Below are positions 1-64,000 of a stretch of 64,000 bases of DNA, piece after piece. Position numbers and translations under genes: made by a program. The stretch covers positions 101,331 to 165,330 of the forward strand of contig CAWBVP010000002.1 in NCBI GenBank assembly GCA_963792265.1, in the 5' to 3' direction. Within the stretch, counting starts at the first letter, position 1; the number at the start of each line of letters is the position of its first letter. The notes beneath the pieces were generated by a model. It was given only the letters and a program-made list of their open reading frames with translations, ran no database searches and was not told the origin of the DNA. This DNA is from an uncultured Gemmatimonadales bacterium. Its GTDB lineage: Bacteria; Gemmatimonadota; Gemmatimonadetes; Gemmatimonadales; GWC2-71-9.

Positions 1-65
1 TGGTCGGCGGAGCGGGATGCGCCGGGAAGTCGAGCCCCGCCTCGGCCGATCCGAAGAGTGGCGCA

Positions 66-389
66 GTGGTGTTCGAAGACCGGCTCACGGTGGACGAGAA
101 CGATGATAAATCCCCGCTCCGCATACCCCCGGCTCAACTGCCCGCGGCCGGTGAGTGCCGGCTCTGGTTCCCGGGAAAACCGATCCGGGAGCAGCCGCCT
201 GCGGGAGCTTGCGCTCAAGTCGAGCCGACGGCCCCACCGGAAAGCTGGGTGTTATACCGGCCCCAGCAGGATCGCCGGTTGATCCATGTGCGCCTGGTGG
301 ACCCGGACCGTGCCGGGGTGATTACGAAGGTGCGCGTCTATGATGCAGCGCTGGGAACCTATCTGGGAACGAAGCAGCGCCGCAGCTAA
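66..389 (+). CDS. hypothetical Pro-rich protein
   Basis: 107-aa ORF with no recognisable domain. The start may lie upstream of the window. Confidence 0.35.
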   Translation: MVFEDRLTVDENDDKSPLRIPPAQLPAAGECRLWFPGKPIREQPPAGACAQVEPTAPPESWVLYRPQQDRRLIHVRLVDPDRAGVITKVRVYDAALGTYLGTKQRRS

Positions 390-400
390 GGCGGCTCCGC

Positions 401-428
401 TTGACGCCACCTAGCTTCGGGATATATT
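401..428 (+). promoter_or_regulatory. sigma70-like promoter TTGACG-N16-TATATT
   Basis: The -35 hexamer is at 401-406 and the -10 at 423-428. It is AT-rich in a GC-rich context and lies upstream of the rSAM-VOC-imuB gene string. Confidence 0.45.
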
Positions 429-456
429 CGGGTTAGCGTTCCGAATAAATCCCGAA
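416..456. promoter_or_regulatory. 41-bp AT-rich near-perfect palindrome (candidate operator)
   Basis: TTCGGGATATATTCGG (416-431) matches the reverse complement of 441-456 at 15 of 16 positions. It contains four TTCGGG-type half-sites with 11-bp periodicity and overlaps the -10 and the predicted start site. Confidence 0.5.
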
Positions 457-585
457 TCCTTCCGGGGGCTCACGTGTCGCCGCTTCAATCCCACCGCACA
501 CCTTCGTCGGATCGCAAAACCGCTCTTCAGCTCGCATCCGATAGCGCTTCCCGTCCCCAAGAACCTCGTCAGCCAGCCCATTCGA

Positions 586-1853
586 TTGGTGTCTGTCCCG
601 ATTGCGCCGGTCCTCTCGTGCGCTCCTCGGCTTGCGTCAGCTGCGCTCAGTGTGGCTGGGGACAATGCGGGTGAAGGAGGCGGGGCGGGGCTGGGCGGAG
701 CGGGGCGGACGGGCAGCAACAGCAACCGAGAAGCGGAGCTCAACTGGACTTACTGCCCCGCCGCCCATCCGCCCAGAGGGCACCCGCCCGCTGCCCGCCT
801 ACCCCTCCTCGACCAGCGCAGCCGGGGCACCAAGTTCATCGAGCTATCGGTAAACTCGGTGCTCAACACTCCAGCCTCCACCGGCATGGGGTTCTGGTCC
901 ATCAATCCGTATGTCGGTTGTGAGTTCGGCTGCACCTACTGCTATGCGCGGGATACTCATCGGTGGGCAATGGAGCGGCGGGGCAGCGGGGAGCGGGGCA
1001 GCGGGCGGTAACAGCACACCGGATGCTTTCGAGCAGCGGAGCGATCTGCCCCGCCGCCACCGCCGTTCCGCTGCCCGCCTGGGAGGCATTCGAGAAAGAA
1101 ATCCTGGTGAAGACCGAAGTCGCCGCAGTGCTCGCGCGCACGCTCAATCCCGCCCGGATAGCCGGTCACTCCCTGGTCATCGGCACCGCTACCGATCCCT
1201 ATCAGCCGGCTGAGCGGCGGTTCCAGCTCACCCGCCGGATTCTGGAGGTACTGCGCTCCTATCACGGGCTCTCGATCAGCATCATCACCAAGTCACCCCT
1301 CATCACCCGCGATCTCGACCTGCTGCAGGCGCTATCGAAACACAATGAGGTGAGCGTCAACATCTCACTGGCCACGGCGGACTCCCGGCTCGCCCGCCGG
1401 TTGGAGCTTCGCTCACCGGTTCCGGGAGCACGGCTCCGGGCTCTCCGCCGGCTCAGCCAGAGCGGCATTTACGCGGGGCTCCTGATCGCGCCGATCGTCC
1501 CTGGCATCACTGATGATTGGGCCGGGTTGGCCCGGCTGATGGAGGCGGCCAAGGAGGCGGGTGCCCGCTACGTGGTCGGGTCGGCGCTCCGGCTCGGCCC
1601 CGCAGCGCGGCACCGCTTCCTTCCCCACCTCGAGCGGGAGTTTCCCGAGCTGGCCGAGCGGTATCGACGGCACTATGCCGGCAAGGACCATGTCAGCCAG
1701 AGTTACCAGGACGCTCTCAGCCGGCGGCTGCGCGCGTTGCAGCAGGCGTACGGCTTTGCGGTTGATGAAGGCATGCGAAGGCGGCGTCAGCTCGAGGGTC
1801 GTATGCCCCGGAGAGAGACCGCCGGCCTTGCTGCACAAAAGGAGCTGCTATGA
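586..1853 (+). CDS. radical SAM protein, SplB/COG1533-like (DNA repair photolyase family)
   Basis: Radical SAM cluster NPYVGCEFGCTYCYARD, with the downstream body in ORF 963-1853. The frame breaks inside the 976-1079 insert. The true start is uncertain because conserved sequence begins near 810. Confidence 0.75.
676..800. repeat. degenerate copy of the G-rich/C-rich palindromic element
   Basis: G-tract left arm (676-716), core GCAGCAACAGCAACC, and a C-rich right arm ending CCGCTGCCCGCCT (753-800). It is open in the rSAM frame. Confidence 0.5.
976..1079. repeat. palindromic octamer-repeat element inside the rSAM gene
   Basis: Left arm of CGGGGCAG-type units, core AACAGCACACC, and a complementary right arm CTGCCCCG...CCGCTGCCCGCC. 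It is homologous to 9127-9232. Confidence 0.75.
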
Positions 1854-2203
1854 CCAACGCCGAGCACGACCGCCGCATCGATTACATCGAATTCTCAGTC
1901 AAGAGCGTCGCCGAAGCCAAGCAGTTCTATGGTGGCGCCTTCGGCTGGACCTTCGAGGATTACGGACCCGACTACGCCAGCTTTGCCGACGGCCGGCTGG
2001 CGGGAGGTTTCCAGACCGTACCGCAGGTGAAAACTGGCGGACCGCTGGTGGTCATCTATGCGGCCGATCTCGAAGCCATGGAGCGGCGGGTCAAACAAGC
2101 GGGAGGAAAGATCGTCCGCTCCATTTTCAGCTTTCCGGGGGGCCGGCGGTTTCACTTTGCCGACCCCAGCGGCAACGAGCTGGCGGTCTGGTCGGATAAA
2201 TAG
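1850..2203 (+). CDS. VOC/glyoxalase-family protein
   Basis: 117 aa. The pattern IDYIEFSV...FYGGAFGW...GNELAVW is typical of the VOC fold. Its start overlaps the rSAM stop as ATGA. Confidence 0.8.
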   Translation: MTNAEHDRRIDYIEFSVKSVAEAKQFYGGAFGWTFEDYGPDYASFADGRLAGGFQTVPQVKTGGPLVVIYAADLEAMERRVKQAGGKIVRSIFSFPGGRRFHFADPSGNELAVWSDK

Positions 2204-2215
2204 CTGGGAGCCCAT

Positions 2216-3394
2216 ATGCGTTCCGTATTGTTCGTCGATCCACCCGCTTTCTGTACTACCCTCGAGGGTCTGGCGCTGCCTGCGCTCCAGACCCGGCCCG
2301 TGGGGGTCGCTCCGCCCGGTGTCGATCGAGCCACGATTCTGGCGCTGTCCGCCGAGGCCAGGCGGGCCGGCCTGAGTCCAGGAATGTCGGTGCGGAAGGC
2401 TCAGCGGCTCTGTCCCGATCTTATTCTTCTGCCCCCCAACCCTCAGCTGTATGCTCGCGCTTCCCAGGCACTTCTCGAGATCCTGCGCTGCTTCGCTCCT
2501 ACCATCGAGCCCCGGGGATACGGTCATGCATTCCTCGATCTCACCGGAACCGGCCGGCTCTTCGGTTCGCCTCAGGACGTCGCTGCCTGTATCCGGCGGG
2601 AGGTGAGCGAGCGGCTGGGTCTTCCTCTCTCGGTTGGGATCGCCGCGAACAAGCTGGTGAGTGAGGCAGCGATTAAGGCGGGAAGGCGGGAAGGGGAACA
2701 GGAGCTGCTCTATGTCCCAGCAGGGGATGAGCGAGGTTTTCTCGCTCCCCATCCCCTCGAGGTGCTGCCCGAGCTCGATCCCCGTCTGCGCCAAAGGCTG
2801 GACGATTATCAGCTCGATCTCATCGGTGAGGTGGCGGCTATTCCCGAGAACGCGCTCTGCGCTGTTTTCGGCCGGCACGGCCGAGTGCTCCGGGCCCGGG
2901 CGCGAGGGATCGATTCCCGGCCGGTTTTGTCCCCCGAACGGCAATCCGAGTTTCACCAGGTTCATACGCTGACCACCGACACCAATGACGTCGGCGTACT
3001 GCACCCCCTGTTTCGGCTGATGAGCGAGCGACTGGGGCGGCGGCTGCGCCGGCGCGGGCTCACCGCCGGACGACTGCGGCTGCAGGCGATCTATGTCGAT
3101 TACACCGCCACCTCGCGCACCGTTCCCCTGAGTGCCGCCGTTCTCGATGCGGAGCTCTGGGGTGCCGCCCGGCGCGCCTTTGCGCTGGCCAACAGCAAAC
3201 GGTTGGCCGTGCGGACTGTCGCCCTCACCCTGGACCAGTTGTGGGAGGCTGAGGCGCAGCTGGACCTGTGGGCGGGCGAGCGAGACGGACCGGCGGACCG
3301 GCCAACTCCAGCATGCCCTCGACCAGATTCACCGCCGGTGGGGAATGCGGAGCGTCGGGCGGGGGATGGCCCACCTCTCGCTGCGCCAGGCTAA
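2216..3394 (+). CDS. imuB: Y-family DNA polymerase homolog, ImuB-like (catalytic residues lost)
   Basis: DinB-like fold (LPLSVGIAANKLVSEAA). The N-terminal DMD motif is replaced by VDPP, and SIDE is replaced by GYGH (EPRGYGHAFLDL). The C-terminus shifts frame near 3290, giving LQHALDQIHRRWG in ORF 3132-3476. Confidence 0.65.
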   Translation: MRSVLFVDPPAFCTTLEGLALPALQTRPVGVAPPGVDRATILALSAEARRAGLSPGMSVRKAQRLCPDLILLPPNPQLYARASQALLEILRCFAPTIEPRGYGHAFLDLTGTGRLFGSPQDVAACIRREVSERLGLPLSVGIAANKLVSEAAIKAGRREGEQELLYVPAGDERGFLAPHPLEVLPELDPRLRQRLDDYQLDLIGEVAAIPENALCAVFGRHGRVLRARARGIDSRPVLSPERQSEFHQVHTLTTDTNDVGVLHPLFRLMSERLGRRLRRRGLTAGRLRLQAIYVDYTATSRTVPLSAAVLDAELWGAARRAFALANSKRLAVRTVALTLDQLWEAEAQLDLWAGERDGPADRPTPACPRPDSPPVGNAERRAGDGPPLAAPG

Positions 3395-3876
3395 GCCCGC
3401 GAATGCGCCACGGAGTCAGCCCGCTCCCGCCGTGCCGCTCGGCGATCCGTTCTCAGGTATTGCGAGTCCTTCTTGACATCCCATTGCACCTGCTTGAGCT
3501 CCTGCTCCAGCCGGGCGATTTGACGATGCTCGTCGGTAACCTCTCGGTCCAGGCGGGCCAGGCTCGCGTCATCGCTATCCACCGAGCTACTGTCGCCCGG
3601 CAAGATCTGCTCGGCCTGCAGCTTCTTGCGAGTAGCGTCCTGATCGCGCTCGTAGGTAAGGAGCTGGTCCTGCTCCCGCTTGAGCTCACGCCGTTTCCGC
3701 GCCAGCACGCTGTCGTCTTCCTGCAGCGCCGATCTGTCCTGGGCAATTTCCTGACTGTTATTTGCCAAATATCTGCTGGACTGAATGGGTGTCACGTTCT
3801 GCGGGCTCTGGTGACTGCAGCCGGCGACGCAGAGCACCGTCGCAGTGGTAACGATCAGGATCGTTCGGCCAGACAT
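3391..3876 (-). CDS. coiled-coil lipoprotein, hypothetical
   Basis: Lipobox in MSGRTILIVTTATVLCVAGC, a GGAGG RBS, and a charged heptad-like C-terminal region. Confidence 0.5.
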   Translation of the reverse strand: MSGRTILIVTTATVLCVAGCSHQSPQNVTPIQSSRYLANNSQEIAQDRSALQEDDSVLARKRRELKREQDQLLTYERDQDATRKKLQAEQILPGDSSSVDSDDASLARLDREVTDEHRQIARLEQELKQVQWDVKKDSQYLRTDRRAARRERADSVAHSRA

Positions 3877-4039
3877 GGTTCCTCCATCGAGATCCCTTTC
3901 GGGACTCCAGGGCAACCTCTGCGCCATCGGGTATGGAGATGCAAGTAGCTGGAGAATTGGTTGTTGCAGGCAGGCGTCAGGCGGTTTTATCGATCCGGGA
4001 GACAGCCTGGCCGGGACAGCATGTCCAGCGGACAGGATG

Positions 4040-5017
4040 TCACCAGGTCACCACGATCTTCCCGAAGGTCGCATTCCCCTCGAGAACCCGATGCGCGTCG
4101 GCCAGCTGAGTCATCGGGTAGGTTCGTTCCAGCACCGGCCGAAGTGCGGCCCCCTGCTCCCTGGTCTCGAACAGAGGCAGCATGCGCGCTCCGAACTCCC
4201 GAACCAGTGGAATTCGCTCCTCCAGCCCCCGCGTCCGCATCATGGTGCCGACGACCTCGAGTCGCTTCCGCAGAATCGGTCCCAGGTCGGCGTCAGTTTC
4301 GCTCCCCGCCAGGAAGCCGAGCAGGATCAGGCGGCCTCGGGGCGCGAGTACCGCCAGATTGTCGGCCAGAGCCGGTCCACCCAGGACGTCGAGGATCACC
4401 TGGACCGGCTCGCCCACCGCCTCGCGAAAAGGCGTTTGCGTGGTGTCGATCCCGATGTCGAGTCCATAGACCAGGGCCCGGGCCAGCTTGTCCCCGCTGC
4501 GCGAGGTGCCGAGCACGGTGGCGCCCAGCTGCTTGGCAATCTGCGCCGCCGCGGTGCCGACCCCGCTTCCAGCCGCGTGGATCAGCACTCGATCGCCTCG
4601 CTGGAGCCGGCCTCGAGTCACCAACGCATCGTAGGCGGTCAGAAACGCCTCGGGAATCGCCGCTGCTTCGGCGTAGGACAACCCCCGCGGAATGGGCAGC
4701 ACTTCGTCCTGGTGGACCACGACCATCTCCGCCTGAGCCCCGCCTCCGACCAGGCCCATGACCCGGTCGCCCACCTTCCAGCGAGTGACCCCTGGCCGCA
4801 CGGCCTCGACTTCCCCGGCATATTCGAGCCCCGGAATGTTCGCCGGCCAGCCATGCGGTGCCGCATACTGGCCCCGTCGCTGGATGAGGTCGGCCCGGTT
4901 CAGTCCGGCCGCGTGGACCCGCACCCGGATGTGATCTTTGCCGACCTCCGGCTTGGGGACTTCGCCGATGGTGATGACCTCGGGTCCGCCGGCTCCCTCG
5001 TAAATCACCGCGCGCAT
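4040..5017 (-). CDS. qor: NADPH:quinone oxidoreductase (zeta-crystallin/MDR family)
   Basis: MRAVIYEGAGGPEV..., the Rossmann motif AAGSGVGTAAAQIAK, and a C-terminal GKIVVTW. Confidence 0.8.
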   Translation of the reverse strand: MRAVIYEGAGGPEVITIGEVPKPEVGKDHIRVRVHAAGLNRADLIQRRGQYAAPHGWPANIPGLEYAGEVEAVRPGVTRWKVGDRVMGLVGGGAQAEMVVVHQDEVLPIPRGLSYAEAAAIPEAFLTAYDALVTRGRLQRGDRVLIHAAGSGVGTAAAQIAKQLGATVLGTSRSGDKLARALVYGLDIGIDTTQTPFREAVGEPVQVILDVLGGPALADNLAVLAPRGRLILLGFLAGSETDADLGPILRKRLEVVGTMMRTRGLEERIPLVREFGARMLPLFETREQGAALRPVLERTYPMTQLADAHRVLEGNATFGKIVVTW

Positions 5018-5111
5018 GGGGTTCCTATTGGCTGAGTCACGAAACATACTTCGCGGCTTTATTTCATGAGTTCGTGTTATTCAGCTGATTGCTAATAGTC
5101 GATAGTCCGGT

Positions 5112-5665
5112 ATGGCCCAAACCTATTGCGATGTGGCACCGAGTCACCAATGGCATGGGCCGTACCATGATCGGGAGTATGGCTTTCCCCTCGAGAGTGA
5201 TGCGGAGCTGTTCGAGCGGCTCATGCTCGAGATCAACCAGGCCGGGCTCTCCTGGCTCACCATTCTCAAGAAGCGGGAGGCATTTCGCCGGGCCTATGGC
5301 GGCTTCGATCCTGAGGTGGTAGCGGCCTACGGCGCCCGCGACCGCAAGCGGCTGCTGAACGACGCGGGAATCATTCGCAACCGGCTGAAGGTGGATGCCG
5401 CCATTGCCAACGCCAAAACAATTCTGGAGCTCCGGAAAACCCATGGATCGTTCGCCGGCTGGCTGGCCGCTCATCACCCGCGATCGAAGGAGGAGTGGGT
5501 CAAGCTCTTCAAGCAGACCTTCCGCTTCACCGGCGGTGAGATCGTAGGCGAGTTTCTGATGAGCATCGGCTATCTCCCCGGCGCCCATGTCCCCAGCTGC
5601 CCGGTATATCAGACAGTCCTTCGCCGAAACCCGGCCTGGTCGGTTAATCCGGGGAAAAAGCGTGA
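5112..5665 (+). CDS. tag: DNA-3-methyladenine glycosylase I
   Basis: YHDREYGFP, ELFERLMLEINQAGLSW and GGEIVGEFLMSIGY match Tag. There is no in-frame stop before the hydrolase, so the end is approximate. Confidence 0.85.
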
Positions 5666-5705
5666 GCGGGGAATGAAAGGCGTAAGCGGGAGTTGGGTGA
5701 GCGGG
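5660..5705. repeat. GCGTGAGCGGG / GCGTAAGCGGG / GGTGAGCGGG stop-codon-bearing motif cluster
   Basis: Three direct copies of GTRAGCGGG lie at the tag/hydrolase junction. Confidence 0.5.
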
Positions 5706-6464
5706 CCCGTCGGGGCCCTTTGGGTGTCGGACGGCGGACGAGAAGGGCCACCGGTAGTGTTGGTGCACTCACTGGCGGGAAACTCGACCCATTGGGATCG
5801 ACAACTGGAACACCTGCGGCCGAAACACCGGGCCGTCGCGCTCGATCTTCGGGGCCACGGGCAGTCGGAGCCACCCAGGAATGGCGACTACTCGATCGCG
5901 GGAATGGCCGGCGACATTGCGGCGGTGGTGGATACCCTGGGCCTGGATCGGTTCGTGCTGGTGGGTCACAGCATGGGCGGTGGAGTGGCGCTGACCTACG
6001 CCGGCGTTCATCCCGATCGGGTAGCCGGCCTGCTTGCTGGTGGATCCCATCGGCGATGGGAAACAGATCCCGGCCGCCGAGGCTGGAGCCTTTCTCGCCG
6101 GGACTCGAATCGGACTATGCACCACCATGATCCGGCAATACTGGACCGGCATCGCCGGGCCGAATAGTGCCGTTCGGGAGCGGCTGCTCGCCGATCTCGG
6201 CGCGATCCGAAGGAAGCCGTGCTGCAGGTGCTGCGGAGCGTGATGCAGTTCGATCCCGATCCCCTCGCTGGCACGGTACCAGGGGCCCGATGCTGTCGAT
6301 CGTCACCCCGCAGAACGATGCCGGTTCAGCCTGCACCGGCTGGGCCAGCGGATTTCCCCACCGGAGTGGTGACGGGCACCGGCCACTGGATCCAGCTCGA
6401 TCAGCCAGACGAGTTCAATCGATTGATCGATGAGTTTCTTGAAAACAGCGTGAGCGGGACGTAG
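5673..6464 (+). CDS. alpha/beta hydrolase
   Basis: VVLVHSLAGNSTHW, nucleophile elbow GHSMGG, and C-terminal HWIQLDQPDEF. The sequence is spread over ORFs 5112-6167, 6034-6243 and 6219-6464, implying at least 3 frameshifts. Confidence 0.75.
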
Positions 6465-6490
6465 GAAAGCGTTTGTAAGCGGTAAGCGGG
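6448..6490. repeat. GTRAGCGG motif cluster
   Basis: GCGTGAGCGGG and the tandem GTAAGCGGTAAGCGGG lie between the hydrolase stop and the dnaE2 start. Confidence 0.45.
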
Positions 6491-6495
6491 CGTAG

Positions 6496-9400
6496 ATGTT
6501 CACCCACCTCCACGTCCACTCCCATTTCTCCTTCGGTCTCGGGGTCTCCAGTCCCGAGGCGCTCGCGGACGCCGCGGCGCAGCGGGGCTTCCGGGCGCTG
6601 GCCTGCACCGACACCAACGGGGTCTACGGCGCGGTCGAGTTCCAGCGCGCCTGTGCCGCCGCGGGCGTGCGCCCCATCCTCGGCGCGCACCTCGTCGCGA
6701 ACGGCCAGGAGACGGTAGCGCTCGCCACCAACGAGCAGGGTTGGGCAGCGCTGTGCCGTGCCATTACTCGTATTCATTGGGAGAGTAGCGGAGCCCGGAC
6801 GCGTGCCTGAGGGCGCGCAAGGGGTGGAAAGGGGTGTCAGGCGCGACCCGACGAGTATGCCGTCCGCGCTGACATCCTTGGCCACTGATCGTGACGGCCT
6901 CATCCTTATATCTCGCGACATCGTATTCCTGGAAGAGACGCTGCGGCTCAGTGGCCCTGCAAACCTCTACGCCGAGCTGCGGCCCGGGAGAGCGCGCCAC
7001 GCGGTGCTGGCCGCCGCCCGGCGACTCCGCCTTCCCGTCGTCGCCACCAACGGCGTGGTGGCCGCGCGAGCCGAGGAATGGAGCCGCCACCGGCTGCTGC
7101 GCGCCATCGCCCTGAATACCACCCTTTCATCCCTGCCGGCAGAAGAGGTCTGGCCTCCCCAGGCGTGGCTCTGCTCCGGCGACGAGCTGGCCCGCCACTT
7201 TCCCGACTGCCCCGAGGCCATTCGGGCAGCGGAGGAGATCGCTGAACAGTGCAGCTACACCATCCCGGTGGGCCGGCGCACGGTGCCGCCTCGGGTTGCC
7301 GATACCGATTCCGCTTTTGCGCAGCTCCGGGAGATGACACTGCAAGGCGCCCGCTGGCGTTATCCGGTTGTCACCCCAGAGCTGCAGGAGCGGTTGGAGC
7401 TGGAGCTCGGGATCATCGCGCGGAAGGGATTTGCCGACTACTTCCTCGTGGTGCGTGACATCGTCCGCAATGGCCCCACCCACTGCGGCCGGGGGTCAGT
7501 CGCCAATTCGGTGGTGAGTTACTGCCTCGGCATCACCCACGTCGATCCCATTCGCTCCCAGCTCGTGTTCGAGCGCTTTCTCAACCTGGAGCGCAGCGAT
7601 CCGCCCGACATCGATCTCGATTTCCCCTGGGATGAGCGCGACAAAGTGCTGGAGTACGTCTTCCGCCAGTATCCCCGGCTTCATTCCGCCATGGTGGCCA
7701 ACCATAACTGCTTTCAGCCCCGAGGCGCCTTGCGCGAGGTGGCCAAAGTGCACGGCAGGCCGGCCGGCGAGATCCGGGAGGTGACCCGGCGGATTCCCTT
7801 CTTCGAGGATGGCGAGCGGCAGCTCCCCGACCTGATAGCGACTCACCCCAACTTTCAGGGCCTGAGTCTGGCCAATACCTGGCAGGAGTTTGCCCGCCTG
7901 GCCGTGGGTCTGGTCGGGATCCCCACGGCACTTGTCGGTCCATGCCGGCGGAGTCGTGATCACTCCCACCCCGCTCACCGACTATGTGCCGGTGGAGCGG
8001 GCGGCCAAGACCCTCGAGTGCAATCCCGATCTCGCGGTTCCGGTCATCCAATTCGAAAAAGATGGTACCGAAGACGCTGGCCTGGTGAAGATCGATCTCC
8101 TCGGCAATCGCTCGCTGGCGGTGATCCGCGATGCCATCGAGGCGGTCCACGGCCATACCAACTACCGGATCGACTATACCTCGTCTACCGCCGGCGACGA
8201 CGAAGCGGCCAAGGAGCTGTTCCGCACCGGCAAGACCATGGGCGTCTTCTACACCGAATCCCCCGCATCCCGGCTCCTTTGCGCCAAGAGCCGGGCGGAC
8301 ACATTCGAGCTGCTGGTGCTGAACACCAGCATGATCCGTCCCGCCTCGAACAAGTACATCCAGCTTTATCTAGAGCGGTTGCGCAACGGCGCCCCCTATG
8401 AGCCGCTCGATCCGTGTCTCCGCGACACGCTGGAGGAGTCGTTCGGGATCATGGTGTATCAGGAGGACGTGGTGAATGTCTGCGCTACCTTCGCCGGGCA
8501 TGTCGCCCGCCACCGGCGACGGACTCCGCAAGGCGCTCTCCAAGAAGCGGCCCGCCAAGCACCTCGGCGCCTACGCCGAAGAGTTCTTCACCGGAGCCAT
8601 GCGGCTGGGCCGCGATCCGGACGCGGCCAAGCGAGTGTGGGAGATGATCATGTCCTTCGCGGGATACAGCTTCTGCAAGGGACACTCGTGCTCCTACATC
8701 CAGGTGGCCCAGCACGCGTGCGCGCTGCGAGCCCATCACCCGGCGGAGTTCATGGCCGCGGTGCTGTCCAACGGCGGTGGATTCTACCAGCCGTTTGCCT
8801 ATGTGGCCGAGGCCATGCGCATGGGGCTCAGGGTGCTTCCGCCCGACATCAATGCCAGCGATTTCCGCTGCAGCGGGAAGGGACGGGAGATTCGGATCGG
8901 GCTGCAGTATATCAAGGGGCTCTCGGCCGATGGGTAGAGCGGGTGATGACTGCGCGGGTCGTCCTTGCGGAGCGAGGCGGAAGCCGGACCGATTTCAGCA
9001 GCATCTTTGACCTCCGCGCGCGCACCGGAATCGCTCCCGTCCGACCTGCGTCTCCTGATCAAGGTCGGCGCGCTCGATTCGATCGCCCAGGGCTGGACCC
9101 GGCCGATGATGCTGTGGATGGTGGATCGGCGGGGCAGCGGGGCAGCGGGGCCGCGGGCAGCAACAGCACACCAACGCGAGGTCGTCATTCGGAGTCGACC
9201 GCCCCGCTGCCCCGCTGCCCCGCTGCCCCGCTGACTGGTTCGACGACCTTCCGCCCGCCGTCCCGGCTCTCAAGGAATACTCCCCCGAGCGCCGCCGCCG
9301 GGAGGAATACGAGGCCCTCGGGTTCATCAGCGACGCGCACCCGATGCTGCTCCACGCCGACCGGCTGCGACATTTTCGGCTGTGTCCCAGCACCGAGCTG

Positions 9401-9686
9401 CACCAGCACATCGGGCCGCCACGTGCTGGCTGCCGGGATGCTCACCACGGCCAAGCCGGTGCATACCAAGGCAGATGAGCCGATGGAATTTGTGACCTTC
9501 GATGATGGACACGGGTTAATCGAGGCGGTGCTGTTTCCGAAGGTCTATCGTGAGCGGGGTCACGTTCTGTTCGACCAGGGGCCCTTCATCTTCCGAGGCA
9601 AGGTAGAGGAGGAGTTCGGGGCGGTGACGCTCACACTGACCCACCTGGACCGGCTGGAGCGGGCCCGGGTCAGAGCTATCGCAGTG
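6496..9686 (+). CDS. dnaE2: error-prone DNA polymerase III alpha homolog (DnaE2/ImuC)
   Basis: PHP start MFTHLHVHSHFSFG, then GRGSVANSVVSYCLGITHVDP, PDIDLDF, VKIDLLGNRSLAVI, GYSFCKGHSCSYIQVA and an OB-fold tail. Pieces lie in at least 6 frames (6496-6810, 6758-, 7890-, 8476-8937, 8965-9234, 9233-). The stop is approximate. Confidence 0.8.
9127..9232. repeat. palindromic octamer-repeat element inside dnaE2
   Basis: A (CGGGGCAG)n left arm, core AACAGCACACC, and a (CCCCGCTG)n right arm. The arms pair perfectly over at least 20 bp. Confidence 0.8.
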
Positions 9687-10157
9687 AGCCGGCCGAGCGC
9701 TCGAAGACCATGTCGCCTTCCTGGGCAAAGCGGACCTTGCGGGTGCCGATTGGCGTGCGGAACGTGGCCCGGCCCCGGACCGCGAAGTTGTGGGTACCGG
9801 AGCCGAAGAGCCTGGAGATGCTCGGGCGTGGCGTGCTCCTCCAACGCCAAGGCCAGCGCCACCGTCGACACCGTGTCGGTCGCCACCTGCACGGTGCTGT
9901 CGCGCTTGAGACTGCCGATGGGAACCCCATCCAGACGAAGCGACAGCTCGACCTGCTCGGTGGAGAGCGGATAGTCGTTGGAGTTTTTCACCGCGAGGGC
10001 AATGATGACTGGAGTTGCTGACTGGCTGGATGCCTCCAGATTGAGCCGTGATCCCCGCGACCGTGACCACCGGGTCCTCGTACAGCCAGAGGCCGACCGG
10101 AGTACAGGCAGTTACCCAGCACAACCACGCCGCTCGACGCCATCCCGTGACTGCCAT
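9676..10157 (-). CDS. LEA_2/NDR1-HIN1-like lipoprotein
   Basis: Lipobox WLCWVTAC, then WLYEDPVVTVAGI, ALAVKNSNDYPL and FAVRGRATFRTPIG. It is spread over 3 frames. Confidence 0.5.
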
Positions 10158-10187
10158 TACACTCCCTGCTCCGTGGAGAAATGAGTA

Positions 10188-11364
10188 ATGCGTCTTTCCC
10201 CCATGCTGGCAGGACTCGGACTCTCGCTCAATCTGGTCCTGGGCGCCAGCGCCTGCAGCTCTCAGACCGGGCCGACCCTGCCGCAAGGGAGCGGCGCCCG
10301 GCTGCAGCAGGTGGTCGCCGGCCTGACCTTTCCGCTTTATCTGACGGCTCCGCCGGGGGACCTGAACCGGCTCTTCATTGTCGAGAAGGCCGGCAGCATT
10401 CGCATCGTCAAAGCCGGCACTCTCCTGCCCACCGCGTTCCTCGACATCAGCCCACAGGTATCCAACGTGCGGCGAACAAGGATTGCTCGGCCTGGCCTTC
10501 GATCCCAATTACGCCGCCAATGGACGTTTCTTCGTCCACTACTCCGACCCCCTTGGCAATACCCGGGTTTCCAGCTTCCAGGTTTCAGCGGACCCCGACA
10601 TTGCCAACCCGGGCAGCGAACAGATCATCCTGACCGCCACTCAGCCCTACGCCAACCACAACGGGGGACAGCTGCTGTTCGGCCCGGATGGGATGCTCTA
10701 CCTCGGCCTGGGCGACGGCGGGTCGGGCCGGCGATCCCCAGGGCCGGGGCCAGGATCGCTCCGACCTGCTCGGCTCCATCCTGCGCGTGGACGTGCAAGC
10801 CGGCTCTTCCTACACCGTGCCGGCGGACAATCCGTTCGTCGGGCAGGCCGGCGTTCGACCGGAGATCTGGAGCTACGGGCTGCGCAATCCCTGGCGCTTC
10901 AGCTTCGACCGGGGTAACGGGAGATCTGTACATCGCCGACGTGGGCGAGTCCCGGTTCGAGGAAGTCGACGTCGTCTCCTGCGGCGGAAGGAGCCGGCAA
11001 AGGCTTGAACTACGGCTGGAACCTGATGGAAGGGAAGCATTGCTTCATCACCAGCCCGTGCAACGAGACCGGACTCACCCTGCCGGTGCACGAGTACACC
11101 CATGGCCAGGGCTGCTCCATCACCGGCGGCTACGTCTATCGCGGCGCTGCCGTTCCAGCGCTTCAAGGCCTCTACTTCTTTGCCGACTTTTGCCAGGGGT
11201 GGGTTCGCAGCTTTCGCCTGGCGGGCGGGGCCGCCACCGAGCTGACCGACTGGCGGGTGCTCCAACCCGGTGGCTCGATCACCAGCTTCGGGGAAGATGC
11301 CGCCGGCGAGCTCTACCTGATGTCCACCAACGGCGGGGTCTTCAAGATCGTGCCGGAGCCGTGA
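10188..11364 (+). CDS. PQQ-dependent sugar (sorbosone/glucose) dehydrogenase, beta-propeller
   Basis: Lipoprotein signal, [48 protein letters not shown] and NYGWNLMEG. There are at least 4 frameshifts. Confidence 0.75.
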
Positions 11365-11370
11365 GCTCGT

Positions 11371-12300
11371 ATGGCAGGGATCAAGGCTGAGCCGTACAGC
11401 CTCGCAGATTTCGAGCGGCTCCGGGATCGCATCCCTCCGTTGATCCGCTTCGGGACCTCGACCTGGAATTATCCTGGCTGGCGTGGCTTGGTGTACCACC
11501 AGGACTATGGTCCCAAGGGGGCGGCGGCGAAGATGCTGAAGGAGTACGCCGCCTTTCCGCTCTTCGGTACCGTGGGGGTCGATTCCAGCTTCTACGGCCC
11601 TCCGACCGAAGCGGTGCTTCGAAGCTATGCCGAGCAGCTCCCGCCGGGCTTCCCCTGCGTGAGCAAGGTGTGGAGTCAGCTCACGGTGCACACCTTTACC
11701 AAGGCCCAGGATCCGGACCGCGCCGGTAAGGTCAACCCGGATTTCCTCAATCCGGATCTGTTCATCGAGGAGATTTACCAGCCGTACCAACGCCACTTCA
11801 GCGCGAACACCGGCCCCTTCGTCTTCGAGTTCCAGACCATCGCCAAGTCCAGCGGCATCGGTCCCCAGCGCTTTGCCGACCGGCTGGACGAGTTCTTATC
11901 TGCGCTGCCCCGCGAAGGGCAGTATGCCGTCGAGATCCGGAACGATGAGTTTCTCACTCCCATGTACTTCGCGGTGCTGCGAGAGCACGGCGTGGGCCAC
12001 GTCTTCAACTCGTGGACCCGGATGCCTCCCATCGGTCATCAGCTCGATCTGCCCGGGTCGATTCCGGCATCATTCATCGTGGCCCGTGCGTTATTGCGGC
12101 CGGGACGCACCTACAATGAGGCGGTGGACGCCTTCGCCCCCTACGACCGGATTCGGGAGCCGAACCCAAAGCTGCGGCGGGATCTGGTTCGGCTGGTGCA
12201 GGCAGCGGTAAATCAGCGGATTCCGGCCTATCTACTGGTCAATAACCGCACGGAGGGCAGCGCGCCGCTGACGATCGCGGCGATCGCCGAAATGCTTTGA
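11371..12300 (+). CDS. DUF72 (UPF0759) family protein
   Basis: Intact 309-aa ORF. FGTSTWNYPGW and VEIRNDEF are typical of DUF72. Confidence 0.8.
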   Translation: MAGIKAEPYSLADFERLRDRIPPLIRFGTSTWNYPGWRGLVYHQDYGPKGAAAKMLKEYAAFPLFGTVGVDSSFYGPPTEAVLRSYAEQLPPGFPCVSKVWSQLTVHTFTKAQDPDRAGKVNPDFLNPDLFIEEIYQPYQRHFSANTGPFVFEFQTIAKSSGIGPQRFADRLDEFLSALPREGQYAVEIRNDEFLTPMYFAVLREHGVGHVFNSWTRMPPIGHQLDLPGSIPASFIVARALLRPGRTYNEAVDAFAPYDRIREPNPKLRRDLVRLVQAAVNQRIPAYLLVNNRTEGSAPLTIAAIAEML

Positions 12301-13184
12301 TCAGTCGTCCTTGTCCGGCAGCCACAGGCTGACGCGACCACTTGCGCTCCTCGCCCGGCTGCAGGGTCTGCGCCGTATGCCAGTCCCGAACCGCGATGTC
12401 GAGGCGATCCGGGCGCTCCGATGCAGGGCTCCAGCGCGAGATTGTAGTAGGGAGGGCGGCCCGGCGGTGCCCAGCCCCGGCAGTTGATCCAGACCCCCAC
12501 CTGGGGGACCTGGTCGGGTGAGACCCCATCTCCAAACGCTCTCCCCGTCGGGGGTCGGTCAGAACCATCCGCCCCTCGCCGGCCAAAATCGCCGAAGAGC
12601 TTCACCGCCCAGCCCCCGCTCTCCGGAAAAGTGAATCGCCCGGCATCTCCTCCGATGGCGCCGGGCCAGCTCACTACATCGTTCTCGCTTAGGTCATCGC
12701 GCCCGTGCACCGCGGCGATCTTCACCTGGGTGACACCCGGAAGCTCCAGCACCGACCCTGGCTGAACGTTGAGCAGCGGGTGGGCCGACCAGATCCAGGG
12801 GAACGGCGTCGCGCCGGTGTGGCGGAGCGCATAGCTGCAGTCGCACGACCGGCTCGTCCGGGTCGAGGGTGACCGTGCGCTGAAACTCGTAGGGGAATAC
12901 GGTACCTTGCGCCGAGCCCGCGAGGGTGGTTCCCGTCTGCAGTCTCGTAGACCGAGCTGTCCCAGGGAGCGCTCCACAACTCGCCATGGTCCGGAAGCAG
13001 TGGTGTCCCCGGCGGCGCTCCGGGAATCGGGACACGCCCCCACGGTAGGAAAGCACTCGTCCCAGCCCCCGCTGTCCGCGGTCTCCACGTATGAGGCCCC
13101 CGGTTTGGGCGGCGCCAGCGGGATCTGGTCGCTGCGCCAGAGCCACTCCCGCCCGTTGAGCCGCCGCAGGTTGGTGAGCTTCAT
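12301..13184 (-). CDS. galactose-mutarotase-like (aldose epimerase superfamily) protein
   Basis: MKLTNLRRLNGREWLW, GGWDECFPTVG and YYNLALEPCIGAP. There are several frame changes. The reconstructed end ...SLWLPDKDD stops at 12301. Confidence 0.4.
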
Positions 13185-13254
13185 CCCGATGGCCGGGACC
13201 GCCACGATTTCAACCTGAGTCGAGCGAAGGGCGACTGCTGGAAAGCCGGAGACG

Positions 13255-13948
13255 TTAGTCTGACGGTAAGGACATGCCCAAAAGCTCGCACCGGCCAGGT
13301 GCCGAAGCCGGCGACTTTGGCCGGCACCGCAAAGAAGCGGAAATCCTGCTGAGGAAGGCTGGCGAGATTGCACATGTGCTCGACGATCGGCACCTCGGCG
13401 CCGAGCAGGGTCGAATGGACCGGGCGGGTCGAGATCCTCGGTGTCGTCGATGTTGAGGGAATCGATGCCGACCAGCGTGACGCCCTGACTCACCAGATAT
13501 TCCGCCGCATCGCCGCTGAGAAACGGATGCCCTGAGAGGTAGCGCTCGGTGCGCCAGTGCGCGTCCCACCCGGTCTGCACCAGCACCGCCTTGCCCCGGA
13601 CCTCCACGTCTTCGAATGCCGACCGGCCGATCGGGCGCCCGGCGCCCGGCGGGATCCGCACCACTACCGCATCGAGATCTGCCAACGATTCCAGCGGAAG
13701 TTGAGCCAGGTCCTTGCCATCGGCATACCGATGGAACGGCGAGTCGATGTAAGTGCCGGTGTTGGCCACCATCTCGATCTTGCCGATCTGGAACTCCACC
13801 CCTGGCGCATACCGGCTCCGGGAGGCCTCCCGACTCAGGTAGTCGCAGATGATCGGGCCGGGAAGACCGGGATACGTGGTCATCCCGTGCTCGACGGTAT
13901 GGCTGAGGTCGACTAAAGCGGCCCGCTGCCCGCCTGCCCCGCTGCCCC
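13255..13948 (-). CDS. cyclase family protein (kynurenine formamidase-like)
   Basis: VDLSHTVEHGMTTYPG, GTYIDSPFH and LVGIDSLNID. The N-terminus is formed by a half palindromic element, and the C-terminal frame is uncertain. Confidence 0.6.
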
Positions 13949-13956
13949 GCCTACCC
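13918..13956. repeat. single arm of the octamer-repeat element
   Basis: The minus strand reads GGGTAGGCGGGGCAGCGGGGCAGGCGGGCAGCGGGCC. It spans the ispH stop and the cyclase 5' end. Confidence 0.55.
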
Positions 13957-15159
13957 AAGCGCCGCCTCCAGATCCACCCCGGCGACGGCACAGATCCGCG
14001 CGATGGTCTCACCCATCTTGTTGTTCGGGGTCGACGCCCCGGCGGTGATCCCGATGACGCTTGAAGACCCCAGCCATCCCTCGGTCACTGACCTCCGATT
14101 TGGTGCCGATCGGCTGGTGCCGGATTGCGCCGGTGGTCGACATCCACCGCTTCGGCATCCTCGATGTGGTAGGCGAGCCACCCCGTGCTGCCGGACCAGC
14201 GCAGCCAGGTGGCAGGTATTGCTGGAGTTGTATCCGCCTACCACGACCATCAGGTCGAGCGGCTCCTGCAGCAATGCGAGCACCGCGTCCTGCCGCTCCT
14301 GGGTTGCGGAGCAGATGGTGTCGAAGGAACGAAAGTGCTGGTCAATGGATTCGGCCCGTACCGCCGGACCATGCTCTTCCGCACCTCCTCAGCGATGGCC
14401 AGCGATTCGCCGGAGAGCATGGTGGTCTGGTTGGCCAGTCCTACCCGGGTCAGGTCCCGCTCGAAATCGAAGCCGGGTGACACCGCCTTGCCGAACCGGG
14501 CTTCCAGCGGAGCGAAGGTCTCCGCCCCGCTCGATGAAGTCGCAGATCATCCGAGCTTCGGTCATGTCGAGCACCACCAGATAGCGGCCGCCCGGATACT
14601 TCATGACCTGGCTGGCCGTGGCCTTGGTCTCTTCGTGGTAATGCTTGCCATGGATGATGGCGGTGAAGCCGTCCCTGGCGTAACTCTCGACCCGCTTCCA
14701 GACGTTCAGCACCGAGCCGCAGGTGGTGTCCACCAGCACGCAGCCGATAGCCCGGAGCCGCTCGAAGTCCCCTATGGTCACCCCAAAGGCCGGCATGATG
14801 ACCACGTCGTCCGGCGTCACCGCGGAAAAGTCGAACTCACCACCATCGCGGTGGTCCAGGAGGGTGATCCCCATGTTGCGGAGCTTCTCGTTGACGTGGG
14901 GATTGTGAATGATCTCGCCCACCAGGAAGAGCCGGCGGCCGGGAAACTTGGTCCGGGTCTCATAGGCGTATTCGACGGCCCGATCCACCCCGTAGCAGAA
15001 GCCGAATTCGCGGGCCAGGCGGAAGGTCAGCCGCCCTACCTGTAGCCGATAATCGTTGGCCTTGAGCGACTCGACGATGCCGCTGTGGTAGTCGGCGCTG
15101 AGCCGGCCGGCGATCTCGCTCTTGAGGCCGAAACCCTTACGGAAGTAGGTGTTCTCCAT
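13951..15159 (-). CDS. ispH: 4-hydroxy-3-methylbut-2-enyl diphosphate reductase
   Basis: FGFCYGVDRAV, VGEIIHNPHV, CGSVLNVW, GLANQTTML, VVGGYNSSNT and GASTPN. At least 3 frameshifts (14389-15159, 14250-14483, 13951-14283). Confidence 0.85.
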
Positions 15160-15162
15160 GCG

Positions 15163-15766
15163 TCAATGTACTACGGTGCAACCGGGCTCGGGCGAGGGAT
15201 GAATGGTAAGCCCCTGAAAGGTCCCCCGGACCGTCACCCGTTGGGTATCGATCACCGAACGCGCGCCTGCCGTCACACTGCCGCCTAGCTCGCCTGACGG
15301 GGAACGGTCCAGAAAAACCGTCCCGGTGTCTCCCTGAAAGCCCTTGACCGCATTTTGGGTGAACCACCGGAGGGCCACAGCCGCAGCCGGGGGCAGGCTC
15401 TCTGCCCGGGGAGGATCCACCACCCGGTACCGCCCCGGCGAGGAGAGTGTCCTTAGGGTAGAGCGCGAAGGCGATGCCGGTATCGCCCTGAACCGCGCGG
15501 ATCTCCAGTACTCGTCGGTCGGGGCACCATTCAGCGCTGGCCGGGGCCGAGATCTTTCCCTGGTCTGGTCCGCTCCAGGTTGCTTCCAGGTGGCCGCCTT
15601 GGGCCGGCCTTTGCGGCAGCCAGCCACAGCCGCCGAGCAGGACAGAAAGGGCAACCCACCCCGAGGCGATACGATGCCTCAGGAGGTCGGGAGCCGGGTG
15701 AACGTGGTGTGTTGAAGAAGTAGGAGAAGGAAGGTGGTGCCGAGAAGCTACGAGGTTTGCGCCCAT
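15163..15766 (-). CDS. hypothetical lipoprotein
   Basis: Lipobox ALSVLLGGCGW. The two frames 15137-16108 and 15163-15654 join near 15450. The start is uncertain. Confidence 0.3.
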
Positions 15767-16205
15767 TTGCTCCGGCCGTCGCGATGAAGCCCGTACGCCT
15801 TCAGCCGGCGCCAGAGGGTGGTACGGCTGATACCCAGCGAACGAGCGGTCTCGGCGAGCTTCCAGCCGTGCGCGTCGAGTGTCTTGACGATAGCCTCTTT
15901 CTCTCCGCGGCCAACGTAGTGGCGCCGGCCAGTCCGGGAATGAACATGGCCTCCCCCAGCTCGAGCCCGCCAACCCGCAGAGGGCGGAGGCGGCCGCCGA
16001 GGGCGGCCAACCGGGGCTGGAGATCGGGTGCCCCTTCGGACAGATCCATGCCGGACAGAGCCTCCCGGGCCGGCTGATTGGAGTACAGCAGCCGTCCTTC
16101 GACGTCAAAAACCACGACTCCCTCGCTGAACCCGTCCAGCAGGGCCTTGGCCAAGGGGGAAAAGACTGAGGGCATAGTCGGATAAAGCGACAGGGTCTCG
16201 GGCAT
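15748..16205 (-). CDS. PAS-like sensor fused to a Fis-type HTH regulator
   Basis: The N-terminus has GVVVFDVEGRLLYSNQPA. After a frameshift the C-terminus reads EAIVKTLDAHGWKLAETARSLGISRTTLWRRLKAYGL. Confidence 0.55.
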
Positions 16206-16295
16206 AGTTCAAAGATACGGGTACAGGGGCCGTCTGGTTTCCTGACTATCTAGACGCTCAGGACCCGGCATGGTGCACAATGCGCCGTTGCGCCT

Positions 16296-17219
16296 TTACT
16301 CTCCCACCGGTTCTACCGGGATCTCCCGATGCTGCCGAAGCTCGGCCAGAATCACCAAGCCCAGGCCGGTGAAAATGGCCAGTCCGGCAACCACCGCCCG
16401 GGTGGTCAGCCGCTCACCCTGGAGCACCAGTGGCGCCACCGCCGCCGCAATGAGCGGCTGGAGGTAGATGTAGACTGTTACCAGGTTGGAGGACACTCGT
16501 TGCAGCGCCCAGATGTTGAGCAGGTAGCTCACGATGGTGGGGAAGATCACGATGTAGCCCACCCAGAGCCACACGGGACCGCTGATGGTCGACAGCTGCA
16601 AGCTCCGCATGGCGATCACCCCGAAAGGCAGGACACCGAACGAGGCGAACAACATCACATAGAAGCTCACCGTGATCGGCTGGTACCGGCCAACCACCGA
16701 TCGCGCGTAGAGGAAGTAGGCGGCATAGCAGACCATGCCCAGCACGATGAGGGCGTTCCCCAGCGCCACGTCGGGAGCGAGTGAGATGCGATCGGGACCG
16801 ATCAGGTAAATCGTGCCCAGAGCAGCCAGGCCAATGCCGGCGAACTTGAGCGCCGAAGGCGGCTCCCTCCGGGTGAGCACCCCGCCAAGGACCGTAAAAA
16901 CCGGGACGGTAGTCACCAGAATGGTGGCGTTGATGGCGGTGGTGTGCCGTAACCCATAGAGGAAGAGGGTCTGGTTGGCAGCGATGCCGAGCAGACCAAG
17001 TACGGCCAACCGGAGCAGGTCGCCCCGGTCCCGCACCCACTGACCTCCGGTTGCCGCATTGACGAGAAAGAGGACTGCGGTGGCTCCCAGCACCCGAAAG
17101 CAGACCAGGGCACCAGCAGGGAAATGCGGAAGCACAAACCGGCCGGCGATAGCCAGGCTGGCAAAGAGAAGCTGGACCACCACGAGGGCAAGGTGGACCA
17201 GCGGCTTGGCCGGGGACAT
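16296..17219 (-). CDS. DMT-superfamily (EamA) transporter
   Basis: Intact 307 aa with 10 predicted TM segments and duplicated EamA-like halves. Confidence 0.85.
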   Translation of the reverse strand: MSPAKPLVHLALVVVQLLFASLAIAGRFVLPHFPAGALVCFRVLGATAVLFLVNAATGGQWVRDRGDLLRLAVLGLLGIAANQTLFLYGLRHTTAINATILVTTVPVFTVLGGVLTRREPPSALKFAGIGLAALGTIYLIGPDRISLAPDVALGNALIVLGMVCYAAYFLYARSVVGRYQPITVSFYVMLFASFGVLPFGVIAMRSLQLSTISGPVWLWVGYIVIFPTIVSYLLNIWALQRVSSNLVTVYIYLQPLIAAAVAPLVLQGERLTTRAVVAGLAIFTGLGLVILAELRQHREIPVEPVGE

Positions 17220-17240
17220 CCGGTCGGGTCGAGGCCCTAG

Positions 17241-19861
17241 CTACCGACGCGGGCGCCCCCGAGGTCCGCCGCCTCGCCGGGCCCGATGGCCCTGCCGCTG
17301 ACGCCGCCGTCCGCCGCGGTGGCGGCCAGGATCAGAGTCCTCGTCAGCGTGGGTCCGGGGAGACCGCCGCAACATTTCTTGCAGCGCAGGGATGGTATCC
17401 GCCAGGATCGGCGGATGGCGCCCCCGCTGTACCGCAAAACGGAGGGGCCGATCCAGCCGCGGCAGCTCGTCCGCCCGTAGCCGCTTGGCCTGGCCCTCCC
17501 GCAGCCGGACCCGGGCGACGCCCTCTCCGTTCTGGATCTCGTAGTCGAGCGGCACCGCGTCGCCCCGGACATGCAGGCTCCCGGGCAACGCCTGCAGCCG
17601 CTCCCGGTCTTCGACGCCCACCAGCTCCGCCGGGTCGAGCACGATCCGGGTGCGGAGGAACTCATCCCAGCTGCTGACGCCTTCGAGCTGGCGTCGGATC
17701 AGGGCGCGCAATGCGCTCCGGCGCCAGCTCTTTCAGGGTGCCGCCCGACCGGCGCCAGAGCTCATCCAGCTCCGCCAGGGTCCGGCGCAGCCGGTTCTGA
17801 TCGGGATGGATGGTCTCTCCCCTGATGAGCGCCTCGGTGAGCGCATCACGAGCTGCCGGCAGCAGCTCGGCGGGGATCTTTCCCTCGATCGGCTCGATCT
17901 CGGTGTCCAGCTCGAACCCGAAGTAGCTGCGCCGGCGCTCGACCATCAGGGCCTGATGCTTTCGGGGCCCGCCCAAGACGATCCTGAGGTGACCCCAGCG
18001 TGGCATACTTCCGCACCAAATCGTACGACAGAGTGGTTCCCTCGATTGCGGCGCGGGGGACCCCGAAACGATCAGCGAAGTAGCGCAGCGTCCCGGCCAC
18101 CGCACCCCAGCTTCCCGCCACCGAGGTCTTGGAGACTCTCGCCTCCTGACCATCGGCGGTGTGCTCGTCGATCACCAGGTCGAACGGCATGAAGCGGGCG
18201 AGCAGATCGGCCCAGTCCCGCCGCACATCCTTCGAGGCGTAGGGCAGCTGCTTGGGCAAGGGCAGCTCGAGCGACCGGTAGACTGACGCCAAGCCCAGGG
18301 CAGTGTCCTCGATCGCCTTCACCAGGACCCCACGACGCTCGGCCCACTCGGCGAGACCATCCTCGAATAGATGGCGGGGCAAGCCATACACCTCGCCCAG
18401 GTAGCCGTGCTGGTTGACCGCCTCGGCATAGAGATTGTAAGCCGTGAGGTGGTCACTGCCGTTGACGATCACCCCATGGAGGTCGCGCTCCTCCCGGGTC
18501 ATCCGATGGAGCGACTCGATGTTGGAGGAGACGGCAACCATCGGAATCAGCTCTTCGCCCGCATGGACCAGCAGCTCGCCCCAGGGCCGTTCTACCGGAA
18601 GCGCCTCGACCTCTCGTCCATAGCTGGTCAACTTCCCGTTCTCGATCAGGCCTCGGCTGGTGAGCAGTGTGATCGCCCGATTGTAAGCGGTGCGATCGAG
18701 CGGCACCGGAAGGTCCAGATCCCTGGCGTCGACCCCCAGTGCAGCACAGGTGATGGCAACCCGTTCGGCGTCACCCGCCAACTGGAACTCAGGCGGGGTG
18801 GGCCGAAGCGATTCGAACACGAGGTTTCGGTCACTCAGAATGACCACCTCGCCATTGGGCACCCGGCCGTGGACCCGGCCGGCCATCTGGAGAATCTCGT
18901 TGGCACCGAGATACAGCCGGTGCAGCACGTTGCGGCCGCGGTCGACCACATTGCCGTAGCGGGCGTCGTAGATCACAACGGTATTGAGACCTCGAACGTT
19001 GAGCGCCGACTGGCCGGCCGCGGTCATCGCCAACAGGAAGGGACGCTCGACCTCGCCCTCCAGAAAGGGGCGAATCACTCTGATCGGCTCCCCCCGTGAT
19101 AAAACGCCGTCGTGAGCCGGGGCCACTGGGATCCGAGACCCTCGGCCAGCTTTTCGACTTCGGCGCGGGTGGGAACGAAGACCGCGACCCCCCGCTTCTC
19201 CTTCATTAGATGGCGGATATAGCGGTCGTTCAGGAATTCGTCAGGCTGCTGGGGGAGCACCTGCACTTTGGCCTTCAGGGCGGGATCGAAGGCCTGGGTC
19301 ACCAGCACTTCCTTAGCTGTTCAGGTATTGAGCGTAGAACGTCGGATCCACTGTGGCGCTCAGCCAGATGAAGCGGCAGCCCGCCCGCTTGCCCAGCGCA
19401 AGGCAGAGCTCCAGCTCGGCCGAGGTCTGGTGGATCTCGTCGACCACGATGGTGTCCCGTCCGGTGATCAGGTCATCCTGAAACCAGCGACGAGCTATAC
19501 CGGTGGTCACGATCACCACATTCCAGTTGGGAGTTTCCGGGGTGGCCTCCCGCTCGCGATTGACCACTCCGGCGTAGAGCGGCTCCCGCAGAATGGACTC
19601 GGCGATGGATCGGATACCCAGTGTTTTACCGGTGCCGGTTCCCGCCACGATGCCGAAGGCAATTCCCGCTCCGGCCCACTGGCGCAGCTCCTCGCCGTGC
19701 TCCCGCTCGAGCAGGGTATCTACCTGGAGACTGAGAGCCAGCTCGATCGTCTCGCACGCCGCCCGGGTGGGAGCGATGACGATAATCCGGCCCTTGGGAT
19801 GGGGAGCGAGGCGATAGGCGTTGGGATCGGGCGGGAGATGGTGGTCGCGGGAAGGATGCAT
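17241..19861 (-). CDS. DEAH-box (HrpA/HrpB-like) helicase-related protein
   Basis: Walker A GTGTGKT, the DEIH box, and MTAAGQSALNVRG..QMAGRVHG. Pieces are 19313-19861, 19075-19308, 17846-19126, 17662-18153 and 17241-17711. Confidence 0.75.
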
Positions 19862-19872
19862 GCGTAAAGGAA

Positions 19873-19985
19873 GGCGGTAGGGCGGTAGGGCGGTAGGGCG
19901 GCAATTCAGGAACGGCGAATGCAGGGGAACTCACCGCTCTTATTACCAGAACTCTACCGCCTTACCGCCCTACCGCCTTACCGCC
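19873..19985. repeat. intergenic palindromic element with GGCGGTAG octamer arms
   Basis: (GGCGGTAG)x3.5 at 19873-19901 and the complementary (YTACCGCC)x4 at 19954-19985, with a 52-nt AT-richer centre. Confidence 0.75.
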
Positions 19986-19987
19986 TT

Positions 19988-22900
19988 CTAGAACCCCGGT
20001 TGCAGCGAAAACTCCCAGACCCAGTTCCTCCCTGGGCGATCAAAGGGGTGAACCAGATCCACTTCGCCGACGGCGAAGCCGAGCAGGTTTATCCGAAGCG
20101 CCGCGCCGGTGCTGAAGACCGGATCGCGGGTGCCGGAGCCAAGTACTGAAGGTTGGTGCGTGGTATCCCAGGCCAGCCCCCCGTCCCCGAACAGAGCGAA
20201 CTCGATCGGGAAGGCTCCGTAGTATCCCGAGCCCAGTCCCAATACGCCGAGCAGAGGGAATCGAAGCTCGACGTTACCCACGACCATTCGACTCCCCAGC
20301 AGCTGATCGAAGACCGGGCAGGAGTTCGGGTCTTGCCCCGGACCCGGCTGGCACTCCGATGGGTCGAAGGAATTGAAGTCATACCCTCGCACCAAGCCGG
20401 GGTAGCCGAGATAGAGCGGCTGCAGCCGGGGATCTTCACCCCCGTTGCCATAACGGCCGTAGTGCAGCAGCCGGGTGGCGAAGGTGAACGGTCGGGCCGG
20501 CATGATATACCTGCGGTAGTCCGCCAGCACGCCAACGTAGTTCAGCGATCCGATGGTCGGCGACACCTCGAAGCGATAGCGCTGCCCGAAGATCGGGCTG
20601 GTGGCGCCAAAGAATGAGTTGTCGTAGACCAGCGCGGCGCTTCCTATGCCTAGACTCAACGCTCTGCCGGAAGGGAGGTCCTGAGTCTGGTCCAGCAGCT
20701 GGTCCCCCGTCAGCAGCGAAAAGGCCTGGGTCCGAAGCTCGTTGTCGAACGCGATGTTGGTGTAGCCGGCCTGGAACTCGATCCGTTGGACCGTGCTGAA
20801 GGGGTACGCTATCTGTCCGTAGATATCGCGGGCCGTCTGCCGCTGAATAAGCTGCTGGTCGACCAGAGCCGTCTCGCCGTTTACATCGGCCGTGCCTTCA
20901 GCAAATCCGCCGGTGAGGTACGGCGTCTGATCTATGCCCACCTCCCAATTCAGCCGGTGGCTCAGGTTCTGGTAGGCGACCAGGGCATTCACGTCCTTGA
21001 GACTCCCCTGCACGTTCAAACCCGTCACCAGATTGTGATCGCCCAGTATATCGCTGAAGTAGAGCGAGGCGCCGCCACCCACATAGGTCCCGAACTGACT
21101 GCTTCCCACCAGCAGCGATGGCTGGCCCACGTAGGTCAGGGACAGCTTGGGCCTGTAGGGCGCCACCGGGAAATCAGCTTGGGCGGGAAGCCCCGTCTGG
21201 GAATCGTGCAGCAGATCAACCAGCGTTTCGTCCTTGCGGGTCGAGCGGCGGCAGGGTAGCCGCTGCAACCGGGACCGTTCCGTAGGCGCGGTATGCCACC
21301 GTCGGCTCGGCTGGCACCGGCTGCGGCTGGTCAATGGCGTAGAGCTCGTATCCGTTAGCCCGGAAGACGCTGTAGAGCAGGCGGCCCGACCGCTGCGCCA
21401 CCGTCAGCGCGGGGCTGGTCTCGGTGATCCCGCTGACACCGGTGTACAGGTTGGTGAGCCGGAAGAGCTGGCCGCTGGCAAGGTGGAGCTGATAGACGTT
21501 GGTGATGCCGTCGGGATCGGACAGGAAGTAGAGATTGCTCCCGTCGGGTGACCACTGCGGGTTGAGCTGTCGCGCAGTCTCCGGAGCCTGGCACCGGGCT
21601 GACCTGGCCGCTGGCCACATCTATCAGGCCGAGTGATTGGGCCCCGACCTTCAGCGTTGCGAGATCGGTGCTGAATCGGTCGGTGGCAAAGGCGATGCGT
21701 CCGGCCATCGGGCGCCCAGGCCGGCTGCAGGTCCGCGAACGGGTCGTTGGTGAGCTGCCGGAGTTGCTTGGTCTCCAGGTCATAGACGTACAGATCGGTC
21801 AGCCCACCGGAGAGACCGGAGAACGCGATGGAGCGTCCATCGGGCGACCAGCTGGGATTCAGGATCTGGCCCAGCTGGGGAAACGGGATCTCCCGGGTCC
21901 GCTTGCCCCGGGCCACGTCGTACAGGACGAGCACCGGGTGGCCGCCACTGATGGCCGAGAACACGAACTGCTTCCCGTCGGGAGACCAGCTCCCGGCAGA
22001 CTCGATGAACTCCAGGCTCTGCAGGTGGGCATCCACAGCCGTCTTGGTGACCTGACGCTTGATCTTGCCGGTTCTCGCATCAGCCAGAAAGAGATCGATG
22101 GAGAAGAGATCCCGGTCGGACAGGAACATCATCTGGCTGCCATCGGGACTGAGCGACGGCGAAACATTGTAGCGAGTTCCATTGCGCGCACCCACGACCT
22201 GGGGGCCGAACGTATGCCGGCTCCCGGGTCTCGGCTTTCAACGGATCGTAGGTGGCATGAAGCTCGGCATGCCAGCGCGCTACCAGGCATCGGGGGTGAG
22301 CCCCAGAACCTCGCGAATGGCTGGCTCCATGGCCCCGTGCTGCGGCCGGCCGTGGCCAGCAGACGTCCAATCGCCTGATCGCCCCAGTGTCCGGCCACAT
22401 ACGCCAGCAGCGCGTGCCCATACCGGTAGGGGAAGTAGCGAGGGTCGTCGAGCTGCCTGAACGTGGGCAGGCTGTCTTTGGCCGTGTCCTGGATGGCTCC
22501 CCGCATCCACATCGCCGTCGGCGCGTGGATCGGACCCAGCGACATATACTCGGCCATGCCCTCGATGAACCACAGGGGCAGGGCGGTGGCGGCCGGGAGA
22601 CCGCCGAGCTCGCGGAGCGCCCGTCCGGTGATGTCGTACTGGAAGGCGTGGGTCAGCTCGTGGCCGATCACGTGATCGAGGTCGCCGAGGGTGCCGCCAA
22701 TGGGAAGCACGATCCGCCGCCGAAGCGCCTCGGTGACACCGCCGGTTCCCTCGCCGAGGTCGCCGCCGATGGCGTTGGTCTGCTGGAATTCGGTCGGAGC
22801 TGGCGTACAGAATCAGCGGCTGCCGCCCGGAGAGCTCGTGGTTGAACACCGTGCCCAGTCGGGTGCGCCAGCGCTCGCCATCCGCGCGGCGCTGGGCGGC

Positions 22901-23086
22901 CGCGCGCTGCTCACCGGTATAGAAGTAGATGTCGAAGTGCTCGGTCTTGAGCACCTGCAAATCGAAGCTCTGGTACTGAACCTTGTTGCGGCCGAAGTAC
23001 TGGGCGTGAACCGGCGAGGCCGCCAGCGCCAGGGCGAAGAGAACCAGCCAGAGGGTGCGGCGGGAGCCGCATCGCGGGAACGACAT
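19988..23086 (-). CDS. large secreted HExxH peptidase - TolB-type beta-propeller - Omp85-like beta-barrel protein
   Basis: Signal peptide MSFPRCGSRRTLWLVLFALALAASPVHA, the HExxH motif in VIGHELTHAF, repeated SPDG WD40-like blades, and a barrel ending ...WEFSLQPGF. There are at least 5 frameshifts. Confidence 0.65.
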
Positions 23087-23572
23087 ACAGCCTCCTGGGC
23101 GACAATGCCTCCGTCGATCGGCTCTTGCGGTGAGCCGCAGCACATGCTGAGAACCCCGAAGCTCACCGACTGTCAGCTTGGTAAGTCGCGCTTCGCAACG
23201 ACGGCGAACCGAAGCGCAATCTGCTCCGCTCGCCCAGTGCGAAGCCTGTGCCAGTAAGCTAAGACGTTGTAGTGCGGAGAAAAACAGACCGATCGGTCAG
23301 ATGTCCGGCGGCGGTGGCCAGCTTGTCCGGCCTGGCGCGGCGCGTCCGATGCACAGCGGCTGTTGCTGGATGGAACGGGCTGCATCGGACGGTCTGATCT
23401 TGATGATCCAGCCATTCACAGACCACTGCAAACGCGGTGTCCGATCCAGACCGAACGCACTCATCAAATACGGCACCGCGCCGTACATGTTGGTCCGACC
23501 TCGGCTTTGAGCCTTCGAAGGAAGCGGAAGAATACAGGCTGCACTGATCGGGGTCGAGCTGCCATAGACCCG

Positions 23573-23601
23573 AATATATACCGAAGACACCGAGCGATCA
23601 A
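23573..23601 (-). promoter_or_regulatory. sigma70-like promoter TTGATC-N17-TATATT (second copy of the 401-432 module)
   Basis: The minus strand reads CTTGATCgctcggtgtCTTCGGTATATATTCGGG. The 18-mer at 23569-23586 matches 415-432 at 17 of 18 positions. Confidence 0.45.
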
Positions 23602-23668
23602 GATCGAGCTTGTCACTCGGATGCGGCAAAACAACGCGAAACAAGCTGATAGGAACAGTTGCTTCGAC

Positions 23669-23698
23669 TTGACACCGCTTCATAGCGGGTTCCATACT
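23669..23698 (+). promoter_or_regulatory. candidate fae promoter TTGACA-N18-CATACT
   Basis: A consensus -35 lies 205 nt upstream of the fae ATG, followed by the perfect 14-bp palindrome CTCAGCGCGCTGAG at 23724-23737. Confidence 0.4.
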
Positions 23699-23878
23699 AG
23701 GGTCCTCAACGTCCGGCAAAGTACTCAGCGCGCTGAGCTACCCGCCTTGCGGGACCGCGTGGCCGGGTTGTCCGTTTTCCACGCTGCTCCTGATCCGAGC
23801 TCACCCTTCGCCAACGTCGAGCTGACCATGTGGCGCGAGATTCTTTCCTTCTTCAACAAAACGGATACGGAGGCAGCT

Positions 23879-24385
23879 ATGGCCGGGGAATTCTACATCG
23901 GTGAATCGCTGGTCGGAGAAGGCAACGAAATTGCCCACATCGACCTGATCATCGGCTCGAAGAGTGGCCCAGCGGGCGCCGCGTTCGTGAATGCGCTCGC
24001 CACCAACACCGACGGCTTCAATCACCTGCTGGCCGTCGTCACGCCGAATCTGCCGGCCAAGCCCGACACCGTGCTCTTCAACAAGGTCACGATCAAGGGC
24101 GCCAAGCAGGCGGTGCAGATGTTCGGCCCGGCGCAGGCGGCAGTGGCCCGCGCGGTCGTGGACAGCGTGGCCAGCGGGGTGATCGACAAGGGCAAGGCCA
24201 ACGATCTCTGCATCCTGGTCGGGGTGTTCATCCACTGGCAGGCCGAGAACGACAAGAAGATCTACGACTACAACTATCAGGCCACCAAGGAGTCGATCCA
24301 GCGGGCGCTGCAGGGCAAGCCGACGGTGGATGAGGTGCTGCAGCGGTACAAGGCGCGCGCGGCATCCGTTTGCCAGCGGCGCTGA
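23879..24385 (+). CDS. fae: formaldehyde-activating enzyme
   Basis: [26 protein letters not shown]...VTPNLPAKP...FIHWQA matches Fae. A GGAGG RBS precedes the ATG. Confidence 0.95.
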
Positions 24386-24484
24386 GGGCTGATCGTACAG
24401 TCCCGCTATCCGAGATTTCCACGAGGGGCGGCCCGCTGACGGGGTGCGCCCCTCGTCTTTTAGACACCATCGGAGCATTCACCG

Positions 24485-25409
24485 ATGCGCAAGCTTCTGC
24501 TTCAACTCGACAGTTCGAGGCTGCCGAGCGTTTTCGATCAGGTCGTCGCCTACGATGCCGGCGCCGAGGTGGTGATGAGTTACGGAGGGGTAACCGAGGG
24601 TGACGTCCGCGATCTCATCCACGGTTGCATCTTCACCCGGGGTCCCAAGGACCTGCACAACACCGCGGTCTGGATCGGCGGTAGCAACATGTCGGCCGGC
24701 GAGCAGCTGCTGGCCATGGCGCAGGACGCGCTGTTCTCGCCGTTTTCGCGTTTCCATCATGCTGGACTCCAACGGCTCCAACACGACGGCGGTGGCGGCG
24801 GTGGTAAGATCGAGGAGACCCTGGGCGACATGCAGGGGAAAAAGGTCCTCATCCTGGCCGGCACCGGGCCGGTGGGTCAACGGGCAGCCGGCCTTCTCGC
24901 CAAGGACGGGGCCCGCGTCACCATCACATCGCGCAAGCCGGAGCAGGGCGAAAAGGCTCGCCAGTTCATCAGCGCCCGCTTCAACGTCCAGGTGGAAGCG
25001 GTCACCCTGAACGATCCTTCCAAACTGCCCGAACTGTGTCCAGGGTGTGGAGGTCCTGCTGAACTCCGGACCGGCCGGGGTGCAGATGGTGCCTAAGTCG
25101 GCCTGGACCGGAGTGAAGACGCTCAAGGTTGCGGTGGATCTGAATGCCGTTCCGCCGCTCGGGATCGAGGGGATCGACGTCAGCGACGCCGGCATGAAGA
25201 AGAATGGCGTGGTGGTGTTCGGCGCTTTTGGGGTCGGCAACTTCAAGACCAAGCTGCACAAGGCCTGCGTGGCAAAGCTGTTCACCCGCAACGATCTGGT
25301 CCTGGACGCCGAGGCTATTGCCGACATCGCGCGGGAGCTGGTGGCCACGAAGGAGCCGGCGGCGAGAAAAGAGCCGGAGGGCAGAAAAGAGCTGGCGAAA
25401 AAGAAGTAG
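24485..25409 (+). CDS. mtdB: NAD(P)-dependent methylene-tetrahydromethanopterin dehydrogenase (MtdA/MtdB family)
   Basis: LLLQLDSSRLPSVFD, FRVSIMLDSNGSNTTA (in the alternate frame), LAGTGPVG and GVGNFKTKLHKACVAKLF. There are at least 3 frameshifts. Confidence 0.85.
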
Positions 25410-25412
25410 GCG

Positions 25413-26460
25413 ATGACCCGCGTCGTGGGAATCGACCCGGGCACCGTCAGCATCGACGTGTGCGGGATCGCGGATGGCCAACTGTACCTCGACCAAAGCT
25501 GGCCCACGGAGGAGGCGCTGGCCCATCCGGACGGTCTCCTCGAGCTTTCTCACCCACGCGGGTCTCCCCGACCTCATCGCCGGCCCTTCCGGTTATGGCC
25601 TGCCCCTGCTCCGCGCAACCGATGCCACCGAGGCCGATCTCCGTCTGGCCTTTCTGGCCGCCCCGGACGAGCCCGGAGGGCATCGGTGGGCTTCGCGGCC
25701 TGGCGCGACGGCTCGGGGCCTCGGGCCTTCCGGTGGTCTACACGCCCGGGGTCATCCACCTCGATACGGTGCCCGACCATCGAAAGCTCAACCGGGTAGA
25801 TCTGGGAACGGCGGACAAGCTGTGCGCGGCCGTACTGGGGATTCACGACCAGGCAGAGCGGCTGAAGTGCAGTCCCGAAGCGGTCTCATTCATCCTGATC
25901 GAGCTTGGCGGAGCGTTTACCGCCGCAGTGGCGGTCGAGCGAGGTCAGATCGTTGACGGCATCGGGGGGACCAGCGGTCCGATTGGGTGGCGCGCTGCCG
26001 GAGCGCTGGATGGCGAGGTGGCGTTCCTCGCGGGCCGGATCTCCAAGGCAGCACTGTTTCAGGGCGGGGTGAGCTCAGTGATCCAGCGCGATCCGGCAAG
26101 AGCGTCGGTGGCCAGGGCAGCCTACCTCGAGGGCGCGGCCAAGGCCGTGCGCCAGCTTCGGTGCTCCGCGCCCTCGGCCGAGAGATCCTGCTCTCGGGAC
26201 GGAACGCTGAGGATCCGGAAATCCGGCAGCGGCTGACGATGGACTTGGCCGATATTGGGACGGTGCGGGTGCTCACCGGCTTTGCGGCTCATGCCAAGCA
26301 GGGGGCCCAGGGCGCCGCGCTGCTGGCCGATGGGCTGGCTGGAGGCCGCCACGCAGAGTTGGTGCGGCGATTGAGAATTCGGGAGGCGCGGGGCACGGTG
26401 CTCGACCATCTCGTCTTCATTTCCCCTGCGGCGGCGCGCGAGCGCCTGGGTCTCCCATGA
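25413..26460 (+). CDS. DUF1464-type ASKHA-fold protein of H4MPT-linked C1 clusters
   Basis: MTRVVGIDPGTVSIDVCG, GPSGYGLPL and IELGGAFTAAVAV. It is spread over 4 frames. Confidence 0.6.
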
Positions 26461-27623
26461 TGACTGAGAGAACCCGGGGCAACGTGCTGATGGCCGGACT
26501 GACGACCCGGGCGCTGGCAGTCTCCGCCGCCAAGGCGGGGTATCGGGTCACCGCCGTGGATGGCTTCGGCGATCGCGATCTACGCGCGGTGGCAGAGGTG
26601 ATCCAGGCACCTCGAACCGCAGGGACGGTTTCAGCCCCGTCGCCGCTGCCGTCGCCGCTGCGACAATCTCCGCGCCATGGGTGGCCTACACCTCGAATTT
26701 CGAGAACGATCCGGCCGCCGTTGCGGTCCTGAAGCAGGGCCGCCGCCTGTTGGGCAATCCACCTGAGGTGTTGGCGCGGGTACGCAATCCCATCGAGCTT
26801 GCGCGCTCACTCCGGGAGCGAGGCTTTGCCACGCCGGAAACCCGAGCTTCTCCCGCATCGCCCTCCTCCGGCCGGACCCAGTGGCTACTCAAGCCCCGGC
26901 GATCCGGTGGGGGCCACGGAGTCAGGATCTGGCGCGCCGGGCAGCCGGTCTCGCGAGGCAGATACCTGCAGGAACGGATTCACGGGCTGCCCGGGTCCAT
27001 TGTGTTTGCGGCCGACGGTCGCAGCGCGGTCACCCTCGGGCTCACCCGTCAGCTCGTGGGCGAGCCGCAACTGGGCGTGGCCGGCTTTCGCTACTGCGGT
27101 AGCCTGCTCGCTCCTCCGGCCCTACCACTCTTTCCCCGCCAGGCGCAGTTGTTGGAACGGGCGATAGCCCTGGCCGCCGCGGTAACCCGCGAGTTCGGGC
27201 TCGTAGGGCTCAACGGCATCGACTTCATCGCCAGGAACGGCGTCCCCTACCCGCTCGAGGTAAACCCCCGGTACTCCGCCTCTATGGAGCTGGTGGAGCG
27301 GAGTTCGGGCATTAACCTCTTCGAGGTTCACGCTCGGGCCTGCGACGGCGAGCTGCCCCTGCCCCCGGCGCCTGAGCGAACGGGTGCATGGGAAGGTCAT
27401 CGTCTTCGCCCGCCACGACGTCCGGCTGGGGAATACCCTCCGTTGGGCAGGCCGGTCATCGCTGGCCGACGTGCCCCATTCCGGCGATAAAATCCTGCGC
27501 GGTCATCCGATCTGCACCGTGTTCGCGGAAGCCGGGAGCGAACTGGCCTGTCTGCGGCTGCTGTGGCAGCGTGCAGCCGGCATCTATCGCTCGGTCGAGT
27601 CCCGAAAGCGGCGAGCGGCGTAA
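26457..27623 (+). CDS. ATP-grasp protein of the H4MPT-linked C1 cluster
   Basis: WLLKPRRSGGGHGV, LQERIHGLPGS and GLNGIDFI...PLEVNPRYSASMEL. There are frameshifts near 26640 and 27385. Confidence 0.65.
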
Positions 27624-28896
27624 TGGCCGGTCAGAGGGTGGAACACGTCACCTGTCTGGGCTGCGGATGCGGCTGTGACGACGTCACCGTCAGCGTAACC
27701 GACGGCCGGATCGTGGACGCGGCTCCGATCTGCCCTATCGGTCGCGCCTGGTTCGGTGACGGCACCGTGCCGACGGAGATAAAGCGCCAAGGCCAGCCGG
27801 TGAGCCTGGAAGAGGCATTGAATGAGGCCGCCACCGTACTGGTTGAGGCGCGGGGCCGGTGCCTCGTCTATCTGGGTCCTGATCTCAGTTCGGAGGCTCA
27901 GCGCGCCGCTCTTTCCCTGGCCGACGTTCTGGGCGCAGTCGTGGACTCTGCGACTTCGGCGACCGCGGCCACCGGGCTGATCGCCGCCCAGCGCCGGGGA
28001 CGCACCGGATCCACTCTGGGTGAGATTCGCAACCGGGGTGACGTCCTGCTCTTCTGGGGCGTGGATCCCTCGGATCGTTATCCCCGCTACCTGTCGCGCT
28101 ACGCGCTCGAGCCGGTGGGCACCCAGATACCGCAGGGCCGCAAGGGACGGTTTGTCATTTCGGTAAGCATTGGTGCGGAACGCGGGGTCAAGGAGGCTGA
28201 TCTCTCGCTCGACCTGGGCTCCGGATGATGAGATCCCTGCGCTCTCGCTCATGCGCGCAACAGTGGCGGGCAACCGGGTGGGTGAGCCTGCCGGGAACCT
28301 GGGTCAGGCTGTCGTCATTGCGAAGCGGCTGATGCAATCTCGCTACGCGGTGATCGTGCACGACGCCGAGCCCATCGGGCGGGCGGCGGGATCCGCTGAG
28401 GGTCGAGGGACTCATTGCGCTGACGGAGGCGCTCAACGAGCCCACCCGGGCAACGCTGAGCAGCCTTCGGGCGGGAGGGAATCGAACCGGGGCGGAGGCG
28501 GTGCTCACCTGGCAGACCGGATACCCCTTCGCAGTGGACTACTCTCGAGGGTATCCCCGCTACACACCGGCTGAGCGAGGCCTCGACCGTCTGGCCACGG
28601 GCGCCTTTCGCGCCGTGCTGCTGGCCGGTGCGCCGCCGCTCGACGGCTCCCCGCCGAACTCGTTCTCCGGCGCGAGCGTAATCACCATCGGCCCCCGAGC
28701 AAGCCAGGCGTCGTTCCCTACCCGGGTGGCCATCGACACCGGCGTGGCGGGAATCCACGAGTCAGGCATCGCCTACCGGATGGATGAGGTGGCGCTGCCA
28801 CTCCGGCCGCCGCTTCCGGGCCCGCGTTCAGCCGCGGAGACGCTCACCCGGCTCGGTGCGGCTGTACGAGCGCAACTGGAGCGGAAGTCCCTGTGA
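27623..28896 (+). CDS. fhcB: formyltransferase/hydrolase complex subunit B (FwdB-like)
   Basis: VTCLGCGCGCDD, with the C-terminus in ORF 28501-28896. The start overlaps the upstream stop as TAATG. There are 2 frameshifts. Confidence 0.85.
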
Positions 28897-30534
28897 GCAA
28901 GGCCACACTTCGGATTACCGGCGGCACGGTGTACGACCCGGCCAATGCGATCGACGGACAGGTCCGGGACATCTGTATTGAGGACGGCCGTATCGTCGAG
29001 ACCCTGCCGGATGGAGCGCCAGCACTCGACGCCCGGGGAATGGTGGTGATGCCAGGAGGAGTAGACATTCACTCCCACCTTGCCAGCTCGAGCTGCAATC
29101 AGGCCCGGCGGCTCTTGCCTGAGGAGCACGCAACTGATCCAGCGCCCGCTCCCGATCTGCTCGAGCAGTTCGACGGTGCCCGCTCGGGCACCGGAGGCAC
29201 CCTTCCCACGACCTTCACCACCGGCTATCGCTACGCCGGCCTGGGGTACACCACCGTGTTCGATGCGGCGGTGGCTCCGCTCATGGCCCGGCACAGCCAT
29301 GCGGAGCTGGAGGACACTCCTTGTGTGGACGGCGGAATTTTCGTGTTGCTGGGGAATGACGAATACCTTCTTCGCCAGGTGGCTGCCGGCGAGCGCAACC
29401 GCGCCCGCGACTACGCGGCTTGGCTGATCGGGTCCACCGGGGCGTATGCCATCAAGATCGTGAACCCCGGCGGCGTAGAGGCCTGGAAGTCGGGGCAGCG
29501 CAACCTCAACGGTCTCGACGACAAGCTGGCCGGCCGCGACGTTACCCCGCGAGCCATTCTGGAGACCCTGGCCGACGCCGGCAACGAACTGGGTCTTCCC
29601 CATCCGGTTCACATTCACTGCAACAACCTCGGCGTCCCCGGCAACTCGGCGGTCACCCTGGCCACCATGCAGGCCCTGGCCGGGCGCCGGGCTCACTTCA
29701 CCCATCTGCAATTTCACAGCTACGGTGGACCGCCCTGGAGCTCCGGCGCCCGGCCCCTCATCGAATACGTCAATGACCATCGGGAATTGAGCGTCGATGT
29801 CGGCCAGGTCATGTTCGGCCCCGCCACCACGGTCACGGCCGACGGTCCGGTCGAGTACATGCTGCACAAGAGCAGCGGCCGGAAGTGGGTCAACATTGAC
29901 ATCGAGCTGGAGACCGGCTGCGGAATCGTCCCCTTCATGTACAAGGACAAGGCGGCCGTTTCCGCTCTGCAATGGGCCATCGGCCTGGAGCTGTTTCTGC
30001 TGAGTCAGGATCCGTGGCGAGTGGTGCTGTCGACCGATCACCCGAACGGCGGATCATTCCTCTCCTACCCCGCGCTCATTCAGCTGTTGATGGACCGGAG
30101 CGTCCGGGACGAGCGGCTCAAGAGCGTCAATCCGAAGCTGCTGGCCGGGCTCAGCGCTGGCTGACGGACTCAGCCGAGAGTACACCCTCAATGAGATCGC
30201 CATCATTACTCGAGCCGGGCCTGCCCGCCTGCTCGGCCTCAAGCAGAAGGGACACCTCGGGGTGGGGGCGGACGCTGATGTCACCGTCTACCAGAAGGAC
30301 GCCGACATCGCCAGGATGTTCGCTTCGCCGAGATATGTGATCAAGGGTGGGTCGCTGCTGGTCGAGGAAGGCCAGCTGCGGAGAGCCCCACGAGGCCGCC
30401 GGCTCCGGCTCCAGCCCGGTTATGACGAGGCCATGCTTCCGGACTTGAAGCGTCACTTCGAGGCTTACTCGACGGTGTCGTTCGAGAACTATCCGGTCCA
30501 GGGGATTCCCGATGCGCCGATGCAGCTCAGCTGA
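28893..30534 (+). CDS. fhcA: formyltransferase/hydrolase complex subunit A (FwdA-like amidohydrolase)
   Basis: ITGGTVYDP...VMPGGVDIHSHL, PHPVHIHCNNLG and STDHPNGG. There is a frameshift near 30150. Confidence 0.9.
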
Positions 30535-30558
30535 TGGCCCGACCGGCGTCGCCGTGAT

Positions 30559-31461
30559 ATGAAGATTCGGGGCGTCTTTATCGAGGACACCTTCGCTGAA
30601 GCGTTCACCATGCGGGTCGCGCGCGTCATCGTCACCGGTCGCAACGCCCGGTGGGTGAAGGAGGCTGCCCTAAAGCTGACCGGGTTTGCCACCTCGGTCA
30701 TTGGCTGCAAGGTGGAAGCCGGAATCGAGCGCGAGCTCCCCGCCACGGAGACGCCGGATGGCCGGCCGGGCATCAGCATGCTGCTGATGACGATGGGCAA
30801 GGACGATATGGGGAAGCGGTTGATCGAGCGCATCGGACAGACGGTGCTTACCTGCCCCACGACCGCCTGCTACGATGGATTGCCCGATGCCCCCGACCGG
30901 GTGGGAGTCGGCTCCGCACTCCGCTTCTTCGGGGACGGCTTTCAGAGCAGCAAGATCATTGCCGGGGAGCGCTTCTGGAGGATTCCGGTGATGGAGGGAG
31001 AGTTTCTGGTTCAGGAGAAGTTCGGCATGCTGAAGGGTGTGGGCGGCGGGAATTTCCTGATCCTTGCCACGACGGCGGATGCCGCACTGTCGGCGGCGGA
31101 AGCTGCGGCGGACACGATGGCCGCGCAGCCGAATGTCATTCTTCCGTTCCCCGGTGGCGTGGTCCGCAGCGGGAGCAAGGTCGGCTCCCGCCGGATCAAG
31201 TCCATGATCGCCTCGACCAACGACGCGTTTTGTCCCACCCTCCGGGCGGTAACGGAAACCGCTCTGCCTGACGGGGTGAACTCGGTGCTCGAAATCGTCA
31301 TCAACGGCACCGATGCGCCATCGATCGCCGCCGCCATGAAGTCAGGGATCGATGCCGCCTGCCGCGACGGCGTGGTGGCCATCAGCGCCGGGAATTACGG
31401 CGGCAAGCTCGGTCCCCATCATTTTCATCTGCGGAAGATCATGCAGGGCGCGGACGCATGA
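30559..31461 (+). CDS. fhcD: formylmethanofuran-tetrahydromethanopterin formyltransferase
   Basis: Intact 300 aa with IEDTFAEAF..RVIVTG..WV..AA..TGFATSVIGC. Confidence 0.95.
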   Translation: MKIRGVFIEDTFAEAFTMRVARVIVTGRNARWVKEAALKLTGFATSVIGCKVEAGIERELPATETPDGRPGISMLLMTMGKDDMGKRLIERIGQTVLTCPTTACYDGLPDAPDRVGVGSALRFFGDGFQSSKIIAGERFWRIPVMEGEFLVQEKFGMLKGVGGGNFLILATTADAALSAAEAAADTMAAQPNVILPFPGGVVRSGSKVGSRRIKSMIASTNDAFCPTLRAVTETALPDGVNSVLEIVINGTDAPSIAAAMKSGIDAACRDGVVAISAGNYGGKLGPHHFHLRKIMQGADA

Positions 31462-32225
31462 GCGGCGGGCTGCTGGCGCGGCTGAAGTCCGGGTTGACCG
31501 AGCGGGGGGATTTCGGAGAAGTGCTGTCCTCACCCTGGGCGACGCTCTCCGCCCGGGAAGTGGCGGAACGGCCAGTGTACCTGGAGCGCACCGGCCGGGT
31601 GCGGTTGGGCGACCTCTTCGAGCTCACCGGTGAACCCGGTGGCAAAATCCGCTTCGTCGGCGACCTTTCCAACGCCGATCGCGTGGCCGCCGGACTCACC
31701 GAGGGCGAGGTCACCATAGAAGGAAGCGTGGGCCAGGAAGCCGGCCTGGCGCTCGCGGGCGGATCCCTGGACATCGAGGGCGACGCCGGGCCTCGGGCCG
31801 GCGCGGCCCCGCTGGGCTACAAGCGAGGCATGACCGGCGGGGAGCTGATCGTACGGGGCTCTGCCGGTCCCGAGGCCGGAGCCGGCATGCGCCGGGGCCT
31901 GCTCGTCATTGCCAAGAGCGCGGGCGAGCGCACCGGCCTCGGGATGATCGCCGGGACGGTGGTCGTTCTCGGCACGGCCGGCCGGGAGACCGGACTGTGG
32001 TCCAAGCGCGGCTCGGTTGTCGCTCTGGGCCGGATCACGCCACCGGCTACATATGTATTGGCCTGCACCTATCAGCCCACCGTGCTTCGACTACTGCTCA
32101 GCCGCCTGAGCAGTCGATATGGGCTGGCGGTCCAGCGGAAGCACCTCAACGGTTTCTATCGGCGGTATAGTGGAGACATGGCCGAGCTGGGTAAGGGAGA
32201 GATCCTCGAATGGGTAGCCAAATGA
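31458..32225 (+). CDS. fhcC: formyltransferase/hydrolase complex subunit C (FwdC-like)
   Basis: Intact 255 aa with repeated G-rich beta-helix turns (GSVGQEAG..GGSLDIEGDAG..GGELIVRGSAG). Confidence 0.9.
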   Translation: MSGGLLARLKSGLTERGDFGEVLSSPWATLSAREVAERPVYLERTGRVRLGDLFELTGEPGGKIRFVGDLSNADRVAAGLTEGEVTIEGSVGQEAGLALAGGSLDIEGDAGPRAGAAPLGYKRGMTGGELIVRGSAGPEAGAGMRRGLLVIAKSAGERTGLGMIAGTVVVLGTAGRETGLWSKRGSVVALGRITPPATYVLACTYQPTVLRLLLSRLSSRYGLAVQRKHLNGFYRRYSGDMAELGKGEILEWVAK

Positions 32226-33203
32226 CAACAGTGGAGCCGCAGGTGGAATCCCTCAGAATGAACGAGACCGCCAGCGAAATCGTGGAGAGCATGGTCGATC
32301 AGGCCGACCTGCTTCGGGTCCGCGCATCCCGTCTGCGGAAACGGTGCCCGGATCATCGATGCGGGAGTGGAGACTGATGGAGGGTACGACGCGGGACTCA
32401 TACTGGCTGAGATCTGCATGGGGGGGCTGGGAAACGTGAACTTGGGCCCGCTCCAGATCGGAAGCCAATCCTATCCCGGCGTGATCGTATGGACCGACCA
32501 TCCTGCGGTGGCGTGCATGGCTTCCCAGTACGCCGGGTGGGCAATATCGGTAGGCAAGTTCTTCGCGATGGGCTCGGGCCCGCTCCGGGCCCACGCCCGG
32601 GTAGAGCGCGAGCTGTTCGAGAAGCTGGGATACGAGGAACGCGCCGACGAAGGGGTCCTGGTGCTGGAGACGCGGACCCTACCGACCGAGGAAGTGGTCG
32701 CCTGGGTGGCGGAGAAGGCCCGGTTGCAGCCGGCCCAGCTCACCTTTGTCGTGGCTCCCACGGCCAGTCTCGCCGGCGGGGTGCAGATCTCCGCCCGCAT
32801 CGTCGAAACCGCATTGCACAAGATGGAAACCCTGGGGTTTGACGTGCGCCGGGTGGTGAGCGCCTTCGGGACCGCTCCGCTGGCTCCGCTGGCCAGGAAC
32901 GATATCAGGGCCATCGGACGCACCAACGACTGCATTCTGTACGGGGGACAGGCCCGCTTCACCATCCGGGCCGGCGACTCCGAGCTGGAACAGCTGGCTG
33001 CTCAGGTTCCGGCGTCCGCTTCACGGGACTACGGCACTCCTTTCTATGAGATCTTCCAGCGTTACGACGGCGACTTTTACAAGATCGATCCCCTGCTTTT
33101 CAGTCCCGGAGAGGTATGGCTCACCAGCACTGAGACCGGGACGACTTTCCACGCGGGCCGGCTGAACCCCGAGGTGCTGGAAGCCTCGCTCTACAAACCC
33201 TAA
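32222..33203 (+). CDS. mch: methenyl-tetrahydromethanopterin cyclohydrolase
   Basis: DGGYDAGLILAEICMGGLG, VACMASQYAGW and GRTNDCILYGG. The N-terminal ~45 aa are in another frame, starting at ATG 32222. Confidence 0.9.
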
Positions 33204-33217
33204 TCCAGGAGCATTCC

Positions 33218-34009
33218 ATGCGACGTGGCTCGAGCTGGTTGCTGGTCCCCGCGTTTGCCTTTGCCGCCGGCTGCGGCAAGACCGGCGATAAGGGAGCGGG
33301 GGCTCCTGCGTCCGACACGACGGCGGCGGCAGCGCCGGCGCCGGCCGGCCCGCAAGCGATCGTGACCGTACTCTACAACCAGCCAAAGGACACCGCTGAT
33401 TTCGAGAAGTACTATCGGACGATCCACGTTCCATTGGTCGTGTCGAATCAGGATGACATCGGGTTCACCCGGGCAGACCTGACCCGGTTCACCTCGACTG
33501 CGGATGGAAAGAAGCCGACCTACTACCGCCAGGCTGAGCTCTACTTTCCTTCAATGGAAGCGCTCAAGAAGGGTATCGCCACTCCGGGGTTCGAGAAGGT
33601 GGCCAGCGACCTGAAATATTTTGCCAGTGGCGGCTTTACCGCGATGATCGCCAGCACTACGAATTCGCACGAGCTCGGGACCGCCGATGCTCCCGCCGCC
33701 ATAGTCACGGTCATCTATAAGACTCCTAAGGACACGGCGAAGTTCGAGAAGTACTACGCGGACACCCACTTGCCACTGGTCACCGCGAAAAAGAAGGAAA
33801 TCGGCTTCGAGCGAGCGGAGCTCACCAAGTTTGACTCCAACCTGGACGGCTCGGCCCCGGCGCGTTACCGCCAGGCTGAGCTCTACTTCCCTTCCGTCGA
33901 AGCCCTCAAAAAGGGTATCGCCACTCAAGGGTTCAAGCAGGTGGCGGGCGATCTGGGCAAATTTGCCAGCGGTGGTCTCGACGCGCTGATCGGGGTGGAG
34001 ACGAAGTAG
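33218..34009 (+). CDS. lipoprotein with two tandem EthD-family (TIGR02118-like) domains
   Basis: Lipobox AFAFAAGCGK, followed by two ~100-aa repeats (IVTV[L/I]Y..PKDTA.FEKYY...H.PLV...YRQAELYFPS.EALKKGIAT.GF). Confidence 0.65.
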   Translation: MRRGSSWLLVPAFAFAAGCGKTGDKGAGAPASDTTAAAAPAPAGPQAIVTVLYNQPKDTADFEKYYRTIHVPLVVSNQDDIGFTRADLTRFTSTADGKKPTYYRQAELYFPSMEALKKGIATPGFEKVASDLKYFASGGFTAMIASTTNSHELGTADAPAAIVTVIYKTPKDTAKFEKYYADTHLPLVTAKKKEIGFERAELTKFDSNLDGSAPARYRQAELYFPSVEALKKGIATQGFKQVAGDLGKFASGGLDALIGVETK

Positions 34010-34011
34010 CT

Positions 34012-34881
34012 GTGAAACTGGTTGTCCTTGCAGCTCGGCCGGGTTGGCATACTCGCGAGCTGGAGCGAGCCGCGTCCGAGCGAGGACACCAGGCCGCCGT
34101 GCTACCATACGAGGGGCTGGTCGCGAAGATTGGGCCAGCCCCCGGCCTTCGAAGCCTCCAGACCGAGCTCGACAGCGCTGACGCCGTGCTGGCGCGCATC
34201 ATCCCCTCCGGCACGCTGGAGCAGATCATCTTCCGGGTCGACGCGCTGCATCGGCTGGAAGACCGGAGCGTCCGGGTAGTGAACTCGCCTCGGGCCATCG
34301 AGCGGACGGTCGACAAGTTCTGGACTTCCACGCTCCTCGAGCGCTGTGGCCTCCCCACACCAGAGACCATCGTCTGCGAGAGCTCCGAGGAGGCGTTTGC
34401 CGGCTTTCGGGCGCTGGGCGACGTGATCGTGAAGCCACTCTTCGGCTCCATGGGGCTCGGCATGGTGCGGGTCAGCGACGAGGAAATGGCCTATCGCGTC
34501 TTCCGCACTATCGAGCAGATCCGTGGGGTCTATTACCTGCAGCGAGCCATCGACCATGAAGGGGCGGACATCCGCGCCTTTGTGATCGGCGGCCGCCTGA
34601 TCGGCGCGATCGAGCGCCGCTCCGAGGGGTGGCGGACCAACCTGGCCCGGGGCGGCACGGCCCGAAGCGTATCGTTGACTCCTGAGCTCACCAGTCTCGC
34701 TCTTCGGGCAGCGTCTGCGGTTGGGGCGGAGTACGCCGGGGTGGATCTGCTGACCGGACAGGACGGAATTACGTACGTGCTGGAAGTGAACGGGATTCCA
34801 GGATGGAAGGGATTACAGCAGGCGACCGGACTCGACGTCGCGGGAAGCCTGGTCGATTATCTCGCGCTGCCCCCGCGGTGA
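34012..34881 (+). CDS. mptN: RimK-type ATP-grasp ligase (tetrahydromethanopterin:alpha-L-glutamate ligase-like)
   Basis: Intact 289 aa with VVNSPRAIERTVDKFWT, VIVKPLFGSMGLGM and EVNGIPGWKG. Confidence 0.8.
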   Translation: MKLVVLAARPGWHTRELERAASERGHQAAVLPYEGLVAKIGPAPGLRSLQTELDSADAVLARIIPSGTLEQIIFRVDALHRLEDRSVRVVNSPRAIERTVDKFWTSTLLERCGLPTPETIVCESSEEAFAGFRALGDVIVKPLFGSMGLGMVRVSDEEMAYRVFRTIEQIRGVYYLQRAIDHEGADIRAFVIGGRLIGAIERRSEGWRTNLARGGTARSVSLTPELTSLALRAASAVGAEYAGVDLLTGQDGITYVLEVNGIPGWKGLQQATGLDVAGSLVDYLALPPR

Positions 34882-35727
34882 CCACTCCCGCCGAAGTGGC
34901 GGCCGCCGGCCAACTGGCATGCCTGCTGGAAGTGAGCGCGCCCAAACCGGGGAATGTCTCGCCCGAGCGTCACTTTCACGATACCCGATACGAAGATTTT
35001 CTGGCCAGCGCTGTCGCCATCGGCCCCGCGCTGGCCGAGGCCGGCCGGCAGCCGCTGGGGCGCATCATTCGCCGCGCCGTGGAAGACACCCTGCGTTGGA
35101 CCCGATCCAACACCAACCTCGGCATTGTGCTTCTGCTGGCGCCGCTCGCGCGGGCGGCCCTCGTGGAAGGGGGTACGTTGCGGCAGCGGGTAAGCCGGAT
35201 ACTGACTGAGACGACCGTCGACGACGCGGCCGAAGTATACGCCGCCATTCGTCAGGCGCGGCCGGGCGGCCTGGGGGAATCGCAAGGCAGAGGACGTGGC
35301 CGCCGCGCCTACGGTGCCGCTGCGAGATGCCATGGCGCTCGCGGCAGAGCGGGACGCCATCGCCCGGGAGTACGTCACCGACTTTGCGCTCACCTTCGAC
35401 ACCGGAGTACCGGCACTCCTGGCCGCTCGTCGCGCGGGCCTCCCCTGGACCGACGCCGCGGTGGAAGCCTACCTGACCTTGCTGGAGACTGTCGCCGACA
35501 CTCATATAGCACGTAAGCTCGGGCCGGCCGAGGCAGCAGCGGTTTCCCGCCGGGCACGCGAGGTACGGGCGGCCGGTGGTACTCGGTCCGAAGCCGGCCG
35601 AAAGGCCCTGGCGGGGCTGGACGCCGAGTTGCGCGATCCCCGAAACCGGCGTAATCCAGGTACGACGGCAGATCTCACATGCGCCTCGTTATTCGTCGTT
35701 ATACTTGAAGGTGGATGGGATCGTTAG
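34878..35727 (+). CDS. triphosphoribosyl-dephospho-CoA synthase (CitG)-like protein
   Basis: LLEVSAPKPGNVSP, SNTNLGIVLLLAPL and NPGTTADL. The start is a GTGA overlap. There is a frameshift near 35290. Confidence 0.75.
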
Positions 35728-35737
35728 GAGAACCGCT

Positions 35738-36241
35738 GTGCAGAGCAACTTCCGGGTCCAGGTCAGCAAAGATTATCTGGTATTCGCTTCGGCCCACTTC
35801 ATCACCTTCAAAGGGCATCAGTGCGAGTCGCTGCACGGCCACAACTACCGGGTCGGGGTGGCGGTCGAGGGCACGGTAGATTCGGAGTGTCTCTTCGTAC
35901 TGGACTTCAGCGTGCTGAAGCAGATCACCCGCCAACTGGTGGATGCAATCGACCACAAGGTGCTGTTACCCACCCTCAATCCCAAGCTCGCGTATCGGGA
36001 GGAGGGTGACCGGGTTGCGGTCGACTACTTCGGGCAGCCAACCTACGTGTTTCCTCGGCGCGACTGCGCTCTGATTCCGATTCCTAACAGCACGGCTGAG
36101 ATGCTGGCGCAGTACCTTGGCATCCAGGTGCGGCAGGAGCTGGCCAACCGGGGCTACACCCATCTGACCAGCGTCGAGCTGGAGGTGGAAGAGAACTACG
36201 GCCAATCGGCCACCTACCGGGAAGCGCTCGTCCCCGACTGA
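35738..36241 (+). CDS. 6-pyruvoyl-tetrahydropterin synthase family (COG0720) protein
   Basis: FASAHFITFKGHQCESLHGHNY carries a C-E-x-x-H-G-H motif. The start is GTG with an AGGAG RBS. Confidence 0.85.
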   Translation: MQSNFRVQVSKDYLVFASAHFITFKGHQCESLHGHNYRVGVAVEGTVDSECLFVLDFSVLKQITRQLVDAIDHKVLLPTLNPKLAYREEGDRVAVDYFGQPTYVFPRRDCALIPIPNSTAEMLAQYLGIQVRQELANRGYTHLTSVELEVEENYGQSATYREALVPD

Positions 36242-36245
36242 CCGG

Positions 36246-37007
36246 TCAGTTGGAAACGGCGGCGAGATCCGCCGCGGAGAGCCGGCCGTTGTGGATGGCA
36301 CTGGCCACCAGCGCGGCGTCGCAGCCCGTATCCCGCATCCGTTCCAGGTCGCGCCGAGTGAGGATCCCGCCCCCGGCCAGAAGCCGGATATCAGGCAAGC
36401 GGCGTCGCAGTGATTCGAGCAGACCAAGATCTACTCCGCATCCTGTTCCGACCCGACCGAGATCCAAAGCCAACAGCGTCCCGGCGCCGGCCGCAGCCGC
36501 CTGCTCGGCCAAGTGAAGCGCGTCGGGGCCGGGCCCCTGGGCATCCTGCATGGCCGGATGAAGAATGGGGCTGCCCAACCGGAGATCGAGACTGAACACG
36601 ACCTGGCTCGGGCCCACCGCCGCGACGATCGCCACCAAATCCGCAAAGGCGGGCAGCGTTTCCAGCCCCACGACCACCTGGCTCGCACCAGAGGAGAGGA
36701 GCTCGACCGCGCCGTCGGGCCGGTGGGTGCCGGCGTCTACCAATAGCGCGCCGTCAAATCCGGTGTGAAACTCTGCCAGCTCCCGAAGCAGAGCTCGCTG
36801 GACCGCGCCACCTTGAATGGCGTCGAGGTCCGCGACGTAACACTCATGGATCCCGAGGGTGGCATGAAAGGCACGCAGCAACGCGAGCGGATCTCCCACC
36901 CGCCCGGGCGTGAGGCCCGACTCGAGTGGAGCATACCGGCTGCGCTCGCCGGCCTGCGCATGCACCGCTATTCCCCCAGCCAGATCCAGCACCGGAATGA
37001 TCTGCAT
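36246..37007 (-). CDS. HisA/HisF-family TIM-barrel protein of H4MPT clusters
   Basis: Intact 253 aa with MQIIPVLDLAGGIAVH, YVADLDAI and LLAGGGI. Confidence 0.75.
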   Translation of the reverse strand: MQIIPVLDLAGGIAVHAQAGERSRYAPLESGLTPGRVGDPLALLRAFHATLGIHECYVADLDAIQGGAVQRALLRELAEFHTGFDGALLVDAGTHRPDGAVELLSSGASQVVVGLETLPAFADLVAIVAAVGPSQVVFSLDLRLGSPILHPAMQDAQGPGPDALHLAEQAAAAGAGTLLALDLGRVGTGCGVDLGLLESLRRRLPDIRLLAGGGILTRRDLERMRDTGCDAALVASAIHNGRLSAADLAAVSN

Positions 37008-37033
37008 GGCTCTCTAGTTTCTACGGCCCCTGA

Positions 37034-38084
37034 ATGAGCGGCACATCGGCGTACCTGGGTTGGGACATCGGCGGGGTCAACACCAAGGCTGCCCGGCTGG
37101 AGACCGAATCGGGCGGCCCGATTTTCAGGAGTCTGTGCCTGCCGTATGAGTTCCAGCGGGAGCCGCAGGCGCTTGGTGCACGCCTGCTGTCAGTGGCGCA
37201 GCAGCTCGGCGCCGCGGCGGATGACTCCCATGCGGTGACCATGACCGCGGAGCTCTCCCAGGCGTTTCGCACCAAGCGGGAAGGGATCGGCTTCATTCTC
37301 GACGCCCTCGAAGCAGTGTTCCCTCCGGACCGTCTGCACGTATACACCGTGGACGGATCGATTCGTCAGCCCCCGAGAAGCCCGGGAAATGCCCATGACT
37401 GTGGCGGCCTCGAACTGGGCGGCTACGGCCAACTGGGTAGCGCAATCGGTGCCCACCTGCATGTTGATCGACATCGGCACCACTTCGACCGATGTCATTC
37501 CGATCGTCGGGGGAAGGTTAGCGGCCGAGGGTCGTACCGACCCGGAACGGTTGCTGAGTGGAGAGCTGGTCTACACCGGTGCGCTGCGTACACCCGCTGA
37601 GGCGGTGGCTCAAAGAGTCCCGCTCTGGAATCGAGAAGCGACCGTGTCGGCCGAAGGCTTTGCGCTCATCGGTGACGCGTATCTCTGGCTCGGTCGACTG
37701 AGTCCCGCAGATTATACCTGCCCCACCCCCGACGGCCGCCCGGCAACCCGCGAGTTTGCCGGGGAACGCCTCGCCCGGGTCGTCTGCGCCGACCGGGACA
37801 TGCTGGACGATTCCGCCATCGATGCCATTGCCGCCGCATTGGCCGAGGCACAGCTCCGCGCGATCACGGCGGCAATTCGCCGGCTTTGCCGGAGCCGGCC
37901 GGAGATCACTGCGGCCGTGGTGACGGGTTTGGGCGACTTTATTGCCGCGGAGGCCGCGCGCACTGCCGGACTCAAGGTCATTCCACTGGCCGAGCGAATG
38001 GGAGACGCCGCTCGAACCGCGCCCGCCGCAGCCGTGGCGGGGTTGCTCCGCCAAAGTCTCGACGGAGCAGCCCGACCAGCATGA
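37034..38084 (+). CDS. hydantoinase/oxoprolinase-like H4MPT-linked C1 transfer pathway protein
   Basis: LGWDIGGVNTKAA, LIDIGTTSTDVIPI and YTGALRTP. There is a frameshift near 37380. Confidence 0.7.
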
Positions 38085-38628
38085 TCGTCATCAAGGTCGG
38101 GGGGTCGCTGGCAACGATCCCGCAGGCCCTCGATCGGGTGGGTCGCGAGCTCGCCCGCGCGTCGCGGAATCATCGTCTCCTGATCATTCCAGGCGGTGGC
38201 CCGTTCGCCGACAGCGTGCGGGAGTTCGAGCGTCAGGTAGGGCATGTCTTCCGATGCGGCGCACTGGATGGCGATTTTGGCCATGGATCAATACGCCCAC
38301 GTGCTCTCCGAGCGAATTGAGAATGCAGTGCTGGTGGATGAGCCGGGTACGGTTGCAGAAGTGGTGGCGCTCGGCCGCCCGGCGGTGCTGGCGCCTTCCC
38401 GCTGGATGCGCTCGGCCGACGTTCTCCCCCACACCTGGGAGGTGACCAGCGACAGCATAGCCGCATTCGTGGCTGGGGCCCTGGATGCAGCGCGCCTGAT
38501 TCTGATCAAGCCGACTGCGGTGGGGACGGTGGATGCGTACTTCACCACTGCTCTGCCTGCAGGGACTGCCGTACTCGGTTATTGGATACGACCGGATCGA
38601 ACAGTTGGGCCGGCGGCTCAGCGAGTAG
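38081..38628 (+). CDS. amino-acid (Asp/Glu/uridylate) kinase family protein of H4MPT clusters
   Basis: MIVIKVGGSL..LIIPGGGPFAD. It continues in ORF 38244-. The reconstructed end ...DRIEQLGRRLSE stops at 38626-38628. Confidence 0.6.
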
Positions 38629-41600
38629 ACCGCAGCCGCCGAGTGCGGGCCGCTGTTGCCGGAGCGCTTGCGGGCCAGATGATCGACGAAGCGGTCGCTG
38701 GGTACCGGCCGGCCGACCAGGTAACCCTGGACCTCGTCGCAACCCTGCTTCTGCAGCAGGGTCAGGTGCGCCTCGGTCTCCACTCCCTCCGCAATCACTC
38801 GCAGGCCCAGCGCATGTCCCATGGCGATGATCGCCGTGGTGATCGCCGCGTCATCGGGGTGAATGGCGATCTCCCGGATGAAGGACCGGTCGATCTTGAG
38901 CGTGTCCAGCGGGAAGTGCTTCAGGTAACTGAAGGAGGAATAGCCGGTCCCGAAGTCGTCCACCGCCAGGTGGAGACCCATGGCCCGGAGTGCGTGCAAC
39001 GCCTCGGTGCCCTCCTTGTGGTGGTTCACCAGGACGCTCTCGGTGAGCTCGAGGCTGAGGTACCGGGGCTCCAGCCCGCTGATCTGTAGCGCGCGGCCGA
39101 TGGTCTCGGTCAGCGTCCGCTTCAGCTGCCGGCTGGAGAGATTCACTCCGACCCGGATGCGGGGCAGGCCGGCGTCCTGCCAGGCTCGGTTCTGCAGGCA
39201 GGCGCTCTGCAGAATCCACTCGCCCATCGGAACGATCAGGCCGTTCTCCTCCGCGATCGGAATGAACTCGGAGGGGAGGAGCAGACCCAGCTCGGGATGA
39301 CGCCAACGCAGCAACGCCTCCGCGCCGACAACGGTACTGGTGTAGGCGTCGACGATCGGCTGGTAGTGGACCTCGAACTCGTTGCGCTCCAGCGCCCGCC
39401 GGAGATCGTTCTCCAGGGTCATCCGCTGAAGGGCGGTTGTGGTCATGGACTTGGAGTAGGTCTGATAGCTGCTGCCCCCCTGCTCTTTGGCCTTGTACAT
39501 CGCGGTGTCGGCGTGCATCAGCAGGGTATCGATGTCCTCGCCGTCATAGGGTAGATGGCGATGCCGATGCTGGCGTTGACGAAGATCTCGTGGGTGCCCA
39601 CCCGCACCGGCTGGGCAAAGCTGGAGAGGATCCGGCGGGCCAGCTTGGCCGCATCCTGGGCGTCGTGCAGCCCCGGCATGATGACGGTGAACTCGTCACC
39701 GCCCAGCCGGGCGACTTCAGGCGCCAGCGTGGTCACGGCCGGTCCCACCTCGTCTTCCCGTTCCCGGCAGCAGGAGCGAAGCCGGGACGCGACGTGCCGC
39801 AGGAGCTGGTCTCCCACCTCGTGGCCCAGGGTGTCGTTGATCCGGCTGAAATGGTCCAGGTCGATGAAGAACGCCGCCACCAGCCGCTGGTTCCGGCTGG
39901 CCTGCTCCAGGGCATAGGCCAGCCGCTCCTTGTACGAGAGGCGGTTGGGCAGACCGGTCAGGCTGTCGTAGTACGCCAGCTCCCGGACCTGCTCCAGCAT
40001 TCGCGCGTTGGCCAGCGCGACGGCCGCCTGGTCCGCCAGCCGGCGCATCTGCACCCGGTCTTCTTCGGTCGGCGCCAGATCGAATCGCTCTCCCAGGGCC
40101 ATGATGCCGGACAGCTGCCGTTGGTATGAGCAGCGGAAGCACCACGAATGATGCGGCGCCCAGCGCCGCCAGCGGCAGCGAGATAGCTGGGCACGGTCTC
40201 ACCGGACCGCAGCACGAACACCTCAGGGCCAATGAGCAGTGCTTGAACATCCGAAGGCCGGAGGCCGATCCGCTCGACTCGGCGGTGGCCGCCGTTTTCG
40301 TAATCCTGGATCACGCTGGTCAGAGACTTGGCGCCGTCGGGCACGCCCAGGGTCACGCTGACCATGCTGCAGGGGAACACGTCCCGGATCCGGCCCAGCA
40401 CGGTGTCCACGATGGTGGTGGCGTCGGTGGCCGAAAGCACCGCCCGGTCGATCTCCGCGGCGGTGGCGAGGGCATTGAATTGCCGGCCGAGCTGGGTGGC
40501 CATGGTGTTGAAGGAAGACGCCAGCTGCTCGAACTCATCCCGGCTGGTCACCGTCACCCGGCTGGTGAAGTCGCGCTGGGCAATACGGCGGGTGCCCTTC
40601 TGCAGCTCCTCCAGCGGCAGCACGCTGCGACGGATCTGGCTCATGCTGAGCAGCAGCACGGCCAGGCTGGAGAGGCCGGTCACCAGGAGGAAGGTGTTGG
40701 TGAACTCCACCATCGGCTCCAGCACCTGCTCCTTGGACTCGCTGAACACCACGGTCCAGGGCTGGGCCGCAAAGGCCGCGTCCAGCGCGATGGCGGACGA
40801 CGCTGTCAGGTAGTACTCGCTGGGGGCCACAGCTTTGATCGTGTCCCGAGGCATCCACACCGTTTGCGGCATCGCTCGGGGACGTGGAAGCGGCGACTTG
40901 GTCGAGCTGAAGAGCAGGTGCGAGGATTCGTCGAGCACGGCCATCCGGGTCGTGGGCGACGGCAGGCTCTGATCCAGGTTGCTCCACAGATATTCGGGAC
41001 TGACCTCCCCCACAAACGTGCCCCGCACCTCGCCCCGGCGAACCAGCCGGCGCAGCAGATAGACCCGCGAGCCTTCCGCGTTGCTGTGGACCACGGTAAT
41101 GAGTGGCAGTCCCAGCCGGAGATCGGAGCTGTCTCGAGCCGTAAGCCGGGGGCGGCGAGTGAGCCGGCCGAAAATCTCGACTCCTTTGCCGTCATCGCCG
41201 ATGAACTCCACGGCCACGAACCGCTGCCGGGCCAGCAGGTCGAGACCCGCGATCAGCGCCTTACTGGCTTCGATGAGCTCGGTCCGGCGGCGCGCGTTGT
41301 CGCTGGCGGTGGCCGTGGCCGCTTTGCGGTTACGGTCGAGCAGAACACCACCCATAGCCACCCGGCCATCGAGTGGACCGGCCTGGGTCTGATTCCCCAG
41401 CCGGGCGCGAGCGGAAATCTTCGGGTTGGCTTGCCACCGGCGGCATCCGCTTGGCGGCATTCAGCTGGATAATGGCGCTGGGAGGAATGCTCTTCAGCGT
41501 CGCGTCGAGCAGCAGCAGCCGCTCGAAGATGGACTGGGCCACAGCGACATTGGCCTGCTTGAGCCCACTCTCGCTCTGCCGGTAGAGCTGCTGTTTAACG

Positions 41601-41776
41601 TGACGGTAGGACAGGACGGCAAGCACCGCCATCGGGACCAGTGCACAGCCGACGAAAAGAATCAGTAGCCGACGCCCGAACCTGCTCCGTAGCGGTGTGG
41701 ACGGCAGAGTCACATTCGAGCCCGGGCTGGGGAGAAACGGAACCCTAGAGAGCCGCAGCCTCCGGTTCCCGAGCAA
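38618..41776 (-). CDS. membrane sensor - HAMP - GAF-like - GGDEF - EAL protein
   Basis: N-terminal TM segment and periplasmic region, HAMP (ELQKGTRRIAQRDF), RLGGDEFTV for GGDEF, and EAL features (ALLRWRHPELG, LELTES, DDFGTGYSS, QGYL). There are at least 3 frameshifts, and the 3' end is approximate. Confidence 0.85.
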
Positions 41777-41886
41777 GTGTTATGCCCCCGAGCGATCCCC
41801 CTAAGCGTTGAGTTTGTGGAAGTTAGGGTACCTCGCGGCCGCTAGAAATCGCCCCGGGATCACGCGTTTCGCCACCCATGCCGCCA

Positions 41887-42631
41887 CTAGGAAAAACGGC
41901 TCCCCTGAACGGATCCCGAACCAAGCCCGACCTGTTCGCGCAAAGCCTGAACCCGGCTCGGGTTGACCCGGCCGTCCCGGCCCCCGTCGCAGGCGGCTCC
42001 GCGGAACCCCACCACATCGGGATCCGCCCTGCCGATCAAGGCCGATGTCCTCCAGCTTCAGCTCCCCTGCCAGAGCGGTCAATAACGCCGCCTCCTTCCC
42101 GCGAATGACCCAGCGCTCCAGGGCGACCTGGTCCATCCAACCGAGCAGACCACGGCCATCCTTCATAGAGGTATCGAGCAGCACCCCCGCCGCGCCTTGA
42201 GTGACCGCGATGTCTCTCAACGCTTCGGGCAAGGTACCTCCCGCCCGGGCCGAGTCGGCATAGGCAACCACCACGATGCGAGGTGAAGCCTGGTGCCGCT
42301 CCGCTGCTGCGACAGCTCTCGCGATCATGGTTTCGAGCCGGTTCCGCGCGATCACCCCGGCAAAGCCGAGCTTGAAGTAGAGCGGAGCGAGCCGGGGCGA
42401 TATGGACACCGAGGTGATCGCTTCTTCTACCGCGGCAGGGTCGGCAAAATCTCCCAATGCAACGCTGAGGGCCTGGTCTGGAGGGATCCGAGCAACGATC
42501 TCGGCGAGCACGGCGGGCGATACGGCTCCCAGGGAGCCGCGGCCCGGCTCCTTGGCGTCGATGATGTCGGCACCGCCCTTCAGAGCGGGTTCCACCTCCG
42601 CTCCTGACCTCACACTCACCAACAACTCCAT
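41887..42631 (-). CDS. DUF556 / MfnB-like (5-formylfuran-3-yl)methyl phosphate synthase homolog
   Basis: MELLVSVRSGAEVEPALKGGADIIDAKEP. After a frameshift near 42035 the tail reads GRADPDVVGFRGAACDGGRDGRV. Confidence 0.75.
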
Positions 42632-42664
42632 GCCCGCTCCCTTGTAAGATGCTAAGGCGCTGAT

Positions 42665-43468
42665 ATGTTAGGATTTAAGAAGTTAGCACCGGCCCGAGTC
42701 GGAGGGGAGGCGGCGGCTGTGCTGGACCGGAAATGCGTCTTGGTAACCGGAGCATCCAGTGGAATCGGCCGCGCCATCGCACTCCGGTGCGCCGGGGCCG
42801 GTGCCGATCTGGCCATCACCTATCGCAAGAATCGGGATGGTGCGGAAGCCACTGCCCGGGAGGCCCGCGAGTTGGGCCGCCGGGTGGAGGTAGTGCGCGC
42901 CGATATCAGCCGACCCGACGACATCGAAGCACTCGTCAAGCATCTGCGCCAGGCGTTCGACCGGGTGGATGTCTGGATCAACAACGCGGGAGCCGATATC
43001 CTGACCGGCGAGGCCGGCCGGCTCTCCCGGCTACAAAAACTCGATCTGGTGCTTGCCGTCGATCTTCGCGGCACGGTGCTGGCCTCCTGGGCGGCCGTCG
43101 ATCTCATGCGAGAACAGGGTGGCGGGACCATCATCAACATGGCCTGGGATCACGTCACCCAGGGTATGGAAGGAGAGAATCCCGCGGTGTACTCTGCCGC
43201 TAAAGGCGGGGTTGCCAGCTTCAGCAGATCGCTCGCCCGCGATGTGGCACCGGCAATCCGGGTGAACATCCTTGCCCCCGGGTTCATCGAGACTGCCTTC
43301 GGCGAGGAGGCCGATCCCAAATTTCGGCAGAAAGTGATCGAGATGACGCCACTCCGGCGCTGGGGGAAGCCCGAGGACGTGGCCGCCGCCGCGCTCTTTC
43401 TGGCCTCGGACGACGCGGCGTTTCTCAGCGGGCAGATGATTATGGTGAATGGGGGAGTGGTGATGTGA
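42665..43468 (+). CDS. short-chain dehydrogenase/reductase
   Basis: Intact 267 aa with TGASSGIG, NNAG and YSAAKGG. Any pteridine-reductase role is inferred only from gene context. Confidence 0.85.
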   Translation: MLGFKKLAPARVGGEAAAVLDRKCVLVTGASSGIGRAIALRCAGAGADLAITYRKNRDGAEATAREARELGRRVEVVRADISRPDDIEALVKHLRQAFDRVDVWINNAGADILTGEAGRLSRLQKLDLVLAVDLRGTVLASWAAVDLMREQGGGTIINMAWDHVTQGMEGENPAVYSAAKGGVASFSRSLARDVAPAIRVNILAPGFIETAFGEEADPKFRQKVIEMTPLRRWGKPEDVAAAALFLASDDAAFLSGQMIMVNGGVVM

Positions 43469-43571
43469 GAGCGGGCTATGAGCTATTGGCTGCTGCGGTT
43501 GCCGACTAGCTCCCAGCACTCAGAGCTGATAGCCAGATCGACCAATGGCCCATAGCGAACAAGGAGGAACG

Positions 43572-43935
43572 ATGCCGGCAACCAAAGAGACGAACCTACA
43601 ACGAAACCGAAATCAACGAGCGGCTCAAGGAGCTGTCCGGCTGGTATTACGAGGACGGCTGGATCCGGCGGGTGTACAAGACCGATGGCTGGCCCACCAC
43701 GCTGATGCTGGTCAACGCGGTCGGCTTCCTGGCAGAAGCGGCCTACCATCATCCGGACCTGACCGTTACCTGGGGCCGGCTCACCGTGAAGCTCCAGAAT
43801 CATGCGGCCGGCGGAATCACCGACAAGGATTTCGAGCTGGCCCGGAAGATCGAGGAGGTCGTTCTTTGGCGTCCCCAGGGTGGGGCGCTCGAGGGCACGC
43901 CCAACAAGTGGGTGCGACCGGGGGATCCGAGATAG
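43572..43935 (+). CDS. pterin-4a-carbinolamine dehydratase
   Basis: EINERLKELSGW and EAAYHHPDLTVTWGRLTVKL. AAGGAGG RBS. There is a frameshift just after the ATG. Confidence 0.8.
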
Positions 43936-45355
43936 TCGCTCCCCCCGCCGGGTCCTCTTCGTAACCGGCACCCTGGCGGAGCCGGCGCTCCGGCGGGTGC
44001 TGGCCGACATGCGGCCTCCCTTCGAGGCGCCGGTCGCGGTCTTGAAGATCACCGTGGCTGCGCTGATGACCACTCCCTGGATTGCCAAACATCTGGAGGT
44101 GCCGCCAGAAACCGATCTCGTCCTCATTCCGGGGCTCTGTGAAGGAGATCCCGGCATCCTGATCGACCGGTTCGGGGTAAAGGCAGAGAAAGGGCCCAAG
44201 GACCTGCGCCAGATTCCCCATTACTTCGGCCAGGCTCAGGCAGCGCCGGATTACGGCAGCTATGCGATCGAGATTCTGGCCGAGATCAACAACGCGCCAA
44301 AGCTCCCACCCGCCCAGTTCAGAGCCGCCGCCAATTACTTCCAGGCCAGCGGTGCTGATCTCATCGACATCGGTTGTACTCCCGGCGTTCCTTTCCCCCA
44401 GCTGGGCAACCTGGTGCGCGAGCTGCGCCAGGCCGGAATGCGGGTCAGTGTGGACAGCTTCGATCCCGGGGAAATTGTCAGCGCAGTGGAAGCCGGGGCG
44501 GAGTTGGTCCTCAGCGTAAACAACTCCAACCTCGAGGTGGCCCGCCAGCTCGGCGGCAGCGAGACCCGGGTGGTGGTCATCCCCGACTTCGGCGAGGGGC
44601 TCGACACTCTCGACCGCAGCATCGAGGCGCTGGAGCGGTGGAACGTTCGCTACCTGATCGATCCCGTCATCGAGCCGATCGGATTCGGGTTCATGGCCTC
44701 GCTGGAGCGGTACGCCGAGGTGCACCGCCGGTACCCGACGTCGGCGCAGCTGATGGGTGTCGGCAACATCACTGAGCTTACCAGTGCCGACAGCACCGGG
44801 GTCAATGCCGTGCTGCTGGCGATCTGTGAGGAGGTGGGCGTCCGCGCGGTCCTGACCACCGAAGTGATCCCGTGGGCCCGGGGCGCGGTGCGGGAGATCG
44901 ATATCGCTCGCCGTCTCATGCACTACTCGGTGAGCCATCGGACCGTCCCCAAGGGTGTAGACGACCGGCTGCTCACGGTGAAAGACCCCGAGATCCTCGA
45001 GTGGGACGAGGCCGAGCTGCGCCGGCTCCACGCGGCAGTCCGGGATCCCAACTTCCGGATCTTCGCCGATCGGCAGACCATCACCGTCTTCAACAACGAG
45101 ATCTTTGTCCGCGGCACCGACATCCAGGAGATCTTCTCCCAGTTGGGAGTGGACGAGGCCACTCATGCCTTCTATCTGGGCCGGGAGCTGATGAAGGCCA
45201 AGTTGGCGATCACCCTGGGCAAGACCTACCGCCAGGAGGGGGCTCTCACTTGGGGCTACCTCACCCCACCAGATGACGTGAAGTCGGAGCACGTCAAGCT
45301 GACCCAGCGGTCGCGAAGAAAGCGGGCAGGCGCTCCTCCGGCGGATGGAGGATGA
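43908..45355 (+). CDS. dihydropteroate synthase-like pterin-binding protein (H4MPT biosynthesis type)
   Basis: VLFVTGTLAEP, GADLIDIGCTPG, the DHPS barrel, and a C-terminal DUF4346-like domain. The start is uncertain because a C6 run at 43941-43946 lies between the frames. Confidence 0.8.
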
Positions 45356-46893
45356 AGCCGGGGTACGCTCCGCTGGTCGAGCCCTTGGGCGAGACCGCTG
45401 AGCCCGCGGAGGTCTGCGCCCGCTTCCTGGATCTTCCTTACCTTTTTTTCCTCGACAGCGCGGCCATGCACCCCTATCCGCGCCGGCCGCAGGAGGAGCG
45501 GCCCACCGGAGACCTCGAGCAGTACTCCTTCCTTTCTGCCGACCCCGTCGCTCTCGTTCGAAGCAAGGGCAGCGTCACCGAGATGCGGCAAGCAGCGAGC
45601 ACCCCGTGGATCACCGTCCCTGGGGACGCGCTCACCGTGGCCCGCGGACTGCTGCCCCAGGAGCCATTGGCACCGGTGTCCGGGGTTCCACCATTTCAGG
45701 GCGGATTGGCCGGCTACATCGGCTACGACTGGGGTGCGGTGCTCGAACGTCTGCCGCGAACCCGGTATGACGATCTCTCGATCCCCGATGTTGTGCTGGG
45801 ACTCTATGACTGGGTGATCGCCTGGGACCACCGAATCGGGACCGCCTGGCTGATCTCGACCGGCCTGCCGGCCACCGGAGCGGAGCGGGAGCCTCGGGCG
45901 CGCAAGCGGATGGATCTGGTGCGCGAGCGCCTGGGTGGACGGGTGGCCAAGCCAACAGTTGAACCGGCAAGGCCGCCTGGAGTCGCGCCACCTCTTCCCG
46001 GAGATTCCCCCGCCCCGTCGTACCCAGTCAAAGGGATCGTGGGCGCCCGCGAGATCGGACTGCGCTCGACCTTCACTCACCAGGACTACCTCGACGCCGT
46101 TGGCCGGGTGAGGGAGTACATCATCGCCGGAGACATCTTCCAGGCCAATCTCTCCCAGCGGTTTCAGACCGGGTTGCCCGAGAAGCCGTTCGATCTCTAT
46201 CGGCGGCTGCGCCGGCGCAACCCTGCCCCCTTCGCCGCCTACCTCGACTACGGCGACATGGCCATCCTCAGTGCTTCACCGGAGCGCTTTCTTCGGCTCG
46301 ACGAACAGCGGCGGCTGGTCGAGACCCGGCCGATCAAGGGCACCCGCCCTCGCGGACTGGGGCCGATGCACGACGCGGCGCTGGGCCGGGCGCTGGCGGA
46401 GAGCGAGAAGGACCGCGCGGAAAACGTGATGATTGTGGACCTGCTGCGAAACGATCTCTCCCGGGTCTGCCGGGCGGGAACTGTTCGCGTCCCGGAGCTC
46501 TTTGCTCTGGAGCACCATCCCACGGTGCACCATCTGGTGTCGACCGTGATCGGTGAGCTGGAGCCGGGCGCCCAGGCGGCCGATTTGATCCGGGCGGCGT
46601 TCCCCGGCGGCTCGATCACCGGCGCGCCCAAGGTGAGAGCGATGGAGATCATCGCTGAGCTGGAGCCGACTCAACGGGGGGTGTACTGCGGCTCAGTGGG
46701 ATACATCAGCGTCACTGGCGCGATGGATACCAGCATCGTCATTCGTACCTATCTGGCGCTTCGGGGGCAGGTATACTTTCAGGCCGGCGGCGGGATCGTG
46801 GCCGATTCCGATCCGGAGCTGGAGTATCGGGAGACGCTCGACAAGGCCCGGGGGTTGATCGAGACGTTAGTTGAGAGTCCGCGAATCAGATGA
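45352..46893 (+). CDS. pabB: aminodeoxychorismate synthase component I
   Basis: Intact 513 aa with SPERFLRL, PIKGTRPRG, GGSITGAPK and AGGGIVADS. Confidence 0.9.
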   Translation: MKPGYAPLVEPLGETAEPAEVCARFLDLPYLFFLDSAAMHPYPRRPQEERPTGDLEQYSFLSADPVALVRSKGSVTEMRQAASTPWITVPGDALTVARGLLPQEPLAPVSGVPPFQGGLAGYIGYDWGAVLERLPRTRYDDLSIPDVVLGLYDWVIAWDHRIGTAWLISTGLPATGAEREPRARKRMDLVRERLGGRVAKPTVEPARPPGVAPPLPGDSPAPSYPVKGIVGAREIGLRSTFTHQDYLDAVGRVREYIIAGDIFQANLSQRFQTGLPEKPFDLYRRLRRRNPAPFAAYLDYGDMAILSASPERFLRLDEQRRLVETRPIKGTRPRGLGPMHDAALGRALAESEKDRAENVMIVDLLRNDLSRVCRAGTVRVPELFALEHHPTVHHLVSTVIGELEPGAQAADLIRAAFPGGSITGAPKVRAMEIIAELEPTQRGVYCGSVGYISVTGAMDTSIVIRTYLALRGQVYFQAGGGIVADSDPELEYRETLDKARGLIETLVESPRIR

Positions 46894-47564
46894 TCCTGCT
46901 AATCGACAACTACGACTCCTTCGTCTACAACCTCGCCCGTTATGTACGTGAGCTGGGCGAAACCCCGCTGGTTCGGCGGCACGATGCCATCGACGTGGAC
47001 GAGATCCTCGGCCTGAGCCCGTCGCACATCATCATCTCCCCTGGACCTTGCTCGCCCAACGAGGCCGGGATCTCTACCGAAGTCGTCCGCCGGATCGGGC
47101 CCCTGATACCGATCCTCGGCGTGTGTCTGGGCCACCAGTGCATTGGAGCCGCCTACGGAGGAGCTATCCTGCGCGCAGGCCACCCCATGCACGGAAAGAC
47201 TTCCCGGATCCATCACTCTGGCACCGGATTGTTCTCCGGGCTCCCCAGTCCTTTCATAGCCACCCGGTATCACTCCCTGGTCATCGCGCCCGGGTCGGTA
47301 CCGCCCAGCCTGGAGGTGACGGCGACGTCGGAAGACGGGGAGATCATGGCGGTCCGCCACGTGAAGCACCCAGTCTACGGGGTACAGTTCCACCCCGAGT
47401 CGGTATTGACCGAGCACGGTTACCGTATTCTCGACCACTTCCTCCATGGCGTGCCTGCCAGCCCCCGGCCACTTCCCGAAGGGGCCGATGGGGTCCTTCT
47501 ACCCCGTCGCTTCGACAGCAGCAGCCTGGCCACCAACCCCCCGCCGGTTGACCTGGTTCGGTGA
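46890..47564 (+). CDS. pabA: anthranilate/aminodeoxychorismate synthase glutamine amidotransferase component
   Basis: MILLIDNYDSFVYNL, GVCLGHQ and GVQFHPES. Confidence 0.9.
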   Translation: MILLIDNYDSFVYNLARYVRELGETPLVRRHDAIDVDEILGLSPSHIIISPGPCSPNEAGISTEVVRRIGPLIPILGVCLGHQCIGAAYGGAILRAGHPMHGKTSRIHHSGTGLFSGLPSPFIATRYHSLVIAPGSVPPSLEVTATSEDGEIMAVRHVKHPVYGVQFHPESVLTEHGYRILDHFLHGVPASPRPLPEGADGVLLPRRFDSSSLATNPPPVDLVR

Positions 47565-48106
47565 TCGTCGAGACCATCGTGACCACGAGGGACACCCAGG
47601 GGGCCATCAACTTTGCCCCCATGGGAGTGGAGTGGGGCGATGAGACCATTGTGCTGAAGCCGTTTCTGGAGACGACCACCTTTCGTAATCTGAGCGCCAC
47701 CCGCGCCGCGGTCGTCAACCTCACCGACGATGTCATGCTCTTCGCTCAGGGAGCGATCTCGAGTCCCCAGTTTCCCTCGTCCCCGGCCCGCGTGGTTAGT
47801 GGCGTTGTGCTCGAGGCCGCCTGCTCCTGGCGGGAGCTCGAGGTGCTGCAGATCGACGCCACTCCGCCGCGCTCTCGCATCGAGACCCGAGTGGTGCACC
47901 GGGGAGTGCGCCGCGAGTTCATCGGGTTCAATCGGGCTCGCCATGCGGTGCTCGAGGCCGCCATCCTGGCCACTCGTACCCACCTGATTCCGCCGGAGCA
48001 GATCCGGGAGGAGTTCGCCCGACTCCAGGTCATCGTGGACAAGACCGCCGGGCCTCGGGAGCAGGAGGCGATGGAGCTCCTGACCCAGTATGTCCGATCG
48101 CACTAG
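47561..48106 (+). CDS. DUF447 family protein of H4MPT clusters
   Basis: Intact 181 aa with IVTTRDTQGAINFAPMGV. Confidence 0.7.
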   Translation: MIVETIVTTRDTQGAINFAPMGVEWGDETIVLKPFLETTTFRNLSATRAAVVNLTDDVMLFAQGAISSPQFPSSPARVVSGVVLEAACSWRELEVLQIDATPPRSRIETRVVHRGVRREFIGFNRARHAVLEAAILATRTHLIPPEQIREEFARLQVIVDKTAGPREQEAMELLTQYVRSH

Positions 48107-49065
48107 CATTTTCGTCGAGGCTCCTGCCCGGCTGCATTTCGGGGTGCTCGATCTGCGCGGCCGGCTGGGGCGCTGTTTCGGCGGCCTCGGCGCGGCGATT
48201 CCCAACCCTTCATTACTGCTGGAAGCCCGGCCCTCGGCTCGGGTCTCGGCCGAAGGACCCGACGCCGAGCGGGCTACCGAATTCGCCAACCGGTTTCTTG
48301 CCTTCCATCGCCTGCAGCGGCGGCGTCCACCTGGTTCTCCACCGCACCATTCCCGATCACGCCGGACTCGGCTCCGGAACGCAGTTGGGTCTCTCGGTCG
48401 GCCGCGCCATCGCCGAGTTGCGCGGCCTCCCACCGGACCCGGTGGAGCTGGCCCGGGCTACCGGCCGGGGCCGGCGGTCGGCCATAGGAACCTGGGCCTT
48501 TGCGCTCGGCGGGTTCATCGTGGAGGGTGGCCGGCAACCGGGCTCGGATCGGCTGGCGCCGCTGCTGGCGCGCTTTGCCATTCCGGAGAGCTGGCGCTAC
48601 GTGGTTGCGGTGCCCGCCGGCGGCAGGGGCCTGAGTGGTGAGGCCGAGGCGCGAGCGTTCGAGCAGCTTCCCTCTCCGCCGGACCGGGAAGTCGAGCGGG
48701 TCTCGCACCTGGTGCTGATGCAGCTGCTCCCTGCGCTGGTGGAGGCCGACCTGCCCAGCTTCGGGGCGGCACTGTCGGAAATTCAACGGGTGACCGGCGC
48801 CTGGTTTGCGGCCCAGCAGGGCGGAGTCTTCGCTCCCGGACCGACGGCGAGGCTGGTAGCCGATCTGGCCGAGTGGGGCGCGGCAGGGGTGGGGCAGAGC
48901 TCCTGGGGTCCGGCCGCCTACGGGCTGGTCGAAAACGACGCCCAGGCCGAGGCGCTGGCGGACCGGGCTCGGCGGGCCCTGGGGTCTACCGGTCGGGTTT
49001 TCGCAGGGGGATTTGCGGCTCAGGGAGCCCGGGTTTGGACCGGTCCGGCAGGCTCCCCGAACTGA
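48090..49065 (+). CDS. mptG: beta-ribofuranosylaminobenzene 5'-phosphate synthase (GHMP kinase fold)
   Basis: APARLHFGVLDL and IPDHAGLGSGTQLGLSV. There is a frameshift near 48300. Confidence 0.8.
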
Positions 49066-49094
49066 TTGACAGTTCATTTTTCAGGGTGTATACT
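49066..49094 (+). promoter_or_regulatory. consensus sigma70 promoter TTGACA-N17-TATACT
   Basis: The -35 is at 49066-49071, starting one base after the mptG stop, and the -10 is at 49089-49094. It lies 580 nt upstream of the xoxF ATG. Confidence 0.55.
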
Positions 49095-49674
49095 GACCCC
49101 TCTAAGCCTCCCGTAATTGGCGACTTGGCAGGTTTCAAGACCCGGCCGGGTCTTGCGCTATTGATCTCCGCTCGTTGCGGGACGGAACCAAAAAACGCTG
49201 TAGCGGCATGGCCGGTTGGCATGCTGTCTCCCCAGTTGCAGTTCTTTACTGACGGACAAGGGTCGAGCGGCCTCCCCTGAGGGATGTAATGGGTTTGCTC
49301 CCGTTTGCTGCCACCATTTCGTCGATGCTGGAACCGCTGGCCGGACGTACCTTGGCGGCCAGGAGATTCGTATACCCACCAGTGCAGGTCTTTCGACGGT
49401 CCCTCCCGGTCCACCACTCTCCGGTCCCATTCTCAGTCTCGCGCGATCGATCCGCACTCTGCTGATCGCGCCTCCCAATCCATCCAGCGGGATTCGCTCA
49501 GGCGTAGTACTTCAGGACCGGGGCCACGCTCCGCCGATGGATGCTTCCGACCGTCGAGCGCGGGCCTCCGGCCACCCTCTGCGTTTGAAGTCGGTATTCG
49601 CAGCACGAGGCATAGAATCACTCACGTGGAATGTTAGTAAAGCAGGAGAATCACCCTTTTCCCTGAGGTCAGTT

Positions 49675-51487
49675 ATGAACCGTTTTGCGCAGAAGGTGGT
49701 GTCTGGCGGGCTCGCTGCGGGTCTCTCGGTAGCCGTAGCGATGTCAGCCAGCGCCCAACAGGCGCGGTCGGGGGCTTGGACCCTGAACGCGCCCGAGGGC
49801 GAATGGCACATGACCGGTCGTGATTACAGCCTGCAGCGGTTCAGCCCGCTCAAGCAGATCACGACGTCGAACGTGGCCGAGCTCCGGCCCGTCTGGTCGT
49901 TCTCGACCGGGACGCTTCGGGGGCACGAGGGCAATCCGCTCGTGATCGGCAACGTGATGTACGTGCACACGTCCTTCCCGAACATCGTGTACGCGCTCGA
50001 TCTCTCCAAGCCCGGCGCGCCGCAGATCTGGAAGCACGTGCCCAACCAGTCGCCCGACGCGATTCCAATCGCGTGCTGCGACCTGGTGAACCGCGGGACC
50101 GCCTATCACCCGAGCGGCAAGATCTTCATCCAGCTGCTCCAGGGTGAGCTGCTCGCGCTCGATGCCAAGACCGGCAAAGAGCTGTGGAAGGTCAAGAACG
50201 CCGACTACAAGCAGGGCTCGACGATGACCAACGCCCCGATCGTGATCAAGGACCTCGTCATCGCCGGTATCTCGGGCGGTGAGTTCGGCGTCCGCGGCCG
50301 CGTGACGGCGTACAATGTCAACGACGGCAAAGAAGTCTGGCGCGGCTATAGCACCGGGCCGGACAGCGAAGTCCTGATCGAGGGCGACGCCAACGCCAAC
50401 TATCCGTCCCACAAGGGCAAGGACCTCGGCGTCTCGACCTGGCAGGGTGATGAGTGGAAGCGGGGCGGCGGCACCACCTGGGGCTGGTACTCCTACGACC
50501 CCGAGCTGAACCTCTTCTACTACAGCACCGGCAACCCGGGCACCTGGAACCCCGACCAGCGGCCGGGCGACAACAAGTGGTCCATGACCATCTTCGCCCG
50601 CAACCCGGACAACGGGCAGGTGAAGTGGGCCTATCAGATGACGCCGCACGATGAGTGGGACTACGATGGCGTCAACGAGAACGTCCTGTTCGAGAGCGGT
50701 GGCAAGAAGCTGCTGGCGCACTTCGACCGTAACGGCTTCGGCTACACCCTCGACCGCACCACCGGTAAGGTCCTGGTCGCGCAGCCCTATGGTCCGGTCA
50801 ACTGGGCCAAGCGGGTCGATCTGACCACCGGCGTGCCGGAGAAGGATCCGAAGTACGGCACCACCGCGAAGAAGAACACCGAGGGCATCTGCCCCGCGGC
50901 GATCGGCTTCAAGGATCAGCAGCCGTCGGCCTACTCGCCGATGACCGGCCTCTTCTACGTCCCGGCGAACCACATCTGCATGGACTATGAAGGCGTCGAA
51001 GTGAAGTACACCGCCGGTCAGCCGTACGTCGGCGCGATCGTGCGGATGTTCCCGGGCCCGGGCGGTCACCGTGGCAATTTCATCGCCTGGGATCCGATGA
51101 AGGGCAAGGCGGTGTGGTCGAACAAGGAGAACCTCGCGGCCTACGGCGGGGCGCTCACCACGGCGGGTGGCCTGGTCTTCTACGGCACCATGGAAGGCTG
51201 GCTCAAGGCGCTTGACCAGAAGACCGGCAAGAGCCTGTGGCAGTACAAGACCCCGTCGGGCATCATCGGCAACCCGATGACCTACAACGGTCCCGATGGC
51301 CAGCAGTACGTGGCCGTGCTCTCCGGCATCGGTGGCTGGGCCGGCATCGGCGTAGCCGCCGGCATCGGCGCCGAAGATCCGACCGCCGGTCTGGGCGCGC
51401 TGGGCGCGTTCGGCGACGCGGGTAACTTCAGCAACCAGGGTGGCGTGCTGACGGTCTTCGCGCTCAAGAATCACGGCAATGAAGTAA
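49675..51487 (+). CDS. xoxF: lanthanide-type PQQ methanol dehydrogenase
   Basis: Signal peptide, vicinal cysteines in PIACCDLVNRG, and HDEWDYDGVNE, where the Asp two residues after the catalytic Asp marks XoxF rather than MxaF. The in-frame stop is missing, so the end is approximate. Confidence 0.95.
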
Positions 51488-51502
51488 GCGGTAACCCGGC
51501 AG

Positions 51503-51529
51503 GGCTGGAGGTTTCCCCTCCAGCCTTTT
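51503..51529 (+). terminator. intrinsic terminator-like hairpin after xoxF
   Basis: GGCTGGAGG-tttcc-CCTCCAGCC followed by TTTT. Confidence 0.6.
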
Positions 51530-51646
51530 ACCGGGATACATTACAGGAAGTGAGAGACGGCGCCGGGCAGCTGTTCGCTCCGGCGCCGTTCTTGTTCCAC
51601 TGCCGGAGGGACTTGCCGGTGGTACCCGCTGGCTGGCCCCTCCCAC

Positions 51647-52544
51647 GTGACTGTTCGATGTCCTGCATCGCTTCCGGCTCGCGTCTCGCTGGTCCTTGGG
51701 CTAGCCTGCGCCTGCCGCTCAGCTCTGCCGGCTCAGGCGCTGCGGCCCGCGTCCAGCAGCCTGGGGTCCTCCGGGTCTGCGCCGACACGGACAACATGCC
51801 GCTTCTCCAACCAGAAGGGCGAAGGGTTACGAAAAGAAGATTGCCGAGCTGATCGCCAAGGACTGGAAGTCGAAGATCGAGTACGCCTGGTGGCCGGTCC
51901 GGCGGGGCTATTACCGGGCGCTGAACGGCACCTATTGCGACGTGATCATCGAATCCCCCGCCGGGCTGGACAGGCCGGCGTCACCAAGCCGTATTACCGC
52001 TCCGGCTATGCCTTCGTCAGCCGCAAGGGAGAGCGGCTTCGAGGACATCAAGTCGCTGGCCGATCCCCGGCTCAAGAAGCTCAAGATCGGAGTCAATATG
52101 TTCGACTCCGACGACGGCGAGAACTCGCCGCCGGCAATGGCCCTCAGCCGCTACGGCGTGGTCGGCAACCTCCGGGGCTACAACACCTCGTATGACCGAG
52201 AATATCCGGCCCGAAGACATCATCAACGGGGTGGCCAAGAAGGACATCGACGTGGCGATCGTCTGGGGGCCGATGGCCGGCTACTTCGTGAAGAAGGCCT
52301 CGGTGCCGCTGGTGCTCACCCCGCATCGCGGCCGAGCAGGGATTCGGCCACCGGCTTTCCCATGCAGTACAACATCGGCATGGCGGTCCGGCGCCAGGAT
52401 AAGGCGCTGCGCGACAGCCTGCAGACTCTGCTCGACCGGAGAGCGCCCGACATCCAGGCCATTCTGAAAGCAGCTATGGAGTCCCGGTTATTCCCCTCGA
52501 AGACCGAGGCGCCAGCGGATTCAGGACGCGCGGCTAAACCCTGA
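51647..52544 (+). CDS. xoxJ: XoxJ/MxaJ-like periplasmic binding protein
   Basis: Signal peptide, LRVCADTDNMP, TKPYYRSGYAF, VAIVWGPMAGYF and QYNIGMAVR. It is spread over at least 4 frames. Confidence 0.75.
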
Positions 52545-52648
52545 ATCCGACCGCGTCACCCCCTCTGCCCCACCCGAAAGGATCGCCTGCCGAGCATGGC
52601 TACACCCACCTCGTCCGTCTTGCCCGCGCGCTGCGCGGTCCAGCCATC

Positions 52649-53035
52649 GTGTTGGGCTTGTGCGCGCTGGCTTCCCGGGCCTCGGCCCAGGAGCTGAGAG
52701 ATCAGTATCACCAGGCTCCCCGCGACACGGTCTCCCAGGAGGTCTACGATGGCTGGAAGCAGTTCAACCTGAACTGCGCCCGCTGTCATGGCGAGGACGT
52801 ACAAGGCACGACTATCGCTCCGCACCTCATCCTCTCGCTCAAGCCCGACGGCCCGATCAACACCAAGGAGTTGTTCATTCAGACGGTGTGCGCCGGACGC
52901 CCGGCCAAGGGGATGCCATCCTGGTGCGCCCTGGGAATGGAGCTGCCCACCATCGAGAAGATCTACGCCTACGTGAAAGGCCGGAGCGATGCGAAGATTG
53001 CGCCGGGCCGGCCCGCGGTGAAGTCGGGGGCATAG
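52649..53035 (+). CDS. xoxG: XoxG-type c-type cytochrome
   Basis: CARCHG heme motif downstream of xoxJ. The signal peptide probably starts at the out-of-frame ATG 52596. Confidence 0.8.
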   Translation: MLGLCALASRASAQELRDQYHQAPRDTVSQEVYDGWKQFNLNCARCHGEDVQGTTIAPHLILSLKPDGPINTKELFIQTVCAGRPAKGMPSWCALGMELPTIEKIYAYVKGRSDAKIAPGRPAVKSGA

Positions 53036-53038
53036 AGG

Positions 53039-53933
53039 ATGAGCTCTCCGCTGGTGCGGCTTCGGATGCTTGGCCTGCTGGGGCTGGCCGCACTCGGCTG
53101 GGTCGCTACCGGCGGGCGCACGTCCGTCGAAGGAGCCGCTGGCCTGTGTACTCCCTCGAGAGGCGGCCACGGCGGCAGAGGTGGTAGATTCGCCGGCCGT
53201 ACGAATGAGCTTGCCTCAGCTCAAGGCAAAGCTGGCCTCGGGCACTGAAGACAAGCCGCCGGATCTCAGCAAGGTGGACCTGAGCGGGCTGGACCTCAGC
53301 GGCGTGGACTTCAAGCGGGCCAACCTGACCGGCGCGCGATTGGCGGGCACCAAACTGGCCGGCGCAAACCTGTTTACCGCCGATCTCACCGACGCGGTAC
53401 TTACCGACGCCGATCTCACCAAGGCCAACCTGGATGGCAGCGTCCTCCGGCGTGCCAACTTTCAGCGGGCCAATCTGGAGGGTGCCAGTCTCTTCGCGAC
53501 GATCATCGAGGCGGCCGACCTGAGCAACGCCAATCTGGCCGGCACCCGGATCATCGGTTATCTCCGGGGAGCCAAGCTCAACGGTGCCAGTCTCCGCCAT
53601 GCCAACGCTGGAGCCGACCCAGGGAATCAATCGATGGGGGTCATGCGGGCCACGTTCGTCGGGGCCGACCTCAGCGGAGCCGATCTCTCCGACGCCAATC
53701 TGTTCAAGGCCGACCTGTCCCACGCCAACCTCACCAACGCCAAGCTGGCGCGAACCAACCTGATGAACGCGGACCTGATCCAGACCGACCTGACCCGGGC
53801 CGATCTTACCGATGCCAAGCTGGCCAAGGCAAACATCGACGAAGCCGACTTCACCTCCGCGGTCGGCGTGGCCAGCATTCAGGGGCTGGATCAGGCCCGC
53901 AACCGGGAGAAAGCGACCTTCGATGCGAAGTGA
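53039..53933 (+). CDS. periplasmic pentapeptide-repeat protein
   Basis: Signal peptide MSSPLVRLRMLGLLGLAALG (in a frame shifted near 53160), then about 40 A(D/N)LxG pentapeptide units. Confidence 0.85.
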
Positions 53934-55041
53934 TGCCCCCGCCAATAGAATCGCGCTGATCGCGCTCTCGTGTGGTCTGACAGCCTTGGGCTGCGGCAAG
54001 GAACGCCCCTCGCTGGGTGGACGGGCCGACACCGTGACGGCTTCAAACGGCCAGGCGGCTCCGCCTTCCGGCGAGCTGGCTTACGTGACCAACGAAGATT
54101 CTCAGAATCTGAGTGTCATCGATACCCGAACCGACAGCCTCATCGCCACCATCCCGGTCGGCACCCGGCCCCGCGGGGTCAAGGTCAGTCCTGACGGGCG
54201 GCTGGTCTACGTCGCCCTCAGCGGATCACCGAAGTGCCCGCCCAGTATGCCTGACGCGGAGTGCGAGAAGCTCAAAGCGGACAAGACCAAAGACGGCATC
54301 GCCGAGGTGGACGTGGCCGCGCGGAAAGTACGCCGGATATTGCCCGGCGGCTCCGATCCGGAACAGTTCGATATCTCCCACGATGGATCTCGGCTGTACA
54401 TCTCCAACGAGGACGCCGGGTCGGCGTCGCTGGTCGACCTGAAGAGCGGCACCATCGACACCACGGTTCCGGTCGGAGCCGAACCGGAGGGAGTGCGGAT
54501 CAGCCCCGATGGCAAGCTGGTGTACGTGACCGCCGAGAGCGACACATCGATCAGAGTGCTCGACGCGGCTAGCGGGGCGGTAAAGGCCCGCATCAAGGTC
54601 GATCGCCGGCCCCGGGATGTGGCCTTCACACCCGACGGAAAACGAGCGTACTCGACTGCCGAAGTCGGAGGCACCGTCTCGGTGATCGATGTGGCCAGCA
54701 ACAAGGTGCTCGCCACTATCCGTCTGCCCAAGGACGCGAAGCCAATGGGGGTGAGGGTGTCCCCCGATGGGAAGCTGGTCTACATAGCCACCGGGCGCGG
54801 CGGCACCGTGGTCGTGATCGACCCGGCCACGAACAAGATCGTCGGCTCGGTCAAGGTAGGTCAGCGGCCCTGGGGAATAGCGCTTACTTCCGACGGGACC
54901 AAGCTGTATACCGCGAACGGGCCTTCGAACGATGTCAGCGTGGTGGATACCAAGACCTTGCACGTCATCAAGACGATTCCAGTAGGCAAGATCCCATGGG
55001 GGGTGGCCATCGGCCCCAGCCCGGGGAGCGCCGGCCCCTAG
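53923..55041 (+). CDS. YVTN-family beta-propeller lipoprotein (PQQ-dependent catabolism-associated type)
   Basis: Lipobox LTALGC, and repeated blades of the form VxVSPDGKxxYVxN...VSVID. Confidence 0.85.
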   Translation: MRSDAPANRIALIALSCGLTALGCGKERPSLGGRADTVTASNGQAAPPSGELAYVTNEDSQNLSVIDTRTDSLIATIPVGTRPRGVKVSPDGRLVYVALSGSPKCPPSMPDAECEKLKADKTKDGIAEVDVAARKVRRILPGGSDPEQFDISHDGSRLYISNEDAGSASLVDLKSGTIDTTVPVGAEPEGVRISPDGKLVYVTAESDTSIRVLDAASGAVKARIKVDRRPRDVAFTPDGKRAYSTAEVGGTVSVIDVASNKVLATIRLPKDAKPMGVRVSPDGKLVYIATGRGGTVVVIDPATNKIVGSVKVGQRPWGIALTSDGTKLYTANGPSNDVSVVDTKTLHVIKTIPVGKIPWGVAIGPSPGSAGP

Positions 55042-55073
55042 GTCATCCCGGCGCCGCACGGAAGGAGTAGGAT

Positions 55074-56454
55074 ATGTCAGGTGATTGGACTACCGCTGTC
55101 GCGCCATTGTCGGAATCTGCACCTCACCGGTCGCTCCGAGACCGTAACCGCTCCATCCTCCTCGATCTCTTCGGACCTCCGGCTACCCGCGCCTTTGCCA
55201 TTCGGTACTGGGACGGCACCACCGAGCCACCCGGCGCGGCGGTCTCTCCCGCCTTCACCATAGTGCTCAATCACCCGGGATCACTTGCCCGGATGCTGTT
55301 GCCGCCTTCGCAGCTCAGCCTGGCGGAGGCGTATGTTCGGGGGGACTTCGACGTGGAGGGAGACATGGAGGCGGCCGCCGTATTGGCGACCCAGCTGCGC
55401 AAGCGCTTGGCTTCGCCAGTGGCGGCGGCACGCCTCATGGTGCGGCTCCGAAGGCTCCCACGCTCTCCTCGCCGTCGCTGGAGAGCCGGGCTGATCAGGC
55501 GTAGCCGCCTGGGGCCTCGCCATTCGCCCCAGCGCGACGCCGCAGCTGTTCGTTACCACTACGATCTCGGCAACGACTTCTATGCCCTCTGGCTCGATCG
55601 GCAGATGGTCTATTCCTGCGCCTATTTTCCAACCGGAGAAGAGAGCCTGGACGAGGCCCAGGCGGCCAAGCTGGAGTATCTCTGCCGGAAGCTCCGGCTC
55701 AAGCCGGGCGACCGCTTGCTCGATATAGGCTGCGGATGGGGAGCCTTGTTGCGCCATGCCGTCCGGCACCACGGGGTACACGCGGTCGGCATCACTCTGA
55801 GCGAGGCGCAGGCATTCTACGCCAGGCGGGCCATCGCCGAGCAGGGCTTGGGCGAGCAGTGCGTCGTCGAGGTGCGGGATTACCGAGACCTGCCCGTCGA
55901 AACCGGCGTTCGACAAAATCGTTAGTGTCGGAATGGTCGAGCACGTGGGACGCGGAGCAGTTGAAGACCTACTTCTCGACCGTCTTCCGGCTGCTGCGTG
56001 CAGGGGACTCTTTCTGAACACCGGCATCACCTGGGTGGACGAACCGGGGCAAAGCGGGTTGAGCCGGCTTTTCCCTCGCTGGGATTGGCGCGAAGGCGCT
56101 TTCATGGATCGTTACGTGTTTCCCGACGGGGACCTCGTGTCCCTGGACATGGTCATCGGCGCTGCCGAAGCCTCGGGTTTCGACACCAGAGACGTGGAGA
56201 ACCTGCGGGAGCATTACGCCATGACCCTACGGCATTGGATTCGTCGACTGGAGAGCTCGGCCGAGGCTGTCACCAAGCTGGTGGGAGAGCGGACCTATCG
56301 CACCTGGAGGCTTTACATGTCCGGCTGCGCCAGCCGGTTCGCCGCCGGGCGAATGGCACTGGACCAGGTGCTCCTCGCGAAGCCAAACCCTCGAGGCCAG
56401 GTGTCACTACCCCTCACTCGGGCCGACCTCTATACCGGAAATGCTCGGGTCTGA
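55074..56454 (+). CDS. cfa: cyclopropane-fatty-acyl-phospholipid synthase family methyltransferase
   Basis: HYDLGNDFY, LLDIGCGWG, VGMVEHVG and LYMSGCA..F. There are about 3 frameshifts. Confidence 0.85.
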
Positions 56455-56455
56455 T

Positions 56456-56968
56456 ATGAGTCGACGGTGGCGGGTCTCTTTCATCCTGGTTGCGGGCGGA
56501 GCTGTTGGCCTGCTGCTCACCGCAGGCAGGGCACGACCCATTCCCAGCACTTTCCTCTTCGACCTCGACGCCCGGCCGGCGCTGCACCGCCTCTGGGAAG
56601 CCAGCTCCCAGGCCAAGGCGGAGCGGGTGGCTTGTCTGGCGGCAACCATAGACAGCGACACGGTCCATATCTCTCGAGTGCTCCCGCTAGACCCGGGCCC
56701 AGCGGATTCTTTGGGCATTTCGGCCGCCGCATCGCTGCAACAGTGCGGCCCACCCGAGTGGCGGGGAACCATCCATACTCACGTGGCGCTCCGCGACGGA
56801 CTGCGGCCCTACTCGCTCTTTTCCGGGGCGGATCGGGGCGTGATGATGATGTGGTGGAGACGATGGCAGGCCGATGGAGTCTTTTGCCTGCTTTACAGCA
56901 GCCAGGAGGTGATCTGCGAGATCGAGGGCCCGCAAGGAGCGGTGCTCTTCCCCCGGTCTCATTACTAG
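56456..56968 (+). CDS. secreted/membrane-anchored JAB(MPN)-like protein, paralog 1
   Basis: N-terminal TM/signal segment, ERVACLA, and GTIHTH-x13-SGAD. Confidence 0.5.
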   Translation: MSRRWRVSFILVAGGAVGLLLTAGRARPIPSTFLFDLDARPALHRLWEASSQAKAERVACLAATIDSDTVHISRVLPLDPGPADSLGISAAASLQQCGPPEWRGTIHTHVALRDGLRPYSLFSGADRGVMMMWWRRWQADGVFCLLYSSQEVICEIEGPQGAVLFPRSHY

Positions 56969-56971
56969 ACG

Positions 56972-57484
56972 ATGCGACTGACGGCCCCGGCGCTCCTCCT
57001 CCTGATGTTGGCCGGGTCACCGGTGTTGGCAGCTGCTCAAGAAGCCGGAGTGCCCCGACCGGCCTTTCGCTTCAGCCGTGAAGCCGGCCAAACCTTGGGT
57101 GCACTCTGGCGAGCGAGCCTGGCGGCACGGGAGGAGCGAGTCGCCTGCCTGGCCAGCTCCATTCGCAACGACACCGTTTTCGTCTCCCAGGTCGCCCCGC
57201 TCGACCCTGAAGACGCCGACTCGATGGGAATCTCAGCCACCGCGTCCGTCGACAAGTGCGGACCGCCTGAGTGGTCGGGGACGGTTCATACCCACATCGC
57301 CCTCTACACCGACGACCGCCCGTCCACCCGGTTCTCCGCCCAGGATCGGACCGCCATGCGGCTCTGGTACGACCGCTGGCACGCCGACGGCGTATTCTGC
57401 CTGATCTACAGCGAGCATGACGCGCACTGTGAGGCCGACGGGGTCGTCGGAGGGATGCGCTCCACTCCTCGTATTGTGCGCTAG
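56972..57484 (+). CDS. secreted JAB(MPN)-like protein, paralog 2
   Basis: Signal peptide ...PVLAAAQE, ERVACLA, and GTVHTH-x13-SAQD. It shares PLDP..ADS.GISA.AS..CGPPEW and ADGVFCL.YS with paralog 1. Confidence 0.5.
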   Translation: MRLTAPALLLLMLAGSPVLAAAQEAGVPRPAFRFSREAGQTLGALWRASLAAREERVACLASSIRNDTVFVSQVAPLDPEDADSMGISATASVDKCGPPEWSGTVHTHIALYTDDRPSTRFSAQDRTAMRLWYDRWHADGVFCLIYSEHDAHCEADGVVGGMRSTPRIVR

Positions 57485-57494
57485 ACTGCGGGCC

Positions 57495-58007
57495 TCAGGA
57501 TAGCGGACGGCGGGACAGAAACGACCGGGGGTTTCGCCGGGCCAGCAGGCGGTCCAGCCCCCAGGTGCGCCCCGCCCGGGCAAAGAAGAACGCCAGCATC
57601 AGGAAGAAGAGCACCAGATGAAAGCCCTGCTGCCCCGGCGACATCCATTGGGTGGCCAGGCCGTAGTTGATCACCAGCAGGAGCCCCACCAGGGAAGCCA
57701 GCCCGGTCAACAACCCCAGCGTCAAACCGATCCCGGTAACGGTTTCACCCCAGGCGGTCAGTTGGGCAAAGATGCTGCTGTGGGTGAGCACGGTTCCGTC
57801 GAGGAATTGTTTGTAGAGCACCAGCGGGTTTTCCGAGGCCTGTTTGGCCACGATCTTGGGCATGACCGTGAGCCAGCGCTCGGAGACGGCGGGCAGAGGA
57901 ACGATGCCGCCCAGCAGCACGATGGTCATCTTGGTCACCAACGACTTCACGAAATAGAGACCGACCACGATCCGCAACAGGGCCAGCCACTCGGCGGGAT
58001 GAGCCAT
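57495..58007 (-). CDS. DoxX-family membrane protein
   Basis: 4 TM segments. The sequence LLRIVVGLYFV...LTAWGETV is DoxX-like. Confidence 0.65.
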   Translation of the reverse strand: MAHPAEWLALLRIVVGLYFVKSLVTKMTIVLLGGIVPLPAVSERWLTVMPKIVAKQASENPLVLYKQFLDGTVLTHSSIFAQLTAWGETVTGIGLTLGLLTGLASLVGLLLVINYGLATQWMSPGQQGFHLVLFFLMLAFFFARAGRTWGLDRLLARRNPRSFLSRRPLS

Positions 58008-58115
58008 GGTGACGCTGGCGGGTCGAGAGATTCTGAGCCATTGATATGGGCTATGCGCTATGGGCTCTCCAGTCGCAGGCGCAGCCCATAGCATGACCAT
58101 AGCCCAGCACTCTAG

Positions 58116-60155
<2,040 letters not shown>

Positions 60156-60170
60156 CTGGTGGCGGAGCTT

Positions 60171-61251
60171 CTAGTCTCCCAGACTGATGCCCAGTTCCCG
60201 CGCGGTGGCGATCGTGTCCGAATCGAGGGGGACGTTCTTCGAGCGGCCCACGACCTCTTCCAGTGGGACCTGCTCGATGCCGGGCCCTTTGAGCCCCACC
60301 ATCACTCCGAAGACTCCGTCGGCGATGGCGCGCACCGCCGCCGCGCCGAACCGAAGGGCCAGCAGCCGGTCATACGTGGTGGGAGATCCACCACGCTGCA
60401 AGTGACCCAGAACAAGGGTACGGGTTTCTTTGCCAGTATGATGCTCGATGGCTCGGGCAACTTTGCTGGCAATGCCACCCAGCCGGTCCACGGTGCCGGG
60501 ACCCCGGCGCTCTAGCAGTTCAATGTCGCCGTCCTTCGACCGGGCGCCTTCCGCCACCACGACAATGCTGAACCGGCGGCCGGCCGCCTCCCGGCTCCGG
60601 ATCTTGGCGCAGACCTTCTCGATGTCGAAGGGGATTTCGGGAATCAGGATGACGTCGGCGCTGCCGGACAGTCCGCTGTAGAGGGAAATCCAGCCGGCGT
60701 ATCGCCCCATGAGCTCCACGACCATGACCCGGTCGTGGCTTTCGGCGGTGGAGTGCAGCCGGTCGATGGCCTCGGTGGCCGTGCTGACCGCCGTGTCGAA
60801 GCCAAACGAACGCTGGGTGCCGCTGACATCGTTATCGATCGTCTTGGGAACGCAGACGACCGGAAGGCCCTTCTTCCAGAGCTCGTAGGAGATCTGCAGG
60901 CTGCCATCGCCGCCGATGGAGACCGAGGGCGTCGAATCCGCTGGCCTGGAACGCGGCGACCAGATCGTCGGAGCGATCGATCTCGCGCTCCGGGCCCTCT
61001 GGGTCCCGGCTGACGTAGCGGAAGGGATTGCCCCGGTTGGTGGTACCGAGGATGGTACCGCCGAGGTGGGTAATGCCGCGCACTTGGGCCGGGCCGAGTG
61101 GCACGACCCCGTCGAAGCTGAGCAGGCCCTCGTACCCGCGCTGAATCCCGTAGGACTGCCATCCGCGATGATGCGCCGAGAGCACGACGGCGCGAATGAC
61201 CGCGTTCAGTCCAGGGGCGTCACCGCCCCCGGTTGAGATGGCAATGCGCAT
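60171..61251 (-). CDS. pfkA: ATP-dependent 6-phosphofructokinase
   Basis: MRIAISTGGGDAPGLNAVIR, GGDGS (shifted), VVELMGRYAGW and LGHLQRGG. There is a frameshift near 60800. Confidence 0.85.
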
Positions 61252-61254
61252 GGG

Positions 61255-61491
61255 TCACTTTGAACCTCTCACCCGCTCGATTGCCTTCAAGACCTCACCC
61301 GGCTCGGCGTGCCGCCTGGTCGCCTTCTTGGAGAACACGAGTGTGCCGTCCACCGTCACCTCGAACACGCCGCCGGAGGACTCGACCAGCCGGACCTGAG
61401 CGTCGGGATAGGCCTGCTTCAGCTCAGCCGCCAGACCGGCGGCTCGGGGCTTGTAGTTTCAGACAACGCAATACTGAATCGTCACATGCAT
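61255..61491 (-). CDS. SelW/SelT/Rdx-family selenoprotein (CxxU) with in-frame UGA
   Basis: My translation is MHVTIQYCVV-U-NYKPRAAGLAAELKQAYPDAQVRLVESSGGVFEVTVDGTLVFSKKATRRHAEPGEVLKAIERVRGSK. The UGA is at 61461-61459. The stop lies 3 nt before the pfk ATG. This gene is absent from the ORF track. Confidence 0.7.
61426..61444 (-). promoter_or_regulatory. bacterial SECIS-like hairpin
   Basis: AGCCGCC-GGUCU-GGCGGCU begins 14 nt after the UGA. The GGUCU apical loop resembles the E. coli fdhF SECIS loop. Confidence 0.5.
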
Positions 61492-61630
61492 CTGTACCAC
61501 GCTCGCTTTGCGGAGGATGCAGCAGGACCGCCGCGAATCGTAGTGGCCGGCGGGAGAGATGCCAAGGGCGAATGCGGGCTGTGACGGCGCTCCTTGTCAG
61601 GCTCATCCCATAGCCGTATCTATTTGAGCC

Positions 61631-63187
61631 ATGCTGACCTACCGACACCCCTGCGGGGGTTTGGCCCGGGTGCTGCTGCTCCTGGGCGCTCTTGTGTTAT
61701 ATGCCTGGCCTCGCCCACTCGGCGGCGGCCCAGGAGCGGCGCTATCTGTTCGAGGTCGGCGCCGCGGGTGCCTACCGGGCTTCGGGTCGATCGACTGATC
61801 TGGGCGGCGCGGCCGGTGGATTGGGCCGGATCGGCGTGTGGCTTCCGCTCAATTTTTCGTTTGAGGGCGGAAGCCTCCACCGCGAGTCCCAAGGCCAAAG
61901 ACCCGCACTCGGGGTCGGCGTCAAGACCGCTGTCGGTATCGGCCCTCTACAATCTCCCGCTGGGAACCAGAACTGGGCCTACGCTAAGCTGGGAGTCGGG
62001 GAAGACCCGGTATGGCAAGGATCCTTGCACTACTCCGACCATCTGCGGGACAGCCAAACCGATCATAGCGGGCATCGGCTTTCGACTCGCTCTCACCCCA
62101 CTGGTGATGGCGCGCGCCGAAGCCATGATGAACTTCAACAAAACCACCAGCGATACCGGAGTTGCTCCGGCCCGACGCTCAGTAACGACGCGCTTCACCA
62201 ACTACGGCCTCAATCTCGGCCTGAGCCTGATGTTGGGCAGCAAGCCACTCCCCGACAGCGACGGTGACGGCGTACCCAATACCCGGGACCGCTGCGCCAA
62301 CACGCCGCTCGGAGCTCAAGTCAACGAGTTCGGCTGCCCTCTCGACAACGATAGTGACGGCGTGCCCAACGGGATCGATCGCTGCCCCAACACGCCGATC
62401 GGCGCCACGGTGGATCCGACCGGCTGCACTCGCGACAGCGATGGGGACAACATTCGCCGATGGCATCGACAAGTGCCCCGATACACCTGCCGGAGTGCTG
62501 GTTGATGCGCGCGGGTGCCCCAAGGACAGCGACGGTGATGGCATCCCCGACGGCCTCGACCGCTGCTCCGATACGCCCAAGGGCGCTACGGTAGACGCGC
62601 TCGGTTGCCCGGGTGACGAAGACGCCGATGGAGTACTCGACGGACTCGATCGCTGCCCCCGAACTTCGATCGGGGCCACGGTAAATGCCTACGGGTGCCC
62701 GGTGGGACAGAGCGGAAGGCAACCGGCCAATGCACCGGCGGCCCCGCCACCGACTGCCCAACCACCCACTGCCCCCGCCGCCACCCCCGATACGTCGGCC
62801 CAGGCGAGAGCGGCGCGGGCAGCGATGGGGCAGCCCAATGGTCCTCTGGTGCTGGAGGGCGTGACCTTCGAGTCGGGTAGCGCCCGCCTGCAGTCCGGCT
62901 CCTATGTGGAGCTCGATTCTCTGGCCAAGGTGCTCATTGCCAGTCCGCGCATGAGGATCGAGATCGGCGGTCACACCGATAACTCGGGGTCGCCGGCAGA
63001 CAATCAGCACCTGTCAACGCTGCGGGCCGAGGCGGTGCGCAACTATCTGGTGGCCAAGGGGGTGCCGTTCCAGCAGATGGTCGCTCGAGGCTACGGATCC
63101 ACCGTGCCCCGCACCCAGGATACCACTCCCCGCGGGCGCGCGGCCAACCGCAGAGTCGAGATCAAGCCGATATCGTCCGGCCCTTGA
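61631..63187 (+). CDS. OmpA-family outer-membrane protein with thrombospondin type-3 (DxDxDG) repeats
   Basis: Signal peptide, a beta-barrel-like N-terminus, at least 6 DSDGDG.PD..D.CP.TP units, and an OmpA C-domain (GHTDN.G....N..LS..RA..V, NRRVEI). There are about 3 frameshifts. Confidence 0.8.
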
Positions 63188-63269
63188 TCGGTCTCGCGGC
63201 GGCCTGCTTGACCAGATTCCACGCGCGGGTATCCTAATGAAGTGCCACTTTCCCATTAGGAGCTCCTCC

Positions 63270-63695
63270 ATGCGTATCCAGACCCGTCTCGGTCTTATCG
63301 TTGCACTCGCGACTGCCGGGGCCGGCTCGGCGTCGGCCCAGAGCACTTCCCAGACCGAGGCGAACCCCGCGCCCGCCCAGACCCCCGGGCCCGGGGCCAC
63401 GGCTGCGGTCAGCCCGGAGCTCATCGCCCAGGGCGACAAGATCTTTCATGGCGCCGGCAACTGCTACGCCTGTCACGGCAGCAACGCGGAAGGATTGGTG
63501 GGGCCGAATCTCACCGACGCGGAATGGATCCACAGCAAGGGAACCCTGGACGACATCACGAACCAGGTGATCCACGGTGTGCCCAAGGAGGAGTCGAAGA
63601 GCGGAATCGTCATGCCGCCGAAAGGGGGCGGCAACCTCAGTGATGACGACGTGAAGGCGGTCGCCGCGTACGTGTACTCACTGAGCCACAAGTAG
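63270..63695 (+). CDS. class I c-type cytochrome
   Basis: Signal peptide, CYACHG heme motif, a distal MPP region, and an AGGAG RBS. Confidence 0.85.
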   Translation: MRIQTRLGLIVALATAGAGSASAQSTSQTEANPAPAQTPGPGATAAVSPELIAQGDKIFHGAGNCYACHGSNAEGLVGPNLTDAEWIHSKGTLDDITNQVIHGVPKEESKSGIVMPPKGGGNLSDDDVKAVAAYVYSLSHK

Positions 63696-63721
63696 ACCTG
63701 CTCCGGCGCGCTCCGGTCCGG

Positions 63722-64000
63722 CTACAGCGGATTCCGGAGCGCGCCAACCGAATACCACACTCCGAACAACAGACTCGCCACCCCCAACAAGGGCACCAGC
63801 TCGGCCAGTCGGCGCTTCACCGTGCCGCGAGCCAGGGCATGGCCGAACGCGGTAGAAACCAGCGCCATCGAGACCGCGGTGGCGGCGGCAAACACCACCA
63901 GTGCCAGGACTCCCTGCATCTGGCCCGATACCGCGCCGACCAGCAGCACCCCGACTCCTGCCGAGCCGCCTACCCCGTGCACCATCCCGATTCCAAAGGC
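63722..64000 (-). CDS. integral membrane protein, partial (possible NicO/UreH-like metal transporter)
   Basis: The C-terminal TM helices and HGVGGSAG continue past the window edge. The functional call is weak. Confidence 0.35.
   Translation of the reverse strand, partial: AFGIGMVHGVGGSAGVGVLLVGAVSGQMQGVLALVVFAAATAVSMALVSTAFGHALARGTVKRRLAELVPLLGVASLLFGVWYSVGALRNPL

Follow-up and report, generated by a model that had tools for sequence, protein, structure and literature searches.

The window, by which we mean the whole 64,000-nucleotide stretch of the Gemmatimonadales contig analysed here, carries a radical-SAM gene together with imuB and dnaE2, and these genes contain copies or remnants of a repeat with arms of tandem octamers. 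The features are compiled in Table 1. The radical-SAM protein contains the CxxxCxxC motif and is 74–87% identical to its orthologs (n = 120). It scores 219–234 bits against the NCBIfam model NF038135 (cut-off 430) and 212–215 bits against NF033668 (cut-off 360), and by sequence it appears to be a relative of the Rv2578c/PA0069 family and not an equivalog.

Table 1 Features of the radical-SAM locus and copies of the octamer-arm element in the window
Feature	Coordinates	Strand	Evidence
Small Cys-rich (zinc-ribbon-like) ORF	474..674	+	Stop overlaps radical-SAM start; kept upstream in L001 and L002
Host gene, radical-SAM protein, Rv2578c/PA0069 (COG1533 "SplB-like") group	665..1853	+	Pfam PF04055; orthologs; N terminus
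Copy A, N-terminal coding region of the radical-SAM gene, right behind the start codon	679..805	+	nhmmer 687–802, E = 2e-9
Copy B, decayed flavour-1 palindromic element	976..1079	+	Sequence; nhmmer; alignment to five orthologous copies; folds
34-nt remnant at imuB site, behind AQLDLW	3272..3305	+	Comparison with L079, L083, L100
Copy C, well-preserved flavour-1 element in dnaE2, behind MMLWMVD	9126..9234	+	nhmmer E = 1e-24; tblastn frames
Copy D, half element (one octamer arm), N-terminal extension of cyclase-family gene (12228–14012, −)	13921..13956	−	
Copy E, related palindrome, octamer GGCGGTAG	19862..19987	.	Inverted repeat and fold

Copy B occupies the loop 3′ of the CxxxCxxC motif, and the reading frame of the host gene switches within it. 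The layout described for this block in the original prediction can be read directly in the sequence: CGGGGCAG-type octamers at 976–1008, a core AACAGCACACC at 1010–1020 and a C-rich right arm at 1046–1079 that ends in CCGCTGCCCGCC, with the loop (1021–1045) between core and right arm. The window contains 12 matches to the octamer pattern, versus 0.27 expected. The resemblance to 9127–9232 is one of homology, as had been proposed: a family profile built from other loci finds both 971–1080 (nhmmer E = 4e-14) and 9122–9239 (E = 1e-24). The block had also been called a palindrome, which is true of the family it belongs to, but its own arms pair poorly. Its fold reaches a z score of −2.6 as RNA (3 of 200 shuffles equally good) and −2.1 as DNA (6 of 200), and the hairpins of orthologous and other copies range from −3 to −11. 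Copy B is a decayed copy. The G-quadruplex rule suggested for the arms is satisfied at 980–1005 as a regular expression (four G3+ tracts with loops of 1–7 nt), but solely as a pattern match; copies A, C, and D match the expression in their arms as well. Hairpin formation competes with G-quadruplex folding, and an AT-rich relative of the element contains no G tracts.

As assembled, the host gene runs through three frames: it starts at ATG 665, its body continues to 1011, and it resumes in 963–1853. The break predicted at the block (586–1011 versus 963–1853) is seen in the list of open reading frames. Restoring one C was thought to repair the gene, and a C at 991/992 does open the frame and gives exactly the 35-residue insert that had been quoted; any one base within 960–1010, though, opens it too. 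Aligned to five in-frame orthologous copies, copy B has four gaps (1 + 1 + 1 + 4 = 7 nt), so that the lesion is not assignable to that C. Nor does one base regenerate a continuous gene, since the true start at ATG 665 (MRVKEAG..., as in the orthologs) lies in the third frame and copy A intervenes.

Copy A contains tandem repeats at 679–713 and a frame change; orthologs carry an element at this position too. At the imuB remnant, where the imuB frame changes, relatives have full elements. Copy C has an inverted repeat of 32 nt (94%) and a fold z score of −6.7, and copy D is partially matched by nhmmer at 13901–13954. Copy E, likewise with an inverted repeat of 32 nt (94%) and with fold z scores of −9.5 and −11.4, occupies the whole interval from the TAG stop of an Omp85-family gene to the ATG of the next minus-strand gene.

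In the general layout of the family, 3–5 tandem octamers form the left arm, followed by a conserved box (GCAACAGCACACC), by a variable loop of 20–30 nt, and by the complementary right arm. In flavour 1, the G-rich arm octamers are GCGGGGCA with the complement TGCCCCGC; the core in the family profile, which also covers the arms, is CAGCAACAGCACACC. At least four such octamer "flavours" are found among the inserts at the radical-SAM site. Though the arms differ between loci, the core is common even to the AT-rich copy (CAACAACATAC). The anticipated further copies beyond the window were looked for with the exact core and the family profile, and they are present, dispersed in many unrelated genes and intergenic gaps. 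Across Gemmatimonadales loci, at least 20 distinct, unrelated sites are occupied, as counted in short loci (8–21 kb) seeded by one exact 18-mer rather than in whole genomes. Among 185,579 species genomes, the exact core is accompanied by octamer arms only in ∼19 Gemmatimonadales loci, the remaining matches being armless, and among metagenome loci in 15 of the 80 analysed (85 returned). Profile matches in loci from outside the Gemmatimonadales consist of the seeded core alone. Within the collections searched, the two-armed element hence appears to be confined to Gemmatimonadales MAGs and metagenome contigs.

A strict palindrome detector returned no match in 10 Markov shuffles, Rfam gave nothing but sub-threshold matches to generic miRNA hairpins, and a literature search on Gemmatimonadota repeats or MITEs and on palindromes in dnaE2 or imuB yielded no account of an octamer-arm family. 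This family is previously undescribed, yet intragenic palindromic repeats in repair genes, including dnaE2, are already documented. We consider it likely that copy B belongs, as a degenerate copy, to a non-autonomous palindromic repeat family of ∼100–140 bp that is specific to Gemmatimonadales and persists in genes by being read through.

Copies in frame are found in genes for the radical-SAM protein (two sites), ImuB, DnaE2 (three sites), Tgt, a PfkB kinase, an AMP-binding enzyme, and a PabB-like (chorismate-binding) enzyme. In Tgt, PfkB, and the AMP-binding and chorismate-binding enzymes, Pfam domains flank the insert on both sides. Judged by gene calls and frame conservation, no fewer than seven unrelated proteins appear to contain a read-through copy. 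Strand and frame agree between the two flanks in ∼19 of the 40 copies that could be evaluated, versus 1/6 by chance; the flank frames were herein assigned by a codon log-odds caller of 91% accuracy. Frame calling by GC3 only (180-nt flanks) was discarded for its unreliable strand calls, and classification by the longest spanning ORF was confounded by open wrong frames in DNA of 65% GC, for example the wrong frame through copy C. The original prediction of insertion in phase and translation thus stands in part: a dispersed palindrome lies in phase within genes and seems to be read through in intact orthologs on other assemblies, including JGI metagenome contigs. It fails for the dnaE2 copy in the window, which as assembled is entered in one frame and meets a TGA at 9232–9234, with dnaE2 resuming in another frame.

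Some copies exactly span the intergenic gap from stop to start. Flavour 2 (GGCGGTAG) would give TAG in every frame; coding copies have AAG or ACG instead, whereas the intergenic copy E consists of perfect TAG units. The core is read in three frames depending on the host site (GSNSTP, QQQHT, and AATAH), and its conservation must therefore act at the DNA level.

The arms are stop-free in all six frames. As 8 and 3 have no common factor, each frame gives the same Gly/Ala/Arg-rich and then Pro-rich peptide. A copy with a length divisible by three would merely add a disordered surface loop, and in the radical-SAM protein it is placed in the naturally variable linker from the Fe-S cluster helix to the next strand. 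The AlphaFold2 model of one ortholog (P0021), which is of medium quality (mean pLDDT 64), has pLDDT values below 50 at residues 1–52 and 119–146, corresponding to the two element-encoded segments; the latter segment lies between the helices 105–118 and 152–158. The element-encoded segments are thus predicted to be disordered loops. An example of a predicted peptide that spans the junction of an insert is MERRGSGAAGQTGSNSTPEE. A protein-database search with an element-encoded peptide gave 22 weak matches, mostly to short hypothetical ORFs, and a sequence search of the PDB with an ortholog matched nothing.

The radical-SAM site was compared across relatives. In all 119 parseable sequences of the 120 closest orthologs, a hypervariable in-frame insert is present at the exact site of copy B, bounded by DTHRW.MER and LP[PA][WE]EAFEKE, and the insert peptides are translated complementary octamer arms. 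A fresh insertion at this site, as originally envisaged, is contradicted by the presence of the element or a shortened palindrome in every close ortholog. As regards the ancestral state, distant relatives exhibit a short loop here and intermediate relatives a non-repeat linker of 20–25 residues. On the ortholog tree, the flavours require 52 Fitch changes over 119 tips, compared with a null mean of 62, and the short forms at the site are shorter palindromes. Turnover at the site would proceed by changes in octamer number and by replacement with other flavours; copies would shrink through loss of the hairpin centre, and selection would maintain frame and openness.

How the element came to its sites can be read in several ways. 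Dispersal suggests that it is or was mobile, and the likeliest route would be a single-strand transposase that recognises structure, or else ectopic gene conversion following breakage of the hairpin; once dispersed through the genome, the family would persist in genes because it can be read through. The loci examined revealed no transposase, no target-site duplication, and no cleanly empty site. At 10 sites, the junctions have no consistent direct repeat that would represent a target-site duplication, the boundaries being blurred by the repeats and the "empty" sites being footprint-like. That something occupies the site in every ortholog also fits a very old resident element evolving in place. 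The palindromes might not derive from a transposable element at all and instead arise locally by template switching, octamer slippage, and repair of hairpin breaks with gene conversion, with no dedicated enzyme. This would accord with the missing target-site duplication and with the lack of any truly empty orthologous site, the "empty" ones being mini-palindromes such as GGGGCAG|CCC. Short forms retain the outer stem, the orientation of the centre varies among orthologs at site A—as recombination between inverted arms predicts—and flavours swap at a fixed site with weak phylogenetic signal, while the arms vary by locus around a shared core, even in the AT-rich copy. Gene conversion, however, cannot place the element at a site where it was absent, yet the same arms and core recur at no fewer than 20 unrelated sites, and near-identical arms and core at separate loci of one genome point to recent copying, so that we hold a purely local origin to be unlikely. 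Far more improbable still, to the point of being negligible, is that the block represents a native low-complexity linker specific to the lineage, its likeness to the dnaE2 block being a compositional coincidence. The linker is indeed variable already outside the close Gemmatimonadales group and the encoded peptide is of low complexity, but the profile match of E = 4e-14 takes in the non-repetitive core, orthologous copies have common loop motifs and align base for base, shuffles produce no such palindromes, and the element recurs in many unrelated genes and intergenic gaps. The profile match and the copies at many other sites refute the coincidence.

The frame breaks have to be considered separately. 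Besides the genes discussed, a GGDEF gene and the mtd gene in the contig switch frame, and, relative to an intact ortholog, dnaE2 carries ∼6 additional single bases. Because unrelated conserved genes on the contig are also frameshifted, the frame break in the window is likely, though unproven, to be an assembly indel. That an evenly high rate of assembly error alone produced the cluster of frameshifts was rejected, since several genes of 1.5–2.6 kb are intact and the rate is therefore uneven. Programmed frameshifting was rejected as well: orthologs need no shift, the breaks in the window differ in sign, and no slippery site precedes a downstream structure. The breaks would be genuine if the radical-SAM gene, imuB, and dnaE2 were decaying pseudogenes and the element merely the place where some lesions fell, a reading that we find rather less than probable. 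At least two breaks are located in the radical-SAM gene, one in imuB, and ∼6–7 in dnaE2; the interspersed adh, tag, and VOC genes are intact, as are long genes for an 878-residue PQQ dehydrogenase, a 679-residue prolyl oligopeptidase, and a 513-residue anthranilate synthase. Furthermore, the related MAG L001 has no imuB and a fragmented dnaE2, and four indels separate copy B from its orthologs. The frameshifts in the GGDEF domain and the mtd gene, in turn, indicate a contig that is generally indel-prone. Outside the repeats, the dnaE2 breaks are single extra bases beside short homopolymers and resemble consensus errors, and the fragments are 76–89% identical to the intact ortholog without in-frame stops. 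The octamer-arm elements are strongly concentrated in the neighbourhood of the SOS-type genes radical-SAM, imuB, and dnaE2: these make up ∼0.1% of the genome and hold about a third of the exact-core copies (∼11 of 35; 5 of ∼22 distinct sites), and in the window, L001, L002, L079, and L080, nearly all detected palindromes lie within them. The element may be largely neutral to its host, but this concentration is hard to reconcile with pure neutrality. One might regard the palindromes as control elements of a DNA-damage module, not as passengers: very stable hairpins (or G-quadruplex/i-motif structures) within the radical-SAM, imuB, and dnaE2 messages would throttle translation of mutagenic enzymes, or indels in octamer or G tracts would turn these genes on and off in the manner of a contingency locus. 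Apart from the concentration, this could draw on the very strong RNA hairpins (up to −80 to −90 kcal/mol), on the frame changes that coincide with every one of the four intragenic copies or remnants in the window, on COG1533 splB and imuA-imuB-dnaE2 being core LexA targets in other phyla (PMC4951493), and on the unexplained preference of intragenic REPs for repair genes, including dnaE2 (PMC3733652). Against it, members of the family also reside in ordinary intergenic gaps and in the genes for Tgt, PfkB, the AMP-binding enzyme, and the PabB-like enzyme; the frame breaks are of differing sign and consist of single bases instead of changes in octamer number; unrelated genes of the contig are frameshifted too; and stems are decayed in many copies, B included. 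The window shows no enrichment of G-quadruplex motifs (13 versus 10.1 expected from shuffles) and the AT-rich flavour has none, and copies at the same site in different genomes are non-independent events. We regard a control role as very doubtful. Slightly more speculative again is the notion of a structure-defined class, constrained only in its short core and octamer-periodic complementarity with the arms free, that specifically colonises SOS/translesion genes (splB-like radical SAM, imuB, and dnaE2) and gates their expression via hairpins or frame-toggling arm indels. If true, a major soil phylum would possess a built-in, heritable switch controlling mutagenic repair.

The palindromic read-through family favoured here can be set beside several known systems. 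Cyanobacterial short tandemly repeated heptamers (STRR) are tandem units of 7–8 nt linked to hairpin-forming dispersed repeats and are mainly intergenic; they are not known as in-frame gene inserts, nor in an arrangement of two complementary arrays flanking a conserved core. The analogue named in the original prediction, the Rickettsia palindromic element (RPE), is apt, being likewise dispersed, in phase, and read through. RPEs are outlined as palindromes of ∼100–150 bp in several subfamilies, a large share of which interrupt unrelated housekeeping genes without shifting the frame and are translated into additional peptide segments that the fold tolerates (Ogata et al. 2000, 2002, summarised in PMC10969869). 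The octamer-arm element is also palindromic (104–140 bp), multicopy, and in frame and open in unrelated protein genes, but it resides in Gemmatimonadota, is GC-rich, has arms of tandem octamers that differ by subfamily around a short common core, and is concentrated in SOS-type genes. It would thus seem to work like an RPE; membership in the RPEs is not claimed, the likeness being one of length, copy number, and in-frame position. That nothing comparable exists in high-GC soil lineages cannot be maintained: intragenic GTAG/CGTC REPs, many of them in DNA-repair genes including dnaE2, occur in Opitutus, Thauera, Xanthomonas, and others (PMC3733652). These REPs and REP dimers encode 20–80 residues, and many lie in replication and repair genes, among them dnaE2 and a gene for a photoreactivating enzyme (Di Nocera et al. 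2013, PMC3733652). A REP unit is a stem-loop of 20–40 bp with a stem of 5–13 bp, a loop of 2–20 nt, and a terminal GTAG or CGTC tag (PMC3733652, Table 1). REP termini provide TAG stops to adjacent ORFs, as does copy E, and many copies lie between co-directionally transcribed genes. In contrast, a single octamer arm is not self-complementary, the stem of 24–40 bp pairs arm to arm across 40–60 nt, and the flavour-1 arms (GCGGGGCA/TGCCCCGC) have no GTAG or CGTC tag. GTAG does occur in units of flavour 2, and CGTC in the complement of flavour 3, which is a lead only. With MITEs, as reviewed in PMC10969869, the element shares the short length (<300 bp), the lack of a transposase ORF, terminal inverted repeats, multiple dispersed copies, and sometimes in-frame fusions; its inverted repeats, however, are tandem-repeat arrays that vary by locus, and no consistent target-site duplication was seen at the 10 sites compared.

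For genome annotation, the elements lead to frame errors in Gemmatimonadales MAGs and to gene calls that are spurious or split, and they inflate the apparent protein diversity at fixed sites. Distinctive of the family are the tandem-octamer arms, which make the reading frames equivalent and stop-free, and the heavy concentration in radical-SAM, imuB, and dnaE2 genes. This bias toward repair genes echoes the older observation on intragenic REPs, and the question becomes testable in a second system. More broadly, the family would extend a phenomenon of the Rickettsia type—selfish palindromes surviving by translation—to a soil phylum that is free-living, GC-rich, and for the most part uncultured, and it would offer many natural "insertion experiments" in conserved enzymes.

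Copy B, a palindromic block inside a radical-SAM gene, exhibits the layout of the original prediction, with its arms, core and C-rich end being read directly off the sequence. The window contains 12 matches to the octamer pattern, against an expectation of 0.27, and resembling blocks are found as copies A, C and D, while copy E is built on another octamer. When the window was Markov-shuffled 10 times, a generic detector returned no octamer-armed palindromes. Subtypes are herein termed flavours according to their arm octamer; copies B and C belong to flavour 1, and the GGCGGTAG type is flavour 2. The 18-nt core GGGCAGCAACAGCACACC was searched across 185,579 species, each represented by a single genome, returning 76 loci. 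Octamer arms on both sides are present only in ~19 of them, all from Gemmatimonadales MAGs; the remaining loci are bare chance matches. A family profile made from 16 armed copies matches copy B (E=4e-14), copy C (1e-24) and copy A (2e-9), and matched the seeded core alone in non-Gemmatimonadales loci. In metagenome contigs the same core was returned at 85 loci; 80 were analysed, and 15 of these contain armed elements, 22 in all. The element is a repeat family with a Gemmatimonadales host. Rfam contains no family corresponding to the octamer-armed palindrome, and literature searches found no account of it; the family is real and, as far as we could search literature and databases, undocumented.

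Positions of palindromic elements and associated features
Locus	Feature	Position	Detail
Window	Small Cys-rich ORF	474-674	CPDC...CVSCAQCGWGQCG
Window	ORFs overlapping at copy B	586-1011; 963-1853	frames differ
Window	Copy A, radical-SAM gene	679-805	
Window	Copy B, radical-SAM gene	976-1079	
Window	Copy B left arm, G-rich	976-1008	CGGGGCAG-type octamers; one unit CGGGGAG
Window	Copy B core	1010-1020	AACAGCACACC
Window	Copy B loop	1021-1045	
Window	Copy B right arm, C-rich	1046-1079	terminates in CCGCTGCCCGCC
Window	dnaE2	6499-9700	
Window	Inverted repeat in dnaE2	6790-6860	CGGACGCGTGCCTGA ... TCAGGCGCGACCCG
Window	Copy C, dnaE2	9126-9234	
Window	Copy D, cyclase-family gene	13921-13956	
Window	Copy E, intergenic	19862-19987	GGCGGTAG octamers
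Window	C1 genes and PQQ-dependent dehydrogenase	23363-31461; 41801-45355; 49216-51852	
Window	mtd-like gene, plus strand	24950-25300	frame switch near 25080
Window	GGDEF domain, minus strand	39380-39700	frame switch near 39540 (IGIAIYP / DGEDIDTLLMHADTAMYKAK)
L001	imuB and dnaE2 regions	11200-12640; 16212-18423	
L001	imuB-site palindrome	12434-12542	
L079	Palindromes	10006-10122; 10288-10401; 12942-13091; 18298-18403	units GGCGGGTA, GGCGGACG, GGCGGTAC
L080	AT-rich palindrome	8183-8280	CACGAAAA octamer arms; core-like CAACAACATAC

The host of copy B is related to Rv2578c/PA0069 and annotated as COG1533 "DNA repair photolyase". Of its 120 closest homologs (74-87% identity), 119 were parsable, and every one of these has an insert of ~7-50 residues at exactly the position of copy B, bounded by DTHRW.MER and LP[PA][WE]EAFEKE. 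The insert peptides sort into flavours, each translated from a different complementary octamer array: RGSGAAGQ...PRRPAAP from GCGGGGCA, AVGRKDGKAV...LPPYRPSALPP from GGCGGTAG, ADGRTGGR...DRPSARPPVRL from GCGGACGG and AERGNAGTRE...VPSFPRS from GCGGGAAC. For every flavour, the arms pair well in the DNA of several orthologous loci (z -3.4 to -8.1), and short inserts, for example MERAGCPPALPPW, are smaller palindromes with the centre lost. Since remoter representatives show a short basal loop (40-50% identity; YTHEYLGL..DFERRIFVK) or a non-repeat linker of 20-25 residues (50-65% identity), the site is an old variable linker that palindromes occupy in close Gemmatimonadales relatives. Flavours show little clustering on the tree of host proteins (52 Fitch changes over 119 tips; null mean 62, null minimum 53), and this site turns over fast. 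In the AF2 model of the ortholog P0021 (mean pLDDT 64), pLDDT drops below 50 exactly in the element-encoded residues 1-52 and 119-146, with helices 105-118 and 152-158 flanking the low-pLDDT element segment. Some distant family members (P0256, P0260, P0270 and P0275) contain an intein directly after CxxxCxxC; hence, mobile inserts of two very different types are found beside the cluster loop. The small Cys-rich ORF conserved just upstream overlaps the start of the radical-SAM gene and weakly matches the C-terminal zinc ribbon of B12-dependent ribonucleotide reductase.

Further flavour-1 copies lie in frame behind AQLDLW in ImuB, and DnaE2 has them at three sites, following CRAIT.IHW, preceding DFRARTG and following MMLW.VD. 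Pfam domains flank the copies in Tgt, a PfkB kinase, an AMP-binding (acetoacetyl-CoA-synthetase-like) enzyme and a PabB/TrpE-like enzyme; LptC-like and cyclase proteins have copies in their N-terminal extensions. Strand and frame, called by codon log-odds (91% correct on held-out genes), are the same on both flanks in about 19 of 40 evaluable copies. Stop-to-start gaps are filled exactly by copy E, by copies in L081, L094 and L145 and by one upstream of surE. Copy E is a near-perfect palindrome with a 33-bp stem, placed precisely between the stop of an Omp85-family gene, a TAG overlapping the palindrome's end, and the ATG of the next minus-strand gene (8 nt off). As the sequence itself shows, the arms are free of stops in every frame and, their period being 8, encode one cyclic peptide whichever of the three frames is read. 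Flavour 2 would put TAG in every frame; coding copies show AAG or ACG instead, and the intergenic copy E keeps its TAG units perfect. The core is translated as GSNSTP, QQQHT or AATAH, depending on the site. The stop-free arms, the replaced TAG and the three core readings argue that openness of the element is under selection, with conservation at the DNA level.

As assembled, the reading frame changes within copy B itself. An in-phase insert needing one restored C had been proposed; adding C after 991 does yield the quoted 35-residue insert, but this is one of three candidate single-base sites, and any single base added within 960-1010 opens the frame. Alignment to five in-frame orthologous copies opens four gaps in copy B (1+1+1+4 = 7 nt). 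The true start of the gene is ATG 665 (MRVKEAG...), overlapping the upstream ORF's stop as in L001 and L002, loci of close relatives whose source MAGs are labelled MFD. It lies in the third frame, with copy A between it and the gene body. The frame of imuB changes at a 34-nt remnant, and dnaE2 contains about six extra single bases relative to the intact ortholog in L002; it also breaks within copy C, which has an in-frame TGA at its end. The dnaE2 gene is split over all three frames into fragments 76-89% identical to that ortholog, relative to which single extra bases lie at about 7925, 8496, 9036 and 9416 and several small indels at 8932-8990. At its site after CRAIT.IHW, where locus L102 has a full element, an imperfect inverted repeat coincides with a frame change and may be an old decayed copy.

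Such breaks could reflect genuine decay of the radical-SAM/imuB/dnaE2 module in the window organism; in L001, imuB is lost and dnaE2 fragmented. However, the GGDEF domain and the methylene-H4MPT dehydrogenase-like (mtd) gene elsewhere in the window also switch frame, so frameshifts extend beyond repeat elements and repair genes, and an assembly indel is the likelier cause of the copy B break. Several long genes of the window are intact. Copy B is a decayed copy within an indel-prone contig. In L001 (MAG MFD09212.bin.1.3) the module may have decayed independently: this locus lacks imuB and the VOC gene yet retains the imuB-site palindrome, and its dnaE2 is split into three or more gene calls.

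The window also holds an H4MPT-linked C1 gene cluster (Fae, Mtd-like, FTR, 4-HFC-P synthase and pterin-binding proteins) and an 878-aa PQQ-dependent dehydrogenase, which suggests methylotrophy-type formaldehyde handling in the source Gemmatimonadales genome.

The element works like the Rickettsia palindromic element, as had been suggested; this likeness is one of behaviour. It also works like intragenic REPs, whose ends supply TAG stops (Di Nocera et al., PMC3733652), but lacks the 20-40 bp stem-loop unit that defines REPs, and flavour 1 lacks the REP tag GTAG/CGTC. It fits a loose description of MITEs, with target duplication and parent IS as the exceptions. The proposed G-quadruplex pattern is matched by regex, though without enrichment (13 versus 10.1).

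The analysis shows copies that are dispersed, built as hairpins and kept in frame, that shrink to mini-palindromes and that are replaced by other flavours where the site stays fixed. No target duplication, clean empty site or partner transposase was seen at the sites and in the 8-21 kb loci examined; the sole "empty" dnaE2 site, GGGGCAG/CCC, looks like a footprint. At site A (radical-SAM N terminus), the element centre is present in both orientations, as expected from recombination between inverted arms. Flavours share a short core, the AT-rich L080 copy included, which suggests that a single-strand-specific enzyme would recognise hairpin plus core. That L080 palindrome, residing where a tag (3-methyladenine glycosylase) gene is extended at its N terminus, indicates that arm sequence is almost free while architecture and core persist.

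Within the window, the gene order is Zn-ribbon ORF, radical SAM, VOC, imuB-like Y-family polymerase, (adh), tag and dnaE2, and it is syntenic in L002, L079 and L080. Core LexA targets in other phyla include COG1533 splB and imuA-imuB-dnaE2 (PMC4951493). Radical-SAM, imuB and dnaE2 hold about 11 of 35 exact-core copies (5 of ~22 distinct sites) and, in the 21-kb loci, nearly all palindromes detected. In L079, one such locus, all four copies, of three flavours, lie in these genes. Finding six separate sites within about 5.6 kb is striking, though the magnitude of the bias is uncertain since copies at orthologous sites are non-independent events. Di Nocera et al. described this bias, unexplained there too, for intragenic GTAG/CGTC REPs in uvrA, recB, polA, dnaE2 and a photoreactivating enzyme (PMC3733652). 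What makes the family interesting is its architecture together with the bias to SOS genes.

Follow-up and report, generated by a model that had tools for sequence, protein, structure and literature searches.

A 64,000-nucleotide stretch of DNA from an uncultured Gemmatimonadales bacterium was analysed over its whole length (the window). It carries a palindromic element inside dnaE2, and the reading frame of this gene changes across the element. Is the element a disruptive insertion or a translated part of its host, and why should such an element be found in a repair gene? To our knowledge, the gathering of such repeats in DNA-repair genes has never been explained. In-frame palindromic repeats are already known from Rickettsia (PMC10969869), and REPs from the repair genes of a few bacteria (PMC3733652). 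To these, the present analysis adds dozens of genomes from a soil phylum, a well-defined family of unusual build (co-varying tandem-octamer stems with a conserved loop core) and a measured enrichment, ∼20-fold locally, with about half of the sampled copies in one ∼10 kb cassette. With a family definition and a measured enrichment, the question becomes open to experiment: it can be asked whether insertion is coupled to SOS, what the stem does to mutasome expression, and how the arms stay matched while their sequence drifts.

Anatomy and folding of the element

The element (element B) was found where the original prediction had put it, in a variable linker of dnaE2, with octamer arms and a core (Table 1). 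Both arms were reported by TRF as arrays of period 8, with 4.2 copies at 9129-9161 on the left and 4.1 copies with 100% matches at 9201-9233 on the right. They make up an inverted repeat of 32 nt, 94% complementary, whose left side is 9126-9157. The perfect pairing of at least 20 bp that had been described was reproduced: the exact reverse complement of the 20-mer GGGGCAGCGGGGCAGCGGGG occurs twice, at 9202-9221 and 9210-9229, and 11 near-matches to it are present in the window versus 0.13 expected. The predicted fold has a stem of ∼30 bp, a loop of ∼40 nt and an energy of −90.3 kcal/mol, compared with −62.7 ± 4.1 kcal/mol for shuffles (z = −6.8). The loop starts (A)ACAGCACAC(C), as in the family definition, and its 3′ motif is seen in alignments A3 and A4 and in the model consensus cgGAgcaaAC. 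Element B has zero stop codons across the sense frames; intergenic element D (below) has stops in all six frames. A search of the whole window against Rfam at the gathering score gave zero matches.

Table 1. Positions of the host gene, of element B and its parts, and of related features in the window.
Feature	Position	Strand	Description
Host gene dnaE2	6490..9690	+	Error-prone DNA polymerase III alpha; ∼7 frame segments in the window (three-frame translation)
Element B	9127-9233	+	Hairpin repeat, 106 nt, between ...RPMMLWMVD and DWFDDLPP... of dnaE2
Left (5′) arm of element B	9127..9161	+	Tandem array of ∼4 G-rich GCGGGGCA octamers, degenerate in its last units
Conserved loop core	9162..9172	+	AACAGCACACC, identical in the rSAM copy
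Variable loop part	9173..9201	+	3′ end is the semi-conserved motif GGAG(T/C)(C/A)GAC (9191-9199)
Right (3′) arm of element B	9202..9233	+	(CCCCGCTG)x4, complementary to the left arm
Second variable DnaE2 site	8947..9002	+	Between L.AR and PF(T/R)S; in the window, no more than a short extra segment
Copy A	969..1077	+	In the radical-SAM (rSAM) gene, directly past the CxxxCxxC motif; CGGCGGGGCAGCGGGG and AACAGCACACC in common with element B
Degenerate third copy	672..800	+	Core AACAGCAACC; located either within the N-terminal portion of the rSAM ORF or upstream of it
Element D	19870..19988	+	Intergenic; same architecture with another octamer, (GGCGGTAG)n / (CTACCGCC)n
Element C	13905..13957	+	Solo right-arm-like array of GCCCGCTG / CCCCGCTG units

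Covariance model R1 and the repeat family

Covariance model R1 was seeded with 11 unrelated metagenome copies, all lying outside dnaE2 and rSAM, and replaced an earlier filter (AGCACAC plus a periodic upstream arm) that had been too strict, with 7 matches. Note that CAGCACAC, which is invariant in the 11-sequence seed alignment, is an octamer that formed part of the seed-retrieval pattern. R1 matches element B over its full model length (1-108) with 94.6 bits (E 5.6e-17), and the opposite strand with a lower score of 65 bits. Across 80 loci it gave 115 matches over both strands, equivalent to ∼60 distinct elements. Convergent pairs of G-rich tandem arrays with units of 7, 8 or 9 nt number 81 in 1.3 Mb.

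The relation of element B to a copy in the rSAM gene, which had been proposed, was also recovered by the model, with copy A matched at 975-1080 (63.7 bits, E 8e-11). The reading frame of copy A likewise changes in the left arm (GCGGGG-AGCGGGG, one base short), and the rSAM copy measures 122 nt in the window versus 123 nt in the L003 ortholog. The degenerate third copy is matched at 692-774 (37.6 bits, E 1.4e-5), and model matches ∼250-290 nt upstream of the rSAM site are found in L001, L005, L011, L013, L014 and L057. Element D, which adjoins the stop codon of a minus-strand Omp85-family gene (Pfam match Omp85), folds with −79.8 kcal/mol (z −7.4) and is matched with 42.8 bits (E 1e-6).

The family has a stem of three to five tandem G-rich 8-mers on the 5′ side with their complement on the 3′ side, and a loop of 40-50 nt with AACAGCACACC at its start and, in many cases, GGAGCARAC at its end. 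The shared core and 3′ loop motif recur at unlinked sites and in both orientations, with neighbours that include an ABC transporter gene, tgt, dxs, thiG, ogt and sigma-70, so the family has evidently spread. Copies in rSAM, at two dnaE2 sites and between genes all retain AACAGCACAC despite three reading phases; by this comparison, the core is constrained at the nucleic-acid level or by origin. Element B is apparently one copy of an undescribed Gemmatimonadales repeat family, a description of which was not found in the literature on Gemmatimonadetes repeats, MITEs and REPs. Its terminal inverted repeats are a MITE trait; here, however, variation lies in the arms and conservation in the loop, the reverse of the pattern in typical MITEs. 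Visual comparison of filled with empty forms at the second dnaE2 site and at the rSAM site showed no recognisable direct repeat, G/C-rich flanks and remnants blurring the boundaries, and no clean empty/filled pair was found among the loci compared. Mobility is what we infer from the dispersed copies.

Two further candidates in the window were rejected. Element C, 21 nt longer than its counterpart in L002 (an alignment gap), scores only 17 bits (E 0.16) as a family member, and a model match at 29666-29755 (E 0.04) is without repeat structure.

Orthologous loci

A sample of 80 related MAG loci was compared, and many of them have the hairpin at the same DnaE2 linker. Many DnaE2 homologs have an insert of 30-40 aa at exactly the site of element B, others are without it, and predicted proteins in the databases include the insert. 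The length of the linker is a multiple of 3 in 80 of the 80 orthologous loci. Going by these sequences, element B is evidently translated and not disruptive.

Comparison of orthologs with and without the element thus upheld an in-frame insert, but not the same phase or size for the dnaE2 and rSAM copies. Among intact orthologs, translation of the core gives QQHT in the dnaE2 linker and NST in rSAM (L002, L003); most copies at the second dnaE2 site also give NST, but L013 gives QQH and L016 gives KAH. The original prediction had given both inserts as exactly 35 codons, a size that, like the shared phase, depends on an arbitrary repair of the frame (below); lengths vary, most dnaE2 linker copies having 120-141 nt and those in rSAM 111-150 nt. 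With the core in three phases and arms that differ by genome, there is no conserved encoded peptide. A family with neither phase preference nor preserved ORFs had been named as the pattern of ordinary disruptive MITEs; phase preference is indeed absent, and ORFs are preserved in the coding copies. The linker and rSAM sites are both occupied in many diverged genomes, and a loop resembles its orthologs at the same site more closely than it does loops at the other site. Both copies are therefore old and vertically inherited, and do not represent two independent insertions in the sense of recent events.

Arm unit and copy number differ between orthologs. Although the octamers vary by genome, the arms co-vary: 89.9% of cells are paired, compared with 44-55% when the partner column is slid, and double changes in arm cells number 44 versus 17.0 ± 3.2 in shuffles, a value reached by 0 of 500 shuffles. 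The stems hold 19 G:T (G:U) wobbles and 17 A:C mismatches, a symmetry at the DNA level, so that nothing points to selection on the mRNA. In arms of the GCGGGTAA type, the unit that would bring an in-frame TAA is mutated in L003, L011, L012 and L021; stems degrade where a stop codon must be avoided. The element is lost or one-armed in many orthologs; at the linker site this holds for the entire L022-L055 clade. One-armed or short remnants were found in L004, L006, L015, L047 and L074, and in L001 at the rSAM site, and by eye the “empty” rSAM sites of L031 and L048 hold short hairpins. Arm units agree within one mismatch in 46% of same-genome pairs, 32% of pairs from the same site in different genomes and 21% of unrelated pairs; these values are uncorrected for phylogeny, and suggest only a weak trend towards homogenisation of arm units within a genome.

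Proposed origin and maintenance

Element B is probably an old, vertically inherited palindromic repeat, selfish or neutral, of a family specific to Gemmatimonadales, and is tolerated in flexible linkers much as RPEs and intragenic REPs are. Its site is a flexible DnaE2 linker running from the helix-hairpin-helix domain to the C-terminal region, where in-frame translation yields a stretch of ∼35-45 aa, rich first in Gly/Ala/Gln/Arg and then in Pro/Ala/Leu/Cys. Tolerance probably has three sources: the linker is unconstrained; a T-poor left arm and an A-poor right arm give zero stops in any sense frame; and selection holds the length at a multiple of 3 and removes stops. The arms are probably kept alike by slippage, through which tandem units would turn over, and by intrastrand template switching or hairpin correction, which would homogenise the two arms. 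That inverted-repeat arms can be homogenised and lengthened by template switching is known from earlier work (PMC8604942, PMC13100816). The agent of spread may have been a transposase acting on single-stranded DNA hairpins.

Concentration in one cassette

That the DNA-damage locus matters, as had been suggested, was strongly borne out. A scan blind to location placed 20 of 38 validated copies inside one cassette of ∼10 kb containing the rSAM, Y-polymerase and dnaE2 genes. Within dnaE2 and on its upstream side, copy density is 1.0-1.4 per 10 kb; on the downstream side it is 0.06, a difference of ∼20 times, and only 4 of the ∼60 R1 matches lie downstream of dnaE2. At least six recurrent sites are kept across deep divergence. 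The second variable DnaE2 site, at which the window has 27 nt more than L002, is occupied in other genomes by hairpins of the family, which may point either way, or by a palindromic element unrelated to it. The same DnaE2 linkers also attract copies of at least one unrelated palindromic family, most of whose dnaE2-locus copies lie in linkers of cassette genes, and a third motif recurs there. A scan for LexA-box-like sites (CGAACN4GTTCG, 2 mismatches) gave 37 matches versus 37 expected.

Neutral tolerance alone cannot explain the concentration in the cassette and the ∼20 times contrast in density, and the long retention of the 11-nt core within an otherwise fast-evolving linker hints at function. 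Hairpin repeats might instead be actively directed to, or selectively kept in, an SOS mutagenesis cassette (radical-SAM, Y-family polymerase, dnaE2), a reading that we put forward tentatively and as the less probable one. They may be directed there if spread is linked to the cassette genes being single-stranded or heavily transcribed during the DNA-damage response, and may be kept there if the structures restrain or modify the mutasome. The presence of about half of the copies in one cassette echoes the unexplained 2013 report of REPs in repair genes. Were this reading true, that observation, made in several phyla, would become a quantifiable and testable rule.

Another reading, which we consider unlikely, is that the host has selected the hairpins as a cis-regulatory device for this SOS cassette, long perfect stems in the rSAM, Y-polymerase and dnaE2 mRNAs or DNA throttling expression of the mutagenic polymerases, possibly by dsRNA nuclease cleavage, ribosome stalling, or blocks to transcription or replication. 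The extreme concentration, the recurrent sites, the arm covariation and a core conserved in three phases would all fit such a device, and the occurrence of REPs in repair genes, DnaE2 included, was judged non-fortuitous by Di Nocera et al. 2013 (PMC3733652). However, the near-equality of G:U wobbles and A:C mismatches leaves selection on the sense RNA unsupported, the element is lost or one-armed in many orthologs, and its stems give way to the avoidance of stop codons. In addition, the unrelated palindromic family and the third motif in the same linkers suggest a property of the gene and not one designed structure.

Growth of the hairpins in place and without mobility, by octamer slippage and template switching between the arms of a short inverted repeat, is in our estimate quite unlikely. 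Such growth might be favoured by error-prone synthesis near mutasome genes. It would account for tandem arms that differ in unit and copy number between orthologs, for the remnants and the short hairpins in “empty” sites, and for the local clustering, and template switching has the known effects cited above. However, it does not account for core and 3′ loop motif at unlinked sites beside unrelated genes in both orientations, nor for recognition of the dnaE2 and rSAM copies by a model built from those unlinked copies; a shared 11-nt loop motif cannot arise in this way.

The frame of dnaE2 in the window

The homologs of the window dnaE2 are Gemmatimonadales DnaE2 proteins. Intact orthologs encode 1065 aa (L001) and 1070 aa (L002), and in L002 the element site is at ∼aa 885-921, directly C-terminal of the HHH_6 domain (794-872). 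In the window, ORF 8965-9234 passes through element B and stops at TGA 9232-9234, as had been described, and the downstream dnaE2 frame is offset by +1 from the upstream frame. Both frames are open over 9110-9231, so that any 1-nt deletion there would restore the ORF. The repair offered in the original prediction, deletion of a C at 9226-9229, and the peptide read from it are therefore arbitrary. All dnaE2 orthologs with the core have core and right arm in the downstream frame of the window (QQHT...RPAAPLPRCPADWF), in which the right arm reads PAAPLPRCPA and then DWF. The indel that breaks the frame is thereby placed, most likely, within the left arm or where this arm meets the flank; an alignment with L002 gives the window +2 nt at 9127 and −1 nt at 9155, and the linker of the window is 133 nt long.

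Private single-base indels in the window number 37 in 13 kb (5750-12347 plus 13112-19650), compared with a handful in L001 and L002, which makes the frameshift most likely a sequence error. As far as sequence alone can tell, the frameshift is uninformative, and two relatives keep intact ORFs. For annotators, frameshifts called within such G/C-rich hairpins of long-read assemblies should be considered likely errors.

A genuine frameshift, in the form of a decaying dnaE2 pseudogene with a MITE-like insertion or of programmed ribosomal frameshifting driven by the hairpin, is very improbable. The stop at 9232-9234, the +1 offset and a very stable hairpin at the shift are what it would have to offer; against it, dnaE2 has ∼6 more frame changes, neighbouring genes up to 19.6 kb have similar private 1-nt indels, and orthologs are in frame across the element without exception (80 of 80). 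For programmed frameshifting, moreover, no slippery heptamer was seen 5′ of the hairpin, and the stem itself covers the overlap of the two frames, the wrong geometry for a frameshift stimulator. Action through a G-quadruplex of the G-rich arm is still harder to credit: a G3+N1-7 motif fits GGGGCAGCGGGGCAGCGGGGCCGCGGG (9131-9157) and, on the opposite strand, the 5′ arm, and quadruplexes have been obtained in vitro from comparable arrays of G-rich heptamers (PMC4692102), but the perfect complement ∼45 nt away favours a hairpin or duplex, and orthologous arms such as GGCGGACG, GGCGCAGG and GGACGGAAA have GG tracts only, so that quadruplex potential, unlike complementarity, is not conserved.

Comparison with known repeats

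Intragenic REPs of the GTAG- and CGTC-tagged superfamilies add residues to proteins, are strikingly frequent in genes of DNA synthesis and repair (DnaE2 among them) and occupy similar sites in related species; extragenic copies lie near ORF ends and can overlap stop codons (PMC3733652). Element B resembles them as a palindromic repeat within the coding sequence of a repair gene. REPs are stem-loops of 20-40 bp with GTAG or CGTC at one end, whereas element B has 106 nt, a tandem-octamer stem of ∼30 bp and its conserved motif in the loop, and ends ...GTGGATCGGCGGGG and CCCCGCTGACTGG, without GTAG or CGTC. These tetramers do occur inside arm units of some related copies (GGCGGTAG in element D, CGTCCGCC in L001). 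Gemmatimonadetes are unmentioned in the REP study of Di Nocera, De Gregorio and Rocco 2013 (PMC3733652).

Rickettsia palindromic elements (RPEs) are repeats of ∼100-150 bp that lie in frame in unrelated genes, are translated and are thought to be tolerated by the protein fold (PMC10969869). The family of element B is likewise in frame and, going by predicted proteins and linkers in multiples of three, translated within host ORFs. Unlike RPEs, with their AT-rich setting, fixed sequences and conserved peptide, it belongs to another phylum and has GC-rich, variable tandem octamers; its three core phases and the concentration of copies in one cassette also set it apart from the RPE descriptions.

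Cyanobacterial STRR heptamer arrays are a case related to the arrays of Xanthomonas and Nostoc. In the latter, G-rich heptamers ((GGGAATC)n in Xanthomonas, GGGGA(C/T)T in Nostoc) often form convergent arrays in inverted pairs, with stem-loops possible (Rehm et al. 2015, PMC4692102). Element B is similarly built from two convergent G-rich arrays of period 8 on opposite strands. The Xanthomonas and Nostoc arrays have quadruplex potential and lie near ORF ends, sometimes over the stop codon; each genome has one unit, most arrays lie between genes, with fewer than expected in coding sequence, and a conserved loop core is undescribed (PMC4692102). The present family instead combines many units of 7, 8 and 9 nt with a conserved loop core, and many of its copies are translated.

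In the REPIN-RAYT system, two inverted REPs are recognised by a single-copy RAYT and are extragenic (PMC3116915, bioRxiv 10.1101/2021.07.10.451892). The present family shares with REPINs long persistence of hairpin repeats within lineages, vertical inheritance and a sequence type that differs by genome; unlike those of REPINs, its arms are tandem arrays.

The dnaE2 element and its fold

Element B, a hairpin repeat at window positions 9127–9233 in the linker of dnaE2, is best interpreted as an old member of a palindromic repeat family, one that is translated and tolerated. The observation itself is real: the arms, the core and the ORF 8965–9234 given in the original prediction agree with the window sequence. 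The element starts at 9127, directly after ...CTG TGG ATG GTG GAT (RPMMLWMVD), and the ORF that traverses it ends with TGA at 9232–9234. Together the arms form an inverted repeat of 32 nt that is 94% complementary. Two exact reverse-complement matches to the 20-mer GGGGCAGCGGGGCAGCGGGG lie within the right arm, and near-matches to it number 11 in the window versus 0.13 in shuffles. The fold energy of the single strand is −90.3 kcal/mol, compared with −62.7 ± 4.1 kcal/mol for shuffles (z = −6.75). No Rfam family was matched anywhere in the 64-kb window.

Repeat features in the window and in related Gemmatimonadales MAG and metagenome loci (handles beginning with L)
Feature	Location	Sequence	Remarks
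Left arm of B	window 9129–9161	∼4 GCGGGGCA units	tandem-repeat period 8, 4.2 copies
Core of B	window 9162–9172	AACAGCACACC	
Right arm of B	window 9202–9233	(CCCCGCTG)x4	period 8, 100% matches
D, intergenic hairpin	window 19870–19988	(GGCGGTAG)x3.6 / (CTACCGCC)x4	−79.8 kcal/mol, z −7.4
Degenerate family copy	window 672–800	core AACAGCAACC	in or just upstream of N-terminal part of rSAM ORF
Solo C-rich octamer array	window 13905–13957		N-terminal part of minus-strand cyclase-domain ORF (12228–14012)
dnaE2 site 2	window equivalent 8947–9002		
CHPERSEGS element at site 2	∼10450–10640		L025, L028, L030, L034, L037, L039, L040, L041, L048, L051
Third motif	window 6795–6865 (PHP-domain site); L002 8291–8306; L068 8250–8265 and 10508–10523	GAGGGCGCGCAAGGGGTGG...GTCAGGCGCGACCCGACG	
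Nested elements	L103 121–276; L116 3537–3721; L126 ∼2814–2883		
dnaE2 hairpins of L035	8229–8336; 8572–8669; 10448–10541	GGACGGAC or GGACGGGC	closely related arm units

Reading frame and sequence quality

In the window, dnaE2 (∼6490–9690) is broken into ∼7 frame segments. Two Gemmatimonadales MAG contigs, L001 and L002, are colinear with the window at ∼85% nucleotide identity and carry intact dnaE2 ORFs of 1065 and 1070 aa. Three-way alignments with these contigs gave 37 single-base indels private to the window (22 in 5750–12347 and 15 in 13112–19650), mostly insertions and scattered across all genes, and a handful private to each of L001 and L002. Since window 1071–3288 has zero private indels against the 37 in 5750–19650, sequence quality is uneven along the window; long ORFs farther along (e.g. 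49216–51852) appear intact. Judged from these alignments, the dnaE2 frameshift is most likely an assembly or sequence error, not a feature of the element. The window ORF at 5112–6167, which holds a partial methyladenine glycosylase domain (profile 10–115 of 177) and a partial alpha/beta hydrolase domain (1–102 of 245), is most likely two genes joined by frameshift errors.

Linker length is divisible by three in 80 of 80 orthologous dnaE2 loci; it is 133 nt in the window versus 132 nt for the near-identical element of L002. The upstream frame stays open until 9234 and the downstream one is already open at 9110; loss of any single nucleotide in this interval thus restores dnaE2, and the repair proposed earlier, removal of one C from the run at 9226–9229, is arbitrary. 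Core and right arm in orthologs follow the downstream frame of the window (...AGQQ(Q/R)HT...RPAAPLPRCPADWF), and the window differs from L002 by +2 nt at 9127 and −1 nt at 9155, which points to an error in the left arm of B or its junction. The insert peptide derived from the C-run repair is thus probably wrong across most of its length. The left arm of the related copy in the radical-SAM (rSAM) gene, at window 969–1077, also shifts frame (GCGGGG-AGCGGGG, one base short); this copy is 122 nt, versus 123 nt in the related locus L003.

The original prediction further held that both inserts share one phase and are exactly 35 codons long. Neither statement survives comparison with orthologs: core codons are AAC AGC ACA (NST) at the rSAM site of L002 and L003 versus CAA CAG CAC ACC (QQHT) in the dnaE2 linker, and inserts are 120–141 nt in most dnaE2 linker copies versus 111–150 nt in rSAM copies. 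At site 2, a second variable site of DnaE2, the core is read as NST in most copies, QQH in L013 and KAH in L016. With an 8-nt unit the arms pass through all three phases, so that only total length is constrained. No sense frame of B contains a stop codon (the left arm is without T and the right arm without A); the intergenic copy D, made of GGCGGTAG units, has stops in all six frames. Where arms are of the GCGGGTAA type, the one unit in three that gives an in-frame TAA is mutated in L003, L011, L012 and L021, and its right-arm partner is unchanged, producing a mismatch in the stem. ORF integrity therefore takes precedence over stem perfection. In the L002 protein the element site spans ∼aa 885–921, right after HHH_6 (794–872) and ahead of the C-terminal region.

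Orthology and arm covariation

The source organism is a member of the Gemmatimonadales, with best protein matches of up to 82–83% identity. Many DnaE2 homologs have an insert of 30–40 aa at exactly the position of B; others have none or a single arm. The octamer varies among genomes and the two arms remain complementary. Across 17 aligned elements, 89.9% of cells were paired versus 44–55% with the partner column slid, and 9 of 21 stem pairs had changes on both sides. Double-changed cells numbered 44, versus 17.0 ± 3.2 in shuffles, none of 500 shuffles reaching that value. Loops are more similar among orthologs than between dnaE2 and rSAM (the rSAM loop of the window resembles that of L003, and its dnaE2 loop that of L002). 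Both copies are thus old and vertically inherited, and the two independent insertions envisaged at first do not stand as recent events.

G:T(U) wobbles in the stem (19) were not commoner than A:C mismatches (17). Wobbles would be expected to prevail if the sense RNA were under selection. The observed balance agrees with a process acting on DNA, and also with an absence of selection for pairing apart from the arm-matching mechanism. Template switching between inverted-repeat arms homogenises and extends arms (PMC8604942, PMC13100816). Together with slippage of units, such switching would let arms drift in sequence yet stay matched. In two of the three dnaE2 hairpins of L035 the loop is itself a palindrome (CGGCACAC...GTGTGCTG); the L035 hairpins suggest either that the ancestral element was symmetric or that homogenisation took place within the genome.

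The repeat family

Covariance model R1 was built from 11 copies on metagenome contigs, collected by a DNA pattern scan blind to location; none of the 11 lies in dnaE2 or rSAM. R1 matched B at 94.6 bits (E 6e-17; 65 bits on the opposite strand), the window rSAM copy at 63.7 bits, D at 42.8 bits and, at 692–774, a degenerate copy not noticed before at 37.6 bits. The 80 dnaE2 loci gave 115 matches over both strands, or ∼60 distinct elements. Matches ∼250–290 nt upstream of the rSAM site were seen in L001, L005, L011, L013, L014 and L057.

A generic script, which took arms as complementary tandem arrays of 7-, 8- or 9-nt units, found 81 tandem-arm hairpins in 1.3 Mb. Their units include GCGGGGCA, GCGGGTAA, GCGGGGAA, GGCGGACG, GGCGGTAC, GGACGGAAA, GGCGCAGG, GTGAACR and GGCTATT; ∼38 of the hairpins lie within stop-free ORFs with a coding-like GC3 signal and ∼30 have no spanning ORF. 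The core (AACAGCACAC) and a 3′ loop motif (GGAGCARAC) adjoin unrelated genes in both orientations. Genes near dispersed copies include an ABC transporter, tgt (inside the ORF), dxs, thiG, ogt, a sigma-70 gene and a cation efflux gene, and several of these copies begin directly after a stop codon. A loop motif common to unlinked copies cannot arise by growth in place, and the family has therefore spread; neither a transposase nor a target-site duplication was identified for it.

The right end of D touches the stop codon (19988–19990) of a minus-strand Omp85-family gene. The solo octamer array is 21 nt longer in the window than in L002 and probably represents either a remnant with one arm or an array that is expanding. 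A heptamer-arm hairpin, (GGCTATT)n / (AATAGCC)n, lies in the intergenic region between divergent cassette genes in L002 (6513–6627), L012, L013 and L018; only a decayed version remains in the window (∼5030–5110). A second heptamer type, (GTGAACR)n, is found in many loci, ∼1–2 kb further upstream.

Concentration in the DNA-damage cassette

Across the window and the 80 loci together, tandem-arm hairpins number 41 in 400 kb of upstream cassette (1.0 per 10 kb), 36 in 251 kb of dnaE2 (1.4 per 10 kb) and 4 in 651 kb downstream of dnaE2 (0.06 per 10 kb). The location-blind metagenome scan placed 20 of 38 model-validated copies in the three cassette genes (11 in rSAM, 6 in dnaE2 and 3 in the Y-family polymerase gene), with a maximum of four copies on one contig (L151). 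At least six sites recur: rSAM has two, the C-terminal part of the Y-family polymerase one, and dnaE2 three (PHP domain, within HHH_6, and linker). The link of the family to this DNA-damage locus is the interesting part.

Relation to known and other palindromic elements

For palindromic repeats inserted in frame, the classic example is the RPEs of Rickettsia (PMC10969869); in Xanthomonas, G-rich heptamer arrays occur as convergent pairs close to the ends of ORFs (PMC4692102). Di Nocera et al. judged the frequency of REPs in genes of DNA synthesis and repair, DnaE2 among them, to be non-fortuitous, without explanation (PMC3733652); their paper makes no mention of Gemmatimonadetes, and their REPs are 20–40 bp with a GTAG or CGTC tag, features that B lacks. 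GTAG, which tags one REP superfamily, is present in every arm unit of D. The octamer-arm family resembles REPs, RPEs and the Xanthomonas arrays in behaviour but belongs to none of them, combining tandem-unit stems, a conserved loop core and any-phase translation with a measured enrichment in a single cassette. No description of such a hairpin family was found in the literature.

An unrelated palindromic family (TCATCCYGAGSG..., read CHPERSEGS) is likewise concentrated in dnaE2, with 18 copies there, at the same two sites, 7 downstream and 6 upstream. At site 2 it has the form TGTCATCCCGAGCG.AGCGAGGGATCTTGCC...GGGATGACA, in frame as CHPERSEGS...PRDDS, with arms sometimes duplicated. A third motif (GGCGCGCAAGGGGTGG) occupies the PHP site of dnaE2 in six loci and also site 2 in L068. 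DnaE2 linkers are thus a general sink for palindromic elements. Nested elements were also seen, a CHPERSEGS-type palindrome lying in the loop of an octamer-arm hairpin with the CAGCACACC core immediately before it; in L116 this core flanks both sides in inverted orientation.

Follow-up and report, generated by a model that had tools for sequence, protein, structure and literature searches.

A Stop-Bearing, Octamer-Armed Hairpin in the Spacer of an Omp85-Like/Helicase Gene Pair of Gemmatimonadales, a Possible Member of an Intervening-Sequence-Like Family

In the window, that is, the whole 64-kb (64,000-nt) stretch of Gemmatimonadales DNA analyzed here, an octamer-armed hairpin at positions 19870-19988 occupies the spacer that separates an Omp85-like gene from a helicase gene. 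This hairpin is confirmed as real and as more than a product of chance. According to the explanation preferred here, whose chances of being right are about even, the hairpin belongs, as a copy lacking an ORF, to a Gemmatimonadota-wide family resembling intervening sequences (IVSs), in which the stems are built of units of GGCGGTA plus one further base, the longer members carry a TIGR02436/PF05635 gene, and the stem could serve as an RNase III-type element within an operon. The association of such four-helix-bundle genes with repeat arrays, rather than the single hairpin, is the part worth following.

Anatomy of the Hairpin and Its Genomic Setting

The hairpin and the genes enclosing it comprise the following features:

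19313-19861, minus strand: DEAD/Helicase_C ORF, with a DEAD helicase match and its ATG at 19861-19859
19870-19901, plus-strand view: left arm, GAA + (GGCGGTAG)x3.6, located by repeat finders
19902-19956: center (loop) of 52-55 nt, 50% GC, without an ORF and with a predicted inner stem of 10-11 bp
19957-19988, plus-strand view: right arm, (CTACCGCC/TTACCGCC)x4 + TTC, also written (YTACCGCC)x4
19988-19990, minus strand: TAG stop codon of the Omp85-like ORF, sharing one base with the palindrome
19988-21334, minus strand: Omp85/BamA-like C-terminal ORF (Pfam Omp85, E 1.5e-10)

Read as minus-strand RNA, the right arm becomes the 5' arm, AAGGCGGTAAGGCGGTAGGGCGGTAAGGCGGTAG, which begins directly past the stop of the Omp85-like ORF and contains TAA or TAG in all three frames (3/3), and the left arm becomes the 3' arm, (CCCTACCG)n. 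The entire spacer of the co-oriented Omp85-like and helicase pair, from the stop codon to the end of the 3' arm 9 nt before the helicase ATG, is taken up by the palindrome. The first-pass annotation had described a palindrome at 19873-19985, situated between the helicase start and the stop of the peptidase-TolB-Omp85 gene, with TAG- or TAA-bearing octamer arms around a 52-nt center. This description holds, with 3.6 and 4.1 arm copies and with stops present in the arms, apart from the edges: the palindrome reaches 3 nt further out on each side (GAAGG...CCTTC), hence the overlap of one base with the stop codon. Including its flanks, the hairpin reads ...GTAAAG / GAAGG...CCTTC / TAGAAC..., the slashes marking its ends.

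The tandem run of GGCGGTAG at 19873-19901 has a period of 8, 3.6 copies, and 100% matches in Tandem Repeats Finder, and that of TACCGCCT at 19955-19987 a period of 8, 4.1 copies, and 92% matches. As an inverted repeat (19870-19901 / 19957-19988), the arms comprise 32 nt each, are 94% complementary, and are separated by 55 nt. The GC content is 74% in the arms versus 50% in the 52-nt center between the octamer runs. On the minus (mRNA-sense) strand, the predicted RNA fold reaches -83.8 kcal/mol, compared with -47.3 ± 4.2 kcal/mol for 200 shuffled sequences (z -8.7), none of which (0/200) equaled it, while the plus-strand RNA folds at -79.8 kcal/mol (z -8.9). The stem on the mRNA-sense strand contains two A-C mismatches, at positions where the opposite strand has G-U pairs. 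Three GGG runs are found on the plus strand and one on the mRNA-sense strand, the remainder being GG. Moreover, all matches (6/6) in the 64-kb window to GGCGGTAGGGCGG, which represents two and a half units and was searched with at most one mismatch, fall within the hairpin 19870-19988, and no Rfam family was detected at the gathering threshold in the whole window.

With regard to the flanking genes, the helicase N-terminus MHPSRDHHLPPDP is kept in L001, L002, L122, and L123, and the start at 19861 is confirmed because the orthologous N-terminus MHPSRDHH is found in L001, L002, and L123. Between the arm and the helicase ATG, a promoter scan around the hairpin revealed no sigma-70-like promoter, and no Shine-Dalgarno sequence is present there. 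The homologs of the Omp85-like protein belong overwhelmingly to Gemmatimonadales, the best being 89% identical. Split genes are common in the window: the helicase is represented by two ORFs (19313-19861 and 17846-19126), the PD40/Omp85 protein by three fragments, and the DnaE2-like gene shifts frame near 9400. Since similar gene splitting recurs in related long-read MAG contigs and the DnaE2 region is free of the frameshift in an independent metagenome contig (L152), the frameshifts of the window, some of which fall within the G-rich coding-embedded palindromes, are taken as probable assembly indels.

Occupancy of the Same Spacer in Related Genomes

The orthologous Omp85-like/helicase spacer harbors a hairpin in four other genomes (L001, L002, L003, and L122) and none in L123. 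In L001, where the flanks are ~93% identical to those of the window, the spacer has the same arms (GGCGGTAA/G) and folds at -83.3 kcal/mol (z -10.4); relative to the window, the arms are kept with one compensatory G-C to A-T change, and the center is ~60% alignable, with indels. The spacer of L002 has the same right arm, a degenerate left arm, and a loop of about 440 nt that encodes a TIGR02436 'four helix bundle protein' (E 3e-22), broken by a frameshift. In L003 and L122, the hairpins adjoin the stop codon and are built of unrelated heptamer arms, GGAGCTA and GAGCTAT, with folds of -102.5 kcal/mol (z -6.6) and -40.4 kcal/mol (z -3.9), respectively. The L123 spacer is only 37 nt long and unstructured (z +1.1), and the junction of this empty site is not clean for either excision or insertion. 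Hairpins thus recur at this site without being present in every genome, and they represent at least three kinds of repeat unit.

The centers of the window and L001 copies were locally aligned with the 446-nt loop of L002, with scores no better than those of shuffled sequences (67/500 score as well). Given this lack of significant similarity, the descent of the window copy from a gene-bearing copy, in the manner of a MITE, is unproven; either a full element may have lost its gene to give the short copy, or a hairpin may have existed first and acquired the gene later. As a separate observation, hairpins also trail the orthologous Omp85-like gene in L124, a non-syntenic genome.

The GGCGGTAR Arm Family

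A scan for the arm pattern GGCGGTARGGCGGTARGGCGG, carried out on one genome per GTDB species, identified at least 118 loci. Among the matches listed, 74 of 80 belong to Gemmatimonadota or Gemmatimonadales MAGs, often with several loci per MAG. The arm-scan loci comprise at least 40 inverted pairs, with centers of 16-980 nt, and at least about 115 unpaired arrays. The arrays have a mode of 4 units and a maximum of 14, and a purine (G or A) occupies position 8 in 82% of units. Unpaired arrays are often trailed by arrays of other units, e.g., CTCGCTGCC x10, GGGCGGAC xn, or GAGCCGCC x11, and some arrays are paired with arrays of an unrelated unit.

The position of the arrays was surveyed in 142 arrays with usable flanks, whose flanking frames were called by GC3. 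Almost half of them (69/142) follow a co-oriented gene with its stop codon at -30 to +21 of the array start, and in 32 of these 69 gene-end arrays one of the first three units provides the stop codon through its TAR. A further 38 of the 142 arrays face the 5' end of a gene in divergent orientation, and, along the G-rich strand, a gene adjoins the 5' side of the array much more often than the 3' side. By simple sequence logic, since the unit is 8 nt long, three units provide a stop in all frames of the G-rich strand, while the C-rich strand is left stop-free. Consequently, an inverted pair blocks translation from both directions. The census of position and polarity revealed no paired GGCGGTAR elements inside ORFs. 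The proposal in the first-pass annotation that the stop-bearing type is confined to intergenic DNA is right in part, inasmuch as arrays lie at gene boundaries in at least 118 loci. It does not extend to single antisense arrays, which on their stop-free C-rich strand (CTACCGCC) occur in frame within genuine ORFs: in two MAGs (L092 and L117), the array encodes a juxtamembrane linker of a Ser/Thr kinase-TM-PD40 protein, and in L049 it lies in a loop of a MeaB-like GTPase.

The pairing between arms appears to be less constrained than the motif itself. Complementarity of the eighth base between arms in 28 pairs amounts to 52/90, compared with 48.6 ± 2.7 for shuffled units, a difference that is not significant. 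Moreover, arms gain units independently, as illustrated by one strain with an extra unit on one arm only (L131 vs L128). The A-C mismatches on the mRNA-sense stem likewise indicate that the GGCGGTA motif, and not perfect pairing, is maintained. This would be compatible with a protein that recognizes the motif, or with a process that produces arrays by copying it. In an all-against-all comparison of 42 centers, no similarity was detected beyond the four-helix-bundle gene and a small number of short modules, and the center of the window copy is unique among 264 loci plus the window. Finally, rRNA signatures were absent from all loci, and no true rRNA IVS with GGCGGTAR arms was seen.

Association of the Arrays with Four-Helix-Bundle Genes

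A tblastn search with the L002 protein located four-helix-bundle genes between or beside GGCGGTAR arms in L058, L084, L068, L014, L120 (a fragment), L090, and L005, all of which had been picked by arm sequence alone. The converse test gave the same picture, since all three (3/3) four-helix-bundle genes picked by protein similarity only are bracketed by inverted GGCGGT-core arrays, the period being 8 nt in L125/L126, 9 nt in L127, and about 20 nt in L128-L134. A TIGR02436/PF05635 gene lies within the loop in L002, L058, L084, L068, L014, L125, and L127. The genes that share GGCGGTA-core arrays have a mutual identity of only 55-70%. With a gene in the loop and a stem built of repeats, the full-length relatives of the window hairpin have the anatomy of rRNA IVSs, although they are sited between protein genes. 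In the window itself, tblastn detected no four-helix-bundle gene anywhere in the 64 kb.

The association is also found outside the Gemmatimonadota. Heptamer arrays flank the four-helix-bundle genes of cyanobacterial plasmids on either side in 8 of 10 cases, and in several of these copies the right arm includes the stop codon, TGA. Among solved structures, that of XCC0516 from Xanthomonas campestris (PDB 2GSC, E 3e-23) is the nearest, and a GGGAATC array of four units extends over the start codon of this gene (array #15, supplementary table; Rehm et al. 2015, PMC4692102). The four-helix-bundle link is not noted in that study of GGGNATC arrays, despite its table entry for XCC0516 (PMC4692102). 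In the searchable literature, no description was found of four-helix-bundle genes associated with such arrays outside rRNA.

Comparison with Known Repeat Systems

The window element is an octamer-based, stop-bearing Gemmatimonadota variant of S23p-type IVSs, GGGNATC arrays, and TAACTGA arrays. The TIGR02436/PF05635 protein is 'S23p', the 23S rRNA intervening-sequence protein, and the architecture of the family is that of an IVS placed between protein genes. S23p-type IVSs of 23S rRNA (Leptospira, Coxiella, Brucella, and Haemophilus; PMC4990558) have, as here, terminal inverted repeats that form a stem of about 28-33 bp. Their stem contains tandem 7-8-nt repeats in strain-variable number, as in the GGCGGTAR family, and their loop carries a PF05635/TIGR02436 gene, as in the full-length relatives of the window hairpin. 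The IVS of Coxiella 23S rRNA, for instance, comprises an S23p ORF and a terminal stem of 28 bp, within which the heptamer GACAGAT is repeated 2-3 times in tandem; RNase III excises this IVS (PMC4990558). In addition, the loop gene is often decaying, being frameshifted in L002 and under reductive evolution in Coxiella (PMC4990558). In contrast, IVSs sit in helix 25 or 45 of 23S rRNA, whereas the window hairpin is flanked by an Omp85-like gene and a helicase gene, has a loop without an ORF, and is built of octamer arms whose invariant GGCGGTA core is common to at least 118 loci. Cleavage by RNase III, which has been shown for IVSs, is proposed by analogy for the window hairpin.

The GGGNATC arrays of Xanthomonas and Nostoc are intergenic, G-rich heptamer arrays, with 70-75 inverted pairs per Xanthomonas genome (Rehm et al. 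2015, PMC4692102). Both these arrays and the window family consist of tandem 6-9-nt units with a preference for four units (PMC4692102), place the G-rich strand in sense orientation at or over the stop codon, with the C-rich strand a short distance before starts, and occur between co-oriented ORFs. Likewise, convergent (inverted) pairs are frequent, and the single or paired type is kept between related genomes (PMC4692102). The window family differs in its octamer unit with an embedded stop, its probably weak G4 potential, and its presence in another phylum.

The TAACTGA arrays of Beggiatoaceae, cyanobacteria, and Bacteroidetes (MacGregor 2015, PMC4679880) are built, as here, of non-triplet units that provide stops in three frames in one direction and none in reverse. 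They also overlap gene ends, precede starts that lack a Shine-Dalgarno sequence, and occur occasionally as reverse copies in ORFs, as in the window family (PMC4679880). These arrays are AT-rich and almost always direct, with one indirect repeat among 170 sets in the BOGUAY genome (PMC4679880). In the window family, by contrast, stem-forming inverted pairs are common. The STRR heptamers of cyanobacteria, reportedly described by Mazel et al. in 1990, are said to belong with the TAACTGA arrays in this likeness.

Several other element types were considered. A CRISPR-like array does not fit a period of 8 nt with head-to-tail, spacer-free units. Rickettsia palindromic elements (RPE) and other MITE-like elements such as Correia, ERIC, and REP/BIME are dispersed palindromes of roughly 100-150 nt that are intergenic or, in the case of RPE, in frame in ORFs; they are possible targets of RNase III or RNase E, can modulate operon mRNA, and have arms and interiors of conserved unique sequence. 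In the window family, by contrast, only the octamer motif is shared, the interior is variable, and no target-site duplication is visible. A REP/BIME element with RAYT was discarded because, while GTAG is found in every unit, the repeat unit is a non-palindromic octamer, unlike the GTAG-headed, imperfectly palindromic REP unit of 20-40 nt that flanks RAYT (Y1 transposase) genes. A MITE was rejected in view of the absence of a direct repeat (target-site duplication) at the flanks, the unique center, and the fact that the sole recurrent cargo is the four-helix-bundle gene, which is not a known transposase. To our knowledge, the GGCGGTAR family has no transposase partner.

Alternative Explanations

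The arrays could alternatively arise by replication slippage, such that 7-9-nt units expand locally at gene ends and act, if at all, via non-B DNA (G-quadruplex or i-motif), the hairpin and the gene being incidental. Local expansion of this kind has been described for GGGNATC arrays in Xanthomonas and Nostoc (PMC4692102), and the mode of four units is shared with the G4-forming GGGNATC arrays (PMC4692102). The polymorphism in unit number between strains, confined to one arm, the arrays of up to 14 units, the arrays of unrelated units side by side, the lack of significant covariation at position 8, and the different units that one spacer holds in different genomes also agree with it. Nevertheless, we consider slippage an unlikely explanation, since independent events would not be expected to yield the same GGCGGTA core in at least 118 loci of many species, around genes that are 55-70% identical. 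As regards the proposed mode of action, the single GGG run on the mRNA-sense strand would not allow a three-tetrad G4 there, and the 33-bp complement in cis would out-compete a G4.

The conservation of the motif raises a further alternative, in which GGCGGTA arrays are recognized in DNA or RNA by a trans factor, most plausibly the pentameric four-helix-bundle protein, and the hairpin is one putative operator or regulatory site of a dispersed regulon. The four-helix-bundle gene is indeed bracketed by the same motifs, the motif is far better conserved than the pairing at the variable position, the core stays constant while the period varies (8, 9, or about 20 nt) around different genes, and the association between the gene family and the arrays crosses phyla. 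Moreover, a post-transcriptional regulator was proposed by MacGregor for the TAACTGA arrays (PMC4679880). A common recognition site is nonetheless difficult to reconcile with arm units that differ wholly between phyla and even at the orthologous site, and the candidate factor is not detectably expressed in the case of S23p of Coxiella (PMC4990558), nor is its gene found in the 64-kb window. Taken together, these arguments render the regulon improbable.

The first-pass annotation had regarded the hairpin as a sister of G-rich, octamer-armed palindromes of the window and had divided them into two sub-families. These palindromes, with arms of GCGGGGCA, are located as follows:

about 679-805: G-rich octamer-armed palindrome
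975-1085: G-rich octamer-armed palindrome, embedded in coding sequence
9126-9234: G-rich octamer-armed palindrome, embedded in coding sequence

The arms of the G-rich palindromes are stop-free and translatable, whereas those of the hairpin 19870-19988 carry TAG/TAA. The centers of all three open with GGGC(A/G)G(C/T)AACAGCA(A/C)ACC, and a metagenome scan for this center motif retrieved nine true members with GCGGGGCA-type arms. The claim that the elements at 975-1085 and 9126-9234 are truly coding was borne out by other genomes: an orthologous radical-SAM gene (L233) reads through the element in frame (...THRWTME-RRGSGAAGQTGSNSTPEEITASEQTAPPSRRPAALP-AWEAFEREILVKE...), as does DnaE2 in L152, and more in-frame cases are found in L169 (sugar kinase), L225 (DnaE2 PHP domain), and L220/L141 (Y-family polymerase partner), while in L136 and L182 the element lies upstream of the start codon.

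If both types were sub-families of one mobile palindromic element, the stop-free copies being tolerated in ORFs and the stop-bearing copies purged to spacers, the in-frame G-rich copies in orthologous genes and the lack of paired GGCGGTAR elements within ORFs would be readily understood. The two types also follow a common plan of 8-nt units, 3-4 per arm, a roughly 50-nt center, and about 110 nt overall. However, the architecture said to be shared stands only at this general level of octamer arms and length, with no common arms, center, or cargo. The G-rich center motif GGGCAGCAACAGCACACC is absent from the hairpin 19870-19988 and from 124 arm-family loci, the window center is unique, and the link with the four-helix-bundle gene is restricted to the GGCGGTAR family, as none of the nine G-rich copies (0/9) has such a gene nearby. 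Kinship by common descent could thus not be upheld. Judged by the criterion set in the first-pass annotation itself, unrelated centers and lengths, the division into two sub-families fails as well. The GGCGGTAR centers are themselves heterogeneous (16 to 980 nt), and the single GGCGGTAR arrays that run antisense in frame in ORFs also speak against it. Overall, a common mobile element has little probability.

Lastly, it is very improbable that the hairpin is a Rho-independent terminator, as the first-pass annotation had suggested, or a simple 3' mRNA stabilizer of the Omp85-like gene: the very stable GC-rich stem directly past the stop codon and the hairpins that trail the orthologous gene in the non-syntenic L124 would suit such a role, but the tail (CCUUCCUUUACGC) has no U-tract, a scan for intrinsic terminators gave 0 sites in 19500-20400, the tails vary among orthologs, no promoter was detected for the helicase gene itself, whose start in L123 lies only 37 nt from the upstream stop, unpaired arrays cannot terminate, and L127 has a separate canonical terminator past its arms.

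Proposed Mechanism and Implications

For the preferred explanation, an ORF-less copy of an IVS-like family, the following sequence of events can be proposed. If the Omp85-like and helicase genes are co-transcribed, a stem of about 33 bp would form in their mRNA, and any ribosome, in any frame, would be stopped by the G-rich 5' arm. By analogy with IVS stems, RNase III may then cut the stem, and long perfect RNA duplexes, IVS stems included, are known substrates of this enzyme (PMC4990558). At the least, the stem would block the access of ribosomes to the helicase ATG, located 9 nt from the stem base. Through the cut or the block, the stability and translation of the two cistrons would be uncoupled.

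A broader proposal, possible but rather doubtful, is that four-helix-bundle genes and dispersed arrays of 7-9 nt (GGCGGTAR in Gemmatimonadota, STRR-like in cyanobacteria, and GGGAATC in Xanthomonas) are the two halves of one system. The gene would always reside in a hairpin with an array-built stem, and hairpins without the gene and solo arrays, which are by far the more numerous and include the hairpin 19870-19988, would be relics of its spread or sites at which the pentameric protein acts in trans. The IVSs of 23S rRNA would represent the special case in which such an element landed in rRNA.

The arrays have a practical consequence as well: since they supply the stop codons of many genes, break short-read assemblies, and attract indels in long reads, gene calling in Gemmatimonadota MAGs is affected. 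From a biological point of view, two puzzles have so far been kept apart, namely what the IVS/S23p gene does and where it comes from, and what the abundant heptamer and octamer arrays signify at bacterial gene boundaries. In the window locus and its relatives, the gene and the arrays are found together, both at orthologous sites and across three phyla.

Palindromes within coding sequences

The window from about 800 to 10000 holds a cassette of radical-SAM, Y-family-polymerase-like and DnaE2-like genes, a mutasome-type gene set, within which at least three G-rich palindromes are located. The following G-rich palindromes carry GCGGGGCA-type octamer arms and have in common GGGCAGCAACAGCACACC as the conserved start of their centre:

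975-1085, G-rich palindrome within the radical-SAM gene
9126-9234, G-rich palindrome within the DnaE2-like gene
about 679-805, G-rich palindrome

Orthologs of the genes of this cassette hold most metagenome matches to the G-rich centre motif, and in two other metagenome contigs (L233 and L152) the radical-SAM and DnaE2 orthologs translate across the G-rich element in frame. In-frame G-rich elements are also present in L169, L225 and L220/L141, further loci used for comparison.

Many window genes are broken up into consecutive ORFs in differing frames (17846-23143, about 9400 and elsewhere): the helicase is found in two pieces and the PD40/Omp85 protein in three, and the frame of DnaE2 shifts after 9400. 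The same ORF splitting occurs in related long-read MAG contigs, and the DnaE2 region is intact in L152. These splits are probably long-read assembly indels and not pseudogenes.

Octamer arrays without an inverted partner

One array of the window lacks an inverted partner and lies at the border of ORF 12228-14012 (minus strand) and ORF 14003-14584 (plus strand):

13921-13956, single C-rich octamer array, units GCCCGCTG / CCCGCCTG / CCCCGCTG / CCCCGCCT

Elsewhere, the complementary strand of GGCGGTAR arrays (R, G or A) is translated in frame as ...PTALPPYR(L/P)TA..., the kinase linker arrays being found in two MAGs:

L092 near 3600, minus strand, Ser/Thr kinase-TM-PD40 protein, juxtamembrane linker
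L117 2630, Ser/Thr kinase-TM-PD40 protein, juxtamembrane linker
L049 3852, minus strand, MeaB-like GTPase

Hairpin centres and gene surroundings

Several array-armed hairpins have in their centres a recurrent palindromic module of a second type, GTCATCC(C/T)GAGCGA...TCGCTC.GGATGAC:

L003 11595-11700
L061 about 560-760
L059 about 2650-2720
L034 about 3880-3920

Moreover, comparison of hairpin centres revealed modules of ~30 nt common to L050, L061, L087, L032 and L086.

In L124, which carries an ortholog of the Omp85-like gene, a hairpin (5130-5205) lies 3' of the stop codon of this gene despite a different downstream neighbour; its arms consist of TTAGGGG/CTAGGGG-like units, similar to telomere repeats. 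A four-helix-bundle gene (PF05635) is flanked by cas6 and cas4 in the Pseudanabaena galeata plasmid pPg_01 (L257, record 45868-46961), where ~15 AAAGCTA heptamers precede it and a long AAAGCCA array follows. A published list of CRISPR-linked genes includes PF05635 (PMC10910872).

Composite arrays and change in unit number

Some loci are 'arrays of arrays', in which as many as 14 GGCGGTAR units run straight into a long series of tandem copies of another, unrelated unit, namely CTCGCTGCC x10, GGGCGGAC xn or GAGCCGCC x11:

L009 3278-3450
L034 3733-3860
L100 3900-4147

L128 and L131, in other respects near-identical contigs of different samples, are distinguished upstream of the four-helix-bundle gene by one additional unit of ~21 nt, in the left arm only. 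This difference is a unit-number polymorphism without compensation on the opposite arm.

Follow-up and report, generated by a model that had tools for sequence, protein, structure and literature searches.

Genes for XoxF methanol oxidation, for the H4MPT route of formaldehyde oxidation and for cofactor biosynthesis lie side by side in 31 kb of the Gemmatimonadales DNA studied here, which raises the question of whether they form a portable, self-contained methylotrophy module or a resident part of the chromosome. The segment (positions 23879-55041 of the window, meaning the whole 64-kb stretch analysed) comprises fae, mtdB, fhcBADC, mch, xoxFJG and about 18 cofactor genes. It is very probably a conserved, vertically inherited chromosomal cluster of the Gemmatimonadales, predicted by homology to take methanol to formate.

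Gene content and cofactor assignments

Gene identities and order were determined directly, with support from profile models (Table 1). From the ATG of fae to the stop codon of the beta-propeller gene, content, order and strands were as an earlier note on this DNA had described them, and curated models bore out its central claim that one compact cluster unites methanol oxidation by XoxF with the complete H4MPT route and the biosynthesis of cofactors. Scores lay below curated equivalog cutoffs for FhcB, the DHPS-like protein, MfnE, MfnB, the Orf17-like protein and the MptN/MyfB-type ligase.

Table 1. Features of the 23879-55041 cluster, with strand and supporting evidence. L001 and L087 are relative loci whose orthologues were scored where stated.
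Feature	Position	Strand	Evidence
fae, formaldehyde-activating enzyme	23879..24385	+	TIGR03126 239.6 bits (cutoff 118); Pfam Fae
mtdB, methylene-H4MPT dehydrogenase, frame changes	24485..25409	+	Pfam Mpt_N 91.6 bits
DUF1464 protein, three frame changes	25413..26460	+	PF07318 156 bits, partial match
ATP-grasp ligase, candidate MyfA/OrfY-type, two frame changes	26484..27620	+	Pfam ATP-grasp_3 75.7 bits
fhcB, two frame changes	27623..28896	+	TIGR03129 261 bits on L087 orthologue, below cutoff 327.8
fhcA, one frame change near 30148	28893..30534	+	TIGR03121 675 bits on intact L087 orthologue
fhcD, formyltransferase	30559..31461	+	TIGR03119 413.6 bits (cutoff 292.6)
fhcC	31458..32225	+	TIGR03122 149.9 bits (cutoff 130.65)
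mch, methenyl-H4MPT cyclohydrolase, start uncertain	32340..33203	+	TIGR03120 371.7 bits (cutoff 228.8); Pfam MCH E = 1e-116
Tandem EthD-domain lipoprotein	33218..34009	+	TIGR02118 matched in two stretches; lipobox ...FAAGC in translation
RimK-family glutamate ligase (earlier 'mptN')	34012..34881	+	TIGR00768 216 bits (cutoff 143)
CitG-like protein, frame change near 35251-35282	34803..35727	+	Weak partial triphosphoribosyl-dephospho-CoA synthase matches, L001 orthologue
PTPS/QueD-family pterin enzyme	35576..36241	+	Pfam PTPS 70.7 bits; TIGR00039, TIGR03367 below cutoffs
HisA/HisF-family protein, Orf17-like	36246..37007	-	Pfam His_biosynth 98 bits; TIGR00734 101 bits, below cutoff
MfnF/Orf9 homologue (earlier 'hydantoinase-like'), one frame change near 37359-37393	37034..38084	+	TIGR03123 307.9 bits (cutoff 244.1), L001 orthologue
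MfnE/Orf21-like kinase, frame changes	38078..38650	+	NF040622 MfnE 86 bits, below cutoff, L001 orthologue
HAMP-GGDEF-EAL signalling protein, two frame changes (near 39548, 40129-40159)	38620..41460	-	Pfam EAL 250 bits, GGDEF 129 bits, HAMP
mfnB, 4-HFC-P synthase, one frame change near 42027-42044	41801..42631	-	PF04476 148.8 bits; NF002575 149 bits, below cutoff
SDR oxidoreductase	42719..43468	+	adh_short_C2 197 bits
Pterin-4a-carbinolamine dehydratase (PCD), start uncertain	43585..43935	+	PF01329 89 bits
Dihydropteroate-synthase-like (DHPS-like) protein of H4MPT biosynthesis	43997..45355	+	DUF6513 + Pterin_bind + DUF4346; TIGR00284 173.8 bits, below cutoff
pabB, aminodeoxychorismate synthase component I	45352..46893	+	TIGR00553 370 bits (cutoff 328)
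pabA, glutamine amidotransferase	46890..47564	+	TIGR00566 227.9 bits (cutoff 121)
DUF447 protein	47561..48106	+	PF04289 + PF20766
mptG, beta-RFA-P synthase, one frame change near 48295-48314	48090..49065	+	TIGR00144 165.6 bits (cutoff 113.5), L001 orthologue; GHMP kinase domains
Predicted near-consensus sigma-70 promoter (TTGACA, 17 nt, TATACT)	49066..49094	+	11/12 matches vs 0.1 expected by chance
Conserved upstream ORF, about 99 codons	49289..49588	+	N-terminus MGLxPFA; E-R-G-P-P at 49556-49570
xoxF, lanthanide-type PQQ methanol dehydrogenase	49675..51485	+	TIGR03075 688.6 bits (cutoff 480)
xoxJ, periplasmic binding protein, about 7 frame changes	51650..52544	+	TIGR03871 267.6 bits (cutoff 212), L001 orthologue
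xoxG, c-type cytochrome	52649..53035	+	Cytochrome_CBB3; weak TIGR03874 + PedF matches; CxxCH in translation
Pentapeptide-repeat protein	53181..53933	+	PF00805 154.7 bits
PQQ-catabolism-associated YVTN beta-propeller	53923..55041	+	TIGR03866 277.1 bits, just below cutoff 287.3; TIGR02276 repeats

By homology, the cofactor genes provide for methylofuran as well as for H4MPT, the former through homologues of mfnB/E/F, orf17 and myfA/B, and some names were revised. The gene previously called mptN does encode a RimK-type ligase, but the MptN_Meth model scored 256 bits against a cutoff of 350, and the sequence is more likely that of a MyfB/Orf5-type methylofuran polyglutamate ligase; MyfB is 33% identical to MptN. 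The genes designated hydantoinase-like and kinase were likewise present, but are better named as MfnF (226 bits with the MfnF model) and MfnE homologues. The ATP-grasp ligase is a candidate MyfA, which the literature describes as an ATP-grasp enzyme of the cluster, and Orf17 is a PF00977 member essential for methylofuran. Many SDR models matched the SDR oxidoreductase, among them a pteridine-reductase model, below its cutoff. The PCD is 93% identical to its L001 orthologue, the EthD lipoprotein is kept at the same position in relatives (55-68% identity), and the HAMP-GGDEF-EAL gene is kept in nearly all Gemmatimonadales loci that cover its position. No equivalents of MfnA, MfnC and MfnD, no pabC and no recognised dihydromethanopterin reductase came to light within the window.

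The ligand set observed in XoxF agrees with the lanthanide type proposed before. Its best solved relatives are the XoxF structures 6OC5, 4MAE and 6DAM, and it keeps the Cys-Cys pair as well as Glu, Asn, Asp and the extra lanthanide-coordinating Asp of the DYD motif, which aligns with D318/D320 of 6OC5. As also reported earlier, no MxaI, PQQ-synthesis or EF-hand family was found among the ORFs scanned across the whole window. The description of the cluster as self-contained had to be dropped: the window holds no genes for PQQ synthesis, lanthanide uptake, formate dehydrogenase or assimilation, and the cluster covers the path from methanol to formate only.

Inheritance and frame changes

Taxonomy and conservation were read directly from related loci. 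With the DHPS-like protein as query, the best 80 of 341 GTDB matches (L001-L080) were all from Gemmatimonadales (Gemmatimonadota) MAGs, at 74-86% identity, which upholds a host outside the Proteobacteria; at no more than 86% identity to any of them, the source is a species apart from the GTDB representatives. In the 80 species that these loci represent, the order from mptN to the beta-propeller gene was retained as far as each contig reaches, apart from a few missing gene matches and one local swap of the kinase and GGDEF genes (L080), and soil metagenome contigs retained the order from fae to GGDEF. The contiguity of the whole 31 kb in relatives was pieced together from two overlapping locus sets, L087 matching the gene order of the window between the left-flank gene and GGDEF, and L001 doing so between mptN and the beta-propeller gene. 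On the right, L161-L164 share the flanking genes for CFA synthase, two small paralogues, DoxX and prolyl oligopeptidase. GC content was 65.6% inside the cluster and 65.1% outside, and tetranucleotide usage correlated at r = 0.990 between cluster and flanks, the left and right flanks being less alike (r = 0.978); by composition, cluster and flanks could not be distinguished.

Because gene order is kept, the flanks are conserved and composition equals that of the flanks, the locus is regarded as an inherited gene cluster and not a mobile island. The earlier note's word 'island', taken in the sense of an acquired module, is not supported. In a rival reading, the 31 kb were recently acquired by horizontal transfer as a portable methylotrophy module, for instance from Proteobacteria. 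Tight packing and functional coherence of the genes would suit such an origin, as would the lateral transfer of H4MPT genes known from the literature in some lineages (e.g. Burkholderia) and the left-flank gene, which is conserved in close relatives (L087) but not detectably so beside fae in more distant contigs. Recent acquisition is nevertheless highly improbable when set against the shared composition, the flanks conserved on both sides in close relatives, the gene order kept in the best 80 of 341 loci with identity declining smoothly, and the lack of any proteobacterial sequence among those 80 matches. Pfam scans of the window detected neither integrase nor transposase families. The sole ARAGORN tRNA call (18797-18869), which lies inside a helicase ORF some 5 kb away from the left border, is probably false.

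Relative to intact orthologues, about 25 frame changes fall within the cluster. They affect mtdB (whose L087 orthologue maps onto two frames), the DUF1464 gene (frames 3, 2 and 1), the ATP-grasp gene, fhcB (frames 2, 3 and 1), fhcA (where the Pfam Amidohydro_3 match straddles two ORFs of the window), the citG-like gene, mfnF, mfnE, the GGDEF-EAL gene, mfnB, mptG, xoxJ and the 3' end of xoxF, where an indel near 51470-51480 removed the stop and the ORF continues to 51852; fae is a single frame relative to L087. The flanks are also frame-split, in the genes for a DnaE-type polymerase, IspH/LytB, PFK, CFA synthase and GSDH and in the left-flank Omp85-like gene (about 5). Since flanking housekeeping genes carry them too, the frame changes are read as putative assembly indels, not decay. 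That the frameshifts are real, the genes pseudogenes and the lineage in the course of losing methylotrophy might be argued from their number, roughly 7 in xoxJ alone, from the lost xoxF stop and from junctions that are not clearly tied to homopolymers and lie mostly outside long ones. Decay is highly improbable, however, given a similar density of splits in the flanks, segments between frame changes that keep orthologue-level identity (50-96%) with stops not accumulating, and the intact state of fae, fhcD, fhcC, the DHPS-like gene, pabB and pabA.

Promoter and small open reading frame before xoxF

The 610-nt gap before xoxF contains a predicted promoter and a small conserved ORF, both absent from the earlier note. 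The 52 aligned Gemmatimonadales loci all have the promoter, a few divergent ones in a varied or partly truncated form. The reading frame of the ORF is preserved in 39 of 41 loci, with 25 different lengths represented; stops across the loci number 2 in frame 0 and 36 in each of the other frames, and codons vary synonymously inside an invariant E-R-(G/S/A)-P-P motif near the C-terminus. The copy in the window has an in-frame TGA at 49463. Its 110 database homologues are unnamed.

The predicted product looks like a putative RGPP-type ribosome-arrest peptide. In common with the RAPP-like arrest peptides (SecM with RAGP, ApdA/ApdP with RAPP, RGPP homologues and CruR), it is specified by a small ORF co-directional with the downstream gene and is hypervariable outside the invariant R-(G/S/A)-P-P close to its C-terminus. 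Of the arrest motifs known, RGPP is the strongest, and ORFs of this kind lie ahead of genes with many different functions, metal homeostasis included. In contrast to those peptides, no N-terminal signal peptide or transmembrane segment is evident, and the downstream gene, a PQQ methanol dehydrogenase, lies outside the downstream classes listed for them. No general SD-sequestering hairpin was found adjoining the predicted arrest site.

Proposed pathway and closest known clusters

By homology, periplasmic XoxF, with PQQ and a lanthanide, would oxidise methanol to formaldehyde and pass electrons to the cytochrome XoxG, while XoxJ would act as an accessory protein. In the cytoplasm, Fae would condense formaldehyde with (dephospho-)H4MPT, MtdB would oxidise the methylene-H4MPT, Mch would hydrolyse methenyl-H4MPT, and the FhcABCD complex would transfer the formyl group to methylofuran and release formate. 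H4MPT would be supplied by pabAB (p-aminobenzoate), MptG, the DHPS-like protein and PTPS, possibly with SDR/PCD and DUF447, and methylofuran by MfnB, MfnE, MfnF, the Orf17-like HisA/F protein and the MyfA-like and MyfB-like ATP-grasp ligases. Alternatively, the cluster might serve only to gain energy or to detoxify ('methylovory'), or other alcohols or formaldehyde might be the main substrates of XoxF, with no growth on methanol. ORF scans found no serine, RuMP or CBB assimilation genes and no formate dehydrogenase in the window, the XoxF/ExaF family contains enzymes with other substrates, and literature searches found no cultured Gemmatimonadales methylotroph. Such a restricted role is possible though rather unlikely: close coupling to a full H4MPT route points to high formaldehyde flux, and Butterfield et al. 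2016 (PeerJ 4:e2687) report that Gemmatimonadetes MAGs contain genes of the serine pathway and for PQQ, and that XoxF ranked with the most abundant proteins in soil.

The arrangement itself was published in 2016 by Butterfield et al.; what is new is the small conserved ORF upstream of xoxF. In their Fig. S3, a contig of the same phylum has the same gene neighbourhood, in which THMPT biosynthesis genes directly precede xoxF and fae, mtdB, fhc and mch are nearby; its XoxF has the lanthanide Asp, and cluster proteins were detected by proteomics in soil. The present DNA comes from a different species and is of lower sequence quality, and includes methylofuran genes, GGDEF-EAL, the EthD lipoprotein and the pre-xoxF promoter and small ORF, which that paper, in the text consulted, does not mention.

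The earlier statement that model proteobacteria have these functions at several separate loci does not hold for M. extorquens, which likewise clusters them: fhcABCD and the H4MPT and methylofuran biosynthesis genes form one 'archaeal-like' cluster, and xoxF1 (META1_1740) and myfB (META1p1764) are only 24 locus tags apart. In Methylorubrum extorquens AM1/PA1 a single region of the chromosome contains the same set of functions (fhcABCD, mch, mtdB, fae and mptG, with xoxF1GJ nearby), its methylofuran counterparts being Orf22 = MfnB, Orf21 = MfnE, Orf9 = MfnF, Orf17 (HisA/F family), Orf5 = MyfB and OrfY = MyfA. The present cluster differs in belonging to another phylum, in its fhc order (B-A-D-C), in xoxF directly abutting mptG, in a window without the mxaFI system, and in extra conserved members: pabAB, SDR and PCD, the tandem-EthD lipoprotein, HAMP-GGDEF-EAL, the pentapeptide protein and the beta-propeller.

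Gene content and predicted functions

Gene content was assessed by Pfam and NCBIfam scans of the window's own ORFs and, for broken genes, of the intact orthologous ORFs of relatives. These scans bore out the genes, order, and orientation that the earlier note had listed for the cluster. It opens with fae, mtdB, DUF1464, ATP-grasp, fhcB, fhcA, fhcD, fhcC, and mch, and continues with a tandem-EthD lipoprotein, a RimK-type ligase, a CitG-like protein, PTPS, a HisA/F-like protein (minus strand), a TIGR03123/MfnF-like protein, an MfnE-like kinase, a HAMP-GGDEF-EAL protein (minus strand), and MfnB (minus strand). SDR, PCD, a DHPS-like protein, pabB, pabA, DUF447, and mptG follow, and the series closes with xoxF, xoxJ, xoxG, a pentapeptide protein, and a YVTN beta-propeller. 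Coordinates of individual features are collected in the table.

Features of the window discussed in the text (window positions)
Feature	Position	Strand	Remarks
Y-family polymerase (IMS/ImuB-like)	2204-3391		left flank
DnaE-type polymerase III alpha	6496-9974		left flank; split over three ORFs
GSDH-family soluble glucose/sorbosone dehydrogenase	10366-11361	+	split over two frames; 12 kb left of cluster
IspH/LytB	13954-15162		split, profile positions 3-129 and 172-266
Helicase ORF	17849-19240
tRNA-Gln(CTG), ARAGORN call	18797-18869	-	about 5 kb left of fae; inside helicase ORF
Omp85/PD40 gene	20057-23142		left flank; about 5 frame changes
Cluster, fae to beta-propeller	23879-55041		about 31 kb
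Tandem-EthD lipoprotein	33218-34009	+	lipobox FAAGC
HAMP-GGDEF-EAL protein	38620-41460	-	2 frame changes
pabB and pabA	45352-47564
mptG-xoxF gap	49066-49674		610 nt
Promoter hexamer TTGACA	49066-49071		followed by 17-nt spacer
Promoter hexamer TATACT	49089-49094
Upstream ORF	49289-49588	+	about 99 codons; co-directional with xoxF; ends 86 nt before xoxF ATG
Upstream ORF, start ATG	49289
Upstream ORF, in-frame TGA	49463
Upstream ORF, E-R-(G/S/A)-P-P motif	49556-49570
Upstream ORF, stop TGA	49586
CFA synthase	55071-56451		split, profile positions 2-125 and 127-272
Two adjacent paralogous proteins	56441-57484	+	about 170 aa
PFK	60174-61254		split, profile positions 1-95 and 96-277

Matches above the equivalog cutoffs were obtained for Fae, FhcA, FhcC, FhcD, Mch, PabB, the MptG family, TIGR03123, TIGR03075 (XoxF family), and TIGR03871 (XoxJ-like). 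Those below the cutoffs were FhcB (261 bits vs a cutoff of 327.8), the NCBIfam MfnB model, TIGR03866, and, from the cofactor set, the DHPS-like protein, MfnE, and the MptN model. All members of the formaldehyde-oxidation module (Fae, MtdB, Mch, and FhcA/B/C/D) were found by profile scans, with MtdB supported by Pfam Mpt_N. The Pfam scans contained no PQQ-synthesis, EF-hand, or MxaI family (very small ORFs were covered non-exhaustively for MxaI), in agreement with the statement that mxaFI, lanmodulin, and PQQ synthesis genes are missing from the window. Pfam scans of the flanks returned no assimilation or formate dehydrogenase families, and Rfam at the gathering threshold gave zero matches over the whole window.

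XoxF scored 688.6 bits with TIGR03075 (cutoff 480). When the window protein was ranked against PDB entries, the closest solved enzymes were all lanthanide enzymes, namely M. extorquens XoxF1 (6OC5, 755 bits), that of M. fumariolicum (4MAE, 732), and that of M. buryatense (6DAM, 724), and MxaF chains scored about 597-646. The extra Asp, located two residues past the catalytic Asp (D-x-D) at a position where MxaF has Ala, and corresponding to D320, the role of which has been shown in the literature, is present (HDEWDYDGVNE aligned to HDEWDFDGINE of strain AM1, D318/D320). The other metal ligands, Glu and Asn, and the vicinal Cys-Cys are kept as well, with GISGGEFGV, GNPGTWNP, and ACCDLVNRG aligning to the AM1 equivalents. 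Directly downstream of xoxF lie xoxJ (TIGR03871) and then a c-type cytochrome gene. By family, ligands, and neighbours alike, the protein is predicted to be a XoxF-type lanthanide-dependent PQQ methanol dehydrogenase. XoxF, XoxG (cytochrome c), and XoxJ would carry out periplasmic methanol oxidation, and Fae, MtdB, Mch, and FhcABCD would convert the formaldehyde to formate, all enzymatic steps being assigned by homology. A second PQQ-linked enzyme, the GSDH-family dehydrogenase of the left flank, fits with PQQ synthesis elsewhere in the genome.

The cofactor genes appear to supply two cofactors, H4MPT and methylofuran, and not one. Hemmann et al. 2021 identified Orf22 as MfnB, Orf21 as MfnE, Orf9 as MfnF, Orf17 as a HisA/F family protein, Orf5 as MyfB (RimK-like, 33% identical to archaeal MptN), and OrfY as MyfA (ATP-grasp), which together synthesise methylofuran, the carrier of formyl groups for Fhc. 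Homologues of all six are present in the window. Within the cofactor set, MptG (TIGR00144), Orf9 (TIGR03123), and the RimK ligase (TIGR00768) passed in NCBIfam, and MfnB, His_biosynth, and ATP-grasp_3 passed in Pfam. MptG, the DHPS-like protein, PTPS, and pabAB fit a predicted H4MPT synthesis route, in which pabAB is presumably the source of p-aminobenzoate for MptG; no pabC (aminodeoxychorismate lyase) was recognised in the window. SDR, PCD, DUF447, DUF1464, the CitG-like protein, and the EthD lipoprotein carry no assigned pathway step. Annotators of such clusters should note the methylofuran genes (mfnB/E/F, orf17, and myfA/B) besides those for H4MPT.

Several features of this region were recorded in addition. 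The pabB and pabA genes lie inside the cluster in all relatives, and the SDR and PCD pair occupies the place at which one might look for a dihydromethanopterin reductase. The HAMP-GGDEF-EAL protein, which has a GAF domain in relatives, lies amid the cofactor genes in almost every Gemmatimonadales locus that spans the site (55-91% identity), a placement that may point to a link between c-di-GMP and C1 metabolism. The tandem-EthD lipoprotein, between mch and the RimK-type ligase, is kept in Gemmatimonadales-type contigs and has no match in three distant metagenome loci (L141, L146, and L154), where the ligase follows mch directly.

Reading frames, composition, and inheritance

Frame changes were mapped by aligning the intact ORFs of two collinear relatives, a Gemmatimonadales MAG locus (L001) and a soil metagenome contig (L087), to the window with tblastn. 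The reading frame is interrupted in many cluster genes: single frame changes were located in fhcA, the citG-like gene, mfnF, mfnB, mptG, and the 3' end of xoxF (where the stop is lost and the ORF extends to 51852), at least one each in mtdB and mfnE, two each in the ATP-grasp gene, fhcB, and the GGDEF-EAL gene, three in DUF1464, and about seven in xoxJ. The formaldehyde module consequently lacks a full set of intact reading frames, with mtdB, fhcB, and fhcA split. Their density is uneven, ranging from these approximately seven in xoxJ to none in pabB and the DHPS-like gene. Such interruptions could be taken for pseudogenisation; since the flanking housekeeping genes are split too (see table) and identity to the L001 and L087 orthologues is normal between junctions, they are read as assembly indels. 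Homopolymers showed no clear association with the junctions, few of which had runs of 4-5 bases. The contig needs polishing before gene-level inference.

The host was assessed by a GTDB scan with one genome per species, which returned 341 relatives of the DHPS-like protein. The best 80 of the 341 were all Gemmatimonadales, Gemmatimonadaceae, or Gemmatimonadota MAGs (74-86% identity, declining gradually across the loci), and the view that the host is not proteobacterial is judged correct. The cluster has the same order in 80/80 of these best loci, judged only as far as each contig extends: mptN-like, citG-like, PTPS, hisA/F (minus strand), mfnF, mfnE, GGDEF-EAL (minus strand), mfnB (minus strand), SDR, PCD, DHPS-like, pabB, pabA, DUF447, mptG, xoxF, xoxJ, xoxG, pentapeptide, and beta-propeller. 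The exceptions are a few sub-threshold gene matches and one locus (L080) with the kinase and GGDEF genes swapped. The left half was covered by a metagenome scan with FhcD (583 relatives), in which the longer soil contigs retain, in this order, fae, mtdB, DUF1464, (ATP-grasp), fhcB, fhcA, fhcD, fhcC, mch, EthD, mptN-like, citG-like, PTPS, hisA/F, mfnF, and GGDEF-EAL; none of the relative contigs compared covers the full 31 kb alone. More distant metagenome contigs (L105, L115, L116, L131, and L150) have the fhc order B-A-C-D, not B-A-D-C; FhcD relatives at 64-80% identity therefore show no fewer than two cluster architectures.

The cluster had been described as an island, which would imply acquisition, and this did not hold when its composition was checked against the flanks. 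GC content is uniformly high along the window (0.62-0.68 per 2-kb segment), that of the cluster is 0.656 vs 0.651 for the flanks, and tetranucleotide usage correlates more closely between cluster and flanks (r = 0.990) than between the left and right flanks (r = 0.978). Pfam scans of the window contained no integrase or transposase families. The gene left of fae is also present in L087, and on the right the window shares CFA synthase, two small paralogues, DoxX, and prolyl oligopeptidase with four close-relative loci (L161-L164), the right-hand neighbourhood being identical apart from the position of CFA synthase. Because order and flanks are conserved, composition matches that of the flanks, and no integrase or transposase family turned up in the Pfam scans, the cluster is, on sequence grounds, a conserved and vertically inherited unit and not an acquired island. 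These results confirm that the combination of XoxF, H4MPT, and cofactor genes is ancestral to, and stably positioned in, a large clade of soil Gemmatimonadales that extends over at least 80 GTDB species and hundreds of metagenome contigs.

The flanks gave further observations. The tRNA-Gln(CTG) called by ARAGORN is probably a false positive, as it lies within a helicase ORF and has no Rfam tRNA match. The CFA synthase gene follows the beta-propeller in the window, and in L161-L164 it is flanked by xoxG and the pentapeptide gene (14129-15433 in L161 and L163). The two paralogues to its right share the motif CGPPEW.GT.HTH.AL, fall in no Pfam family, and are conserved beside DoxX and prolyl oligopeptidase in L161-L164. 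In the left flank, a small lipoprotein-like ORF, a quinone oxidoreductase, and a Tag glycosylase/hydrolase lie between the Y-family polymerase and the DnaE-type polymerase, the latter probably an error-prone DnaE2.

Promoter and conserved ORF upstream of xoxF

The gap between mptG and xoxF, which the earlier note passed over, contains a promoter, a conserved transcribed block, and a small ORF. A near-consensus sigma-70 promoter directly 3' of the mptG stop matches 11/12 consensus positions (0.1 such sites expected by chance), and was kept in the 52 Gemmatimonadales loci aligned, with variation in a few divergent ones; transcription would presumably start near 49101. About 190 nt past the promoter, an SD-like GAGGRR precedes the ATG of an ORF whose product begins MGL(F/L)PFA, has a hypervariable middle rich in Arg, Ser, and Pro, and carries an invariant E-R-(G/S/A)-P-P motif near its C-terminus. 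The stop lies 0-44 codons past the motif in loci where the frame closes before xoxF. The motif ER[GSA]PP was found in 44/52 loci, and ATG and motif share a frame in 39 of the 41 loci that have both, at 25 different spacings that are all multiples of three. Stops within the ORF region number 2 in frame 0, vs 36 in each of the remaining frames. In the codons of E, R, P, and P, positions 1 and 2 are invariant and the third positions use 2, 4, 4, and 4 codons. The shared frame, the scarcity of frame-0 stops, and the synonymous third-position variation are evidence for translation of the ORF and for selection acting on its amino-acid sequence. In public gene calls, 110 homologues are all labelled 'hypothetical', one of them with a single Pfam domain. 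In the four assemblies L161-L164 the ORF is annotated as a gene of 93 aa lying between those for MptG and the PQQ dehydrogenase. The window copy has an in-frame TGA, which is uninformative because of the error rate of this sequence.

At the N-terminus of the ORF product, only an uncharged stretch of 12-13 residues (MGLFPFASTVGTM) is conserved; no clear N-terminal export signal was found in the ORF, and no alternative upstream starts are conserved. The consensus structure predicted for the 5'UTR by RNAalifold was weak (-5.4 kcal/mol) and contained a single hairpin of 7 bp, with no more than modest covariation. This hairpin may cover the ORF's own SD and start codon, and part of the N-terminal conservation may reflect it. 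SecM-like sequestration of the xoxF SD by the arrest-proximal sequence did not emerge as a general feature, with a median rank of 0.21 vs control windows; strong pairing occurs only in loci using GGG CCU CC codons.

A study of ribosome-arrest motifs reports RGPP as the strongest and describes its variants RAPP and RSPP as permissive. Such motifs are under-represented in proteomes and enriched towards the C-terminal ends of small ORFs that precede genes of diverse function, metal homeostasis among them. Its text and the supplements consulted make no mention of PQQ, methanol, or Gemmatimonadota, and the top 30 gene classes that it lists downstream of RGPP ORFs do not include PQQ dehydrogenases. 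The upstream ORF is a candidate RGPP-type arrest peptide controlling xoxF at the level of translation in Gemmatimonadales, a proposal to which we give an even chance. The arrangement would comprise the near-consensus promoter, the upstream ORF, a structured spacer of 85-215 nt, and xoxF, and stalling on the ORF would tune xoxF translation or transcript continuation.

Comparison with known systems

The statement that these functions are split over several loci in model proteobacteria was overstated, as M. extorquens has one 'archaeal-like' cluster holding fhcABCD with the H4MPT and methylofuran genes. Its xoxF1 (META1_1740) lies 24 locus tags from myfB (META1p1764); proteobacterial gene order was taken from Hemmann et al. 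2021 and locus tags. For Gemmatimonadetes, Butterfield et al. (PeerJ 4:e2687) place fae, mtdB, fhc, mch, and xoxF in a single neighbourhood (Fig. S3) with the same arrangement as the window cluster, and PQQ synthesis and serine-pathway genes elsewhere in the genomes. They assign the XoxF to a new clade adjoining proteobacterial XoxF, and report that the proteins of this neighbourhood rank with the most abundant of the soil proteome. The cluster arrangement was thus already published in 2016, and the window provides a further copy of it at the species level. By itself the cluster contributes little, and the promoter and RGPP-ending ORF before xoxF are the only part of the locus that looks new.

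If the upstream ORF does stall ribosomes, this would be the first concrete hypothesis for the regulation of one of the most abundant soil proteins in an uncultured lineage, and a handle on xoxF regulation outside Proteobacteria. With RAPP-like arrest peptides it shares small size, co-directional upstream placement, and a C-terminal R-(A/G/S)-P-P, and the proposal, if true, would extend that group to a C1/lanthanide enzyme, a new regulatory context.

Follow-up and report, generated by a model that had tools for sequence, protein, structure and literature searches.

Bacterial SelW-like proteins, which combine a CxxU redox motif with a SECIS element located inside the open reading frame, have been recognized since about 2005. 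In the Sargasso Sea metagenome, no selenoprotein family was more abundant than this one, of which 48 genes were detected (PMC1088965). Few Cys-containing homologs of this family have been reported in Sec-using organisms, and the ancestral residue is considered to be Sec (PMC1794560). In a 2026 review, the SelW-like family was assigned to the Pfam domain PF10262, characterized by the CxxU motif and classified as 'predicted with high confidence' (PMC13188914). By fold, the likeness is to Rdx-fold structures such as 2fa8 (A. tumefaciens Atu0228), 2obk (P. fluorescens) and 3dex (S. avermitilis SAV_2001). With regard to the decoding signal, the described element used for comparison is that of E. 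coli fdhF, whose sequence, TGA-CACGGCCCATCGGTTGCA-GGTCT-GCACC, is matched at 100% identity by 5413 records that carry the fdhF annotation.

Here, a gene of this family was examined in a stretch of 64,000 nucleotides (hereafter the window) from an uncultured bacterium of the Gemmatimonadales. The minus-strand segment 61491-61255 very probably (probability of about 0.93) encodes a 78-residue SelW-like (Rdx) selenoprotein, in which the UGA at codon 11 would be decoded as Sec by means of a SECIS hairpin. The features of the locus, in the order of transcription, are as follows.

61537 to 61565, minus strand: TTGGCA-17 nt-TACGAT, a promoter-like site some 46 nt ahead of the selW start codon
61255 to 61491, minus strand: predicted SelW-like selenoprotein coding sequence (selW), 78 codons including Sec11, plus a TGA stop
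61459 to 61470, minus strand: CxxU redox motif, Cys8-Val-Val-Sec11, read directly from TGC GTT GTC TGA
61426 to 61444, minus strand: putative bacterial SECIS hairpin within the coding sequence, with a 7-bp stem and the loop GGUCU, encoding R-A-A-G-L-A-A
60171 to 61251, minus strand: pfk (6-phosphofructokinase), interrupted in the window by one inserted base at 60923
58116 to 60155, minus strand: prolyl oligopeptidase family gene (PF02897 and PF00326), 15 nt after pfk
57495 to 58100, minus strand: DoxD-like membrane protein gene (PF04173, 30.6 bits), 15 nt after the peptidase gene

The start codon of selW is the ATG at 61491-61489 and the stop codon is the TGA at 61257-61255; Cys8 (TGC) occupies 61470-61468, and the in-frame TGA at codon 11 occupies 61461-61459. 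Direct translation yields MHVTIQYCVV*NYKPRAAGLAAELKQAYPDAQVRLVESSGGVFEVTVDGTLVFSKKATRRHAEPGEVLKAIERVRGSK*, which becomes MHVTIQYCVV-U-NYKPRAAGLAAELKQAYPDAQVRLVESSGGVFEVTVDGTLVFSKKATRRHAEPGEVLKAIERVRGSK when read with Sec. These coordinates and motifs agree with the original prediction, which had proposed a 78-codon reading through a TGA at codon 11. That the gene is missed by the ORF track was also correct: selW has no entry in the mechanical ORF list of the window, because a start at the first ATG, GTG or TTG past the TGA gives an ORF of under 40 codons, none of these triplets occurring in the post-TGA frame before codon 41. The description of the gene as hidden is apt as far as ORF callers are concerned; in other respects it is not, as the family is well known and truncated homologs are labeled 'selT/selW/selH-like putative selenoprotein' by JGI.

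Family membership is clear. With U written as C, the protein scored 81.2 bits against Pfam Rdx PF10262 (cut-off 22.6; residues 2-72 of 78), 70.4 bits against TIGR02174 CXXU_selWTH (cut-off 34.2) and 104 bits against NF041051 SelT/SelW/SelH (cut-off 88), so that the proposed assignment to the Rdx/SelW group lies above the curated cut-offs of all three profiles. The closest solved structure by sequence was 2fa8 (E = 5e-11), and further matches among structures included 2oka, 2obk, 3dex, 2ojl, 2p0g, MIEN1 and mouse SelW. The fold was judged by proxy, using the AlphaFold model of a Cys-form homolog (P0005) that is 63-69% identical. This model (pLDDT 86.8) consists of a strand at residues 2-8, a helix at 14-27, three strands and a helix at 66-74, which is the thioredoxin-like beta-alpha-beta-beta-beta-alpha fold, and places the C8-V-V-U11 motif between beta1 and alpha1. 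In comparison with the PDB, 2fa8 was its best match (TM 0.89), followed by 2obk, 2oka, 3dex, 2ojl and 2p0g; MIEN1 and mouse SelW came after these bacterial matches, and thioredoxins next. The TM values of mouse SelW (2npb), MIEN1 (2ljk) and the bacterial Rdx structures ranged from 0.68 to 0.89, and all of these proteins share with the model the same topology and a CxxC/U motif after beta1. The solved bacterial Rdx proteins are CxxC proteins of about 100 residues, whereas the window protein has 78 residues and a predicted Sec. In domain, length, N-terminal CxxU motif and in-ORF SECIS with a loop G, the window gene is the same as the described bacterial SelW-like family, of which it is a genuine and typical member.

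A scan using one genome per species yielded 80 related loci, mostly from Gemmatimonadales MAGs and also from Acidobacteriota, Planctomycetota, Myxococcota, Methylomirabilota and others. The original prediction would have been undermined by orthologs carrying TGC (Cys) at the Sec codon and lacking the hairpin; the aligned codon is TGA in all 80 loci, and the hairpin is conserved. This observation bears directly on the view that the TGA arose through faulty sequencing or assembly, or that a TGC codon was recently lost to a nonsense mutation, the gene being either a CxxC Rdx protein or a pseudogene. The base-level accuracy of the window is indeed imperfect, since at least two 1-nt indels are present in nearby conserved genes: one insertion lies in pfk (at 60923) and another, at 62453, breaks the OmpA-like gene (OmpA/TSP3) upstream of selW in comparison with several orthologous loci. 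The existence of P0005, a homolog with CVVC, could also be taken in the same sense. However, the errors found nearby are indels and not substitutions, all of them are located outside selW, and selW itself aligns without any gap to the related locus L001. Moreover, the gene contains a dedicated, covarying SECIS hairpin at the canonical distance, and the same TGA is present in 80 independent assemblies of related species, which excludes a TGC-to-TGA error in the window. Given such universal conservation, an error or recent mutation can be considered effectively refuted.

Among the 120 closest public protein matches, truncated ORFs of 54-59 aa make up the majority, many of them named 'selT/selW/selH-like putative selenoprotein', and the rest mostly span the full length with W in place of Sec, which together imply that the homologous genes also contain an in-frame TGA. 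Ten full-length or near-full-length matches (70-93 aa) were compared. W is found at the Sec position in eight of them, often also at the terminal TGA, which can be explained by translation of TGA during gene calling of the code-4 (TGA-sense) type; the remaining two have CVVC (P0005) and CVTR (P0008). The pattern C-x-x-(W/C) is present in nine of the ten, the exception being P0008 with Arg, and the full-length matches show no variation at residues I5, Y7 and C8 (all ten for C8). The alternation between Cys and Sec that had been expected at this position is almost absent in close relatives, being represented by one CVVC and one CVTR form. Such scarcity of Cys forms matches the small number of Cys homologs reported for the family and agrees with the view that Sec is ancestral in SelW-like proteins (PMC1794560).

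In the eight codons that precede the TGA, variability at the first, second and third positions is 0.16, 0.13 and 0.38, respectively, and the codons downstream show the same pattern; this shared third-position bias indicates that both sides of the TGA are translated in one frame. It is difficult to reconcile with the UGA being a true stop, in which case either a peptide of 10 residues or a shortened protein initiating downstream would be the product. Most gene calls for the homologs do take the latter form, with 54-59 aa and a TTG, GTG or ATG start past the TGA, but a protein truncated in this way would lack beta1 and the redox center of the fold. The Rdx profile, in contrast, spans residues 2-72 and includes both beta1 and CxxU, the biased upstream codons contain the invariant I5, Y7 and C8, and in the window no ATG, GTG or TTG occurs in frame between the TGA and codon 41.

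The W calls raise a different possibility, namely that the UGA is read through as Trp or Cys, either by a near-cognate tRNA or, in the case of Cys, via the Sec pathway at low selenium. Several metagenome gene calls do give W at this codon; yet they are artefacts of an alternative code, as the same proteins end in W at the stop TGA. Besides, TGA is the commonest ordinary stop codon in the window, terminating 26 of 42 long coding-like ORFs as well as selW itself, which argues against a general recoding of TGA in this organism. A Trp at the redox position would also destroy the CxxU/CxxC chemistry that defines the family.

Sec decoding is also indicated by the hairpin within the coding sequence. 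As had been predicted, a perfect 7-bp stem begins 14 nt past the UGA, with the 5' arm AGCCGCC at 61444-61438, the loop GGUCU at 61437-61433 and the 3' arm GGCGGCU at 61432-61426. Covariation was assessed in an ungapped alignment of 81 sequences over the 7-pair helix. Across these sequences, 93.8% of the cells were paired, and five of the seven helix pairs had compensatory (both-sided) changes; in 500 column shuffles the observed values were never reached, and sliding the 3' arm by 1-3 columns reduced pairing to 17-59%. An A-C mismatch occurs at one stem pair in 17 of the 81 sequences. Double changes in the two arms include GCCATC/GATGGC (L010), GCGGTC/GACCGC (L074) and GCCTCC/GGAGGC (L050 and L079), where the encoded residues become A-I-G-L-M-A, A-V-G-L-T-A and A-S-x-L-E-A, respectively. 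Because these compensatory changes alter the amino acids yet preserve pairing, the RNA structure itself appears to be under selection. G occupies the second loop position (61436 in the window) without exception across the 81 sequences, and the 21-nt spacing between the UGA and the loop (61458-61438) is the same in all of them. The loop G-G-U-C-U also fits the pattern N1-G-[G/U]-N-N2, N1 and N2 forming a G.U pair.

The 42 nt that start at the UGA have a minimum free energy of -16.9 kcal/mol (z = -2.1), and 10 of 200 shuffled sequences fold as well, which makes the fold energy of the single sequence moderate evidence; comparative evidence, rather than the stability of one sequence, carries the hairpin argument and is decisive. 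When compared with the bSECIS consensus (PMC13188914, Fig. 2 legend), the hairpin falls within every limit: the loop has 5 nt (3-9 nt in the consensus), the upper stem 7 bp (4-16 bp), the first two loop positions, which should include a G, are GG, the spacing from UGA to loop is 21 nt (16-37 nt), and the free energy of -16.9 kcal/mol is below the threshold of -7.5 kcal/mol. The SECIS-like hairpin of the original prediction thus covaries and conforms to the consensus in full, supporting its interpretation as a functional-looking bacterial SECIS and a candidate for SelB-dependent decoding. An extended lower stem, which is present in the minimum free energy fold, was dropped after the consensus fold gave no support for it. 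In a scan of the in-frame TGAs of the 64-kb window for coding-like flanks and a bSECIS-like hairpin, three sites were recovered, of which selW is the only one with a redox motif. No Rfam match was obtained for the whole window at the gathering threshold or for 61380-61500 at E <= 10; the short in-ORF bacterial SECIS elements of the SelW-like family may be absent from Rfam models.

The original prediction had also likened the loop to that of fdhF. Both elements lie inside the ORF, directly 3' of the Sec UGA, and the same GGUCU pentamer is indeed present at the apex of each. The spacing is comparable, as the pentamer is found 18 nt after the UGA in fdhF versus 21 nt in the window. The two loops are out of register by one nucleotide, with A-U as the closing pair in fdhF and C-G or G.U in the window. 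The stems have no sequence similarity, that of the window being a perfect 7-bp G+C-rich helix; the fdhF SECIS has a bulged U, which the window hairpin lacks.

Genes for the Sec-decoding machinery were searched for in the vicinity. Neither the 64-kb window nor the regions flanking the 80 loci, which together amount to 913 kb, yielded selA, selB, selD or tRNA-Sec: ARAGORN detected no tRNA-Sec in the window and all 80 loci, tblastn with E. coli SelA, SelB and SelD returned no match in these 913 kb, crude motif scans for SelA and SelD found nothing in the same sequences, and no component of the machinery was identified by Pfam among the 30 ORFs of the window that have 225 codons or more and lie outside the selW neighborhood. 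In addition, nothing relevant on Sec use in Gemmatimonadetes/Gemmatimonadota was found in the literature searched, including the text and supplements of an ISME J 2016 survey. The absence of Sec machinery from the window and the flanks of the 80 loci counts in favor of both termination at the UGA and its reading as Trp or Cys. Near-cognate read-through, however, needs no SelB-type hairpin with an invariant loop G that is kept across phyla. Taking both sides into account, we consider it very improbable that the UGA serves as a stop codon, and a Trp or Cys residue at this position is judged just as improbable.

The case for Sec decoding is indirect and comes from sequence comparison, but it would be hard to explain away, because the UGA in 80 species, the coding constraint on both sides of it and a covarying SelB-type hairpin all have to be accounted for. 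In the proposed mechanism of Sec insertion, the UGA at codon 11 would act as a Sec codon rather than a stop, and the hairpin in the coding sequence, with its GGUCU loop 21 nt past the UGA, would recruit the SelB-GTP-Sec-tRNA(Sec) complex to the ribosome, leading to the insertion of Sec. The product would be a small thioredoxin-fold protein of about 8.5 kDa (beta1-alpha1-beta2-beta3-beta4-alpha2) with C8-x-x-U11 between beta1 and alpha1, presumably cycling between selenol/thiol and selenenylsulfide forms and acting as a thiol-dependent oxidoreductase. Transcription probably starts from the conserved sigma-70-like promoter about 46 nt upstream, with a predicted start near 61530, and translation probably takes place together with that of pfk.

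The ATG of pfk is at 61251, separated from the selW stop codon by a 3-nt spacer (CCC), which confirms the close spacing noted in the original prediction. This adjacency extends well beyond the window: at 58 of the 80 loci, each of them from Gemmatimonadota, pfk is the gene directly after selW, and the gap ranges from -10 (overlap) to +22 nt in 53 of these 58, most commonly 1 nt (16 loci) or 3 nt (11 loci). The two genes are on the same strand with a minimal gap and conserved adjacency, and no terminator-like site was found between them; they are probably co-transcribed, as suggested by this arrangement. The TTGGCA-17-TACGAT site is the only sigma-70-like match in 57300-61900, and in nine related Gemmatimonadales loci with varying surroundings neither the two hexamers nor the letters next to them (CTTGGCATC, ACTACGATTC) show any change, consistent with a promoter function. 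In the window, the stop TGA of selW is in frame with the ATG of pfk, and a G+C-rich hairpin is located 29 nt downstream; this hairpin encodes the conserved PFK motif GGGDAPG. A read-through fusion of SelW and PFK was considered and rejected, as 14 of the 58 loci end selW with TAG or TAA, the gap varies and the frame relation is unconserved.

The pfk gene is split in the window into two ORFs (60832-61251 and 60171-60725) by the single extra base at 60923, which was recognized by comparison with L001; intact pfk frames in orthologous loci show the same 1-nt offset. With this base deleted, a protein of 359 aa is obtained, which matches TIGR02483 at 436 bits and, over the full length, PF00365 at 348 bits. 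The prolyl oligopeptidase gene that follows is collinear with L002, L003 and L051. Judged by spacing only, it possibly belongs to the selW-pfk transcription unit, and the DoxD-like gene may likewise be part of the operon.

Kinase genes also adjoin selW outside Gemmatimonadota, as NAD kinase is found in this position in five Thermoanaerobaculia/Acidobacteriota loci. In the literature searched, neither the placement of selW before pfk or NAD kinase nor any mention of a Gemmatimonadota lineage in the context of bacterial SelW-like proteins was found, and the conserved selW-pfk pairing is possibly a small, unreported addition to what is known of the family. PFK and NAD kinase share the GGDG motif, and both control the supply of NADPH, the former by dividing flux between glycolysis and the pentose phosphate pathway and the latter by way of the NADP pool. 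Gene placement weakly suggests that the SelW family may act on kinases controlling NADPH supply. A more specific proposal is that the SelW-like protein is a dedicated redox partner of the adjacent kinase, PFK in 58 loci or NAD kinase in five, which we regard as unlikely. In such an arrangement, a selenium-dependent switch would hold a regulatory cysteine in the kinase in its reduced or its oxidized form, according to the oxidative load. No conserved cysteine pairs were found in the linked PFKs; a single well-conserved cysteine, present in 53 of 57 of them and corresponding to Cys214 of the repaired window PFK, would be the candidate.

A functional link between the SelW-like protein and PFK might have a counterpart in mammals, as binding of mouse SelW to pyruvate kinase M2, with a change in glycolytic flux, has been reported (PMC10943047). 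Mammalian SELENOW belongs to the same family, and its bacterial homolog is genetically coupled to another glycolytic kinase; however, the partner enzyme, the organism and the type of evidence all differ, and the comparison serves as a lead only.

With respect to annotation, public gene sets systematically omit selW and many of its homologs, shorten them to 54-59 aa or give them a Trp residue. Apart from its coupling to a kinase gene, selW is a textbook bacterial selenoprotein gene, and its conservation suggests that members of the Gemmatimonadales, a common soil lineage, keep a selenoprotein gene that depends on Sec decoding. The coupling to pfk, together with that to NAD kinase in another phylum, offers a cheap and testable hint to the function of bacterial SelW-like proteins. 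If the redox-partner proposal were true, it would for the first time assign a concrete function to the SelW family of bacteria and would echo the interaction between mouse SelW and PKM2 (PMC10943047).

The family of SelW-like (Rdx family) selenoproteins is mis-handled in public gene sets. Among the 120 closest public protein matches to the selW product (P0001-P0120), truncated versions of 54-59 aa form the majority, and of the ten homologue calls of full or near-full length whose sequences were read, eight show the Sec codon as W, sometimes together with the terminal TGA. In the NCBI-derived homologue P0008, Arg replaces Sec (CVTR) and AARLAA replaces AAGLAA; this protein may belong to a lineage that has lost Sec.

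The pfk gene follows selW in 58 of the 80 related loci (one genome per species), and in the window its ATG is in frame with the selW stop TGA (61255-61257, minus strand). This stop is followed, 29 nt downstream, by a hairpin rich in G+C, CCGGGGGCGGUGACGCCCCUGG (about 61205-61226, minus strand), that nominally fits the bacterial SECIS hairpin model, which raises the idea of a SelW-PFK fusion produced by read-through. However, selW ends in TAG or TAA in 14 of the 58 loci and the selW-pfk gap varies in length, so this arrangement is not conserved; as the hairpin also encodes the PFK motif GGGDAPG, such a fusion is unlikely.

In the window, pfk (60171-61251, minus strand) is broken into two frames by a 1-nt insertion at 60923, which was detected as a surplus base in the alignment with the related locus L001 and as a 1-nt offset against the intact pfk frames of orthologous loci. 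Removal of this base restores a full-length PFK of 359 aa (TIGR02483, 436 bits), so that either the assembly has an indel here or pfk has recently become a pseudogene. A single Cys is conserved among selW-linked PFKs (53/57, in the EKVCAKI context), corresponding to residue 214 of the repaired PFK (codon at about 60610, minus strand), and this position is a possible redox-sensitive site. At a second position, residue 133 (VVCVPKT), Cys and Gly alternate (29 vs 28).

Other genes form the selW context in several related loci:

L065, L067, L070, L076 and L077 (Acidobacteriota/Thermoanaerobaculia), about 6260-7200 in each: NAD kinase (PF01513 + PF20143) directly after selW instead of pfk, gap of 49-107 nt
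L026 and L050: DEAD-helicase-like gene of 852 aa
L075: proline dehydrogenase gene, 4-nt overlap
L064: cytochrome c assembly protein gene

On the other side, selW is flanked by a divergent gene:

61631-63187, plus strand: OmpA-family gene carrying thrombospondin type 3 repeats

Besides the promoter hexamers, the intergenic region (61570-61650) contains two blocks that are invariant in nine related loci, GGCTCAAATAGATA, which adjoins the start of the OmpA-like gene, and CTGACAAGGAG; these may represent a divergent promoter, a leader of the divergent gene, or a regulator site. The OmpA-family gene is spread over two or three reading frames at the least. One of the shifts is explained by an inserted nucleotide at 62453-62456 that the related loci L001, L002 and L051 lack, which suggests that the window assembly carries indel-type errors.

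Elsewhere in the window, ARAGORN called a tRNA:

18797-18869, minus strand: tRNA-Gln(CTG)

This call falls within a long coding-like ORF (17846-19240), no tRNA match was found there in Rfam at gathering score or E <= 1, and it is probably a false positive. In addition, tetrahydromethanopterin-linked C1 genes are clustered at 23273-36241 and 43790-51852, among them those listed from Fae to DUF6513/pterin-binding, with a PQQ-dependent dehydrogenase in the second stretch:

23273-24385: Fae
28788-30164: Amidohydro_3 protein
30535-31461: FTR
32262-33203: MCH
33880-34881: RimK-like ATP-grasp
35510-36241: PTPS
43790-45355: DUF6513/pterin-binding
49204-51852: PQQ-dependent dehydrogenase

The gene content of this cluster, together with the PQQ-dependent dehydrogenase, points to a methylotrophy-type metabolism in this Gemmatimonadales genome.
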